A stretch of 62,939 nt of DNA, filler included, from Asterionella formosa (Eukaryota): NCBI GenBank assembly GCA_002256025.1. It is 14 parts of 14 records of this genome, joined end to end, with 100 filler letters (N's around TTAATTAATTAA, not from the genome) between each part and the next. Parts side by side here need not be neighbours in the genome. Positions count along the whole stretch, not along the records: positions 1 to 4,417 come from NKIB01013537.1; positions 4,518 to 8,929 come from NKIB01013538.1; positions 9,030 to 13,440 come from NKIB01013539.1; positions 13,541 to 17,945 come from NKIB01013540.1; positions 18,046 to 22,454 come from NKIB01013541.1; positions 22,555 to 26,963 come from NKIB01013543.1; positions 27,064 to 31,465 come from NKIB01013544.1; positions 31,566 to 35,966 come from NKIB01013545.1; 6 more parts are not named here. One strand, given 5' to 3'. Positions 1 to 62,939 of this stretch are shown piece by piece. The position numbers and the translations under genes were made by a program. The notes under the pieces are model-generated. The model was not told where the DNA came from and made no database searches. It saw only the letters and a program-made list of their open reading frames with translations. Each line of letters starts with the position of its first letter. The stretch's first letter is position 1.

Positions 1-695
1 ATTGCAAAATAGCTAAAATAGAAAATCGGTGGGAACAAAATGGCACTATCCCACAATTACAATATCTCGATCCATGATTTATTGCTGGATCAAAACCGGC
101 ATTATTTGTACTCACCAGTACATCAAACAGTCATAATCTACAACATTTATTGGCTGAAAACAACAAATGATTCATAAATCATGATTCATCTGTTTACAAT
201 AGGCATCATATCATCATTGTCATGACATGACATGTCACAAGTACCGGTACCACTGGTAAAGGTTGTCAAGTAAAATGCATGAATAATGAGCGACTTTAGT
301 CTAAATATATCATATCACATCTGAGACGCTTTCATGTGATTTTATAATGATAAGCATTGAACTCGAGAATGAATTACTTGATGATTCAAAAACCCTTCTT
401 TCAAGTTCAACTCAAATTGAGTGGATAATTCGTTTGCAATGCGCACTTTCATTTATGAAAAAGTAACAATTATGTGGTGTCTATACTTTCATGCGGCTTT
501 GTACATCACGTAAATACTATTCACTATATTCTGGTAAACACGCTTACTCTTCCCAGATTTCATCTCATGTTTCACATGCATTCCTTTTTTTAAGGTGAAA
601 TTACTTGATGTTACAAATAGATTCTTTAGAAGTTCCACTCATCTTTATATATACTAGTAGCAGTCTAGTCGGTCATCCAGTGGCTGGTAGTAGGA

Positions 696-2253
696 TTGGC
701 TATGCCCTTTCCTTCTTGTCACATTTGTACAGTCACACTTGTAGCCTCAGAAACTGGTCCGGACCCACTGCCACATCAAAATATCATGCCAAACAATGAA
801 GAAATAGTTTGTGCATCTCAAAAGAGATGCATGGTAAAGGAGCTACCAAGGTCAACTGCATATAACTGCCCTGGATATGGGTATAGCATTCAAGCTCTTT
901 GCGGGTATTTGCATGAAGAAGCAGATATTCAGTTCAAAACAACATGCTTCCATTGCTATGAAAAGTTTGGTCGCGCCCTGATGGATCCAGATGATGCAAC
1001 TGCATTGCAACAACTACAACAAGATGAAGAGAGGAGACATGATTCCTCCAATCAAGGACAATTGGAGGGCATAGTAGAACTTGCGCATGAAAATATCATG
1101 AATAGCATTTTACCACCAGAGATTGACAAACAAGGCAGCACTATTAGAGAACGTGATACACAAAAAGCGAAGAAGGAAGCAAATAAAATGAAGTCCCTAC
1201 AGCTCATGAATTTAGCAAATGTCAGAGACGAGAACACAAGAGCAAAATCAACAATGAGCTGGCACCAGTCTGAACATGAAGTCTTTCTGTTATATTTGTA
1301 TAAACATGAGGACCAGCTACTAGGACCGGAGATGCTAGCGCAAATCAGATATATCACTGATGATATTGATGACATTCCAAATCATATGAAGAAAGCAAGA
1401 TCAGTGATACGCAGTTTTTCTTGAAAGGGAAGTCTCTACAGGATTGCATCTAATTAAATTTGAGGGCTTAAAGCCTACAGACTTCGCAAAGTATCTTGGG
1501 ACCCTCGGTAGTCCAGTGACAGGCTGTCTACTTAGTCAGAAGATGTATAAAAACAAGAAGACATCACTTTACAACCTGTTTAAGAAGTATAATATGAAGG
1601 CTACAGACGACTTGTTTGATGATGAGCTGAATGATCTCATTGCTGGCGTCAAGTGAATTGCAAATAAGGCAAAACAAAATGGGATGGGTAGCCTTGAGGA
1701 GGGAAAACGTGAATTGACAATCGACCTGTACCGAAAAATAAACATATGTTTGATTGAAGATGGCTCTCCATCAGCTGTTTTTTCACGTGCATTTTTATGT
1801 CTAACATGGAATTTTATGTGCTGTGTTGATAGTACTGGTGGTGTCTGTATCAAGCATTTGGTTTGGAGTCAAGATGCTGTGGGGATTCGATTTTTTCAAC
1901 AAAAAATGATCAAGATGGCTCTAATAATTTCAATCCCCGACACTGCTACTCCAACCCTGGTGAGGATTTTGCATTGTGCCCAATAACTGCATTGCTTGAG
2001 TACATGACATGCTTTCCGGAAATTCTACAAGATACAGATGGTCTATTGTTTCCTGGTGCAGAGCAGGAGGATTGATTCAGAAAAATTATCAAGAGGTGGC
2101 TACATGGACATGAAGGCGATCTAGCTAGATTGATATGAGGTGGAGGATATTGGTACCCACAGCATCAGGAAGAAGGGTGCAACAACATATGCATCGAGGG
2201 GCTCTACAGCAAGTTCATCAAGTGTAGCGATCAACAATCAAGGTGGTTGGACT
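696..2253 (+). pseudogene. Degenerate Crypton-type tyrosine recombinase (stramenopile type)
   Basis: Joining frames gives EGKREL..LY, FLCLTWNFMC(R>C), KNDQDG..PRHCYSNP..CPITAL and EDIGTHSIRKKGATTYASRGST..AINN(R>Q)GGWT (2152-2253). Several frameshifts and stops; truncated before the catalytic Tyr. Confidence 0.8.
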
Positions 2254-2525
2254 ATTACAATTTAATTTAATTTAATTTAATTCAGAATGTGCAAATGTAT
2301 GATGGTTGCTAGATTCAATATAAACATGATAAAATGTAAGAAATAATGATTTTGTAACCAACTAGCTTTATACTGTTGACTAATAACAGAGAGAGATGAT
2401 ATTATGGATACATATTGTCTACCATGAGAAAAGGCAGCATAATATTGTTCTTAATGGTGTGATACTTCCATTGGAAGTGTGTGTACGGTGGTACATATAC
2501 CGGTATACCTATGATAGGTGCAGGT

Positions 2526-2600
2526 TGTTGAGGGGAACTTTGTCATTAACAAAGGTGAGCTACAATATCATGACTACCGGTATGTTCTATGGCTGTCGTT
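2526..2600 (+). repeat. Short interspersed repeat starting TGTTGAGGGGAAC (possible LTR fragment); second copy at 44838-44900
   Basis: The two copies align by eye. Confidence 0.55.
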
Positions 2601-2621
2601 CGATTATCGCAACACTTGGCT

Positions 2622-2662
2622 GGGGGGGGGGGGGGGGGGGGGGTGGGTGTGGGTGTGGGTGG
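2622..2662 (+). repeat. Poly-G / GGGTGT tract
   Basis: About 22 G followed by GGGTGT-like units. Confidence 0.9.
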
Positions 2663-2697
2663 CTATGCTCACATCGTAGTACATCATTATGGATTAA

Positions 2698-3325
2698 GTT
2701 TGCAGCCCCGGCTTAACCCTAGTTCGGAGAAAATATCGCTAGGGTTGTAAAAACGGCGTGGAACAGGGAGTTTCCTACTACCGGTATGCATTCCCATGAT
2801 TCGGCTGTCCATTTGAATATTTGAATTAAATAGGAATCGGGGAGGCTGATAGAGTTCCAATTAAAAAGAACAAAAATGATATTTAAACGTTAATACTTTT
2901 TCTAGGTTGCTGAATGTAGAAATACTTTTGCTCTACGCCAAAACACATATATAAATTTGGAGTTTGCCAACATGTATGCTCATGGCTCTTTTTTATACGT
3001 CAATATACGGTATTTCGGTACTCGGAGCACCAGTTAGTACATAATCTTGGTTCATCACGATGAAAGACAGGATGTACTATCGGTAGTACCAGTACCAGGT
3101 ACTGATTTTACCAACCAGTATTCAGTACATCTAATACGTATGGTTCAAGTGTGGCTGGCGAGATTTTACAAGACCGGGATACTTCAGCGAATCTACCGGT
3201 AGAGCAGGTGAATAAATTCAATTCAAACAATCAGAATATGTGTAGTGACGCAGGAACTTACCCTGGAGTCTTTTCGGACTGAGAATTATTCAGCGAAACA
3301 TACCTACCGGTACGCAAGACTCTAA
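2698..3325 (+). mobile_element. TTAA-targeting (Kolobok-like) family A, left end; interrupted by a Harbinger element
   Basis: TTAA|GTTTGCAGCCCCGG matches the TIR GGTTGCGGCCCCG seen at 44357, 50323 and 57389. The body aligns with 43267-43960. Confidence 0.7.
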
Positions 3326-4417
3326 GGGACGTTCTTATCATTTTCGATTTGGTATCATTTTTTTTGAAAAAGTATCATGTAACGGCTACTCGATTTAAAC
3401 CGAAAAAATCCATTCTCCAAAAAAATAAAAATGAAATTGTATCACCCAAAAAGTATCACGAAAATGCAACGGTTACGGGCTGGCTACAATCATGTGCATA
3501 TCCCTCCAGGCTTCCCTCCAGATTATTTCGATAATTTTCCATTACTAAAACCATGTAGGAAAACTACGCGTATTATGTAGGAGTATGGAATATATAGCTG
3601 ACATACCTGCTTAATTCTTGATTTGCCATGAGTCAACACAGACATGCAAGATCCACTATACACTTCTTCTTACAATTCCGCTTGCCATCATCCCCTTTCA
3701 AGTTTACAAGCAATCAGCACCATGTCATCATTGTCAGTGCACAATGACGAACAAGTGGATCAACATTGGACTGAAGAAGGTGCCGTGAATATCAACGATG
3801 GCAATGATGATGATGGTAATGATGTCATCAGTAATCAATTTTTTGATAATGAAAACAACCATCAATTCTTTGATCGCCCCACGCTACGTGACTGTGGAAA
3901 CAATCCAGGAGCTTTTTATTCTGGACATTACATGACTTATGGTATCAATGTTCAGGCTATCTGTGATGTTGAGAGTAGATTTATATTTTTTGGGGTGATT
4001 GCTCCTGGACAATGCAGTGATCAAGTTGCATTTGAGAGAACTGCTCTACCCAACAAAACTGCATTATTTGATTCTGGTTTTTATCTTGTTGGTGATGCAG
4101 CACATACATTGTCAGATGTCATGTTAGTTCCATTTGTTGGTTCTCAGCGTGATGACCAAACACAAGATGCCTATAATTTCTTTCTTTCCCAGCTACGGAT
4201 TAGGATAGAGATGGCATTTGGTTTGTTACAGACAAAATGGGCTGTTCTAAAAAGAAACTTAACAACTGGCTTGGAAACAACTGCAACCTGGAAGTGATGA
4301 GGCAGATGACATCCAGGAGATTTTAGCTGAAATCACCCCAGTCTACAATTCTCCACTTGGTTCTTGGGGATATTTGCCAACGGTTGAGAAATTGGATGTA
4401 ATGCCTGGTACTTCTGT
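3326..4417 (+). mobile_element. PIF/Harbinger element (TIR GGGTCGTTCTTATCATT family), one end plus transposase
   Basis: TAA|GGGACGTTCTTATCATT. The same end is at 57544 and, inverted, at 43159. The empty site ctcTAAg is visible at 43954-43960. Confidence 0.85.
3644..4297 (+). pseudogene. PIF/Harbinger transposase (DDE_Tnp_4), internally deleted
   Basis: FYSGHY..GINVQAICD, YLVGDAA, DAYNFFLSQLRIRIEMAFGLL..KW. The first catalytic D(G) block is missing. Confidence 0.85.
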
Positions 4418-4517
4418 NNNNNNNNNNNNNNNNNNNNNNNNNNNNNNNNNNNNNNNNNNNNTTAATTAATTAANNNNNNNNNNNNNNNNNNNNNNNNNNN
4501 NNNNNNNNNNNNNNNNN
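4418..4517. other. Artificial contig linker, first of 13. Others: 8930-9029, 13441-13540, 17946-18045, 22455-22554, 26964-27063, 31466-31565, 35967-36066, 40465-40564, 44963-45062, 49460-49559, 53954-54053, 58450-58549
   Basis: Identical 44N-TTAATTAATTAA-44N block (stops in all six frames) about every 4.5 kb. Contig sizes fall from 4417 to 4390 bp. Confidence 0.99.
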
Positions 4518-5096
4518 CTTTTTGATATTTCCATCATTTCCTTGCAATACAGACGTTCCAGTGACAAATTGCAGCAATCGAGCCTTGGTTTCTTGATCAA
4601 AGTCATCTCGTAAAACCACCTCCCAGAACCAGTTCACAATGTGATTGTTTTTGCTATTTTTGTCTTCGTAAATTCCAGAATAAATTGTATTTGCTTCCCA
4701 ATCATCCATATCTAGGTGAGGGAGACCACAAAGTATGAGCTCTAGCTCTTGGTGATCGAAAACAGACAGAGCTGGCTCAGGAATGACATCAAAGAACCCA
4801 AGAAGGAGACGAACTCGATCCAACATGCGATACTTGAGGTTAGCTTCCAAGTAGTTATAAATGTTTTCATTTGTTACTTCTTTCATAGAACCACCAGGAA
4901 TAAGTTCTACCTCCTTGCGGATACCAAGAGTCTCTTCAGTAGCAGTGAAATCAAGACATGTCATTGAAACATCCTCCATATTAGAGAGCTTCTTTAGAGA
5001 CTTGTAATACTCATCATCCTCATGCTCTAAATCTTGAAAGGTAATTGGCAAGCCCATCAGATGTTTGTAGAGATGACGGATCAGATCTCCTTTCAT
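4518..5096 (-). pseudogene. HECT E3 ubiquitin ligase (NEDD4-like) fragment
   Basis: LYKHLMG, ELIPGG..VT.EN, ELELILCG, WFWEVV, KARLLQFVTGTS. Appears to carry small deletions; abuts a gypsy remnant. Confidence 0.8.
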
Positions 5097-5241
5097 AAGT
5101 TGCCGATCATCAGCATATCACTCACACCGGGAGCGGTTTACTGTGCCACTATCGCCAACCCTTTATCAATGTAATTCGTCCGACGGATTGTTGCTCATCA
5201 ATCGTGGTTGCTGAATAGCTATGTATGATACTTCAATTTAA

Positions 5242-6280
5242 TTGGTGTACCTGTTGGCTTCGCTCTTTCCCGGACTGTCATTTCATTCTTTGACGCGTGA
5301 CCCTAAGGACAAAACGGAATCATCCTTTCTGTCGACAGAACAAACACAGTTCCCGATTCATGCAGCACTTATTGCATATGAACAAACCAAGGACACAGTC
5401 CTAACAAATAAAAAGCAGGCGGACAAATCCTCCTGCTTCACCAAATGTGTGATTGAAGGGAATGCAGTCATTATGCACAGGGAAAAAATTTATGTGCCCC
5501 ATTCTCTTACACAACGCACCTTGGCATGGTATGATGAATACCTATGTACACTCCAAACTCATTCCGGAGAACAACACTCTCTGAGTGCCTTAACTATGAT
5601 CGATCCGGCCACTGGCTGGTTCGAAATCAAAGCAATAACGGACAAAAGTGCAGCTTCCATAATGGAACATTTTGATAACGAATGGCTGGCGCGCTATCCA
5701 CGACCACAAAGCATTATATTCGATAATGGTGGGGAATTAAAGAACTTATCTTATTTAAAGGCTATGTGCGATAACTACGGGCTTAAATCTACACATACCA
5801 TGAGTTATAACCCGCAGGCCAATTCTGTCCTCGAACATGTTCACCAGGTATTAGGCAAAATGTTGTGCACGCAACGCATTGCTGATACTATCTCGGTTGA
5901 ACAACCCTGGGATAATTTCCTTGCCGCGGCTGCCTGGGCTATTCGCAGCACGTACAATACCACTCTTGACGCCACTCCCGGTTAACTGGTTTTTGGGCGT
6001 GACATGCTTCTCGAAGTGGGAGGCCATCCGCCACAACAAACAGGTCAGCATAAATACTTCGAACGCCAAGGAAAACAAATCTTGTATTCCCCATACGGTA
6101 GGTATAAGATCAGTGACCAAATCACGGTCATCCGTCCGGGACTCCTCCCGAAATTGATGAGCCCCACTGATGGGCCACATACTGGTGTCACACAGGTATA
6201 TACAAATGGCACTGTCCAAATACTCCGTGGCATCGTGTCTCGGCGTCTTAACATTCGCCGTGTCCACCCGTATTTTGCCT
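5242..6280 (+). pseudogene. Ty3/gypsy integrase remnant
   Basis: LTMIDPATGWFE, WLARYPRP..IIFDNGGE, NPQANSVLE(R>H)VHQ, AWAIRSTY..TL.ATPG, GP..V..VYTNGTV, NIRRVHPY. Stops and frameshifts present. Confidence 0.9.
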
Positions 6281-6300
6281 CGGCAATTCATTGGGGCAAG

Positions 6301-6663
6301 TGACCTATGGTACAGTATGTACCACGCTAGAACTATATAATGTTAACCTTATAGGCTCTTCTATACAGACCAAATACTTGTTTACTCTCAAAAAAGAGAT
6401 TTACACAATACACACCGTGTATGTATACCACGTCAACCCTAATGAAAGGTGTACCCTTTCATATTACGCACACGACTACCATGGTACCCATATGTAGTAC
6501 ATATACATGTACACGGGATTGATCATGATTAGTACGTGATGCTATATACTAACCCATAGTACATATTGCATTATGTACCATCAGCTATATATGCTACGTG
6601 ATAACTATTGGTATATAGCTATGTACCTCTAGAATAGACGCACGTAAGAATGCTAGGCTAACA
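6301..6663 (+). mobile_element. Putative gypsy LTR
   Basis: A purine tract GGGGCAAG follows the integrase, then TG...; the AT-rich non-coding stretch ends ...AACA before gag sequence. The 3' boundary is uncertain. Confidence 0.5.
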
Positions 6664-6666
6664 TTT

Positions 6667-7388
6667 TTGAGGACTCTCCCACTGCAGACGAAGCCTTATA
6701 CAATTCTGCAATTGAAGCCCTAAACAACCGGTTCATACCTTTAGATGGGCTCTCTCTCTAAGCAGAAAACTTATATGCGTTATCAATTAAGACTATGTAA
6801 CGGCGGCATAAAAGCCTTCGTAGACCGTCTAATTGAAGTAAATAATTATTTAACACATTTTCCCACGGGAAATGGTGTACCAGCAAAACTTCCCAACGAG
6901 AAGCTCATCGAGATAATCGATAGGGCCAAACCTTCTTGCATGGCACGTGGCGATGCTGACAGCCAATATCGAGCCCAGTGCGATGTCACTGCAGGAAGTG
7001 ACAGAGTATTTCGAACGATTAGAGCTAATGGAAAAGCTACGAAAACTTGCCGCCAAGGCATCGCCTTTGACTGCTAATCCTAAAGCACGCAACAATCAGT
7101 CAAAAGGCAAATCGTCTACTGATATTAAGGTCATCGGCAAACACTGCGACCACTGAAATGTGGATGCGCACAATACGGCAAATTGCTACTCACTCAAATG
7201 AGAGCAAAAGACCAAGACAGATGCGCAAGCTTCCAACAAGCGTAAATCGTCCATACGAACAACTTCGTGAGGAAATAAACGTGCTGAAAAAAACGCGTGC
7301 CTACGTCAACACACAAAAAACACGTAAATCAGGACGGGACTCAGACCAATCATCCGAAGTCAATCATGATAGCGAAAACAATGAGTGA
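6667..7388 (+). pseudogene. Ty3/gypsy gag remnant
   Basis: QKTYMRYQL..IKAFVDRLIEVNNYLTHFP, EIIDRAKP, YFERLE and a degenerate Cys/His knuckle. Frameshifted. Confidence 0.7.
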
Positions 7389-7499
7389 TAGCAGAAATTA
7401 CATGCGCAAATGGGATAAGACGCGTACTCTGCGTGCTACTAGATACCGGCACAAGTGCCTCGATCATTTTAGCAAAATATACGAACCCAACTTGAATAT

Positions 7500-7998
7500 C
7501 TACCACGGAGCCAAGTCCATTGCAGAGGCTCTCAAGGTCAATACTGTCTTGACTAAACTTGATCTCTCTTTTAATTCAATTGGTGTTGACGGAGCCAAGG
7601 CCATTGCAGAGGCTCTCAAGGTCAATACTGTCTTGACTACACTTTATCTCGATAGTAATTCAATTGGTGTTGACGGAGCCAAGGCCATTGCAGAGGCTCT
7701 CAAGGTTAATACTGTCTTGGCTACACTTGCTCTCCATGAGAATTCAATTGATAGTAATTTACTAAATGATATTCAAAAACTGGTTGATGGAAACAAGAAC
7801 CGCAAACCAACAGCAGCCAACACAATTCAGCCAACATCAACAACAACAACAACAAATGCAGCACATCCTTCTTCTCCAACAACTCCAACACCAAGCAATA
7901 ACAATCCCACTGATCCGATTTCCATTGGTCGATTGAAAATGAAGGAGTCTATGGCCAATAGCAATATGTATGACCTTCATGTGAAGAAACAAGTCTAG
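7500..7998 (+). pseudogene. RI-like (28-aa) leucine-rich repeat gene fragment
   Basis: Three 84-bp repeats encoding GAKAIAEALKVNTVLxxLxLxxNSI. The 5' side is fused to gypsy sequence. Confidence 0.8.
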
Positions 7999-9029
7999 TT
8001 TTGAAACTAAGGTGGATGACATCAGCCAGTCGACTCTCATCTTGAAGGAGTTTTGACTCCTGACTACTAGTTATTGGTGGTAGCAGGAGTGACAAGTATG
8101 CAGAATGATGATTGAGAGTCCAGAAATGCCTCAAATGTGGTGTTTGAAGAAGTTTTCAACAATTAACAAGTTGATGAACCAACAGAAATGATGCAGGAAA
8201 TGTGTCAAAGAGGTAGGAGGGAGGAAGCAATTCTGTCAGTATTGTAGTCTTTCTGTTACACCAAAAACTATTTGTTCTGTGGTAGGAATGCAAAAAGTTG
8301 GAATTAGGTTTGTAAGGTTGCTGAAAATTTTACAAGGGTTGAGCAGGATATAGTAAGAATGGTGGAGTATTGTTGGTTGGCAAAGCGTTGTGTGTGGGAT
8401 ATGATGACTGCCCTACTTTGAGCTGTGTTCTTTTCACTGCCACATTGCAAATTGACAAAATGTATGAGGTATATATTCCAGATAGAGCAATGCCACAGAT
8501 TAGATTGCCAATCAATTGATATCTGCTGATCATCACGCTAGTGGTCATACACAGCTAGTATGTATTTAGGCTATTATTACACTGATGCATGATTTCATAC
8601 TACTACTAGATTGTTTTCACTTCATTTCGGGTTTATGTATATTAGACATACACACACCTACCAATAATTGATTTGGTCCTCTAGGGGGTGCTTACCAGGA
8701 TTACCAAATTTGGTCAACACAAACACAAATTTTTTACAGTTATAAATAACAGTGCATTATATAAAAAGATGTTCAGACATGAATGACTATAAAGAATTTC
8801 CCGGAATATTTCAAGACTTGCTTGCTCATACCCGAAATGGCTTGCTCTTACCAAAAAAGATGTCGGTATCATGCATATACATATACACATCAATCATCCT
8901 AAAGGTATCATGAATCCTCGTCTGCTTCCNNNNNNNNNNNNNNNNNNNNNNNNNNNNNNNNNNNNNNNNNNNNTTAATTAATTAANNNNNNNNNNNNNNN
9001 NNNNNNNNNNNNNNNNNNNNNNNNNNNNN

Positions 9030-9418
9030 AAAGATGCGGACAAGTTCAACAGTGAATACAAGAACAACATACCAATAAAAATAGTCGGCAGTGTGTGTAC
9101 GGACATGCCAAGGAGGTTTGAGGCAACGGACAGTTCCAACAAGCAAATGTTGATACTGATATCAAATATTTCCTACAAGCAAACAACAATGAAGAAAGCC
9201 ACTTGCTTTTGCTCTCTTGTTGGTATCAAAGATGCAGACAAGTTCAATAGTAACTGCAAGTACAGCATACCAAATGCAGAAACAAGCAACATGAAAAAGA
9301 AATTGTAATCAGAATCATTCTATACCTATAGCTATGTGGACAGTAGTCTGTTACATTTTCGTATCTTCTTCTATGCTGAATCTCAATAGTACATGTAGTA
9401 TCATGTGAGAATTGAAAA
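9030..9418. repeat. Unclassified interspersed repeat Y, partial copy
   Basis: Aligns with about 34030-34436 and, inverted, with about 24390-24860. Confidence 0.85.
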
Positions 9419-9647
9419 TGAAGTGAAAGAGGGAACGATGGAGAAGGACGACGAGGACGAACGAGGAGGAGAGTAGTGTGAGTCGATTAACAAACCTGAC
9501 AAGCTCGAAAAGAGTTTGGAAGGGGGTATGTTAAAAGAGTGATTAGATTAGTTTATCCGGACTAGAATAACGAACCACACGAGTACACAATACTTCATGC
9601 GTCAGACAAAAAGATAGATCAGAAGGACAGACTTGCGATTTATAACA
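9419..9647 (-). mobile_element. Copia 3' LTR (229 bp) inserted in repeat Y
   Basis: On the minus strand: PPT GAGAGACGGGGGGA, then TGTTATAA...TTCA. The end coincides with the break in homology to repeat Y. Confidence 0.7.
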
Positions 9648-9760
9648 TCCCCCCGTCTCTCGAAGAAGAAAAAGAAAGAGAAAGAAAATGAATGCAATAG
9701 TTGTCAGAGGACGGAAGAACATGGATGAGCAAGAGCCCGATGACCAGCATCAATGAAAGA

Positions 9761-11206
9761 CTATCCCATAATGATCATGCAGTGAGCACTGAGAGTAGCA
9801 AATGGTAAAGCTTTGGTGAAGTGGTCCGCATAATTGTGAGCAGATGACACACGGTGAAAAGAGACTCGACCATGGCGAACATGTTCCTGGAGAGGCTGTG
9901 TCTTAGTGGCTATATAACGAACATTCCGAGTGAGTTTGCCAGCGTGAGCAATAATTTGTGCAGCTGAGTTATCTTCACCGATAGCAATAGGAGTGTGGTA
10001 AGGGAGAGACATGTCTTCCATATAAATTCGTAGCCAGAGCATATGTTTAGATGATGTAGTAGCAGCATTTAGTTCAGCTTCTGTTTTATTGTAAGCAGTG
10101 GTACTTTGTTCGCGACACAATGTAATAATAGCTGTACCATTGATCATGACTACTCCGCCAGAATAGGCAAGACGGTCAAAAACCGCCCCTCCAAAGTTTG
10201 CATCGGCAAATCCCGTGGTGATCGGGGCTAAACCTTGACAGGTTTTCACACCCGAAAAATGCCTCTGTTCCTGCAGAAGGTGAGGCAAGGTGATTGCATT
10301 AACATGATGAGTTTCATTCACTCCACTAGTTGTCAGCTTACTAGGAATGTGCCAAAATGTTTGCTCTTTGTCAAACTGATGAACTTCGACACTAATTACA
10401 GTGGGTTCGCCTAACCACGGAGCTGCTTGGCTGATGTGGGCAATAGAAATAACTGAACCACGTGGTATGTTTCGATTGAAAGTGAGAGGAAGGTCAGGAT
10501 AGCGACGAAGATATTTGGCAATTGGAAGGAGTCCCTCAAAGTGTAACATGCCAGGAGCATTTTGATATTGAGCAAGACGTTGAACTGCAGTTTGAATATC
10601 CAATCTAGTCCATTGACAGAGATGTTGAAGCTGCCCCAACAGTGTGCGATATTCAGATCCAAATCTTTTGATGGCTGTTTTCATCTCGAAGCTGGAATAT
10701 GGTACACAACTTGCCAAGGCTTCCTCGTGCTGTATTCCAGCAAGCATAGGGACTATTTTTGCAATGGAGAATGCTTGCTTATTCCATGTGGTACCATAGA
10801 CATAGTATGTTAATATCTCTGAAACCAAATGGGTTTGATCAATAGTCATACAATTAGGGCTAAAGAGAAACCGAAGGCAAAAGAAATGTGAGACAATTCC
10901 CAAGTTATGAACCTTCCAGTGAGATTCTAAGGTGGCAACAATGTGCTTGTACGTAGTGACAGAATGTGTTCCAATGAGGGTATCATCAGTAGCTCTGGCC
11001 ATAATGACATGGTGAGTATTAATAATTCCTTGATAAATGCATTGATCTGCTCGATTCTTTACTAGTCCAAGTTCCCCACATATGACTTTGTCAATATGGT
11101 CTCCCCATTCACGGGATGCATCTTTGCGACCTAGAACATGTGCAAACATTTCGACTCCAAGAGTTTTCCATGGATATTTGTTACTAGCCGGGAGTGTTTT
11201 AGTCAT
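9761..11206 (-). CDS. Ty1/copia reverse transcriptase + RNase H (5'-truncated pol)
   Basis: RATDD.LIG, YRTLLGQL, TRLDI..AV..LAQY, GFADANF, TEAE, EDN.AA, ADHFTKAL. Confidence 0.9.
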   Translation of the reverse strand: MTKTLPASNKYPWKTLGVEMFAHVLGRKDASREWGDHIDKVICGELGLVKNRADQCIYQGIINTHHVIMARATDDTLIGTHSVTTYKHIVATLESHWKVHNLGIVSHFFCLRFLFSPNCMTIDQTHLVSEILTYYVYGTTWNKQAFSIAKIVPMLAGIQHEEALASCVPYSSFEMKTAIKRFGSEYRTLLGQLQHLCQWTRLDIQTAVQRLAQYQNAPGMLHFEGLLPIAKYLRRYPDLPLTFNRNIPRGSVISIAHISQAAPWLGEPTVISVEVHQFDKEQTFWHIPSKLTTSGVNETHHVNAITLPHLLQEQRHFSGVKTCQGLAPITTGFADANFGGAVFDRLAYSGGVVMINGTAIITLCREQSTTAYNKTEAELNAATTSSKHMLWLRIYMEDMSLPYHTPIAIGEDNSAAQIIAHAGKLTRNVRYIATKTQPLQEHVRHGRVSFHRVSSAHNYADHFTKALPFATLSAHCMIIMG

Positions 11207-11280
11207 TGATGCATATTCAGTAGGGAATCTAGTTTAAAACCATAGGATGTACTCAGGAAACACTCTGAGCCAAATGCATC

Positions 11281-11610
11281 ACATGAATTAGTTGAATACA
11301 TCAAAATACGTAGTTGAATATATCTATATATTATCTGAATACATCACGTTAAATATTTGATCAAAGTATCATGCATGCATTCCTGATCATCACTATATTA
11401 TGTGATCACCTTCACATAATTATTTGAAATACTTCACATAATTATTTGAAATACTTCACATAATTATTTGAAATACTTCACATAATTATTTGAAATACTT
11501 CACATAATTATTTGAAATACTTCACGTAATTCTGTAATTTCGTTCACATAATTCTAGAATAAAGTTCACTTAATATGTAACATTTGTTTACGTAATTTTC
11601 TGGAGTTCAT
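11281..11610. repeat. Interspersed repeat with a 22-bp minisatellite (CTTCACATAATTATTTGAAATA x5, 11410-11519); inverted homolog at about 46900-47215
   Basis: Five perfect units here; the homolog has fewer, degenerate units. Confidence 0.85.
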
Positions 11611-11668
11611 TCAACTAAATTAAAGAGTTTCATTAATGAAATAAAGCCTGCTCATTCGGAACGGCATG

Positions 11669-12386
11669 CGAATGCTCCTGCACTGAAAGGGTTTGCTGCA
11701 ATGTCAATTGAATGTAGAGGAAGATCAGTGTGAGTTATCAGTAGCGTTGCTCATATAGCCGTCAAAATAGCGCAGTAATCTTACCAGAACAACTTCCATT
11801 CCGGACCTCATTGTCCCTGCCTGTTGTCAACAACAATGCGTGAGCTGACAAGCCATACTAGCATTTAGGTACACAACAAGAACACACTCACCATTCAACT
11901 GTATTGCAGAGTTCTTTTGGATTTCATCCGAATGCTCCTGAATTGAAAGGGTTTGCTGCAATGTCAATTGAATGTAGAGGAAGATCAGTGTGAGTTATCA
12001 GTAGCGTTGCTCATATAGCCGTCAAAATAGCGCAGTAATCTTACCAGAAAAACTTCCATTCCGGACCTCATTGTCCCTGCCTGTTGTCAACAACAATGCG
12101 TGAGCTGACAAGCCATACTAGCATTTAGGTACACAACAAGAACACACTCACCATTCAACTGTATTGCAGAGTTCTTTTGGATTTCATCCGAATGCTCCTG
12201 AATTGAAAGGGTTTGCTGCAATGTCAATTGAATGTAGAGGAAGATCAGTGTGAGTTATCAGTAGCGTTGCTCATATAGCCGTCAAAATAGCGCAGTAATC
12301 TTACCAGAAAAACTTCCATTCCGGACCTCATTGTCCCTGCCTGTTGTCAACAACAATGCGTGAGCTGACAAGCCATACTAGCATTT
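11669..12386. repeat. 260-bp tandem repeat, about 2.8 near-identical copies
   Basis: Units start at 11669, 11929 and 12189. Confidence 0.95.
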
Positions 12387-14008
12387 TTCGCCGACTATTC
12401 CGTTGTTTGATTGGTTTTATGGTCCTATGCAGTTACAGAAACAATGAGAAGGAATGATTTGTTAGCTAGTAGTCATGATAGCTTTGTTCCAACAGAAGTG
12501 AATAGGTCCAACGAGCGACAAGAGCACTTACGCAATTTGGTTTGGTTTTGTTTGAGCTGTTGAATCAACTGAGAAAAAAGGAAATGTGCGTTTAGTTAAC
12601 AATTTGTTGTTGTGCTGCCTGCCTGCCTCCCAACGATTGTCATCCAAGTACCACGCACATTGATGGCTTCATTACCTTAAACATTCTCCATCCTTCGAAT
12701 GCGCAATGTGTCGAAGTCACAATGTTTTTCGTTATGTATTGCGTAAACTTTCTTTGCTGTCATGTGCTTTACTACGACGTATCTTTTCATGAAGCAGCAG
12801 GCATTGATTGTTAACGTGACAGAACGATTTGAAAAATATATTGGCCATGAATATAGTAATAAAATTTGTAAATATATATATATATATAGCGTAATACATT
12901 TTATAAAATTCAAAGGCGCTCTCGATATGGAACATCTGATATGGTTGAGATGATCATACTCGCATATACATAATTCGAAAATACTCAATGCACTATATGT
13001 CCATTGTTTTCCACGACTACGTGAACCGTGTAAGTCATAACCGCCAGGGTTATGGTGGCAAATTGTTTAAGCCCCCTTTTTGGGCGGGAGCTCTTCATGT
13101 GTACCGGTACATCATATGACAATAACAATATATCATATATATATACAGAGTACCAGTAGCAGGTAGTAAGTGATATGCTGGTGGGGGTAGTCGGAGTAGT
13201 AAACTAGCAACAGAACACCATATGTTCAGGACTGTTGCTACTGCAGTGGGACAATAAATCATCATAGTTCTAGGATTGTATGATCGTAAAACTAAAACCA
13301 ATAGTCGGAGTAATAAGCGAGCAACAGAACACCATATGTTCTGGCATACCTACCCGGTAGTTATCATGATATTGCTTTTATGAATTTAACTGGCGCGATA
13401 ATTAGCCAGGCTGACGAGTTACTACCGGTACCAGGTAGTANNNNNNNNNNNNNNNNNNNNNNNNNNNNNNNNNNNNNNNNNNNNTTAATTAATTAANNNN
13501 NNNNNNNNNNNNNNNNNNNNNNNNNNNNNNNNNNNNNNNNCAACCTACTCGCGCCACCCAGCCTCGAACACATGAACCGGTATACTCGCAGGCATGCGAC
13601 CACCACGGGCGTGTCTTGCCTTCAGCAAGACTTGTTGTTGAGCATACGCACAGCATACGTATGTACTAGAATATACTACGTCAGCCCAACGTCAGCAGAT
13701 CAGATAACATCGTCTCATCACTTTTATACGAAAAAATGCAAAATACAGTATCATATGCAATTTCAGTTATATAAAAGAATTTCATTACAGGTACACCAGG
13801 GTACTTGTTTTCCCTCATTGTTTGTAACTGACGATTTGAATGAAGGTAACCAGGTACCTGGCACATCAAACATATCACAATTTACTATGTATGATACATT
13901 GTATTGAACTGGCGATTTGAATGAAGGTAAAAAGTGGTGTGATACAAACACATCAAAACAAATCACAATTTACCATATAGCTCACCGAGAAATCTAAAAG
14001 AATTCAAG

Positions 14009-15175
14009 ATGAAGGCTGGAAAGCTTCGCACCAGCCGTAACAAAAATACCAAGTGTCGCGCAGGAGTCGTTGACGTGCCTTCTATCATGCCCAAAGATGG
14101 ACCACCACCCTGCATTGACGTTCTGAAGTCTAATTGTGACTGCTCTGTAGATTCTTTGACAACGTTGCTTTCGGGTCTATCAAATGTCTCTTGGATTGCA
14201 GACGACGAAGATTCAGAACTTGAATCAGATGGCGACAACCTCGTTCGTAGTTTTGTTCAACGAAGCAAAATCCTTGACCACATTTGTGATGGCAGGAGCA
14301 AAGCGTTTCAGCGAATGCTCCGCGAGAACGAAGAATTGGTGCGACAGGAAACCTTCAGGTTTTTTGAGAAGAAACTTCAAAATGGTAAAGCAAAGGAAAT
14401 GGAACATACACAAGCATGGCGACCTACTTTGACCTTCATTTTTTGGACTACAGCTGTATTTGACTGCCATAGTACAGTCCGTGCAAGTGTCGTGCTACTG
14501 TGCTATTGTGTTGCACATCTTTCCATTTATGAAACAATTTCTTCTCTGCTTTACGAAAATTCGCGAACTGTTAAAAATCAAGATGTTTTGTTTTTTGGGG
14601 TCATTGTTTTTGCCCTTGTCCTTTCCAGACTCTGTGGCGGACTTTGGTCCTTTCTTTCCAAGCAAAACTACCTCGCTACCAAGTTTGATTTGCACAATCG
14701 CCTTCGATTGCACTTGTGGGATGCCAAAATTCTCCGATGGTTTATTCATCATCCGAAAATCAAGCTTGCTGCTGATCATCTGGCCTTTTATCTGGCATTT
14801 ATTGGTGTTTACTACTTTCAAGTTAAAATCTTAAGCTTATTCGATCAGCGCCAGAGCCTTTTCGCGAAACTACCAAGCGCTCAATATGGCATTAAAACTC
14901 TTGTGGCGGAGCGTTTTCTTGGCCTAAACTATGCTCGCAACGAAACGGATGCTTGTAACAATGACTCTTATTGTAGAATTCATGAATTCCATCGAGATCT
15001 ATATCATCAAGATGAAATCTATGTTTGGAATCATGTCTCGATTAATTCATACGTTGGTTTGATCGGAGATGGTACTTCAAGAGTAGTTTCACGTGAAATC
15101 TACACTACATACTATTTCATTTTGGCCTCTTTGGCGATTGCTTGCATGACTTGGATGGGGTGTGATTTTGAGTAG
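14009..15175 (+). CDS. Hypothetical multi-pass membrane protein (388 aa)
   Basis: Long intact ORF with several hydrophobic segments; no family recognised. Confidence 0.7.
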   Translation: MKAGKLRTSRNKNTKCRAGVVDVPSIMPKDGPPPCIDVLKSNCDCSVDSLTTLLSGLSNVSWIADDEDSELESDGDNLVRSFVQRSKILDHICDGRSKAFQRMLRENEELVRQETFRFFEKKLQNGKAKEMEHTQAWRPTLTFIFWTTAVFDCHSTVRASVVLLCYCVAHLSIYETISSLLYENSRTVKNQDVLFFGVIVFALVLSRLCGGLWSFLSKQNYLATKFDLHNRLRLHLWDAKILRWFIHHPKIKLAADHLAFYLAFIGVYYFQVKILSLFDQRQSLFAKLPSAQYGIKTLVAERFLGLNYARNETDACNNDSYCRIHEFHRDLYHQDEIYVWNHVSINSYVGLIGDGTSRVVSREIYTTYYFILASLAIACMTWMGCDFE

Positions 15176-15692
15176 ACGCATTGAAAGGTGCTCTGGGAAC
15201 ATGTCTGCACAACATTGTCACAAAAATAATCAACTACTTTCACAAGCCAACTCCTCGTAGTAAATTTTTCCTGACAAACTCTGCGAACAGTTCAACAGTA
15301 CAAAGCATTGACTATACTTGCCTCTTCTAACGCCATCAGAAATTGAAAACCCGGAAAATCTAGAAATTCCTGCTGTGAAAACGCATGAAGTTTTGTTGAC
15401 GCACTCTCATTTAATGAATTTTACAAAACGATTTATGCAATCTTATAAATAAATGAAGAATAAATGATTTCGGCTGAGACAAGCTTCAACTGATTGTCAA
15501 GTTTTGAAAACTTGAGAAATCTTGCTTGTAACCATTTGTGCTTCACATAACCTCAATAAACTTTAATCAGAAAAAATTGTCGCATTCCCAAATCAATTCA
15601 ATTAGCAACAATGCAAAACTATCTATAAAGTGGTAGCATTGTGGTGCTTTGAGATTCAAGAACAATGGGGAATCGCGAACCAATTCTATGGA

Positions 15693-16118
15693 TCACTGTT
15701 TCCTTTGTACCCAAAAATTTAATGGGTAGTTATAGATTTTTACTGCATGAGACAAAGACATGATATTCCAAAACAAGGGAGTCAAGTTAATACTATAAAT
15801 GTATATTTTAAGCTTTCCCAAGGTTTGCTTGACCATTTCTTCCATGATGTTTGTCGAACCATAGCTAGGTGAGAAGTAAACTGTACATAGCAAGTGTAAT
15901 AAAACACATAATTTCGTGCACATACTAGTAGTTGGAGTGTGCCTCCTTTGCGATATGCTATTTCTCAATTTTGACATGAACCGCTCCATGTAGAATGGAT
16001 TCATACATCTGTATTTTTGTGGTGCACGTATGAAGTCTTGATTCGTCATATTGACAGAAAAATTAGCTAAGGTAAATATGAAGACTATGATGTAATGTTT
16101 AATTGATGATAATTTCAT
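15693..16118 (-). pseudogene. Possible EnSpm/CACTA transposase remnant
   Basis: FYMERFMSKLRNSISQRRH.P..SM resembles the ER.M..LK....R..P..S motif of CACTA transposases; otherwise degenerate. Confidence 0.25.
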
Positions 16119-16556
16119 TTAACTTTTCCTTAATCATTCACCATGGATGCTTTACTTACATTGTTGGCAGTACCAAAAGTAAAATTTCCCTCTGATCTTT
16201 TTGATACATATATAGCATTCAACTTTCCAATAATTTTCTGTTCCATTAGTTCAGTGCATTAGCCAAGCCCGCCTTCATCTACAGTGAATCAAATGTCTCT
16301 TCAACAGAATTCAGGTTGCACTAAGGGGTATTGATGGCTTGAACAGTATATTGATTGAATGAGGAGGATCCTAATCCAGATCACTCAAAACTTTGACATT
16401 ATGTTTTCGTATTCTATGGAAAATTGGCACTATTATTTACATATTACAAATATGTGACAGGCTGTATATAATTATATAGGTAGACTTTAATTGCATACCC
16501 CAACTTGTTATAGTCCTAAGTGACTTGCTTGTTTTTTGGGTAGGACACCAGTATTA

Positions 16557-16670
16557 GAGCATCGCCACTATATCGACCAAATAACAAAGCAAATTTAAAT
16601 TTAAAATTAAAATTGAATTTATCATAGCACGGAATTTTTAACATTTTTCCCCACAGCATCGACCAGATCC
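16557..16670 (+). mobile_element. Harbinger/Tourist-like end (TIR GAGCATCGCCAC..ATCGACCAAATA)
   Basis: TTA|GAGCATCGCCAC. An inverted match ends at 41165. Confidence 0.6.
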
Positions 16671-17449
16671 TAAAATAGTCAAATTTCACCCCCATATTTT
16701 TAGCGAATAGAAATAAAGTTCATTTTGGAAATACCCTACTGTTCTAGAATTTTACCAGTATAATGATCTAGCTTGCCATTATAGTGTTATGAAGGAATCT
16801 TACAAGAAAACCCTGCATGAATTGTAATGGATTGAAGTGCGAAATTCCTCGTTGTGTGGTGTATATAGGCTAGGAACACCACCCAAAATTAGATAAATAT
16901 CAGCAGTACGCATATCATCACACCATAATGACTAAAATTACCACAAAATCTAAAAGTGTGCAACCTCGTAAATCTCATCATGGCTTCAACTCTCGCAAGA
17001 TCTTACCAAAGAAACATGGTTGTGAGAGATGGATGATCATTTAGATTAACATGATAGAACCAAAGAACTAAATAAGCAACTTTACCAGGTTCTCTTACCA
17101 TGATTACCTGCTGCATTCCTTGGGTTTGGTAAAGAAGGAATCGCTTGCGCAAGGGCGCATGTGATAGTCAGAATAAGAATACCTGGTACCAGCTACCTGG
17201 GTTTAAGTGCCCGTCATAATCGTAGTATATTTGTCAAGAATTCGTTTGGACCTCGCATATCAATTGCTTCAAGTTCTCATCTGTCCGGTGGTCCTCCTCT
17301 TGTTTCAACTCATTTCACAGGAAGGTCCGGTAATCAGCTAATTGCGCGCACTAAAAGCTTAAATTCCACCCAGCGGTTTCGTCTTGCCATTCGGGTACTT
17401 CTAAGTAATTTTTAGGCTCTAAGTAATTTCTTAAGTAATTTTTATTTAA

Positions 17450-17765
17450 GGGCAATATAAAATCGGCAATTAAATTGCCGATTTTAGAATGACAACCAGA
17501 ATATCGGTAATATGCATAGAGATGGTGCAACAAGCGTAAAACACACGAGAATGATTGTAACATGCAACATCAACGAAAATTGAACATGATGTTTGGAGCA
17601 ACCAAAGTATGAAATGCGATGTAATAAGTAGCATCAAATGAGAAATAGAAAAATTTGTTTTGGGTTAGAAATGACATAAAAAAAAGAGTTCCAATGGAGA
17701 CATATGCATTGTGAATCATTGTAGTACTTACACACCAGGCAACATTGACTTTCCATCACCACACA
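17450..17765 (+). mobile_element. TTAA-targeting (Kolobok-like) family C end
   Basis: TTAA|GGGCAATAT. Near-identical to 49234-49459 and, inverted, to 47273-47602. Confidence 0.65.
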
Positions 17766-18045
17766 ATCGAAGACCAAAATAAAAAGGGAAAAGCTGAACC
17801 CAATCTTGAACTACATCGTTATGTAGCGTAAATGGTCTGGTTTCTGCAACCATGCGCATCGCTGTATTAGCCTGACACCAGTAGCAGTATTTCCGCCACA
17901 GTCATTCCTCTCCGCTGCCCACCAAACAAGCAACCCTGATCATTCNNNNNNNNNNNNNNNNNNNNNNNNNNNNNNNNNNNNNNNNNNNNTTAATTAATTA
18001 ANNNNNNNNNNNNNNNNNNNNNNNNNNNNNNNNNNNNNNNNNNNN

Positions 18046-18778
18046 CTTCTTCCGGAGCCGAGCATCGTGCACGTTCGGCATCATTCTTGTTCATGGAACA
18101 ATACCATTTGAAGGAAGTTTCTTTTCATCCACAACTCCGCGAAGGCGACGCCACTAGATAAACACGTGTGTGTGTGTGAGAACGAAAGGAAATTATGAAA
18201 AAAGTCAATTGAAATGAATCTACATATATTCACTAACCTTCTTGCACTTGTCACACTCGACCCAAGTTGCATTACTAGCCCCCTGCGTCTGCCCAAAGAT
18301 ACTTCCTTCATCTCGATCTATAACATCTTCATGAAACTCTTCCGTCGCTGCAGCCGCTGAACTTTCCAGCGCCTTGGGCTTCTTCTTGGTGGATGGCTTG
18401 GAAATGCTGCTCTTCCTAGTTGTCCCTGTACTCGTGTGCTCCTTGTCATACTCGTCTTCCTCTTGTTCAGTCCTGGATTGCCGTTCCATCCACAAACGTT
18501 TCCTCATGGCAGCCACAATAGTCGTTCGATCCAAAGTCAAGGACACTCCCGATTGAGAGTGATAGACGGGCAGATCCTCGTCCAAATCTGTATCAACGAC
18601 AGACCCGACTGCAGAATATTGATCTTCTTCCAACGCACGACGCATTTGATCATGGAACATGGTCTGCGCTTGATCTCCTCCCTTCTTGATCTTGCAAGGT
18701 TTCTTGTTTGGGTTGTTTTTGCTGTCATCTAAGCTAGTGGTCGGGGTGGTGGTGGTCGTGGTGGCTATGGTAGTAGTG
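18046..18778 (-). pseudogene. CW-type zinc finger protein gene fragment, with an 84-bp intron (18154-18237)
   Basis: TWVECDKCKK|WRRLRG...WYCSMN..D.ERARCSAPEE after GT-AG splicing. A 1-nt frameshift lies near 18110, and the 5' side is cut by a copia LTR. Confidence 0.8.
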
Positions 18779-19212
18779 TGTTAAAGTATTACCTTTTTGA
18801 TAGATCTATATCATTAGACAAAGAAGACTATAGATAGAGACGTTCGTTTCTCTTTCCGTTTCGATATTCTTATTGTGAGTTTACTAATCTAGTTTAAGTT
18901 GTTCTGTTTGAACAAACAAACGAACTATTCTCCAAATGCTGTTTGCATTTCTAGAAACATACAATCATAGATAGACCCATGTCTATCTCACACTTACTGA
19001 TCATAGGTTTTTAACCATGATCATTGAATTTCAAACTACCGGTATTGGTCTTCCGAAATAGCTTATATTGTCTGGCTCATAATTGGCAGAGTAACAACGG
19101 TATAATGTGTGGTTGATGAGAGCTTGGTACATCAAAGTTGACTCATTCGAATCGTTTGACTCGTTTGACTCCGAGTCATAACTACCGGTACGTAGATGAG
19201 CTAACTTTAACA
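18779..19212 (-). mobile_element. Copia 3' LTR (434 bp)
   Basis: TGTTAAAGT...ACTTTAACA termini, adjacent purine tract and RNase H end; second copy at 55699-56119. Confidence 0.92.
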
Positions 19213-19700
19213 CTCTCCTTGTTCCAACAATCCATCATCCCGTTTTGGATCGCGTATCCATGCATGTTCATAATCTTGTCAGTGTTATTTTTAGTTAGGA
19301 CATCTGCAGGATTCTTTTCCGTATTGCAACCTAAATCGTTCCGTTTTCGACTTGTTCTCGTACATAGTGGTATCTTACGTCGATGTGTTTTGTACGTGCC
19401 CCGACCTGATGATTTTTCGTTAAATAAATCGCGCCGATATTGTCCTCACCCATTAGACTAGGCATTGCGATAGTCGTTATTTCGCCCGGTAGATTCGTTG
19501 CGAAGACAGTTTCCTTTGAGCCGTTACTGAGTGCGACATATTCACACTCGGTGCTTGATTGCGTTACGATATCCTGTCCTTTTGATATCCAGTGAATTAG
19601 GGCGTACCCTCCGATCGTGCCTAAATAACCGCTGACACTCTTTCGTGTACCAGGATTAGAGGCGAAGGCGCTATCCACGACATCTTGAATACGTAGCTCG
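19213..19700 (-). pseudogene. Ty1/copia RNase H remnant
   Basis: VDSAFA...RKSVSG, SSTECEY, EDN.GA, RTKHIDVRYH, NPADVLTKN; one internal stop. Confidence 0.92.
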
Positions 19701-19990
19701 TTGTGATGCGAGGTCGATTTTAGATAAAAAAACCGTTTTTGTACGTGACTTTTCGTACTTCGGAGTTTCCCATCAACTCCCTCTGCTACTTTTTGTACCT
19801 TACAAACGGTTTATGTGTAAGCAGATATATATTTGTTTAGACCCCACTTACCGGCACTTTCATCATTTTCAAATAGTTCCAATGGAATAATCGTTATTAT
19901 TATTATTATGTACCGGTATTCAAGGGCAGTTCATTCATGTTTTTCAAATTATTTCCAACGGACTTTTACCAATCTGGTTGCGCATCTTCC

Positions 19991-20375
19991 CATGACTTGC
20001 GCGAGGCAGGCCATTCAATTTTTCAAATAATTTGAATGAAATATTCAACTGTTCATGACTTGCGCAAGGCAGGTTAATCATTGTTTTTTTCACATAATTC
20101 CAACAGAATTATTAATATTCACTTGCGCAAGGCAGGTTAGTCATTGTTTTCACATAATCCCAACAGAATTATTAATATTCAAGTGTCCGTTAAAAATCTA
20201 GGTGCAACTAATCATGACTTGCGCCAGGCAAGTTGTTCATTTTTTTTAAATCATTCCAATGGAATTTTTCGGTGTAAGCATTATTCACATAAAATTCAAC
20301 CAGAATTATAAATACTCAAGTGCCCGCTAAAAATTCGCCGGTATGTACAACTAATCATGACTTGCGCCAGGCAAG
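19991..20375. repeat. Five degenerate repeats with core CATGACTTGCGCNAGGCARG
   Basis: Cores at about 19991, 20054, 20121, 20213 and 20356. Confidence 0.75.
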
Positions 20376-20676
20376 TCGTTCCAATGGATTTTTCGTCGTA
20401 CGCACAATCTTCTTTGCTTCTAAGGATGCTATTTGGAGTTCTTTTATAATCGGGCAACAGCATACCGGTATTTTTGGAATACTCTCATGCGTGTGCTGGT
20501 TTGACAATGACTTTGGGAGTGATTATTTTATGCATCCATATTGAGCGAAAAGCCTTGCGTACCCCTAAGAATGGAACCGGTACGAATATATTAGATTTTG
20601 AGTCATAATTCATCATCGTCCATAAATTTCGTCCTCTCTTCGCCTTCGAGACCGTTAACATCAAACAAGGCAAACC

Positions 20677-22254
20677 ATGTCGTCAAGCAACAATAACAAG
20701 AAGAAGAATGATGAAGATGAAAGCAAGAAGAAGGAACCCACTGACACCCTGGATGTGAAGAATCCCCCTGCTTTGTCGACTCATTGTGACGAAGAAGTAT
20801 TAACGTTCACCGTAATGAAGCACCTGAATGCTGAGAGAAGTGGTGCAACAATGCAAATGGAAAAGAAGCAGGCACCCACATCTTCAGAAAAAGAGGATCA
20901 AGATTCCAGCAGATATGCAATTTCTGCCAATATGTCTGATTCAGACATCCTAACTCTCCAAGACTTGCAAAACAGTATGGACAAAAGTTCATATGCAGCT
21001 GCTGCTACTCCTGCAACCGCTGGCCAATACCATGCTCATCCTTTTGCAGAAGTAGCAAAGGAGGAAGAAATGGAAGGGACTACTTTATTGGGATATCTGG
21101 CAGCAGTGCCTAAAGTCTCCAAGATGTCTGTTGAGTACAGTAATGAAACCAATTTTGCAAAGGCAGCAAAAGTTGAACAACAAGACCAAGAAGCCAATAC
21201 CATGGACGAGATACCAGTGGTGCCTCACGAAGACAACCATACTTCTGGTATCTTTGTTCCGGCTCAAGAAGTTGTAGCACCACCACCACCACAACAGACA
21301 CTTCCTGGTGCATTTCCTGTACAGGGATTAGTGACATCTTCACAGAACAATTCTTATGTGAATGACAATGTTGCTATTGACACCAACGATGGCCAGCTGG
21401 AACATACAACACTATTCAATGCTGAGCTAGTGATTGATCCAGAACTTGCCAGTGCCTCTGTTGTCGACATTGAAGCTGAAGAACGAGCTCAATGTAAACG
21501 TCAAGTGCGGATTGGCTTGTTGATATTTTTTGTAATTGCCTTCTTAGTAACTATAATTGCTATTCCCATTGAGCTCCTGAAACCAGATCAATCACTGAAT
21601 ACATTGGCACCATCAGAGACTCCATCAGCCAGCCCTTCTCAAAGTTTGTCTGGGTTCTTGGCTGAACATTCATCTGATAATGGAGCAGCACTTTCAACTC
21701 CTGGCACTTCACAAGAAAAGGCACTGACATGGTTGGTGCAGTCTGAATTATTTAAAAGTATCAGAGACTATACTTTGCAACAATTGTATGCCTTGGCAGT
21801 GTTTAATTATGCAACTGGTAATCTTCTTTTAAGCCAAACATGGATGACAGAAGATGAGCCTGCTTCTCAATACAGATTTTGCTATTGGTATGGCATTGAA
21901 TGTGAAGGTGGGAATGATATCACTGCTTTGGTAGTACCTAGTCCTCAAATTGATGGATCCCTTCCGCCCGAGATTGGACTCTTGACAAGTCTCACTGATC
22001 TAGATTTGTCTGAAGATACTTTCAATGGCACACTTCCCACAGAGATTGGACTCTTGACAAGTCTCACTGATCTAAATTTGTATTCCAATACTTTCACTGG
22101 CACACTTCCCACAGAGATTGGACTCTTGACAAGTCTCAATTATCTATATTTGTTTGACAATACTTTCACTGGCACACTTCCCACAGAGATTGGACTCTTG
22201 ACAAGTCTCAATTATCTAGATGCATTCAATGGATCAGTCCCTCAGGATTTCTAA
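20677..22254 (+). CDS. Diatom-type single-pass LRR receptor-like protein (525 aa)
   Basis: Low-complexity N-terminus with PGAF, one TM helix, Q.KAL.WL / Q.YALAV / FCYWYGIEC cap, then 24-aa LPTEIGLLTSL repeats. Confidence 0.88.
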   Translation: MSSSNNNKKKNDEDESKKKEPTDTLDVKNPPALSTHCDEEVLTFTVMKHLNAERSGATMQMEKKQAPTSSEKEDQDSSRYAISANMSDSDILTLQDLQNSMDKSSYAAAATPATAGQYHAHPFAEVAKEEEMEGTTLLGYLAAVPKVSKMSVEYSNETNFAKAAKVEQQDQEANTMDEIPVVPHEDNHTSGIFVPAQEVVAPPPPQQTLPGAFPVQGLVTSSQNNSYVNDNVAIDTNDGQLEHTTLFNAELVIDPELASASVVDIEAEERAQCKRQVRIGLLIFFVIAFLVTIIAIPIELLKPDQSLNTLAPSETPSASPSQSLSGFLAEHSSDNGAALSTPGTSQEKALTWLVQSELFKSIRDYTLQQLYALAVFNYATGNLLLSQTWMTEDEPASQYRFCYWYGIECEGGNDITALVVPSPQIDGSLPPEIGLLTSLTDLDLSEDTFNGTLPTEIGLLTSLTDLNLYSNTFTGTLPTEIGLLTSLNYLYLFDNTFTGTLPTEIGLLTSLNYLDAFNGSVPQDF

Positions 22255-22327
22255 TTACTGATGACATAATAGTGGTCCATATGTGTTATGCACAGAATGC
22301 TGCTAGGGTTAGATAAAATATGTAGGC

Positions 22328-22454
22328 ATGATTGGACTCTTGACAATTTTTACTGATCTATATTTGTTGAACAATACTTTCACTGGCACACTTCCCACAG
22401 AGATTGGACTATTGACAATTTTTACTGATCTACCGGTATATTTGTTGAACAATA
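22328..22454 (+). pseudogene. Detached extra 72-bp LRR units downstream of the LRR gene
   Basis: Same unit as 21960-22220; runs into the contig end. Confidence 0.75.
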
Positions 22455-23869
22455 NNNNNNNNNNNNNNNNNNNNNNNNNNNNNNNNNNNNNNNNNNNNTT
22501 AATTAATTAANNNNNNNNNNNNNNNNNNNNNNNNNNNNNNNNNNNNNNNNNNNNTTCACTTCGTTCCTTGCTGATATTATGATCCCAGAAAATAACAAGC
22601 TGCTGAAAAAACAATGTTCTGTACAAAAATATATCATACTTGGTACCAGGTACCGGTAGGAGTACTCCTTGGTATCATTTTTTTAGAGGATTTACCGGTA
22701 ATCTGGTACTGGTACTATGTAGAGACGATGATTTTGTTGATTCAAAAAAGAGCAAGAAGACATTCATTTTGCTGTTGCTTCTCAAGTCTGATTCTGGTAC
22801 CGGTACCCCTGGTGCTGGTACAGTAGGAGGTGGTTGATGGTGTGGCTGTGCGGCACCGGATCTGTCGTCTGGCCTGTTGCTCGGGAATATGTGCGATACC
22901 AGTAGATATATATATATATGTCTACCGGTAGCTGGTTGCAACCTGACGCTCAATACCGGTAATTGGATACGTTGCCTGAGTATAGAGTTGTTCTGCATTT
23001 AATAATCAAGAGTAAAACTTTTTGATGTGCACACAAAATTAACGCAATATTTGTTCTTTTTATGGCTGGGTGGACGAAGACTACTGGTAAAGTTTGGGTA
23101 GACAAAGTAGAGCTGGTATGTTATTTTTTTAGCTTTCGGTTGGATGCAGACTCTATCATGTCATTTCACTTGCTTCATTCCATCTGACAATGGTGGTGAA
23201 TATCTCCAGATCTACTTTGTCTCCCATGTGCACCGCTAGCTGTATCTGACCATTTTGACCATCATGAGCCAAAGAGACATTGGTGCACACGGCAAACAAT
23301 GCACCCACCATCTGTTTATATTGACTTGTTTCAAGGTTGGTGCCATAAGCAAACATGTGCTTCATGATCACTGGCTACCAGCAGACCAATTGCAGTTATA
23401 CATACTCCAGAAATACTCAATTGAGGATGAAGCATAGTTTAATTTAGCTTCGATGATAAGGGTGGTCAACAAGGTGCTTCCTCTCATGAGTTGTGCACCA
23501 AACATTGTTCTAGAGATTCAAGGTGGCCAACAAGTGCAAGTATACAGGCATTCCTTCCAAAATCGGAAATGTCGCTATCTCTTCTTTGTCACCACCAAAT
23601 TGAAATCCGTTCCTGCTCTCCCTTCACATTTGAAAGTGTCATCAGCCGTGGGAGCAAGATTGGTGTGTATTGACAAGGCTTTGAGCAGGCAGTCAGAGAG
23701 TACTAAGCCATTGTCAATGAAAATTTCTAAACAAGAAAAAATAGTGATGGATGATGCTATCAACAATGACAATGGAGATGGATTGGAAGAGCCAAAAAGA
23801 GAAAGAGGGGGAGCAATGAACCAGAACCAATTATATTAAGTCCTGCTAAACATCATCAGATGAAAACAG

Positions 23870-25420
23870 ACATCTGCAAAAAAACTATCATATTTCCATG
23901 ATGCATCATTGGATTTTCATCATCTGATATAATTTTTTGTTATATCATCTAATAATTTTGATAAATTCCCTTGTATTTTAAATAGTAAACCTTTTGACTA
24001 CGTGTATTTAATAATAAATTATTATATGCATTGTTTCTATTTGATTCCTGTATTTGAATTTCATGGTAGGATAATGTACCAGCTAAAGTAAGCAATGTAA
24101 TTTGGCTCGTCATTTCCATCCATCATCACTTCGATTTTTGCAACAACAACGAAATAATACCGGTAGTGCTTAGCGATGATAAGTGGAATGATTGTTTGCG
24201 ATAACGTCTTCAATTGTTGGTCAAGTGTTCATTATATCTTTGATTAGTCGTCATGTGCAGTGAACCTATGTTCATAATCATTCAATTAAGCACACAGCGC
24301 ACATAGTAAATCCGTTTCGTTGACCACCAGCATTACAATCTCGCCAATCAGCTTGTGAGCAAACACATTCTATTTGTTCTTGTTGACATTTTCAATTCTC
24401 ACATGATACTACATCAACAATTGAGATTCAACATAGAAGGAGATACGAAAATGTAACAGACTGCTGTCCACATAGTTATAGCTATAGAATGATTCTGATT
24501 ACAATTTCTTTTTCATATCGCTCGTTTCCGCAATTGGGATACTGTACTTTATTCACTGTAGAACTTGTCCGCATCTTTGTTACCATCAATAGAGCGACAA
24601 GTGACTCTCTTCATTGTTGTTTGCTCATGATGGAAAACCCGCCTGGTATCGGTATCATAAACAATATGGGTACGAATGTCCTTCATCATTATCATTGTGG
24701 TTTGCTGTAGGAAAAATTTGATGTCCGTATTGTCATTTGCTTGCTTGTTTGAACTGTCCATTGCCTCAAACCTGCTAAGCGTGTGTGTACACACACTGTT
24801 GACTTGTTTTCATTGGTATGTTGTTCTTGTATTCACTGTTTGAACTTGTCCGCATCTTTGTTACCATCAATAGAGCGACAAGTGGCTCTCTTCATTGTTG
24901 TTTGCTCCTGGAAAAGTCGGTGTCCGCGTCATCCTCATCAACAGAGGGACAGGTGTCCTTCATCATTGTGGTTTGTTGCTGGAAAAATTGGTACCCATAT
25001 CGTCATTCGCTCGTTGGAACCACTGTCTGTTGCCTCAAACCTGCTTAGCCTGTGTGTACGTACACTGTCGACTTGTGTACATTACAGCAGTGACTTAGCT
25101 ACTAAAGTGCGTGTTGTAATATCATACTCTGTAGTACGATGCAGAATACAGTTCCCAATCAACATAAATAAATGATTGATAAGATGATAATGTGATATTT
25201 CAATAGGGTTAATTCGATGCATACATCACCAATATGTGATACGTAATATTGAATAATGTTTATCACATAGCTATGATACATTGATCATAGAACTATGATG
25301 ATTTCTTGAAATTTTTATGATATATTTTTAATCAAAATATGATCATGTTAAAATAAAACAAAAATAATAAAATACGATAGAATATTTACACAAGTGTTAT
25401 GAACAAGATAGAATGAAAAT
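23870..25420. repeat. Unclassified interspersed repeat Y (about 1.5 kb, with internal degenerate subrepeats)
   Basis: Reverse complement of about 33470-34980. Confidence 0.85.
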
Positions 25421-27063
25421 GAATTAATAATAATAAATTTGGCATCACTCCAAACATGCTGTGCTGGACAATACAGAGTCGTGAAATTATCACTCCACCA
25501 TTGCAGTAAAAATGGAGGAATACCGCTACATATAGTAAAGGCGGCGCTACTAGTAGTATAGAGCAGCGTCAATGTTTTCCTAACATCTATGATATGGTTT
25601 GCATTGTAGTAGTGTAGAAGTCTCACACTAACTATATTTATTATATAGCTACTAAGTATGCATTGGATTCTATTTGATCCATTCAAAAAACGTAGTCATC
25701 AATGTCCTGTTGATTAATGCGTTCATTGTCATCAATTTTTCTTTTCAGGAACATTTGGTTGAAGTGGCTGGCTCAACATATTGATCTTAAAATCAGCTGT
25801 TGCTACAATGAAATGAATCATCAGCCAATAAATATAATTTTTTTACGCTGTCAAGATATGATACCATAAGACCAACAGTAAAATCAATCAATATGTGAAC
25901 AATTTAATTTACCATTCTGGTTTCGTAAAATTTAATACTAAGTCTATAGGAGCAATAATGTTATATTGTGTTCAAATTAAGCGTTGAAGATTTTAGCTTA
26001 AACCATGCATGGTTTTTTTATGACCACATATGTATGAAGGCTACACAGCTGGAATATCCATTAAGCATCATCACATACACCATGACCAGAGCAAAAACTT
26101 GCTACCAACAGCAGGAGATATATAATGATATCATTGATTATTCAAAGAATTGGACAACGCGACTACATGAATCCCATGAGAAGACAAGTAATCATCCAAC
26201 AACCTACCGCATCCATTTGACAATGAATCGCTACTGGTGTCATCAATGAACTCATTTCGATTTAGACTGGGCATAGTGAAAGTGAATTCCTGTAGTCTGT
26301 TTTCAGGCAACGAACAAAAACGAGGTGAATACTAGATATATTTTAATCAAATCTGTTGAGTATTGCTATAAAATGGTTTTCTTTAAGTAGACCCCTTGCC
26401 GATTTCGGCAATTCCAGCGCCGGAAAACCGAGGGGCAATTGGCGTGAATTGTCTTCCGAAATGCGAACATACGAAATATAAAAAATATATTTGAATGAAG
26501 GGCAATATCAGACCTTCGGCTAGATTCTATGTACGAAATATTTTTTAATATCATGGGCTATAGTAAGCTAAAAATGACATTTATGCATTATTTGTTGGCA
26601 TTAGGCAAGCGAATGGCGCGACGATACCTAGTTTGTGAATTGCCTCAACAAGAACCCTTCTCGATGGCTACTTGCCTTCTCGTAGGGGGCCAATCATACA
26701 TACGGTGAACGTACTCGCGCCACCCAGGCTCGAACACATGTATACACTCGCAGGCAAGATGGTCGGGCGTGTCTTGCCTTCAGCAATCAGAATCGAAGAA
26801 TTGAAAATACGGTATTGCTTACCACGCAATTCAATATCATAGAGGCAATACCACAGTCTACACGAAGCTGGAGGAAACAGCAAGCAGAGGAACAACAAAG
26901 GGCAGAACACGGCAATTGTAAACTCTCATTTCAATAGCCTCGATATACGATTGCCATTGCCCANNNNNNNNNNNNNNNNNNNNNNNNNNNNNNNNNNNNN
27001 NNNNNNNTTAATTAATTAANNNNNNNNNNNNNNNNNNNNNNNNNNNNNNNNNNNNNNNNNNNN

Positions 27064-28197
27064 AAGAAGATGACAACAATGAAGGTGTGAGTGAGCATTA
27101 TGATAGTCAGTTTACAATGATGGGCACTTTGGCATATGAAACTGGAAACAATGGTGTGCTTACCTGGGGAAGTTTGGAGGCAAATACAAACACAACGAAA
27201 ACAAACAAGGAGGACATGAGTAGTACAACTATACAACTGTTGGTGGACGGCCCAAAGGTGCCACCATTGCTGCCACCATTAGCAACAAACCCCAGATGCA
27301 AAATGCATTGATTGAAGCAACAGATGAGTACATGAATAAAATGCTAGACAGCAAAAATAACAACAAACGTACCTCCAAAGGAACAATTTCTTTGATCATT
27401 GATGCTGCCAAGGAAAGGAATGGAATACCTGCAAATTCTGCCACACCAAACAAGAAAGCAATTTATGAACAAGGATGGTATCCCCTGAACTATAATGTCT
27501 TGCTTCACCCTGAGATTCAACTAGTAACCCAACCACGACACAACAGAACATCAATGCGCCCACAGAGACTGCCACTCTCCCTCCTGATGAGTTAAACCTC
27601 CAAACTGGCTTTTCTGGAAAAATCGTTGGAAGAATTAACAAGTTTTGCAAATGCGAGGATGTGCGAAATGGAATCGACCGGGACGCCGCCCAAGCTAGTA
27701 GACAGAGAAGGGAGACAGCGGATTCACACATTGAGGGACACAAGAAGAGGATAACAGCAGGACTTCTGGCCTCTGCACAAACCTATACCCTTGGGCCAAA
27801 TATTCTTGCTGTTACCCTGGAACGGAAGTGAATTTCAGACATTGTCATTAGTACAAAAGAAACCAAGCAAAAGGCAACAAGAATTCAATACACTTCGCGG
27901 AAAAACACTTACATTGAAGGAATAGAACAGAACAAAACAAAAGAACAGATGTCTGTGCCAGAATTGAAATTAATGGTGCGTTGGTACAAACAATCAGGTG
28001 ATTTGCCGGTTCCACAAACAAGGCAAGCTCTGATTACAAGATTCGACGACACCAATCACCGTGGTGACCAGCAGCCGCCATTCCCTCTCCATGCACCTCC
28101 TATTGCTGTGGTTGTTGTTACTGCAACTCCTCCTGTTGCTATTCCCTCTCCTTCTACAACTGCTACTGCCGATCCACCATTCCGTGATGAAGTTTGA
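27064..28197 (+). pseudogene. Probable pogo/DDE_1-family transposase remnant (C-terminal part)
   Basis: NKKAIYE(R>Q)GWYPLNYNVLLHPEI and a basic/helical tail resemble stramenopile pogo-like transposases. The catalytic core is deleted and there are many stops. Confidence 0.5.
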
Positions 28198-28698
28198 GAC
28201 TCCGCAAGCAAGTAATTAGATGCAAAGAAGCTCGAGATTAATGTAATGCATCAGAAGAATTCTCCAACGATGATGCTGCCCTGCAAAAGTGTAAAACGTA
28301 AAGTAATAAGAAAATAATTTTTGTAGTATTAACGGAGTAAAAATAAACACGGTTTGGGGGGAAAATATATACATGTACAGATAGAAAAATATGCACTAAA
28401 AGCCACCGCTTTGCAATAATCTTAGTGACTTTGGAAAAATTATTTCTTCATGGCTAGACACTGAATTAAAACTGATTCCTTAATAGTATAGCAGATAGCA
28501 TTGTCTAACATAAGCTTTGTACTTGCGTCAAGTTTTGATCGTTGAATTACATAAATATTTTTAGTCGAGCGGTGGCTTACAGTTTTCAAGTGGTACCAGT
28601 GTTTCCATTCTATACTGTCAACATGCCGGAAATGAAGTGAACACAAGCAATGAATGTAGCTAAGGTAAAAAGTCATGCATGCTAGTAAATGTAATTAT

Positions 28699-30758
28699 TT
28701 AAATGCGAAGCTGTGGATGACTAGCACCAGTGCAACGAGCTCGCATCATTTGATTGACAATCTGTGTTATTGTTTTATCTTGACCATAGACCTCATATAT
28801 TTTGTCAATTGCAGTATGAGCAGTGAATCTAGCTCGAACTAAGGCAGCCACAGTATCCCACACAACCCGGCGCCGACAATACTGTACCTTGACTCTTCCC
28901 CTCTCAACCCTTGTAAATAGTCTAGCTGCCTTTCGTCCCCCAATTCCAACTTCGAATTCCTGCCAAAGAACAAATAGTGTCTTTGGTGCCTTGGAAAGGC
29001 TACTGACATAATTGCTACCTCCATCCTCCACATCCATCATGTCTGGATCAGCTGTAGCATCAATTTGTTCATTATTGCTTGCATTCCATACCACATTTGC
29101 GGTGCTGGCAGCTGCCGAAGTTTGGTTACCTGCTGCTAATCTTTGTGATGGCATCCGTGACATTCTTGAAAGGGTAGTTTGCATCTTTTTTATCTCCTTC
29201 ATAACTGTAACCTGGTTGTATCCCATTTGTGCCTGTAACTGTATCATTCCATGTTGTGTCTCCCTCTGCTGGGATTATAGCCCAAGGATCTCGTTTCGAC
29301 TATGCCCAGCAGCTCGATCTTGTTGTCCACCTCGTCCTTCACCTGTGGTTGTTGTTTTTGTTGTTCCACCAGCAGCCACACTATTGTCTACTGCAGCCTC
29401 CACATCAGCTCCAACCTCATCAATGTACACCTGCGCCTCTGAACCATTAACAACAATCAGTCGCCGCTCAACTGGATTATTGTTGTCGATGTTCTGCTGA
29501 AGAGGACATATGATTCATATGCAGCTTTAATCCGACGCGTTAGCGATTGAGGCAGGTAACCCTGCAGTGTAGGCTCAAACACTGCCCACAAAAGTGGAGA
29601 TGCCAGCACCAGTGCAACATCACGTGCATACTCAGTGCAAATATTTGGGACCATATACTGTAAAAGCCAGCTGTCTGACACTCCGTTTGATTCCTTTATG
29701 ACATATTTGCATGCTCCACCAATGCAAAGTGCTGCGGCCACCTTGGCATCAGGGTAGGGGAGCTCTACATCTATGTACGTATCCTCTTGCCTTGTATGTC
29801 TTTTCCAGCGTCCACGGAAGTCAATATCATCCCTGGAGCATCCATTTCTGCGTGCATGCGTCGACGGATATTTGCGGAGGCTGTGAGTTCCAATGAGACC
29901 TGTCACAACTTTCTCGAACTCACTCTTTGCCCAAACATCGTCTGGCAGGATCCAATATGCTCTGTTCTTTGCGTTTTGGGGGGAGTCAGTTTGAATATCG
30001 AAGACAAAGCGGCTGGTTTGCGAAACACTGCTTTCGATGGACGTTTCAAGGTGCACAGCCAAAGTAAGTAGAACACAGTAGATTGTAGACATTGAACCGA
30101 TAAGGACTTGCTTTGGTGCCTCACGCTCCTCTTTCACATTCTTTGACCAGCAGAGCTTAGCTGCCAATGTAAAGGGAAAGCGCCGGTTGCTTGTCAAATT
30201 TTCTTTCAAGAATTTGCAACAATCGTCAATGCGTCCAATCATGTGGAACTGGAAGGTGCATAGAGCAGGCATTTGAAATCGTCGTAGAATGTCAGGGTAT
30301 TTTCGTAATAAATTCAATGTCGAAGCAAACTCTTCTGCCTCTAGTGGTCGCACTGCTGATGTTTCCTTTCCTTGCTTTCGAACTTCCTTTTTCTTGACTG
30401 CTTTGATCAGGTCTATGATGGGTTGAGACTTTGTTGGGTTGCCGGAATTTGTCATGGGATTCCAGGAGGCAAGTCTGTAAGGAATGAAATATGACAAGGC
30501 CTTCTTGTAATATTCCAGGGAACTCGAACGTCCAAGTGTTGGATTGTCATCATGTCCAGGGTCAGGACGGCCATACACCTTGTTTGCCATCCATTTGTAT
30601 ACATCCTCAGGCATAATCTCACCTAGCTGCTCATCACTAAACTCATAGCCATTTTCATATGTTGTGCCATCTTTGTAGGACATCATAGACACTAGGATAC
30701 TCCTGTAGGCACTAACTTGCTGTGGCTCATTGACTCTTTTCATTGTGGTGTTCATCAT
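28699..30758 (-). pseudogene. Crypton tyrosine recombinase with C-terminal GCR1_C-like domain (one frameshift near 29510, one TAA near 29275)
   Basis: MIGRIDD, WSKNV.EER.AP.Q, GTHSLRK, RGRWK, DTYID; C-terminal LSK.PKTL..LWQEFE.GIGGRKAA..FT..ERGRVK..Y.RRR.VW. Confidence 0.9.
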
Positions 30759-30806
30759 AATCTCGTTATTTTAGTATTCACTCCCACCATCAATCATCAT
30801 GGTGAT

Positions 30807-31072
30807 GGGTTTAATTTTTAGCAGCGTAGAAGTACTGGAGTAGTATTAGCTAGTACTACATGTAGTACATTCCTACAAGGTTTAATTAAACCAAAAAATT
30901 AAACCCCCAGTTAAACCGGGTTTAATTTTTCTACTGGCAAATACTGTTGTCACACGGTTCTTCCACTAGTATTTTCAGATCAATACCGTGACGGTATTAA
31001 AATGACCCAGTAGACACATAGCAGAGGCCTACAGGAAAATACAACTTGGGTTTAATTTTACCAATTACGGTA
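30807..31072. mobile_element. Probable Tc2/pogo-like terminus with subterminal GGGTTTAATTTT repeats
   Basis: Ends GGGTTTAATTTTACCAATTACGG|TA. The motif occurs at 30807, 30918 and 31048 and inverted at 30895; palindrome GGTTTAATTAAACC at 30879-30892. Confidence 0.5.
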
Positions 31073-31641
31073 CGGTACATCTACAACGCCGATTACTGGT
31101 ACAGCCGCCACAAAAAAAACGCTAGTCAAATATGATCACCCAAATTAATTATTTGGGTGGCCCAATATGACGAATTTAGCTACGTACATAATTTAAGGGT
31201 ATGACATCACAAAAAAATATGATGCATCATACAATATATATGGACGGAGTGAACTTAAATAGTTTCGACAACTTCCATAATTATTTTAAAAACCCACATA
31301 ATTTTTGGGGCCAACTGACAATATTTTCTGGCGACACGAAGAAAAATTTGTTCAGTAATAATCTCTATAATACGGTACTTTTCTCGACAATTCGCAACAT
31401 TTCCGTTCACAAATATTCTTCACTCTGACTACCATTAATTCTGTTAGTTTGCTCCCATTTTATCTNNNNNNNNNNNNNNNNNNNNNNNNNNNNNNNNNNN
31501 NNNNNNNNNTTAATTAATTAANNNNNNNNNNNNNNNNNNNNNNNNNNNNNNNNNNNNNNNNNNNNTACATTTTTGCTCTTTTCTTGTACATAAAGTTCCT
31601 ACATCAACCTTCTGAATGAGTATCTGGGACTATGTCCAACT

Positions 31642-32150
31642 TTATGAAGCACACCATCCACCACTCGTAGGTCGGCAAGTTGTTTTACCACTCCTCACGT
31701 CAGCGGGTGCCACACAGCAGGTATACCCACCACCACATCTGTCGACATTTCTTCTACAATAACCCCAGTTGGGCACAGTCGCAGACGAAGCGCAATATGC
31801 AGCACTTGGGTTTGGTCGACAAGTGGCTTTGCCACTGGAAACATCAGCAGGTGCGACGCAGCAAACCCAATTATTAGCGCAAGTGCTGGATCCTCTTGTG
31901 CAGGTACTCCAGTTGGGAATGAGGGGTTGCGATTGTCCCACAATCTACAGTCAAATGCAGAACACACGACATTGTTAGGAAACCTGGAGCAGCAAATGTC
32001 GGGGCATGGCTGGAATGCCGCCGAATTAGGTGGCTCAAAGTGATTTTGGTATTATCAGCTACTTACTTGCTTTACTGCTTCGACAGCATTTATTGACACC
32101 GAAGCCAAGAGGACTACAAAAAGGACCGTTTTGGTCAGGAAGGTGGGCAT
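31642..32150 (-). CDS. Small secreted protein (128 aa) with two 6-Cys knottin-like repeats; exons 32150-32067 and 31944-31642
   Basis: Signal peptide MPTFLTKTVLFVVLLASVSINAVEA. A 122-bp phase-0 intron (GTAAGT...CTAAC...TGTAG) joins in frame to two C-x6-C-x5-CC-x12-C-x7/8-C repeats. Confidence 0.82.
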
Positions 32151-32338
32151 CTTGTTGGTGTAGAAACGACGTTATGAAAATAGCTAAGCAATGACTGATT
32201 CAATTAAACCTTGCAATGCAGGGTTTTTGATTTTATGAGTCGCAGCAGGTTGATTCTGCAAACAAGTCATGACTCGAGTCATCTCGAAGGTTTCGCTTGC
32301 ATACATACAACATGTCGTCTACCGGTATTTCCTCTGTC

Positions 32339-32624
32339 TGAGTCATGATGTGAGTCGTGAAAGAGGAATATGATTAAATTAAGAACAATGTCATGCATAT
32401 ATATAATTTTATCACTATGATGATATTCTTGAGTCATGTAAACGTGCACATAAAAAATATATATGATTTGTGCATATTTGTAGTATAATTTGACTCATGT
32501 GGTACAAGCACAAGAGACTTCATGATTCAGCTGAGCGCACCCTGCCCTCAGCTGAATCATGAAGTCTCTGACTCATCTGACTCATCTGACTCATCTGAGC
32601 GCATGAGTCAGAGACTTCATGATT
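32339..32624. promoter_or_regulatory. Cluster of seven TGASTCA motifs and overlapping perfect inverted repeats upstream of the secreted peptide gene
   Basis: TGASTCA at 32339, 32430, 32491, 32569, 32578, 32587 and 32604. Inverted repeats at 32513-32535/32547-32569 and 32555-32576/32603-32624. Confidence 0.45.
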
Positions 32625-33469
32625 GACCTGTGAATTAATCTGTAAAAAAAATTGAAAAGATCTCAACTTCATAACACTATCGATGAATCAGTAGTACAAT
32701 CATACCGTTACAAAAGAAGCAGTGGTGGGAACCTCGCTCATGACGTGATGACCATTTTATGGCGTTGGTGATTGTTCCTATTTCGAGATATAGACTCTAT
32801 AGAATCTTTCCTTCTTTTCAATCTTAGCCACTATTGTATCGGCATACTTAATTATTTTTTCTGGAGTATTATGAACCTGTTCAAATTCATTTGATCTTTG
32901 AGTGTATTCAAAGGAATCTTTGATTGATTTCATAACTTTCTTCATCTTCTTTTCCGAAAACATAAAGTCGTGTATTGTAAACAATGGAAGTAAGTCTCGT
33001 TTCTTGTTTGACTGATCCTTTCCATGAAATCCGTGAAATGCCATTTGGAAAGTTGTCAAAGGGCCAGAAGACAATGATGTAAAACAGTGGAAGGGAAACG
33101 CGGAGCTTTTTGCCATGCTTGTGGAGGTGGAACTGGTGTGATGGTAACCGAGTGTAGTTATTGTTGAACAGAGCACAGTGTAATATGCATGTTCCGCCAG
33201 CGTAGTGTCTACACAATACATATACCAGTATATAGCTGTAACAAGGAAAGACGACAGGACAATGAACGTGATGGCTGGTTGTTGAGGATACCGTTATGTA
33301 ATATGCATCAATCCATATCACAAATCATATTATAGTGATGTCCATATCAACGCATCCGTATACTTAGATCTTATCAAATTTATAATACTATCATATTAAC
33401 TGTTGACTTTAACTGTATACATTAAACGACAAACATATATATTAGCTAATTAACATACTTTATGATTGC

Positions 33470-34980
33470 TTGATTTATTTTCTATGATGTCTTGGTAACA
33501 CTTGCATACATATTTTATCGTATTTTATTATCATTGTACTATTTTTACATAATCATATTTTGATCAAAATTATATAATTTAGATTTTGTAAAATCATCAT
33601 AGTTTTAGGATCAATGTATCATAGCTATGTGATGTACTTTATTCAATATTACGTATCATACTTTGGTGATGTATGCATCGATGTAACCCTATCATGATAT
33701 CACAGTGTCATCTTATCAATCATGATGAGATGATTGGGAAGCAACTGTATTCTGCATCGTGCTACAGGGTATATTATTATATCACGCAATTTAGTAGCGA
33801 AGTCACTCCGCCTGTAATGTACTAAAGTCGACAGTGCACATACCGGTACGCTAATCAGGTTTGAGGCAATGGACAGTGGTTCGAACGAGCAAATGATGAT
33901 ACCACAAGTACCAATTTTTCCAGCGAAAGAACTTGTCTCTCTATTGATGAGGATGACACAGACACCGACTTTTCCAGGAGCAAACAACAATGAATAAACC
34001 CACTTGTCACTCTATTGATGGTAACAAAGCAAGATGCGGAAAAGTTCAACAGTGAATACAAGAACAACATACCAATGAAAACAAGTCGACAGTGGCTGTG
34101 TGTACGCACACGCCAAGCAGGTTTGAGGCAACGGACTGTTCCAACAAGCAAATGACGATACAGATATCAAATTCTTCCTACGAGCAAACAACAATGAAAA
34201 GAGCCACTTGCTTTCGCTTTCTTGATGGTATCAAAGATGTGGAAAAGTTCAATAGTTAATTCAAGTACAGTATGCCAAATGCAGAAACGAGCGAGTGATA
34301 TGAAAATAAATGAATTCTAATCAGAATCATTCTATAACTATGGCTATGTGGACAGTAGTCTGTTACGCACATTTTCGTATCTCCTTCTATTCTGAATCTC
34401 AATAGTAGATGTAGTATCACGTGAGAATTGAAAATGTCAACGAGAACAAGTAGAATGTGTTTGTTTACGGGACAGGTTGATTGGCGAAATTGTCATGCTG
34501 GATTTGACGAAACGGATTTACTTTGTGCGCTGTGTGCGGAACCATTACGAGTTCGAATGATTTCTTCTCTCCTGTAAACTCTTAATTGAATGATTATGAA
34601 CAAAGGGTCACTGCACATGACGATTACTCGAAGATATAAAGATCACTTGACCAACAAATTGAAGACGTTATCGCAAACATTCATTCCGCTTGTCATCGCT
34701 AGTATTTCGTTGTTGTTGCAAAAATCGGAGTGATGACGGATGGAAATGACGAGCCAAATTACATTACTTGATCTGGTACATAATCCTACCAAGAAATTCG
34801 AAAAAAGGAATCAAATAGAAACAATACATATAATAATTAAATATATGTAGTCAAAAGGGTTACTATTTAAATTACAAAGGCATTTATCAAAATTATTAGA
34901 TGATATAACGAAAAATTATGATCAGATGATCACAATCCTTTGATGCATCATGGAAATATGATAGTCTTTATTTGCAGACG
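33470..34980. repeat. Unclassified interspersed repeat Y
   Basis: Reverse complement of about 23870-25420. Confidence 0.85.
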
Positions 34981-36067
34981 GATACAATCTCATTCTATAT
35001 AACTCCACAGTCAATTAAGATGTTCAACTTTATGGAAAGGTCTCATACTTGTAATGTTATGGAATATCCAGTACTATGAACCTATCATTTCCATTTCGTG
35101 TGTTTATGTTGCAACATCACATGATGACCATTTTATGGGGTTGGTGATTGTTCCAGGAATGAGATGTGGATACAATATCATTCTATATTACTCCTCAATC
35201 AATTAAGATGTTCAACTTTATGTAAAGGTCTCATGGTTGTAATGTTATGGAATATCCAGTAGTAGGTACCTATCATTTCAATTTTGTGTATTTATGCTGC
35301 AACTTGCCATGATGATTGACAATATGGCTGATATTTTGAATACTGGTACCTGGTACCATTATTAATTCTGGCAAGGGCGTACAAAGTCGATTACCGGTAC
35401 CCCCTGGTACCAGGGTACCAGTAGGTCTATGGTGGTGCAATGTGGTGCAGCGACAATATGACGTCAGCAAAAACTGCCTTAGTTAAAAATTTCTTATCGG
35501 TAGTAACCTATATATATGATAAAAAATGCTTGCAATACTTCATTAGTACCGATATGTCCCATTGGATGTATGTACTGGGTAGCCTACGCCGTTGGCTAGT
35601 AGTACAAAATACATATCTTACATGAATCTGATCGCGATCCTATGTAGAAAATATCACAACGGTAGTGCAGGCCGTAGCACGGATTTTATACTTGGGTAGT
35701 CTGATGGTGAAATTTTGGTGTCACTAAGTAATAGTGGTGCAATCGGTGGTGCAATTGTGGTGCAAATGCCAATGGGCAGTTGAATTTAGGAATAGTTTTC
35801 TCTTTTTCAACCCTGTTTGGGAAAAGTCCCGGTAGTCTACCGGTATATGATGGACGGAGGGAGAGGTGCGCATTAGTTTTGAAGGCATTTTTCGGAATTA
35901 ATAAATTAAAATTATTATACAAAATATGCACTATTATGGTCGTTTTGGACCTTTTTGGACTGCACANNNNNNNNNNNNNNNNNNNNNNNNNNNNNNNNNN
36001 NNNNNNNNNNTTAATTAATTAANNNNNNNNNNNNNNNNNNNNNNNNNNNNNNNNNNNNNNNNNNNNT

Positions 36068-38260
36068 CTTGGCACTGTCACTCAGCTGCAATCAATATCA
36101 ACAGTCTCGTCCACATCTTCCATCACATTCGATGAAATGAAATCCCTCGAGCGACGCCTGGAGGCCATTGCAGTTTCTGCTCCCGCCTGTCTCTTTGGAT
36201 ACTTCGAACCTCACCTGCAGTCCTTTTCCATCAAGCCTGGCCAAGCCGAGGTTCTTTCCGTCACGTCCACTTGCTACTCATTGCTGACCATTCTGTCGGC
36301 AGGCAAGACCTTTGATGCCATGTTGGACGTTGCCAGGAGACAAGACATTGTCAAAGCCTTATTAGAGTCGGAATGGAGAACGGATGACTTGTTCCAAGTT
36401 CCCTTGTTGTTGTATACTATTTTAAGAGCAGACAGCGAACGCACTCTACTTTCTGCTGTCGACGAACAGGTGGCCTTTCGTCTTCGACAATTGATTTCTG
36501 CAGTGCTATCAGCTCGACCACGCCGACGATCTGGAGTGTCTCAGCCGTACTCGGACTATATCTTATTTCAAGTATGCCGTGTCATGTCCAGTCTCGTGGA
36601 AGACACAGGCGCAGTTACGTACTACGCTGCATCCATCTTGGACGAAGCCAAGGATGTTTCCATCACAAATAGTGAAACCAGCATTGGGAGACTTCCTGTA
36701 TCGGCGGTCCCAGAAGGGACAGCGTCGCAACTGTACTTGGGCTTGGCACGGTCTGCTGAAGTGTCCTTCAATGAACTATGTCGGCAATTGGCATACCGAG
36801 CCGCAGGAGATTCCACATCGTTTGATGTTATTCGCTTGGCATATTCATTATTAACGTACATTAAGGCAACCAGTAGTTTGCAAGGAACTGCGGGACGAGA
36901 ACTTGTGCCTGGACAAGGACCATCGGCAGGTACCAAAACATTAACTCTCAATAAACGATTAGTCACATCGGCCCTGGCGGCGTTTTTTGAAGAACAGCTA
37001 CAGAACGGACTCTGGGACAAGGGACAACCAATCTACAAGTCATTTCGTAAGCAAGGGCGCAATGTAGGTAACGCCTTTGTCTTTGCGCTTGACACATTGG
37101 GGTCCTTGTTGGAGGCCTTGGAGCCAGAAGATTTTCGGCCTCATTTAAAGAAATTGAAGAGAACATTGGAATGGATTGAAATTCATCAAACTGTAGAAGT
37201 TATTCCTAATTATTGTGACCCAGAGTCAGGACAATGCTATGGAAAGCCCTTGCGTGGATGGCAATCCCCACACCTGACGCCAGATACGGGACCTCAAGCT
37301 TGGTCAACTGCCCAAACACTCACGTGCGTGGCGCTAATGCAGGGAACAATTCAAAAATTGATGCACAATGATGTTTTGAGGGAATTCAATGGCAGGGGTA
37401 TTCCTCAGATATCGACGACATCATGGCAACGATTGTTGGACAGCGATATTGTGGGAAGTGGTGGCAACTCTCGGACACTCAAGAGTGTCTTGACCGAACG
37501 AGTCCTAGTTCCCTTTGAAACATCTGTCAGTAATCCATCCTTTGGCGCTGTATATTCTGCCATCCTCTTTGGACCACCAGGAACTGCCAAGACAACCATT
37601 TGTGAGTCACTGGCTGAGAGAATGGGTTGGGATTTCGTCGTAATCGATACGGCAGCCTTTTTGGCTGACGGTCTTACCAACGTGGCATCAAGAATTCGCT
37701 ATGTGTTTGACCGCCTTGGTGCTTTGAACGAATGCGTAATTTTGTTTGATGAAATTGAAGAATTCTGTTTGGATCGAGAGACCCCTGGCCTGGGAATGGA
37801 ATCTCGAATGTTGACCACGGCAATGTTGACAGCCATCAATGACTTGAGGCGAGCGAAGAAGAGTGTCTTCTTTTTGGCCACAAATCGACTGCGTGCCTTT
37901 GACTCTGCCATTACCAGGCCAGGTAGATTCGATATGCAGCTCTTTGTGGGGACACCAAACAGGGAGTCACGGGTTATGCAATTAGAACAGAAGTTGATGG
38001 GCGTCGACGTTGAAATGAAGGAGAAGGCCATCGAAGTGTACAACACTTTCTTGGCGAAGGTATGGGCTGACGATGCCATGTTTATGAACTATTTGGAGGG
38101 TCTACAGTTTGCCACTGCATGTGCTAATTTGGTAATGGCTGGTGTAGAGCTAACCGAAACTGAAATGTCGAATATTCTCAAGGCACAGGCGGCAGTAATG
38201 ACAGTCAGAGGCAGTGTTCGCGATGAATTTATTGCTTCTATGGAGTTGTCGAGGTTGTAA
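36068..38260 (+). CDS. AAA+ ATPase with a long N-terminal helical region (5'-partial; frame open from the contig start)
   Basis: Walker A GPPGTAKT, Walker B ILFDEIE, SRH ATNR...D.A..RPGRFD. Confidence 0.93.
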   Translation, partial: LGTVTQLQSISTVSSTSSITFDEMKSLERRLEAIAVSAPACLFGYFEPHLQSFSIKPGQAEVLSVTSTCYSLLTILSAGKTFDAMLDVARRQDIVKALLESEWRTDDLFQVPLLLYTILRADSERTLLSAVDEQVAFRLRQLISAVLSARPRRRSGVSQPYSDYILFQVCRVMSSLVEDTGAVTYYAASILDEAKDVSITNSETSIGRLPVSAVPEGTASQLYLGLARSAEVSFNELCRQLAYRAAGDSTSFDVIRLAYSLLTYIKATSSLQGTAGRELVPGQGPSAGTKTLTLNKRLVTSALAAFFEEQLQNGLWDKGQPIYKSFRKQGRNVGNAFVFALDTLGSLLEALEPEDFRPHLKKLKRTLEWIEIHQTVEVIPNYCDPESGQCYGKPLRGWQSPHLTPDTGPQAWSTAQTLTCVALMQGTIQKLMHNDVLREFNGRGIPQISTTSWQRLLDSDIVGSGGNSRTLKSVLTERVLVPFETSVSNPSFGAVYSAILFGPPGTAKTTICESLAERMGWDFVVIDTAAFLADGLTNVASRIRYVFDRLGALNECVILFDEIEEFCLDRETPGLGMESRMLTTAMLTAINDLRRAKKSVFFLATNRLRAFDSAITRPGRFDMQLFVGTPNRESRVMQLEQKLMGVDVEMKEKAIEVYNTFLAKVWADDAMFMNYLEGLQFATACANLVMAGVELTETEMSNILKAQAAVMTVRGSVRDEFIASMELSRL

Positions 38261-38868
38261 GAGGTTTTTTCGACTTTTTAAGTGTAGAATTGTTCCATCA
38301 AATGCCGTAATTGCAGCAATCTAATACTAGTCCTCGATTCAAAATACTTCTGTGGAAAAAATGCGTTGGCAATATTCAAGGCTCGTCATACCATAAAAGG
38401 ATGAGTGTAGTAACTACATCACAGTAGGATCAAGCATAACCAAATATATCAGGGTCTACGCTTGATTTCTACACCCCTGAGGATGGTGAAGATTGGACTG
38501 CATTTTTTTTGAAATAACTCAAACTCCACTAGGGGTTACTTGTCAACTCAGTACCCAGTATGGATACAAGATAGTATTAGTTCAATAAATAGAAAATCTC
38601 AAAAGTGTCATGTTTATCCTATCGTTTAATATTCATGTTGATGTTGATGGTCTACCACGTTATGTGGATCAATATCCCTGATACTATACGATTGTTCAAT
38701 TGGTGAAGGATTATACCGGTAGTATAGACTTGAAAATAAACAGCAACCATATACACTACTGCTTGGTTGTGTGTAATATAGTTGATGTAGTAGGTCAACT
38801 ACATTCGATTGATGTAATGTTAATAAAAGCACAGCCCTAGTTTGCAGAGTCAGCTGCATTCATGTATC

Positions 38869-40464
38869 CTAAAAGCATTTGGTGCAGCACGTTGGAGAAT
38901 CACATTTCACCGGGGAATGTGCCCCTCCGCAATCGGCAGTGAGAACAGTAAGATGAAATGAAATAGGATCTCTCAAGAGGCAAATGCCAAATGGCATGGT
39001 GCCCGTTAAATTATTGGAATCAAGGAAAATAGATTCCAAAGCAGTCAACTTGCCCAATGTAGTAGGAATGGTTCCTGTGAACCTGTTCGATCTCAAATCC
39101 AATGTACTGAGAGAACTGAGTTCGCCCAGTTCATCAGGAATGATTCCAGTGAGTTCGTTGGATGAGAGATCCAATTTGGACAAAAAGCTCAAATTGGCCA
39201 ATCCACTAGGGATTGGTCCTGTGAACTTGTTGTAACTTAAATACAATTCACCCAGAGAGCTCAGCTCTCCAAATGAGCTCGGAATTGTTCCGGAAATTTT
39301 GTTGGAATGCAAATCTAATGTTGCCATAGAGGAAAGTAGGCCTAAAGATTCAGGAATTTCTCCATCAAGCATGTTGAAACTCAAATCCAAATCATAAACT
39401 TTGCTGAGTTTGCCCAATGCTTGAGGAATAGGACCATTGAGCTTGTTGAAACTCAAATCCAAATAAGACAGCTCAGTCAATTGGCCCAATGCACTTGGAA
39501 TAGCTCCAATTATCTCGTTGGAGGAGAGATCCAAGGTGAGAAGAGAGCTGAGTTGGCCCAATGCATCAGAAATCGGCCCGGAGAATTGATTATCAGACAA
39601 CAGCATGATTTGTAGAAAAGCGAGCCCACCAAATGCACTAGGAATTTCTCCATTCAACTGATTGAACCTCAAATCCAAATAGAAAAGACGACGAAGCTCA
39701 CCCAGTTCACTAGGAATCGCTCCATTGAGAGTGTTGGATGAAACATCCAACGTTTCCAGAAGGGTGATAAGGCCCAATTCACTAGGAATCTCTCCGGAGA
39801 TGTCCAAATTATTTGACAAGTCAATGAATGTCAAATTAGTGAGCAAGCCCAATTCAGATGGAATGCTTCCGGAGAGTTGATTTCCTTCTAGACCTAGGGA
39901 GTTCAGACGGCTGAGCAGGCCCAATTGGCTGGGGATCGCTCCAGATAAATGATTTAATTCGAAATCCATAGAGGTCAAAACCTTGCTCCAAATAGTAGGA
40001 ATGCTTCCTCTGAGGGAGTTATCATACAAAGCCACGGAGACCAGATTTTGAAGCTCTCTGAATTCATTAGGAATGGTACCGGTGAGTTTATTTCCTCCAA
40101 AATCCAAGTTTGTAAGACGAGTAAGCTTTCCCAATTCGGTAGGAATCGTTCCTGTGATCTCATTGTAGCTTAAACTTAGATGCACCAGGGCTGTGAGTGT
40201 GCCCAGTTCACTAGGAAGCTTTCTCATGATGCCTCCAGAATTTAAATCCAAGTAGGTCAACTGACCAAGTCCCACAATGGATTGTGGAATAGTATGGCCT
40301 CCAATGATGTTTGGTGCGAAGTATGTTATGCTGCAAGAGACTGTCTCTCCAAACAGCATGACGTTATTGCTGGCATCACATGCCTTGACGCATTGTTCAG
40401 TTATCTTGCTTCTGTAGTACCCAGGGTCGCAAGAAAGAGGCTTGTTAGGAAGAGATTTTTTCGA
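38869..40464 (-). CDS. Long 24-aa LRR protein (plant-specific-type repeats), 5'-partial
   Basis: About 18 LxxLDLSxNxLxGxIPxxLG repeats with a Cys-rich C-cap. The frame stays open to the contig end (..SCDPGYYRSKITEQC..). Confidence 0.92.
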   Translation of the reverse strand, partial: SKKSLPNKPLSCDPGYYRSKITEQCVKACDASNNVMLFGETVSCSITYFAPNIIGGHTIPQSIVGLGQLTYLDLNSGGIMRKLPSELGTLTALVHLSLSYNEITGTIPTELGKLTRLTNLDFGGNKLTGTIPNEFRELQNLVSVALYDNSLRGSIPTIWSKVLTSMDFELNHLSGAIPSQLGLLSRLNSLGLEGNQLSGSIPSELGLLTNLTFIDLSNNLDISGEIPSELGLITLLETLDVSSNTLNGAIPSELGELRRLFYLDLRFNQLNGEIPSAFGGLAFLQIMLLSDNQFSGPISDALGQLSSLLTLDLSSNEIIGAIPSALGQLTELSYLDLSFNKLNGPIPQALGKLSKVYDLDLSFNMLDGEIPESLGLLSSMATLDLHSNKISGTIPSSFGELSSLGELYLSYNKFTGPIPSGLANLSFLSKLDLSSNELTGIIPDELGELSSLSTLDLRSNRFTGTIPTTLGKLTALESIFLDSNNLTGTMPFGICLLRDPISFHLTVLTADCGGAHSPVKCDSPTCCTKCF

Positions 40465-40979
40465 NNNNNNNNNNNNNNNNNNNNNNNNNNNNNNNNNNNN
40501 NNNNNNNNTTAATTAATTAANNNNNNNNNNNNNNNNNNNNNNNNNNNNNNNNNNNNNNNNNNNNACGAAACTCGCATATCGCTATCGATTGTTGCTCTTG
40601 ACAGCGCCAAAATAATCCAACTTTGGTTCTGTCTGAAACCGACAATGAATCATCCTCGTTGGCTGCTGCTCCTGCTGCTCCTGCTGCTCCTGCTTCTCCT
40701 GCTGCTCCTTCCCATGTAGCATCCTGCTTTGACAACAATGGATGACGATATCCTACTGGGATCGTCGAAGACTCGAAGGACAATATTTTATAGATAGCTG
40801 CCAGTATTATTCAAAGGTTTTTGTACTTAAGTTTATTATTTGTCTACATCAAGAGAGTAAGGTAAATGTGTATTGTAAGCGTTTGTGGATCAATGAAACA
40901 GTTGACGTTATGTTGCCGGCGCGAACCACAATCTAAACCAATAGAAATGCTCCTTTTATTTGGCTACAGTCGGAGTCTA

Positions 40980-41165
40980 ATCGACCAAATACCAGATATT
41001 TGGTCGACAAGGGGGTCATCCTCGATCAAGACCAAAGCATATTTGGTCTTGGTCGATGCGGTGGCTAAAATATTTTTGCTTTTTCGACCAAAACAACGCA
41101 TCATGACGTGTAATGACCCGCAACTTCAATTGGCTTGGTATTTGGTCGATGCGGTGGCGATGCTC
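40980..41165 (-). mobile_element. Harbinger/Tourist-like end with subterminal TGGTCGATGCGGTGGC repeats
   Basis: Ends ...GTGGCGATGCTC; same TIR family as 16557. Confidence 0.6.
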
Positions 41166-41167
41166 TA

Positions 41168-43159
41168 GGGTCGTTCTTATCATTCCGAATTTGCTGTATC
41201 ATTTCCGGGTTGCGGGCAAAAAGTGACGGTTGGTATCAAAACACGGTATCAGCAACGGTAACTTGATGGTATCAATTGTGTATCATTGATACAAAATTGA
41301 TACCTTTCTTTGCCCCCTCCAAAAACGGTATCAGTGATACTGACGTTTTCACGCGGGTATCATTTCCGTTGTCACTAATAAAATAACCGAAAATAAGCCT
41401 ACAAGGCAAGGCACCAGTGATAATATTAATGGCATATACTATCCCTTCAATTTTATGCTGGCTGCGTATGCACATCGTCCAAGCAACACCATTGATACAA
41501 TTATACGGCACCAGACAGAAAGTTATAATTGGCGATCTTATAACTCCCAAGTGTTTTTGTGTATTTGTTACTACAGATCAGTCATTTGAATCTCCCTGAA
41601 GATACTACAAGCAAGGCAAATGGAACCGCATATGGAACCAGTCACACAAACGCAAACAACAACTGTTGATGTGAAGACCACTGTATATCAAGATCGACCC
41701 ACCAACTTCAACAATACAATGCAGTCTCTTGCTACAGATACTGAAGTCGATCGATTTGTTGACTCCCTCATACTTCCTGATGACTTTGTGCTTGATAGTG
41801 AAAGGACAAAGGTGATTTTCATCAAAGGTGTTGCAATGAAGCAGATCTTGGTCAAGGTTCTCCGAAAAATTTGCGTCAGATACAAAGTTTCTGGATACAA
41901 AAATGCGAAGAAGGCTTTCACTGTTGCTTTGATTGCTCGACTTTTGAAGAGAGACAGCTTGTCACAGAGGATATACCCTAGATCTTTCATTGTCAATGAA
42001 TCAGACATTGAATTGGATAGTAATAATGATAATCACGAAGATTCATCAATTAATGATGAGGAATTCAAAGTCGATGAAGATTGCGAAGATGATAATGATG
42101 AAAGGAACGACAAAGTTCAAGAGGCAACAGCAGTGCAGCCACATGAGTCTTTGGTCGATCCTCAGTTTGAACAAAAGGAAGTGAACCCTCCTGTAAAAAA
42201 GGTGAAAAAGAATAAGGCACAGGCAAAGTCAACCCCTCCAGATGCTGTGACCTGCATCAACACATACTTCCGTGTCATTAATGTCTACATGTGCAACAAG
42301 CTTCGCAGTGATGTTTTGCGTCTAGGTCAGCCACCAACTCTGACTGAACTTGATGCAAGAAGATTTCGACACAAGTTCATTTTTGATCGACTTGTTGTCA
42401 CATATAATGATGATGAGGATGACGACTGCATCATTCTAGCATTTCCCGAAGATGAATAGTGGGACCAAGTTGGAATTGATGCTGACTACGCAAAAAAAAT
42501 GATGTCCTCACTTCCAGAGACTTTTCATTGGTAATGGGATACATTAATCATCATTATCAAGTTGCCTATCGAAAAAACAAACAATCAGGCAATCATGATG
42601 ATTTTGTCAAATTTGTTGGGTCACGTCATTTCCTATATTACTACCATCTTTGGTTGTGTCAAGTTCCACATCTATTGAATTTTGCTGTACCACTGTTACC
42701 AAAATATGCCTTCCGTGAGAGTATAGACATTGACGATACTGCCACCACATTGTCATCAAAATCAAAATCTTCAAGCAATTTCAGTGTAAGAAAGAAGGGA
42801 AGACATGCAATCTTGACGCAAAACCTACATCATCTTCTCAAAATCTTGCAATTGCATTGGAATCATTTGAGAAGTCGAATGTTGCAAAACTCAGACTGCT
42901 TGAGTCTACAACTGCACCACGCAGAGAAAATGATCTACTGGATGTCTTGGATAAGTATAAGGTCCAACTAAAAAGCCTGGAGGGATATGCACATGATTGT
43001 AGCCAGCCCGTAACCGTTGAATTTTCGTGATACTTTTTGGTGATACAATTTCATTTTTATTTTTGTGGAGAATGGATTTTTTCGGTTTAAATCGAGTAGC
43101 CGTTACATGATACTTTTTCAAAAAAAATGATACCAAATCGAAAATGATAAGAACGACCC
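41168..43159 (+). mobile_element. PIF/Harbinger deletion derivative (1992 bp) with both TIRs
   Basis: 17-bp perfect TIR GGGTCGTTCTTATCATT...AATGATAAGAACGACCC|TAA. The left flank is CTA, so the TSD is imperfect. Confidence 0.88.
41620..42971 (+). pseudogene. Harbinger accessory (second ORF) protein, disrupted
   Basis: Lies inside the TIRs; two ORF pieces with a SG.HDDF..F......YYYHLWL motif; no DDE motifs. Confidence 0.55.
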
Positions 43160-43266
43160 TAAATATATGGGAAAAATTTGAAAGTGCATTCTAGAAAGGT
43201 ACTGGTAACTGGTAGGAATACACTACCTGGTGCGGAGCACGAGCAAGTTGCGGTTATTTTGCTTAA

Positions 43267-44356
43267 GGCGGCTTAACCCTAGTTCGTAGAATATATCGAT
43301 AGGGTTGTAAAACGGCGTGGAACAGGGAGTTTCCTACTATGAATTCCAATGATTCGAGTGTCCATTTGAATATTTGAATAAAATAGGAATCGGCGCCAGA
43401 TTGGTAGAATTCCAATTGAAAAGATGATATTTAATCATTTTTACTTTTTCTTCGTTGCTGTCTGAAGAGATAGTTTTGCTCAACACCAAAAAAAACCAAA
43501 AAATTAGGAGTATGCCAATATGTATTGCTCATGGCTCGTGTTTATACGTTTATATTGAATCTGAGTTGCTGTATGTAGTTTCAATAACACTCCATGCACA
43601 TAGGTATATACTCGTGTATGAATCACTACCGGTACCGGAGTCCCAGAGCAATGTTATCTCGGTACTTGGAGTACCAGGTAGTACATAATCTTGGTTCGTC
43701 ATGATGGAAGACAGGATAAAACTACCGGTAGTACCCGGTAGTACCGGAACTGATATTACCAACCAGCATTCAGTACATCTAATACGTGTGGTTCAAGTGT
43801 GGCTGGCGAGATTTTACAAGACAGTGATACCTCAGCGAATCTGGAGCAGGTGAATAAAATCAATTCAACCAATCAGGATGTGTGTAGTGACACGGGAACT
43901 TACCCTGGAGTCTTTTCGGACAGAATAATTCAGCGAAACATACCTACGCAAGACTCTAAGTATACGAGAACGTTTTTGCACGTGCAAATTCTGATTCCAA
44001 TATTTTGGCAACTGTAGAAAAAGCCGAACGGGTCGACATTTTGGAGGAGCATTGCTCTACATCTATGGGGTTTCATAAAGAATGAAAGAGATAGCCGTGT
44101 ACCCTAGCTATAACGTCAGGATTTAACTTCTGCAGAGAAGTGGCAGTTATCCCTTGTAGATTTTTTAAAAGCTTGATGGCCCCCTTTTCTGAGTATTTTT
44201 TGGATAGTTACAATTCCAAGAGGGATAACTGCCACTTCTCTCCAGAAATGAGGTCCTTACCATATCAGAAAATAGATCATACCCCTAAGTCAAGGAATGA
44301 CTGTATCTAAGCATATGCAAAGTGGTCGTATTGGTGAAAGCTAATTTTACATTTAA
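43267..44356 (+). mobile_element. Kolobok-like family A, non-autonomous copy
   Basis: TTAA|GG..CGGCTTAACCCTAG start; aligns with 2698-3325; ends at an internal TTAA occupied by a second copy. Confidence 0.7.
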
Positions 44357-44770
44357 GGTTGCGGCCCCGCAGTTACACATTGCAAGGTCCGTTTTTTCCC
44401 AAATTAATTTTATGATGTACCTTAATCCACACATTACTTACAAGTAAATAAAACAGTTAAAGGCAATATTAGCTTTCACCAACACGACCACTTTGCACAT
44501 GCTTAGATACAGTCATGGGTCGACTTAGGGGTATGTTCTATCTTCAGATATGGTAAGGACCTCGTTTCCGGAAAGAAACTGCAGCTATTGATTGTAGAAT
44601 CGTAACTATCGCAAAAATACTCAAAAAAGGGGCTGCAAAGCTTTTCTAAACATCTAAGATACATAACTGCAGTTTCTCTCCAGAAGTTAACTCCTGACGT
44701 CATAGGGTACACGGCTAGCTACTTTAATCTTGATGAAACCCCGCAGATATAGAGCAATCCTCCTCCAAAA
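44357..44770 (-). mobile_element. Kolobok-like family A right end, inserted inverted into the first copy
   Basis: TTAA|GGTTGCGGCCCCGC. 44457-44770 is the reverse complement of 44039-44356. Confidence 0.75.
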
Positions 44771-45062
44771 AGACAAGACTCCAGATTACGTTGCCGCGTC
44801 ACTACACGTATTCTGATTGGTTGAATTGAATTTACTCTGTTGAGGGGAACCTTATCGTGAATAAAGGTGAACTACAATATTATGACTATTCTATTGCTGT
44901 TTCGAGTACATCGTTGTTAGCACTCATGCATGTACCTAATCTGGTGGCTGCGCCGGTATGGTNNNNNNNNNNNNNNNNNNNNNNNNNNNNNNNNNNNNNN
45001 NNNNNNTTAATTAATTAANNNNNNNNNNNNNNNNNNNNNNNNNNNNNNNNNNNNNNNNNNNN

Positions 45063-45820
45063 TAGTTGATGTTTCAAATAATTCATTTCAAAGTTCAACT
45101 AATATCCCGCTCTTGTGGCTAATTCATTTACTACACTCATCTTTATTTGTGAAATAGTAAGGATATTTGTGGTGTCTTATTTCATGCATGTACAATCTAC
45201 AGTTTATTGTTGTGCACTTCAAGTAAATAATGTGAGCTATTATAGTGAACAAGATTTCTCTTCGAGGTTTTCATGTGATAGTTCAGAATCATAAAGTGAT
45301 TTCCAAGACAAAACTAGTTGATGTTACAACTACATATTTTAAAAGTTCAAGATAAAATTGTTTTAGAGGATAAATAATTGCGAAAGACAACTCATCATAT
45401 GGTACACATATGCCAAGAAGGTATGAATTGGTCAAGAAATGACAGTAAAAAGAGTTTTCGTCATCCTCATGCACCAAATTGACGCAACCATAAACATCGC
45501 CGCTGTAGGCTGAAGTAAGTGCGCATTGTCAATGTAAAATTGGCAAATTGAACTCGCACTACGCCAAAGCAATGCGGACTCGAGACAGTGTCCTTCAGCG
45601 CTTATCAGAAGCACTCATGCGACGATAGCTAACCAAGTTAAGTACTGGTATAAGCACCGCCCCGATTTTTTTACTATAGTAGCACGAGGCTAATGGTAGC
45701 TAATCCAGTGCATGTGCAATTAGGAGTGCCGTGAGTATTGGCTGTGTCCTCTCCCTCTTGTCATATTCGTTGTTCAAGCCACACTTGTAGCCTCAGAAAT
45801 TTGTCCCGACGAAATTGTTA
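45063..45820 (+). repeat. Diverged homolog of the region around the 5' end of the contig-1 Crypton (about 380-770)
   Basis: Shared blocks such as CACACTTGTAGCCTCAGAAA and GTGG.TAATTC...TGTGGTGTCT. Confidence 0.5.
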
Positions 45821-47272
45821 GCAAGACTGCGCCAGATTTTTCGTGTAGATTGTAGGTTCTGTTGATACGAAGAAGAAGTCATGGCTGCGCTCAGGATTTT
45901 GATCCTCTGAACTCACAAAAACACCAACATTCAACACCACTGTGAACAACTAATTTTCAACATGGGGACGACCCTTACAACGAGTATCCCCCGCCCTTCC
46001 AGATTTTCAGCTGCCTCACTGTAAGCAAATCTTTTATCAGCTCACATAGGGTTTGTTGCACCAACAGAAGGTGGAATGATGCAACATTGAGATTGTAAGA
46101 AGCAATGGATGCTTTCAAGGTAATATTTTTTCTTCCTATTTTTGCTATCATATTACCAAGCGAGTGATAGTTCATAATGATATGCTGCTGTTCTCAACAT
46201 TCATTTGACATTTGAACAGGCCTTTTCAGAAAAGGAGTGTTCTTTTGAAAGCAGGAATGATAGGAGGTGAAATGATGCAATATGAAGACCCGCAATGGAA
46301 GATTTTACTAAGGTGTGCTTAATGCTCAGTTTTTGTCTTCACATCAGCAAAGCGAGCGATAAATCACACGCTTTTGTTATTGTTCTCTACATTTATTTTA
46401 CATTTCAGCCGTCCATTTCACAACAGGAGCATTCTTTTGAATGCATCAGTGAGTTGTGATGCTGCCTGGTGGCTAATGCCGGTGTCTTGCCGTCAATTTG
46501 ACTGCTCCGTGAAACAGTTGAATAAAACATGTGTGTGTTGCTTTCTGTTGTTGCTAGTTCTATTCAATGAATTACTGACACGCTGTTGTTATGTAAATCT
46601 TTGCAGGTCGATGAAGAAGTCATTTCAAGGACAAGAAGGAAGCCAGTGTGATGTTTTCAAGTTGCAATTTCGCACAATGATGCCTGTTCAAGAATGAATA
46701 ATTTTTTCATTCAGAATGAATTGCTTCTGTTTGTCTTGAATTGTGCTTACAGACGTCTCATAATGCGCTGCCTTCTCAAGACTGAAGATGCCATTCTGAA
46801 AGAACTGCTTTGTTCGATTGCATATTGAGATTTCTTTCCCATGTAATGTGAAATACCTGTAGTTTAATTAGTAATCAACATATTTGATAGTACTTTTAAA
46901 TTACGTGAACAAAATTACAGAATTACGTAAACAAATTTAATACACTACATGAGCTATATTATAGAATTACGTGAACAAAATTATAAGGCAATGTGAAGTA
47001 AATTACAGAATTAATTGAAGTATTTCAATTAATTAGGTGAAGTATTTCAAATAATTATGTGAAGGTGGCTGATTACGTAATATTCTACCGGTAGTGATGA
47101 TCAGGAATGCATGCATGATACTCTGATCAAATAATTAACGTGATGTATTCAGATAATATATAGATATATTCAAGTAAGCATTTTGATGTATTCAAATAAT
47201 TCATGTGATCCATTCAAAATCAACTAGGCTTATTTACGTGATAGTCACTTCACGTAATATGCGGCTTAGATG

Positions 47273-47602
47273 TGTGTGGTGATAGAAAGTCAATGTTGCC
47301 TGTGTAAGTACTACAATGATTCACAATGCATACATCTCCATTGGAACTCTTATTTTTTATTTCATTTCTAACCCAAAATAATTTTTTCTATTTCTCATTT
47401 GATGCTACTTATTACATTGCATTACATACTTTGGTTGCTCCAAACATCATGTTCAATTTTCATTGATGTTGCATGTTGTTACAATCATTCTCGTGTGTTT
47501 TACGCTTGTTGTACCATCTCTATGCATATTACCGTTATTCTGGTTGTCATGCTAAAATCGGCAATTTTATTGCCGAAAAATTCGATGTGCCCCATATTGC
47601 CC
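47273..47602 (-). mobile_element. Kolobok-like family C end
   Basis: ...CCCCATATTGCCC|TTAA. Confidence 0.65.
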
Positions 47603-47620
47603 TTAAATAAAAATTACTTA

Positions 47621-49159
47621 GGCCGTTGCTAACGGTGGACCAAAACGCAAACCAAACAGTGTTTTGGTTTCGGTAACCCTAAAAAACGATGCTAACGGGA
47701 GTGAAAAACCCAATGCAAACGCATCACGTTTAGGGGATTCCGTGCCCATATCCCAATAAGTTACCCAAACGCATTACGTTTAGGTTTTTTTTCTCCCAAA
47801 GTTACCTAAACATAGGATTTTATATTGACTACTTTGAATGTAGTTACTAGAAACCCAATTATTATCATCGTAGAATCAGTACATATAGGACGCATCATTT
47901 ACCAGTATATCATTCATAGATACAACAATAGCAATACGGTACTCTGGTACCTGGTACCAGGTACCAGGGGACCACACTGTCAAGAACAACAACAACAAAT
48001 CATCTCGGATTTCACCACAATCAACATATCATCAAACCCACATTTCACCAACATGGCACACATATGTACCATATCAACGATATTGTGGAACTTGTCCAAC
48101 CAACTCGCCAAGATCATCTACTCCAAGGCAAGTGCCCTATGTTCCATGGTTTTACTCCATCTGCCTGGCGTACCAAGGTTTGATATTCAATTGCTACTTT
48201 TTATATAGAAACTTCCTTTATTTAAACTCCTTCCATTTGCACTTCATACTTGTAACTGTATCGGGCGTCATCACTTATCAAGAAACCAACTCGATCCACC
48301 AGATAATCAATTTGCTTGTCATCACAGTCCGCAGGTCCAGTCCAGCCGCTTGTACCTGTTGTCGCTCGCTTCTTGGAATGCAACAGCTCCACGTCATATG
48401 ACTCAATCCAGACTTCAAACACATTATCTTCCTCTCTTGCATGAGTTATCACGCGGGTCTCAACAAACACTTGCTTCCCAAACTTTCCTGTCAGCCCTAG
48501 AATAATCTTTTCTGCGATCTCCAGATCGGAATCGTCACCGGTACAAGCCACAACGACATGGCCACGAAACTGCTCTTCGAACTCCGGATCACGATCGTAG
48601 TCATACTTAATTTCCTTGTCAAGCATCTCTCTGTCCTCCCTTTCGTCTTCTGACAACTCATCGTCTTCTCCAATTCCATTTTCATGATCCATTTCCATAT
48701 TCCAGCGGCGAACATCCTCCAATGCATCTTGAATCAATGGTTTGTCTGGATGAAGCGGCATTTCAAAGCTATTTGAAAAGACACATCTTCATCTTTGATA
48801 TCATTGTCGTCAAAGTCCACCCAAGGCTGCTCTTCCGACAGAGAATCCGCGTTCTTCTCTAGGCATGTTGTTGATCATGTAATCAATGGGATCAAAGTTG
48901 TTGACAACAAGAGAGCAGCATCGCTCAAATTGCGGGAAAAACTAACTAATTCCCAAATAGGAATCATAATATTTCATTTATAAAAGTAGTCTAATAGAAA
49001 TATTTTACTTTTTTTATAATGGTTTTGTCATCCTACGTCACAGTAGATGGGTGCTTGACAGCATTTAGGATTTCCCAAAAACCGATAGCATCGTTTTTTC
49101 GTAAACCAATCCAAAAAAAGTTTTTGGGTTTTGGTTTGGGTCAATGGTTAGCAACGGCC
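47621..49159. mobile_element. Harbinger-like element (1539 bp, TIR GGCCGTTGCTAAC) carrying a host-like gene fragment
   Basis: TTA|GGCCGTTGCTAAC...GTTAGCAACGGCC|ttttTTA. The flanks rejoin to match uninterrupted sequence at about 17380-17449 (inverted). Confidence 0.8.
48222..48865 (-). pseudogene. C-terminal fragment of an acidic hypothetical protein
   Basis: 179-aa protein-like ORF. The upstream part (LEKNADSLSEEQPWVDFDD) is in another frame, and no N-terminus is present. Confidence 0.65.
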
Positions 49160-49233
49160 TTTTTTAGAGCCTAAAAATTCCTTAGAAGTACCCGAATGGC
49201 AAGACGATAGCTGGAGCGGGAATTGCAATTTAA

Positions 49234-49459
49234 GGGCAATATGGGGCACATCGAATTTTTCGGCAATAAAATTGCCGATTTTAGCATGACAACCAGAATA
49301 ACGGTAATATGCATAGAGATGGTACAACAAGCGTAAAACACACGAGAATGATTGTAACATGCAACATCAATGAAAATTGAACATGATGTTTGGAGCAACC
49401 AAAGTATGAAATGCGATGTAATAAGTAGCATCAAATGAGAAATAGAAAAAATTGTTTTG
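49234..49459 (+). mobile_element. Kolobok-like family C end
   Basis: TTAA|GGGCAATATGGGGCAC; runs into the contig end. Confidence 0.65.
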
Positions 49460-50117
49460 NNNNNNNNNNNNNNNNNNNNNNNNNNNNNNNNNNNNNNNNN
49501 NNNTTAATTAATTAANNNNNNNNNNNNNNNNNNNNNNNNNNNNNNNNNNNNNNNNNNNNTCAAATATTTATATTCAGGTGATTGTATTTGGATAAAATAC
49601 GTTTTGTTCATGAATGACAATATCCAGTCGTTGAAAACCGGTAATTCTACTCACGAGGTCTTATACGAAGTGGTTTCTAACCGAGAACAACGAGCCAACC
49701 TCGCAATGTGCAATTCCAGTGCTGCAACCTTAAAACACTTTTGCGCCATTGCACATCAGTTGTTTCAATCACATAAACAATGTTCATTACATTGTTAGTT
49801 TACAAATAGAAGGGATTAATCATGACAAACAAGCCCTACAATATGGATGAACAATGCAAGAACCTATTTTCAAGTGGAGAGGAAAATGAACAAAACAGAG
49901 ACCGCCAATGCCAAGAAGAGTCGCATCCACACATCGGGCCACGCAAGACGAGAATGGAAGTTGTTTTGTTTATCTAACTTTCAATTAGTTAAATAAATTG
50001 TTTAACAATATCATAAATTAGTCCATCCTGTTCCGTCATGTTGCACTAAGAATGACGAAAACTTTTGCGTACAACAACCAATTAAACCATGTGTGTTTAT
50101 GTGATAATCTTGCTGTT

Positions 50118-50300
50118 TCAGTTCAGCAACACTGTGTCCTTTTCTCTGCATTTTGCTGGCGACAAATAGAAATGAATCCATAGAGCACCATTTCTTTTCT
50201 TATTATCCAAAACTCCACCATGAACTATATCTCTGCACATGCTGGTGAGAAAGATGAATTTGAATGGCATGGACAATTGTATAGTATGTTTCTGTCCCAT
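50118..50300 (-). pseudogene. Degenerate paralog of the 2OG-Fe(II) dioxygenase-like domain at 60083-60540
   Basis: MPFKFIFL...RDIVHGGVLDN...NGALWIHFYLSP versus IPFKCIFLMRGDTVHAGAMDN...NGALRLHMYLSP. Confidence 0.6.
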
Positions 50301-50322
50301 ACATTTAAGCAGTTCAACTTAA

Positions 50323-50372
50323 GGTTGCGGCCCCGCGCGCAGCTACACATTACAAGGTTCATTTTTTTCTGT
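50323..50372. mobile_element. Kolobok-like family A terminal fragment
   Basis: TTAA|GGTTGCGGCCCCGC..CAGCTACACATT. Confidence 0.65.
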
Positions 50373-51418
50373 TTAGTTCTTGAAAGGGAAAACTCTCATG
50401 GCTTTACCTTCCATTGTTTTCTTTGCAAGCCCATACTAGTATTTTGAAGCGGATTTGAAGAATGTTTGCTGTGATAGCCAAACAGGAGGGTTATATAATT
50501 TCTCAGATGTAAAAAATGTTTTGCAATGTGTAGGAATGGATCATCATTTTCTTCTGTTCCAAGAAAACATCTGGAAGTTGAGAAAGATCATATGTTCTTG
50601 TGGAACTCCATCAATAACATATAGGATGTTATCCGTTGTCAACAGTCTTTTAAGAAGCCATAAATTATCTGTCATAAAAGTAAGAAATTCATCAATGGTG
50701 GCTGTCTTGTTGGTTGTTTTATTGTTGTTGTTGTCATGTCACTCAAAATCAAATGGAAAACGGTTCTTCCATAGTCATGTTGCTGGCTGTGTTGTATTCT
50801 CAAAATTCCTTGAGACTGCAAATGATTTTTTGTTAAACAAGCAAGCCAGACTGTAGCACCTTCTTCCTCAATTTACTGAAGACAAAATTGATGACACTGT
50901 CATCTATTTGCTAATTTCCTGTATCAACATGAGAAGTTATATATTGTTTGAAAGATTTGATTGTTTCATCAGCTCCTTCTTGTTGAATAATTGACTGGAT
51001 GTGTCTGTCAAAAGGTTTTCGATGGAGACAGGAACGTGAGTCCAAATAAAGGAATACGGGAATACTGGTAGGGCACGCCTACTATTCTACAGTGCTGAAG
51101 GGGTATACGGTATTCTAAAAAGAGGAATACGGGAATACTAGGGCAAGCCTGCCTACTATTCGACAGTACCTGGTACCAGGTACTGTTAACCAAGGATGAT
51201 GTTTTTGACATCACACGATCGCCAGAATGCATGCCAGATGTCAAGTCTCGCACTGTACTGGCACAACCGGAGTCTGTTTGATTTTCCGTTGTCGGTGCAC
51301 TCTATTGTATGCTATCTACCAGTAACAGTCTGAATGCTCTGCAACCTGATCATCATACATCATTTTATGAATCAGGAGGAATAGTTCCAGCCCAGCCAAA
51401 CCAAACGCCAACAAAACC

Positions 51419-52219
51419 ATGAAGCAATCACTGAACGTCCCCCTATTGGTGGCGCTGGTACTGGTGTTTCACCATTGCTTATTAGTACCATCCGTGGATG
51501 CCTTTTCTGTCAGATTGCCAGTCACTAGTACTGCCTCATCCTCCTCTATCCACCGTCCATTGTTGGTTTCGTCGGAGCCATCGTCGTCATTCAACGATCC
51601 TGATTGTGACTCACGGCCACGGAATACCATTCGATCCAAACTTCGAGACATGACAGGATTTTCTCTCACAGCTCTCCGGGCCACATTTCGAGGTGTCACT
51701 GGCATTTCATTGTCCGCAATCTGTGCGGCTTGTGGAGCCGCAACATCAGGTGTGGTTCGTAATACCATGGCCTTGCTATTGAAACCAATCCCAACATGGG
51801 CTCGATACTTTATCCAACCCTTTTTAATCATGTACTACGTTCCACTTTTTATGATACGAACCATGGCAGATCGAAAGTCTATTCGAGATAAACAAACCAC
51901 ACATGATGCTTTAATATCGGATTGGAAAATGGCTATTGACACAGCAAGGACCAAGGTGGGAACCGAAGGGTATTGGCCTGTCAAGGTGAATGGTAAGATT
52001 TAAAACATGACATTCAAATTTCTATTACTGATGGATGCACTCACACACCCAACTCCTCGACTCCTACCATGTAAAATAGACGAGGGAGACATTGAAATGG
52101 TGGCATCCACTGATCCAAACATGCCTGTTTTGGATTTGAATTCGGCAGTGGTTGAGTCGATTGAATTGGCCCTGCAGTCCAGGGAAGGAGGAAGTCATGC
52201 AGGTGGCTGTGACATATGA
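51419..52219 (+). CDS. Plastid-targeted hypothetical protein; intron 51993-52079
   Basis: Signal peptide + VDA-FSV motif + Ser-rich transit peptide; GTAAG...ATAG intron restores the frame. Confidence 0.85.
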
Positions 52220-52415
52220 ACGAAACGAATTCAGAAATTTCTATTTGATTTTGAGACTGAATTTTGAGGTAGCGAATCCAATTCTTGGAGCTAATTAATG
52301 CTAAACTATATATAATGATTTTTGCCACAGCGATATCGAATATTCTGTTGGGATCTAATATCCTACTTTTTACAAAAGTGCCATGTTTTCCATTTAACTC
52401 TTCCACATATAGGAC

Positions 52416-53944
52416 TTAAACACCTGGATTCAGTCCAAGATCTTCACACAGTGACACAATCAACTTTCGCTGCAATTCGTCCTTGATACCATGAATCTTT
52501 AATCCTCTCACTTTCAATGCATCTTGCAACTGAGATAGTTTCATTTCACCCACCGATTGTTGTATAGAAGCCAATACCACTTGATCTGTGGTGGATGGAG
52601 GATCTTCCTTGATACCACTACGACTGTTGCTGTATAAGTTGTTGTCCTCGTTGTCTGCTTCAAAGGCATCATCATCATACCAATCTCGTATAGACATGTG
52701 TAACATTGGTAATGCATGAATAATATCATCACCATTGGCATTGGGACATAATTCTAATGCCTTTTTCATACATTCCTTGGATTCATCTACATCTCCAATT
52801 GCATCATAGTGTAGACCTAGATAAAACCATGATGTGAGTTTCCACAATTTCCGATCCAATCCCATACCTCCAGTTCCACAAATGGCTCGAAGTTTGGCTC
52901 TGGCCAAGACAACTCCAACTGTATTGTCGTTGAGAGTAGAAGAGAATAATTCCTTTGCAATTCGAATGACTTTTCTATTTTTGTTGTTGGTAACAATGAA
53001 ACATGAGTGTGCTTGTATGGTTAGTTTTCTTGTTCATTCGTCTCATCTTCATGTTACATTCTTTTTTTGCAAGAAACAAGAATATAAAAAAGACTCACCT
53101 TGTTTCTGGTGCATCCAAATCATTCATGACTTGTGGAAAGAGTGTATCATTTTTATTTTGTTGTTGAGTATTGTATTTGATTTGACATGCATCTCTCCAA
53201 ATACGTTCTTCTGATGCTGGTAATCCAAATTTTGCTTCTGCTAAACTTGCACATTGACACATTATTGTGGCTCCCTGTATGTATTCACCAAGATAATATT
53301 TTGGAATGACTGCTTGCCATAAGTAGGCTGTGGGACGTAGTTCAAAAACTTTATCAAAGGAACAGGATGCATCATGTAATTGAAACTAATGATAATAAAT
53401 GTGTTTTTGTATAAATGATGTGATGCGAAATGTGAGTGAAAGAAAGCAAGGAACCCATCATGAGACATGGGAGATTCTCTTGTCATGATTTCATGGGCAA
53501 CAAGACCCAAAACCAAGAAATGTATTCAAAACATACCATTTTTAATGCAGCCATTCCAGTTTCTGTCCATCGAAATACTTCTTGTTCAACTTTCGATGCA
53601 TGTTTCATCCATTCTTCTGTAGTGGCAGATGGATTGAGTTGATAATCCTTGGCACCTGGAATAGCTGATGTTTTCCCAGGAACAACCTCTTGCTGACGAT
53701 CCTTTCGTCGTACTTCTTCATCTCGTCGTTCACGTTTCGCAGTAGTTAATGGAGTATTTGTGTCCTTTTTGATTTGAAAGAGGGGGCGGAAATTTGGAAT
53801 GTTTTTTGACGAATGCATTAGTTGTGTCGACGGAACAAAGGCCTGGATAGTCATGGGCAAGAGTAAAAACGTAGGACACAGAACACTGGAAAGGATAATG
53901 ACTAACAGTACTTGCGTGGCTCTTCCTTCATGACTCGAGTACAT
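52416..53944 (-). CDS. Plastid-targeted TPR-like protein with C-terminal SAP domain; three exons
   Basis: IQA-FVP motif. The spliced frame gives FDKVFELRPTAYLWQA and WFYLGLHYDAIGD; SAP-like MKLSQLQDALKVRGLKIHGIKDELQRKL. Confidence 0.85.
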
Positions 53945-54053
53945 GTTGTTGCTNNNNNNNNNNNNNNNNNNNNNNNNNNNNNNNNNNNNNNNNNNNNTTA
54001 ATTAATTAANNNNNNNNNNNNNNNNNNNNNNNNNNNNNNNNNNNNNNNNNNNN

Positions 54054-54845
54054 CAAGACAGTGACGCAACTTCCTACGGCAAAAACTACCAAGAAACCAA
54101 CGCAAATTGACATCAACGAGGCCCACGACAAATACGGCCACATCAGCGAGGCATCCCTTCGCGCAACGCTAAAGTCCCTCGGTATTGAACCTACGGGCAA
54201 GATTCAGTCGTGTGAAGGCTCCGCACTAGCTAAGGCAAAGGCCAAAGCGGTACCTAAAGTCACAACCCTCAAGGCCTCCACTCCTACTAGTAAACCTACC
54301 AACGCAATGCCTCCTGACGAGCAAGGGGCTACTACACTACTACCAACGAAACAAGACGATCCCAGTACTCCCAAGGGAGTGAGCTTTGCAGATTCCGTCG
54401 CAGGTGGTATGAGTACGAACGAGCATCGTACGAATTATGCTACGAAATCTACAAAGCTAGATCGAGAAATGAATAGGCTATCAACAGGCCTTGTGACCTC
54501 GCCTACACCTACTCGTGCAGGTACACGTCAGCAATCATCCGCAGCACGCACGCTTATTTTGGATGACGACACGAATGAAAACCTCCAAGAGCACGAACCT
54601 AACGAGGAAGCACATTCAACGAGCCTAGCTTCCGACCCACTGGAACCCAAGAGCTACAAGCAGGCACTACTAAGTAACGAAAAAGACGAATGGACCAAGG
54701 CAATCAAAGCTGAAATTGAAAACTTCTACTCCCGCAAAGTGTGGAAGCTACATCCTCGTAAGAATCTAAATGGACGAAAGCCACTTCGAGCAAAATGGGT
54801 ATTTAAAAAGAAGAATGAGCACGACAACACTACGCGCTATAAAAA
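54054..54845 (+). pseudogene. Ty1/copia pol remnant (integrase Zn finger, core deleted, start of RT)
   Basis: AHDKYGH...SCEG, EPKSYKQAL, W..AI.AE, KWVFKKK...RYK. Confidence 0.88.
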
Positions 54846-54887
54846 CCATGCATGGTTGTTTTTAGTACCACGTACGTATGTCGACTA

Positions 54888-55535
54888 CCGTATACTTCAT
54901 TGTCCTGGACCCCCCCTATGGTTGCTGGACCCCCCTGTACATTTTTCTCGAGGTGGAACCAAACACCCAATAATTTTCTTGTCATAGACAAAGTAACGTG
55001 CCATCATTCTTTTTGTCCTCGTAGGCACTAGTATGTAATAATTTAGCTACCATTTTGCGATTCTTTTGTGCATACAAAACACAAGAGACGACAGGTAGTG
55101 GCTGTGAGCAGCTGGAGAATCCTTCATGATGTTGTCGCAACCTTGACCATGACGAAAATACCAATTATCTCCACGAAAATAGAGAACGACGCTTTGCTAC
55201 TTGCTACCTGTATTAAGAATGACATGGAAAATACAATCGTAAAAGAAGTAAAGTAATAACACTAATAATGACAACGAAAATTGAGATCGCCGATAACAAC
55301 ATGAAGTCGCGTTTTTCTTGCGAGGTGAAGAACTCTCTCATTTTTCACAAGACGGAAATAATTGTCATATTAATACATCTTAGAAAAATGTGCGCTATCC
55401 TGTAGAACTAAAGAAATTTACTTAGGTCCATTATAAGGGAAATCTCTTCATTGTCCTGGGCCCCCCTTAAGTAAAATCAGTCAAATTCAGTCACGGCAGT
55501 GTACATTGGGGGGTCCAGGACAATGAAGTATACGG
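54888..55535. mobile_element. Tc2/pogo-like MITE, 648 bp, perfect 28-bp TIR, TA target duplication
   Basis: TA|CCGTATACTTCATTGTCCTGGACCCCCC...GGGGGGTCCAGGACAATGAAGTATACGG|TA, with subterminal TIR-motif copies at about 54925 and 55446. Confidence 0.95.
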
Positions 55536-55698
55536 TAGATGACTGCCGGTACCGGTAGAATATCCGTTAAGCATCATTACATACATGCATGGTTTAAGCT
55601 ATGCTTTAACGCTTACTTTGAACACGTTATAATATTATCTCTGTAGACTCGGTATTATTTTTACGAGACCTGAAATGTTGAATTATATCGTTCACATA

Positions 55699-56119
55699 TG
55701 TTAAAGTATTACCTTTTGTATAGATCTATATCGTTAGACAGAGAAGACTATAGATAGAGACGTTCGTTTCTCTTTCCGTTTCTATATTCTTATTGTGAGT
55801 TTACTAATCTAGTTTAGGTTGTTCTGTTTGAACAAAACAAACGAACTATTCTCCAAATGCTGTTTGCATTTCTAGGAACATACAATCATAGATAGACCCA
55901 TGTCTATCTCACACTTACTGATCATAGGTATTTAACCATGATCATTCATTTCAAACTATCGGTCTTCCGAAATAGCTTATATTGTCCGGCTCATTATAGT
56001 CGGAGTAACAAGGTATAATGTGTGGTTGATGAGAGCTTGGTACATCAAAGTTGACTCATTCGAATCGTTTGACTCGTTTGACTCCGAGTCCTAACTACGT
56101 AGATGAGCTCACTTTAACA
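55699..56119 (-). mobile_element. Isolated copia LTR (421 bp)
   Basis: Highly similar to 18779-19212; no matching TSD. Confidence 0.92.
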
Positions 56120-56327
56120 ATGGAAGCCTAACTTTGACCTACCATAACGTCATGAGTTTTGATACTCAACTACTGATTGATGTCGCTTTTGAACAATCAT
56201 TAATTTATTTATCACTACATATCAAATCTAGCGAAGGAGTTAACCGGAAAGGCTATCGGAAATCAACAGAAAGGGGAACCGAAATTTTGGCGCCACTGCG
56301 ACGAGGCAAGCACGATGCGACAATTAA

Positions 56328-57384
56328 GCTTCCTGCATTTCAACCCTAAGGCAAAAATTAAAATATTACTTGGGGTTGCCGAAATTCCCTGGAACTAAGA
56401 ATTTAGAGGAGCTATTTTGGAATGACATGATTCCGTTTGAAATACTCAAATCAGTGGAAATTTGCGCATATTTACATAGATTCCTTTTCGAAATAGCTAA
56501 ATATATATATAGACAATGATCATCACTGTATGTATGCATATGTACCGACAATTATTTTTCTTATATACGACCCGGAGGCTCGGCAAATTTTTGAAAGTGC
56601 AATCAATAAGTGGTACCAGGTACCACACATATGATGTCCAATGATGATAATCTACTGGTACCCGTACTGGATATAGTACCGGCCTACCGATACACCCAAA
56701 GAAATGTTACATGTGTATCCAATGTGGCCGGTGTGGGTTTGCAATTCCTCTCGCAATCAAACGGAGTCGAGTATTTCGCCATAGCCGATGAGGACATCTA
56801 TAGTCATAGTACTGCGCGCACTTACAATGGAATTTTTACAACTAAATATTGCATACAAGACTACTACCATTCCAATGATGACGTTTCGGCACTAAGTGGT
56901 TCTGATTCCGATATTTCGGAGACCGTAGAAAAGGCCGATTTTGTCGAATTTTGGGACAACGATAGCTCAACGTTGGCTGGGTCTGAAGCCGATTTAGATA
57001 CATAGGTAACCTTCAAATAGACTAGCATCAGTATATGACTTCTGGCGAGAAACTGCAGGAAGGATCTTCTTTTTTTACTATGCCAAATAAAATGATTTCC
57101 CCCGAAATTTCCAGTCTTTATAGCATACCGGGTAGTTTAAAAACCGAACTTCCTTTCTGTAGTTTCTCGCCAGATCCTATATCCTGACGATATATAGCGT
57201 TGACTTGTACCCCTACTTTTGTCAATGACCGTATCTAAACATATGGAAAGGGTGTATATAGGTGAAAGCTCCGTTTAGCGATACACATTTATGTTTTACT
57301 CGTAAGTGTGTGTTTGAGTACTCTCACTCAATATTTATTTTTAAACCCTACCTCTAAACTAGCTAGGGTTGAAATGCAGGAACC
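56328..57384. mobile_element. Kolobok-like family B non-autonomous element (1057 bp), TTAA TSD
   Basis: TTAA|GCTTCCTGCATTTCAACCCTA...TAGGGTTGAAATGCAGGAACC|TTAA (TIR 20/21). Confidence 0.85.
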
Positions 57385-57388
57385 TTAA

Positions 57389-57536
57389 GGTTGCGGCCCC
57401 GCAGTTACACATCACGAGGTCTGTTTTTTCCAAAATAAATTTATTATGTACTTCAATCCACAAAGTACGTACAACTAAATAAAATAGTTAAAGATAAAAG
57501 TAGCTTTCACCAATACTACCACTTTGCATATGCTTA
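57389..57536 (-). mobile_element. Kolobok-like family A right end sharing a TTAA with family B
   Basis: Aligns with 44357-44505. Confidence 0.75.
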
Positions 57537-57543
57537 TTTTTTA

Positions 57544-58449
57544 GGGTCGTTCTTATCATTTTCGATTTGGTATCATTTTTTTGAAAAAGTATCATGTAAC
57601 GGCTACTCGATTTAAACCGAAAAAATCCATTCTCCACAAAAATAAAAATGAAATTGTATCACCAAAAAGTATCACGAAAATTCAACGGTTATGGGCTGGC
57701 TACAAACATGTGCTTTTCCTTCCTGACTACCCGTACATAATGGTACCAAACCAGTCCTCAAACCATGCAAGAAATCTACGCGAATTATGTATATGGACTA
57801 CTATAGTCAATGGTATTTGCACATGTATTTGTTGTACCGGTAGTCACGTCATCATTTTCGTATTCTATTGCCTAGTACGTGCTGGACGAGAGATAGTAGA
57901 ATGTACCGGTAGTGACAGCCAAAGCCAAAGTATTTGCACAGCTAGTATATGTCGTAGTCACGTGATCATTTTCGTATTCTATTGCCTATTACCTTGTCAT
58001 GAATTCCCGGACCAGGTACCAGGGTACCAGGTACCTGTAATTAGATAGCGGGTATGTCTCTATGCACATGACTCAATCTGTTCAATTCTCGACTCAGTGG
58101 TTTTCGTTCTTTGGTGTTGTGGCTGAACATTACCACACATGGCCGCTATAATGATTGTATTGTGCTTCTTTGATGCACACCATAATAATTTTTGTGTATA
58201 TTATCTAGATGTCAATAAAAGTACTGCCCTGCAGGCGTATTATCGGTTATTTTATTAGTGACAACGGAAATGATACCCGCGTGAAAACGTCAGTATCACT
58301 GATACCGTTTTCGGAGGGGGCAAAAAATGGTATCAATTTTGTATCAATGATACAAAATTGATACCATCAAGTTACCGTTGCTGATACCGTGTTTTGATAC
58401 CAACCGTCATTTTTTGCCCACAACCCGGAAATGATACAGCAAATTCGGA
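57544..58449. mobile_element. Non-coding Harbinger derivative (GGGTCGTTCTTATCATT family)
   Basis: One end matches 3326 and 43159. The other end (about 58240-58449) matches 41184-41395 inverted and is cut by the contig end. Confidence 0.85.
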
Positions 58450-58549
58450 NNNNNNNNNNNNNNNNNNNNNNNNNNNNNNNNNNNNNNNNNNNNTTAATTA
58501 ATTAANNNNNNNNNNNNNNNNNNNNNNNNNNNNNNNNNNNNNNNNNNNN

Positions 58550-59130
58550 GTCAAATTTGTTTTGGTATGGAATAATTCCCGAATTACAAAGGGACTTTTA
58601 CAGGAATGGAAAAATGTGCATCTTTTCTTTGTAACTCTAATGCCATCAGCTCTAAGGTATGGACGATCTTTTGATAACCACATAAGACTCCCGCCACCTC
58701 CAAAATTTCGTTTTCCCAAATCGCAAAGGATACCTTCAACCTCCCCAATCTTGACATCCGTAGCAAAATAATTATTCACCCACACCTCGTCTTTTGTTTC
58801 ATTTGGTTTATTGACGAAAACACCGTCATCAAGTGCTAAAAGAACCTCGCTTTCCAAGATACCAGGCTCTTCTGTGACAGTTCCCATTCCACCTTCGATT
58901 TCTTCGATATCACAGCTGTTGAAGTTATCCTCGTTATCCTCGTTATCCTCTTCAAATTTAGGCTGTTTTTCGATACCAGAACTGTCAGTACTAACACTGT
59001 CGCTATTACTGTGACGGTGATTGTGACTGTCATTTTCGTCAGCCACTTCTTCGCTTTCATCTGAGATATCTTCCATCCCAGTGCTTTTCAAACCACCGGG
59101 TTGGGATGTAAAAAAGTTTCGTCTCAACAT
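58550..59130 (-). CDS. Partial ORF: acidic N-terminus then a Cys-containing segment; possibly a Mutator-type transposase N-terminus
   Basis: Acidic tract followed by W....P........KKRC.F...C..PF.IRE; truncated by the contig edge. Confidence 0.3.
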
Positions 59131-59569
59131 GGAGGAGCATTCATAATTTGAGTTTATTTACCTGGTAAAGTTTCTCCTCTGTATCAACCCAAAAATTCCT
59201 TGCTTGGCGGTATATCAATGTGGGTACCGGTACATCGCTAATAAAATAATTTAATACGGTAAAACGCCTTCCTTTTTTGCTATTGTTTTATGTCGCGGCA
59301 TGTGCAGAAAATTCTCTGTAGTATTTCCATGTAATTAACCCACAACGATCAATTCGAAACATGGGTACCGGTATCGAAACCCGTAACAGGACATCCTTTG
59401 TGCTGTTCGAACATAACTACAGTCATGGCGGCTGATGGAGTCGCTTTGTTCGAAAACGAACATCATAGACCAGTGTTGTTCTTCAAATCGTTTTTAAGCA
59501 CCAGTACTGCGTGAAAACGGCATACGCTCAAATTTTCGGCTAGTTTGAGTGGCGTTGCGGCGAAACTTG

Positions 59570-59890
59570 ATGTACCAAAGAATTCAATTGATGCTGTCGG
59601 CGCCAAGGCAATTGTAGAGGATGTCAAGGTCAATGCTGAATTGACAACAGTTTCTTGTTTCGATTTTAATTCCATTGGTCTTGATGGCGCAGAGGCCATC
59701 AACATAGAGGTCCTCGTCAAGGTCGATTCTGTCGTGACTACACTTGATCTCAATGCCAAGTCAATTGGTGATGATGAAGCGAAGGCCATTACCCCATCGA
59801 GGTCAATATCAACACTGGCCTTCAAGGCCGATACTGTCATGACTACACTTGATCTCAATACCAGTTCAATTGGTATTGATGGTGTGAAGG

Positions 59891-59921
<31 letters not shown>

Positions 59922-59975
59922 AGGGGGGGCGGGGGCCAATTGAATTGTAGATGCTCTCAAGAAGGTCAATCCTCG
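59570..59975 (+). pseudogene. Degenerate RI-like LRR repeats with a poly-G insertion
   Basis: NSIG.DGA.AI...KV...LTTLDL units, same family as 7500-7790. Confidence 0.75.
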
Positions 59976-60082
59976 CCTGTTTTAACATCTTGACAAGCAA
60001 TGTTTACACCAATTGTAGTGCAACTGGTATTGATTTACTAATTGAATAACTTACTTTTAACTAATGATTATTAAATATAAAT

Positions 60083-61354
60083 TTACCATCCCTTTCCATA
60101 AGAATCAAGCAAAAATGAAACTAGAGATGGAGGGATACGATTCTTTCCATAGGCCTTTGTGTTAATGGCATTCCCAGCTCGTTTCCTGGTCGCAACTGAG
60201 TTTTTCTTGGGAGTGGAACCAGGGGACAGGTACATATGAAGTCTCAAAGCTCCATTGGTGAGGTGATTGTCCATAGCACCCGCATGAACTGTATCACCCC
60301 GCATTAAAAATATGCACTTGAAAGGAATGCAAAGTAGCATTGCATGTTGATTCTCTGCTGCTTTACCTTTTCGATCTAAGTCAAAGTTCCAGTCAAATGA
60401 CTCTCCATCCCAGACATTTATGGAGAACCCACCAGAACCGAGGGACATATCCAATCCCCAAGGAAGGCACATGTCAACATCATTGATTACCAGCTCTGTA
60501 TGCTGGCTGGTAGTCAAAATGTGGCTCTTGACGAACCGTTGACAAATTGACATTAGTGTGCAATTTTGTATAGGTATGTGGCATACCTTTGCTGACATTG
60601 GTTGCGTTACCTGCTACAAATGGGGGCTGCATAACAGAAAAGGGAATGGTGACCATTGACAACATTTTCCAAAAGTGGTTCACATTGTCGTGTGATGTGG
60701 GGTCCGAGATCTTCATTTTGTCAGTGAATGGGCCATGATATGCAACCAACGACATTGCCCCGCCTGTCATCTGCCTGAAGCATTCAGCAATGATCCTCTT
60801 TGTCCGGAAAGAAGCCCTAATAAGCGACCAAGTCTCCTGATCTGTACCGACTTGACACATAATCTGCTGTTGGCCGATGTCCAGGAAAGGACAGTTTTTG
60901 GTCAAAAAAAAGGTGTCTGGAAGAAAGGACAAGTTTAACACAAATGCCTTATCAGGTGGAACACCAGAAATCTGGAGCATCGTATCATCTTCCGTGATAT
61001 AAGACACAGCTTTCATGGCTTCAGCAATTTTTTCAAGAAAGAAGAGGAGATCATCAATGCGTCGACATTTGAATGAGGGCCTGGAATCGTCTTTGAAGGA
61101 GAACTTCATAGCCGCTTCACGTTTGCGAGGTGTAATGACAAGTACATGCCATCCCAACTTCTTTCCGCCCTTTTTTTGATAACTAATAACGACCTGATTT
61201 TCTCCACTCTTTCAAACATGATGAGAAGTAGTTTATCCACATCCAACGCCACATTCTTGTTGGCTCCGAGGTGACCTTGTAGGAAAAAGCGAAGTAACTT
61301 ACGGTCTGAGTTCTCCATATTTTTATATAGCAACACTCCAAGTTTCCACTTCAT
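60083..61354 (-). pseudogene. Frameshifted gene ending in a 2OG-Fe(II) dioxygenase-like domain
   Basis: Overlapping ORFs join to give RQEPHFD (HxD) ... RGDTVHAG ... RLHMY. Confidence 0.55.
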
Positions 61355-62093
61355 GACAAAACGATTGGCGTTTTCACGAAGTGGGACTGGAATAATTGAG
61401 ATGTCTTTCCCAAGTCAGGTGGCAGTTAAGCTTTTCAAGACGAACATTGTCGTTTTTTGGTAAAAAATGTTGAATGAATATGTCGTATGTGGGTGAGCAG
61501 CAACATGGAATACCACATCACTATTACCGGCGGTTCTGCACAGCTGGCCACACTGGTATACACGAATCAAGAAGCAGTTGCATTCTACACAATTGCGACA
61601 TAAAACAAAAGTAAAATTTTTAATGTGGCCATAAACAGTGGTCATTACAAGGAACACACATACCGGTATACCCAGTACCAGGTACCAGTAACATGATATG
61701 TATATATGACAATGTAAGTAACAGGACAATGGGTATTTACTAACTCTGGCTGAGTGCGGCTAGAGTTAGATAATCTTTATCGGGGTGAGTAGAATGTATT
61801 GAAAAGTACATTACCTACACCAATATAATATAATATTTTGATAATATTATTTATTGAGGTATTCAATTCCATATTAGTGGTACTAATTATTGTTACTACT
61901 ATTCTGCTCGTCTGAAGCAAGCATTGCGGCTAATGCGCGATCGCTTACTTGCTTCTGTACACTCAAGTTGTGCGGTATACAGATAATCAGGAAAATAATC
62001 GAGAAGAATGCTGGGCGACTCGTGATTTAGACCACGAGCAACGAACTGTGCGGCAATCCGATCAATCTTGATCTTAATCCAGACCTCATCCTT

Positions 62094-62370
62094 CTAAAGG
62101 GATTTGAAGTATTCAGGTAAAGGAGAAGTATTGTCCAAAGGAACGATTTTCTTGATTTTGGAAGGCTTCCCGGCATGTTCGAGAACTGATTTATTGGAGA
62201 CCCTGTCGTACACATTGACCAACGCTTTTGCCTTCGTGTAGTGTACAAACTGGCCAATTTCGCCAGCATAATTACCCTTCAATACGGAAACTAGATCACT
62301 CGTCTCCAGAGAAAGGTATTGATCTTCGTTCCGAATAGACGACAGGTTGGGGTTCGGGAGGCACTCATAA
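62094..62370 (-). pseudogene. Short KOW-like coding remnant
   Basis: SDLVSVLKGNYAGEIGQF resembles the KOW motif. Confidence 0.25.
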
Positions 62371-62939
62371 TTATCATGTACTCTACTACCGGTATATAGC
62401 AGTATTTGTGTACACGATAAACTATTGCATCATGTACCATGTAAACATAGTAGATATCGCATTTATGACTATATTTAACCCCCTACTCAAGATTCCATAA
62501 AAATATTTACCACGACAATTAGTACCTACACGAAACTCACTACAAAATTGATGTAGAGTATTTTCTTGCATCTTGAAATGTTGTAGTACCCTCTCCGAGA
62601 ATACTGTCGCTCAAGTTTTCTCATCTATTTCTACAAAACATAGAAAACCTTATCTAGTCAAAGTTATCAAGCTAGTCACCGCGGACTTAGCCCTGTCACG
62701 TTTTTGGTCATATCTTTGAAACTGAGCAACTGACGACCAAAAAACTTTCAGCGCCGATTTCAAGTTTTTGTTGTATGTTAATCTGCATACACATGCGAAA
62801 TAGTAATTGTTCATTGTCAATATTCGTGAAGCTATTCAAACCCATAATTTCGTCATGGTCAAGATGGAGTTGCTGTCTCATCGACCCCATACCACACCAG
62901 GCAGCTGTACAAACACTCATGGAGCAAAGGACTGCCTGA

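Follow-up and report, generated by a model that had tools for sequence, protein, structure and literature searches.

TA-bounded CCGG scars in a diatom genome as probable excision footprints of Tc1/mariner-like elements

The SB footprint is TAC(A/T)GTA and the Tc1 footprint is TACATGTA. In Paramecium, the TA-bounded, transposon-derived internal eliminated sequences are removed genome-wide and precisely during development, leaving a single TA. Tc1/mariner elements generate 2-4 bp footprints (PMC7913693), and Stowaway/Mariner excision leaves the duplication together with short end sequences (PMC4561436). A rice survey, which compares O. sativa with O. glaberrima, describes 94 excisions with only 8 'perfect' footprints, most excisions being accompanied by deletions or filler DNA (PMC4423477).

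The window, meaning the whole stretch of DNA analysed here (62,939 nucleotides, filler included), is not contiguous but consists of 14 unlinked pieces of ~4.4 kb each from one diatom genome, that of Asterionella formosa, joined by linkers of the form N44-TTAATTAATTAA-N44; it is therefore a genome-wide sample, covering about 62 kb only of this genome. Odd poly-G runs are present in it. Throughout the window the eight-letter palindrome TACCGGTA recurs, and we consider it likely that the copies are excision footprints (scars) of TA-specific, Tc1/mariner-like cut-and-paste elements. The footprints of Tc1/Tc3, Mos1, Sleeping Beauty, ZB and plant Stowaway/Osmar likewise comprise both TAs and 2-4 nt of the ends, and TACC(A/T)GGTA and TACCGGTA would here be the analogues of the SB and Tc1 footprints. 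The end sequence would be CCG or CCA in place of the canonical Tc1/mariner CAG, and the window further differs from canonical systems in having ~1 scar per 1-2 kb, one dominant type, scars in scars and very few resident elements. In contrast to ciliate internal eliminated sequences, a scar is left here, with no sign of germline/soma separation. The rice survey resembles our case in treating DNA-transposon excision as a genome-wide source of small indels, with Mariner/Stowaway excisions detectable by comparison, although the scars found here are far more stereotyped than those rice footprints (PMC4423477).

Enrichment and decay of TACCGGTA

The window holds 34 copies of TACCGGTA, at positions 242 to 62387, or ~1 per two thousand letters. 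An earlier note on this DNA had counted them by eye and claimed an enrichment; its count and positions proved exact, and the number lies far above the 0.24 copies expected from dinucleotide shuffling (100 shuffles, at most 2 copies in any) and the 0.56 expected under an order-2 Markov model. TACCGGTA is the most enriched non-homopolymer 8-mer of the window and accounts for 34 of its 107 CCGG, every other context contributing at most 3. The excess does not consist of copies of one repeat, since the flanks differ at all 34 sites. Single scars lying apart from the paralogue comparisons described below are as follows (the strand of every tabulated feature in this text is given as '.').

242..249, TACCGGTA scar, then CCACTGGTA
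2498..2505, TACCGGTA scar
13102..13109, TACCGGTA scar
19911..19918, TACCGGTA scar
20463..20470, TACCGGTA scar, ~200 bp upstream of LRR ORF 20677-22254
22798..22805, TACCGGTA scar in the context GGTACCGGTACC
22923..22930, TACCGGTA scar, spanned by X7 record 25 with only 2 gap letters
22954..22961, TACCGGTA scar, likewise spanned by X7 record 25 with only 2 gap letters
32320..32327, TACCGGTA scar
35838..35845, TACCGGTA scar, 290 bp upstream of AAA ORF (36137-38260), CCGGTAG 9 bp before the scar
38714..38721, TACCGGTA scar between convergent AAA and LRR ORFs
56614..56622, 7-nt scar TACCAGGTA (GGTACCAGGTACC)
57904..57911, TACCGGTA scar
59159..59167, 7-nt scar TACCTGGTA
59225..59232, TACCGGTA scar
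59366..59373, TACCGGTA scar
62387..62394, TACCGGTA scar

Related words are also present in the window, namely TACCAGGTA (9 copies), TACCTGGTA (5), TACCCGGTA (2), TACCGGGTA (1) and TACCATGGTA (1), with the 7-base variants TACCWGGTA amounting to 14 copies, and such a series agrees with end joining of remnants 2-3 nt long. The single-base neighbours TACTGGTA/TACCAGTA were observed 17 times against 2.6 expected, most other such neighbours being near background; TACCGGTA therefore appears to decay mainly via CpG transition, giving TACTGGTA or TACCAGTA. The excess of these decayed forms argues that the scars are real and old. Together, scars and scar variants number about 65.

The surroundings of the scars are biased. 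None of the 34 lies in the Pfam-supported ORFs (9,354 bp; 5.1 expected, P=0.006). Among the 68 half-sites, the base preceding TA is T in only 4 (P=5e-5 against 24.5% in background) and C in 25 (P=2e-4 against 18% in background), and GG precedes TA, which amounts to nesting, in 10 (against 5.7%, P=0.005). The half-site base bias is as expected of a transposase. A perfect palindrome kept outside Pfam-supported ORFs, with several copies upstream of genes (20463, 35392, 35838), might also be a protein-binding or regulatory site enriched by selection; we regard this as very unlikely, given that the identical 6-base insertion with TA duplication occurs inside decaying repeats and pseudogenes, and that TACCGGTA decays freely and forms nested arrays.

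Insertion at single TA dinucleotides

Comparison of the window with itself by BLAST revealed nine six-base gaps, seven of which are TACCGG/CCGGTA and fall at 6 distinct sites (2779/2781, 3194, 3305, 19037, 19183 and 22431), bearing out the earlier claim that CCGGTA had been inserted after a TA at these places. The sites and words for which a related copy informs the comparison are listed here.

2575..2582, TACCGGTA scar; single TA in paralogue ~44885, 8-nt gap
2779..2786, TACCGGTA scar; clean 6-nt insert relative to 43269-43555
3194..3201, TACCGGTA scar; 6-nt insert relative to 43655-43960, where the paralogue has TG
3305..3312, TACCGGTA scar; clean 6-nt insert relative to 43655-43960
13571..13582, decayed or compound scar GAACCGGTATA; GTATA in 26708-26786
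19037..19044, TACCGGTA scar; clean 6-nt insert relative to repeat copy 55699-56119
19183..19190, TACCGGTA scar; clean 6-nt insert relative to repeat copy 55699-56119
20334..20343, decayed scar TTCGCCGGTA; TC--TA in the sister tandem unit
22431..22438, TACCGGTA scar within one 72-bp LRR-type unit; two sister units without it
24158..24165, TACCGGTA in a 13-nt insert relative to copy 34978-34182
33841..33848, TACCGGTA; gapless relative to two paralogues, insertion unsupported at 33841
47086..47093, TACCGGTA in a 9-nt insert relative to 11273-11574
57835..57842, TACCGGTA; 3-nt gap relative to a local repeat copy

Paralogue alignment covers 11 of the 34 TACCGGTA sites, and at 8 of these TACCGGTA is inserted with respect to the related copy. 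In six cases a clean 6-base insert faces a single TA in that copy (TG at 3194), whereas at 24158 (13 nt) and 47086 (9 nt) TACCGGTA lies within larger gaps. The remaining covered sites are 43723, which is shared and decayed in the paralogue (to TATCGGTA), 57835 with its 3-nt gap and the gapless 33841. Judged from the paralogues, these comparisons show the polarity to be one of insertion at a single TA. Several of the sites are compound (8, 9 or 13 nt). The differences that the earlier note had reported between 2575 and 44885 and between ~13575 and 26740 are present as compound events, with an 8-nt gap in the first pair and a 4-nt CCGG gap, at 13577, in the second. The inserts at 19037 and 19183 stand relative to 55699-56119. 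This stretch and 18779-19212, each in its own piece, are copies of a repeat (92.6% identical), and the earlier description of the pair as sister LTRs of one element is not established. The same note had called the process a major mutational one, which is fair for indels of at least 4 nt, although most of the gaps that separate paralogues are of other kinds. On the preferred reading, element hopping generates small insertions on an unusually large scale in this genome.

Nested scars and independent data

A number of scars lie within or against one another.

3078..3101, cluster TATCGGTAGTACCAGTACCAGGTA, homologous to 43723-43748
13423..13437, nested scars TACCGGTACCAGGTA
22642..22660, nested scars GGTACCAGGTACCGGTAGG, including 22644 and 22651; gap-free in X2 and X6 run contigs
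22693..22714, TACCGGTA then CTGGTACTGGTA; gap-free in X2 and X6 run contigs
35341..35355, nested scars TACTGGTACCTGGTA
35392..35423, scar cluster TACCGGTACCCCCTGGTACCAGGGTACCAGTA, upstream of AAA gene
43627..43638, double scar TACCGGTACCGG, one end decayed
43723..43748, cluster TACCGGTAGTACCCGGTAGTACCGGA; first unit also in copy A, at 3078, in the decayed form TATCGGTA
47944..47972, array CTGGTACCTGGTACCAGGTACCAGGGGAC of nested 7-nt scars
51167..51182, nested 7-nt scars TACCTGGTACCAGGTA
55544..55557, double scar TGCCGGTACCGGTA, including 55550, 8 bp right of the 648-bp element described below
58010..58036, array GGACCAGGTACCAGGGTACCAGGTACC
61661..61690, cluster TACCGGTATACCCAGTACCAGGTACCAGTA

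Arrays such as 47944-47972 and 58010-58036 could have grown by slippage, as in a microsatellite of GGTACC(W) units. As a source of the whole excess this seems very improbable: the majority of the 34 sites stand alone, as single inserts at TA in unrelated sequence, and slippage cannot create the first unit.

Contigs assembled from runs of other studies (X2 and X6) span 22651 and 22693 gap-free, and X7 covers 22798-22954, with 2 gap letters in all. As two separate studies thus recovered 22651 and 22693 without gaps, the scars are not an assembly artefact. TACCGGTA does contain an AgeI site, and the poly-G runs might raise the same suspicion, so that a sequencing, adapter or assembly origin was weighed as well; it is already contradicted by the shared sites and by the existence of mutated copies, TACCGGTA lies inside contigs and not at piece ends, and unrelated metagenome contigs from other diatoms carry identical scars, which makes such an origin extremely unlikely. 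No series of empty, filled and scar alleles emerged, the sole candidate being a deletion of 6 letters in X2 record 10, next to a (TA)n run. In the other diatoms, 343 kb contained 6 scars (1.58 expected), a density lower than here; one locus (L021) has 3 scars in 13 kb, and loci L015 and L016 carry TACCGGTACCTGGTA. We found no literature report of such scars in diatoms.

Resident elements and the proposed excision mechanism

The interpretation of TACCGGTA as an excision footprint, first offered in the earlier note, is supported, and from the scars and the ends described below we infer the excision itself, the positions of the cuts and the superfamily. A TA-specific, Tc1/mariner-type DNA transposon would once have sat at each TACCGGTA and later left. 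Its insertion would have duplicated the target TA; at excision the transposase would cut within each 5' end, two or three bases in, leaving TA-CC(G) and (C)GG-TA at the two sides of the donor site. Joining via the CG overlap, or blunt joining of 2+2 bases, would then give TA-CCGG-TA, a net gain of CCGGTA. TACCWGGTA needs a second end type, CCA...TGG, absent from the earlier note, and a sister lineage with such ends would yield TACC(A/T)GGTA. CpG transitions would convert old scars to TACTGGTA or TACCAGTA, and TAs made by old scars could be hit again, producing GGTACC-type arrays. As elements move on or vanish and scars stay, the latter would build up over the long term to ~1 per 1-2 kb, mostly outside genes.

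Two candidates for resident elements were found in the window.

54886..55537 (both flanking TA included), candidate resident element, 648 bp, perfect TIRs of 28 bp, CCGTATACTTCATTGTCCTGGACCCCCC
17081..17190, second element type (weak candidate), TA-CCAGGTTCTCTTA...TAAGAATACCTGG-TA, ~102 bp, TIR 14/20

An element of the kind inferred in the earlier note, with CCG...CGG ends between TAs, is present at 54886-55537, although that note had not reported it. Its ends read TA-CCGTATAC...GTATACGG-TA, i.e. TA-CCG...CGG-TA, and no other outermost TIR element found in the window combines flanking TAs with CC...GG ends. Part of its TIR is copied internally at 55446-55466. Its flanks, AC-TA and TA-GA, are among the commonest scar half-site classes (AC 14/68, TC 8/68), and beyond the TA a few bases are partly complementary (6/8). 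The element is single-copy and has no paralogous empty site in the window, which leaves it a candidate for mobility.

No Tc1/mariner-type transposase was detected in the 64 window ORFs (14 + 50), nor in the 97 ORFs covered from other diatom loci, which have 241 of at least 200 aa. Another cut-and-paste DNA transposon, like the inferred scar source in this respect, is a PIF/Harbinger family with several copies in the window (TIR GGGTCGTTCTTATC, DDE_Tnp_4 ORF at 3632-4294). It was rejected as the source of the scars, because its GGG...CCC ends do not fit and the matching TAGG..CCTA scar shows no enrichment in the window.

About 65 scars or variants stand against 1-2 resident elements, an unusually high ratio. 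Set against one good and one weak element, such a number could point to purging by the host rather than ordinary sporadic selfish transposition. A very efficient TA-specific transposase, domesticated or else permanently active, would excise elements genome-wide and imprecisely, resembling ciliate IES removal; the highly stereotyped form of the scars, unlike the rice footprints (PMC4423477), would agree with this. Such purging is unlikely, as neither a host gene that could run it nor a germline/soma difference was seen here, a long-active low-copy element would give the same picture, and the scars are of many ages, as slow accumulation predicts. The scarcity of resident elements could equally suggest that the 6-base insert arises outside a full insertion-excision cycle, through TAs cut by a transposase or other TA-specific nuclease and the capture of short templated or abortive-integration products; the re-use of TAs beside older scars (10/68 half-sites) could then reflect an enzyme recognising end-like sequences. 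We know of no mechanism that adds a constant CCGG and a duplicated TA without transposon ends, and this route appears decidedly unlikely, whereas the ends that excision footprints call for are exactly those of the resident element.

Sampled DNA and abundance of the palindrome

The window is interrupted by 13 spacers of the form N44-TTAATTAATTAA-N44, spaced about every 4.5 kb (the first at 4418-4517), which divide it into 14 pieces, each about 4.4 kb long. The enrichment of TTAATTAA is artificial because this word comes from the N44-TTAATTAATTAA-N44 linker. Since the window is a concatenation, repeat pairs located in different pieces are without physical linkage. Pfam analysis of the window ORFs identified the following features.

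Pfam-supported features of the window
9761-11206: Copia-type reverse transcriptase
3632-4294: PIF/Harbinger ORF (DDE_Tnp_4)
36137-38260: AAA ATPase ORF, 707 aa
in window pieces: integrase fragment
in window pieces: several LRR ORFs

Among the best 120 matches of the AAA ORF, all homologues carrying names were from diatoms (Seminavis, Cylindrotheca, Thalassiosira, Cyclotella, Nitzschia etc.), and the nearest relatives were 84% identical. Sequencing runs containing window DNA are labelled as algae, freshwater or lake-water metagenomes. The window is a scattered sample from one diatom genome; its motif density therefore estimates that of the whole genome and is no peculiarity of one region.

The earlier note had reported about 34 copies of the palindrome TACCGGTA (TA-CCGG-TA), read as an excision scar, and both count and positions were reproduced. 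Dinucleotide shuffles predict 0.24 copies in the window (maximum 2) and an order-2 Markov model predicts 0.56. Two poly-G runs excepted, TACCGGTA is the most enriched 8-mer of the window; it contains 34 of the 107 CCGG occurrences, with three or fewer in every other TA/NN context. The 14 pieces hold, in order, 6, 0, 2, 0, 5, 6, 0, 4, 1, 2, 1, 0, 3 and 4 copies, and the flanks differ among all 34 sites. The scars avoid intact ORFs, as none lies within the Pfam-supported ORFs (9,354 bp) against 5.1 expected (P=0.006). Scars close to promoters occur at 20463, 35392 and 35838. That the palindrome is a functional site maintained by selection is, in our judgment, very improbable. The scars also display a target bias when each is divided into two half-sites (one TA with its outer flank). 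The base preceding TA is T in 4 of 68 half-sites against a background of 24.5% (P=5e-5) and C in 25 of 68 against 18% (P=2e-4); AC-TA is the most frequent class (14/68), and GG precedes TA in 10 of 68 (background 5.7%, P=0.005). The two poly-G runs, at 2622-2643 (22 G) and 59896-59921 (26 G), both continue into degenerate G-rich sequence (TGGGTGTGGGTGTGGGTGG and AGGGGGGGCGGGGGCC, respectively) and could be genuine G-rich tracts or two-colour sequencing artefacts in the assembly.

Contigs (Logan) of four sequencing runs were aligned to one 4.4-kb piece, 22555-26963; the studies from which runs X2-X7 come appear to include related strains. Two contigs from runs of other studies (X2 record 9 and X6 record 17) span 22555-22747 and 22555-22757, respectively, with one or two other letters and zero gaps, so both contain the scars at 22651 and 22693. 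A contig from a third run (X7 record 25, 22754-22980) carries 14 other letters with just 2 gap letters; none of the three 6-base inserts within its span is therefore missing. In X2 record 10 a net deletion of six letters lies at some point within 22807-23129; it may represent an empty site, at 22923 or at 22954, or an alteration of the neighbouring (TA)n run (22905-22920). We give next to no credence to an artefact; the scars are independent of one assembly.

The same piece includes a repeat at about 23000-26800, lacking a Pfam match, whose contig word depth exceeds that of its unique flanks about thousand-fold or more in all four runs. Copies occur at 9030-9420 and 33459-34978, and the stretch 24533-25083 is internally periodic, at about 280 bp. 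A satellite is one possible identity of this repeat, and a non-autonomous element of very high abundance is another.

Insertion at TA and decay of the scars

Self-BLAST of the 14 pieces returned 154 gaps, nine of them six bases long, and seven of these nine are TACCGG/CCGGTA at six distinct sites. Paralogue alignments cover 11 of the 34 TACCGGTA sites. Clean 6-base inserts opposite a paralogue with a single TA were found at 2779, 3305, 19037, 19183 and 22431, and a sixth at 3194, where the paralogue reads TG. The polarity at 22431 is set by two sister LRR-type units without the insert. Scars thus carry TA on both sides where paralogues carry one, which bears out the insertion of CCGGTA at TA that had been proposed. 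Slippage, as another origin for the excess of the motif, is hardly credible to us. Bigger inserts including TACCGGTA were observed at 24158 (13 nt) and 47086 (9 nt), the gap at 57835 is 3 nt, and 33841 aligned with two paralogues without a gap. The TACCGGTA at 43723 is common to its paralogue (~3078), where it has decayed to TATCGGTA.

Three repeat pairs cited in the earlier note required amendment. The difference between 2575 and 44885 is real, but it measures 8 nt and is not a clean 6-nt insert; likewise, the gap between 13577 and 26740 is present but consists of the 4-nt CCGG rather than CCGGTA. The copies of 434 and 421 bp described as sister LTRs are 92.6% identical but lie in different pieces; they are therefore repeat copies, and that they form the LTR pair of a single element is not demonstrable.

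A 95-bp segment at 43556-43654, additional to the homologous repeat copy at ~3078, was rejected, being without TA/CC bounds. Four-base gaps are unusually frequent in the paralogue alignments (25 of 154, vs 15 two-base gaps), and many read GCTT/AAGC/CAAG/CAGC. Several are one site seen in multiple alignments and some are tandem 4-nt duplications; they might represent a second sort of small footprint. A near-perfect tandem triplication with a period of 260 bp (98-99% identical) occupies 11665-12386.

Besides the 34 copies, the window holds the scar variants TACCAGGTA (9), TACCTGGTA (5), TACCCGGTA (2), TACCGGGTA (1) and TACCATGGTA (1). Among the single-base neighbours of TACCGGTA, the CpG-transition products TACTGGTA/TACCAGTA number 17 against 2.6 expected and TATCGGTA/TACCGATA number 6 against 1.5, with the remaining classes mostly near background. 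The excess of CpG-transition forms indicates that the scars are decaying and of varied age. Scars are frequently nested or adjacent, as in CTGGTACCTGGTACCAGGTACCAGGGG at 47944, TACCGGTACCCCCTGGTACCAGGGTACCAGTA at 35392, TACCGGTATACCCAGTACCAGGTACCAGTA at 61661 and GGTACCAGGTACCGGTAGG at 22642. A separate tandem array at 19991-20381 is composed of 63-72 bp units, each with the palindrome ACTTGCGCAAG/ACTTGCGCCAGG, and one unit contains a decayed scar, TTCGCCGGTA, at 20334.

A resident element and the search for others

A scan for TA-flanked inverted repeats, followed by reading of the sequence, located one resident element, listed here with a weak candidate of a second type.

TA-flanked elements of the window
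54886-55537 (including both flanking TAs): 648-bp element, TA-CCGTATACTTCATTGTCCTGGACCCCCC ... GGGGGGTCCAGGACAATGAAGTATACGG-TA
17081-17190: weak second-type candidate, 102 bp, TA-CCAGGTTCTCTTA...TAAGAATACCTGG-TA, 14/20 terminal inverted repeat (TIR) matches

The 648-bp element has perfect 28-bp TIRs (54888-54915 and 55508-55535), the inner part of which recurs at 55446-55466, and contains no internal ORF longer than 69 aa. Its termini are the CCG...CGG ends that had been postulated before such an element was seen. It is flanked by AC-TA and TA-GA, both among the half-site classes that the scars favour, and a double scar, TGCCGGTACCGGTA, lies 8 bases to its right. The element tentatively resides inside a degenerate Copia ORF, for which the single match is a weak one to RVT_2 positions 3-37 (E=0.009); the right-hand fragment gave no match. 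Like a MITE, the element is short and non-coding with TIRs and a flanking TA. The multi-copy character of MITEs is not seen, as TIR searches found a single copy in the window and none in 61 loci of other diatoms or in viral_contigs. To account for the 7-base scars TACC(A/T)GGTA, a sister lineage with CCA...TGG ends is needed, of which the 102-bp sequence at 17081-17190 is a weak candidate member. The 5' repeat of the Mos1 mariner also begins CCAGGT.

A self-complementary word, AAACCATGCATGGTT, flanks the 648-bp element at 54843-54859 and 55579-55595, about 30-45 bp outside its ends, and could reflect a target preference or a piece of a larger structure. Several other inverted pairs of the form TA-CC...GG-TA were rejected as elements. 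The pair 47512/47530-49306/49324 is internal to a long inverted repeat that belongs to a different family and has the true end TGTGTGG, 44258-44555 is part of a larger palindrome, and the repeats at L057:854-1368 and L001:197-1857, in two of the other diatom loci, continue beyond the TA. The inverted pair 32320-33848 is merely two scars.

A PIF/Harbinger-like family with GGGTCG ends was rejected as the scar source. Its TIRs begin GGGTCGTTCTTATC, and the family occurs at 41166-43161, 3325-3597, 42973-43160, 57540-57806 and 58225-58449 with CTA / TAA flanks. The ends of one 2-kb copy are perfect, and its two ORFs, of 289 and 161 aa, lack Pfam matches; the copy at 3325-3597 is followed by the DDE_Tnp_4 ORF (3632-4294). 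On the minus strand at 28702-30770, a 437-aa ORF without a Pfam match adjoins an ORF with a weak GCR1_C match (E=5e-4), a pairing that we take to resemble Crypton-type tyrosine-recombinase elements.

Excision model and occurrence in other diatoms

The scars are probably excision footprints of TA-specific, Tc1/mariner-type cut-and-paste elements, accumulated over a long period. This interpretation, offered in the earlier note, is supported, with corrections. We infer that such elements made the scars, and infer likewise the cut positions and the superfamily. Among the hallmarks of the ITm (IS630/Tc1/mariner) group, TA insertion with TA duplication is seen in the scars against their paralogues and in the TA-flanked 648-bp element, whose perfect 28-bp repeats supply the TIRs. 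For a footprint of both TAs plus two to three nucleotides of each end, TA-CC(G)/(C)GG-TA matches the element ends, which is consistency and not an observed excision. No DD(E/D) transposase with the paired-type HTH DNA-binding domains of the group (Tc1/mariner, pogo and IS630 Pfam domains) was detected in 64 (14 + 50) ORFs from the roughly 62 kb of this genome in the window, and 97 ORFs from the other diatom loci likewise gave none. In the proposed mechanism, 3-nt 3' overhangs (CCG per flank) would anneal via CG to yield TA-CCGG-TA; alternatively, 2-nt remnants joined bluntly would yield the same product. The scar TAs would then serve again as insertion targets. Formation of the scars without full insertion-excision cycles appears decidedly unlikely.

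Excision footprints are textbook knowledge, normally rare, heterogeneous and met one locus at a time. Published accounts describe 2-4 bp footprints for Tc1/mariner excision (PMC7913693), retention of the duplication and end bases for Stowaway/Mariner (PMC4561436), and 94 excisions between two rice genomes of which only 8 were 'perfect' (PMC4423477); thus, the mechanism is familiar. Unfamiliar here are the density, stereotypy and nesting of the scars and the few resident elements. Full-text searches of the openly accessible literature returned no description of the phenomenon in diatoms. The motif string itself occurs in 509 papers, and the 20 listed all apparently have it in primers, constructs or barcodes.

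Here a single stereotyped scar tops the non-homopolymer 8-mer enrichment in DNA sampled across a diatom genome; diatoms are a group of major primary producers whose DNA transposons are poorly known. Cut-and-paste activity has left in the scars a fossil record that can be counted, in number, age spectrum, target preference and gene avoidance, and the motif offers an easy marker with which to find the family and to measure transposition in populations. Insertions of 6-7 bp can arise by excision in substantial numbers; they are in frame and create CpG and AgeI/KpnI palindromes. Why there are so few elements for so many scars is a further question that the data raise. One reading, which we consider rather unlikely, is that the lineage runs a long-lived, highly efficient TA-specific excision machinery that has removed nearly every element of the family, leaving about one scar per kb and hardly any elements. 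If true, the elements would have been purged genome-wide but imprecisely, on a scale comparable to ciliate IES removal. The CpG palindrome scars, concentrated outside genes, would as preferred re-insertion targets form a self-renewing landing-pad network and possibly raw material for regulatory sites. This reading amounts to a purging system operated at the level of the host, which is an unlikely rival. Programmed DNA elimination of the ciliate IES type implies elements kept in the germline but lost from the somatic genome; nuclear dualism is not known in diatoms.

A metagenome scan with the AAA protein recovered the 61 loci of other diatoms (343 kb), all at 75% identity or less. TACCGGTA occurs six times in them against 1.58 expected, or about 1 per 57 kb, compared with a window density of 1 per 1.8 kb. 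One locus (L021) has three copies within 13 kb and also two forms decayed at the CpG. Two loci with identical DNA (L015 and L016), on contigs from different samples, contain TACCGGTACCTGGTA adjoining GTACCGGTGGTAA in a scar cluster, GTACCGGTGGTAATACCGGTACCTGGTA, at L015:1860-1905 and L016:95-140. A marine-type diatom whose AAA gene is 60% identical therefore has the same scars. The process is accordingly not unique to this species, though far more intense here, and the lower-density scars of other diatoms suggest a widespread family.
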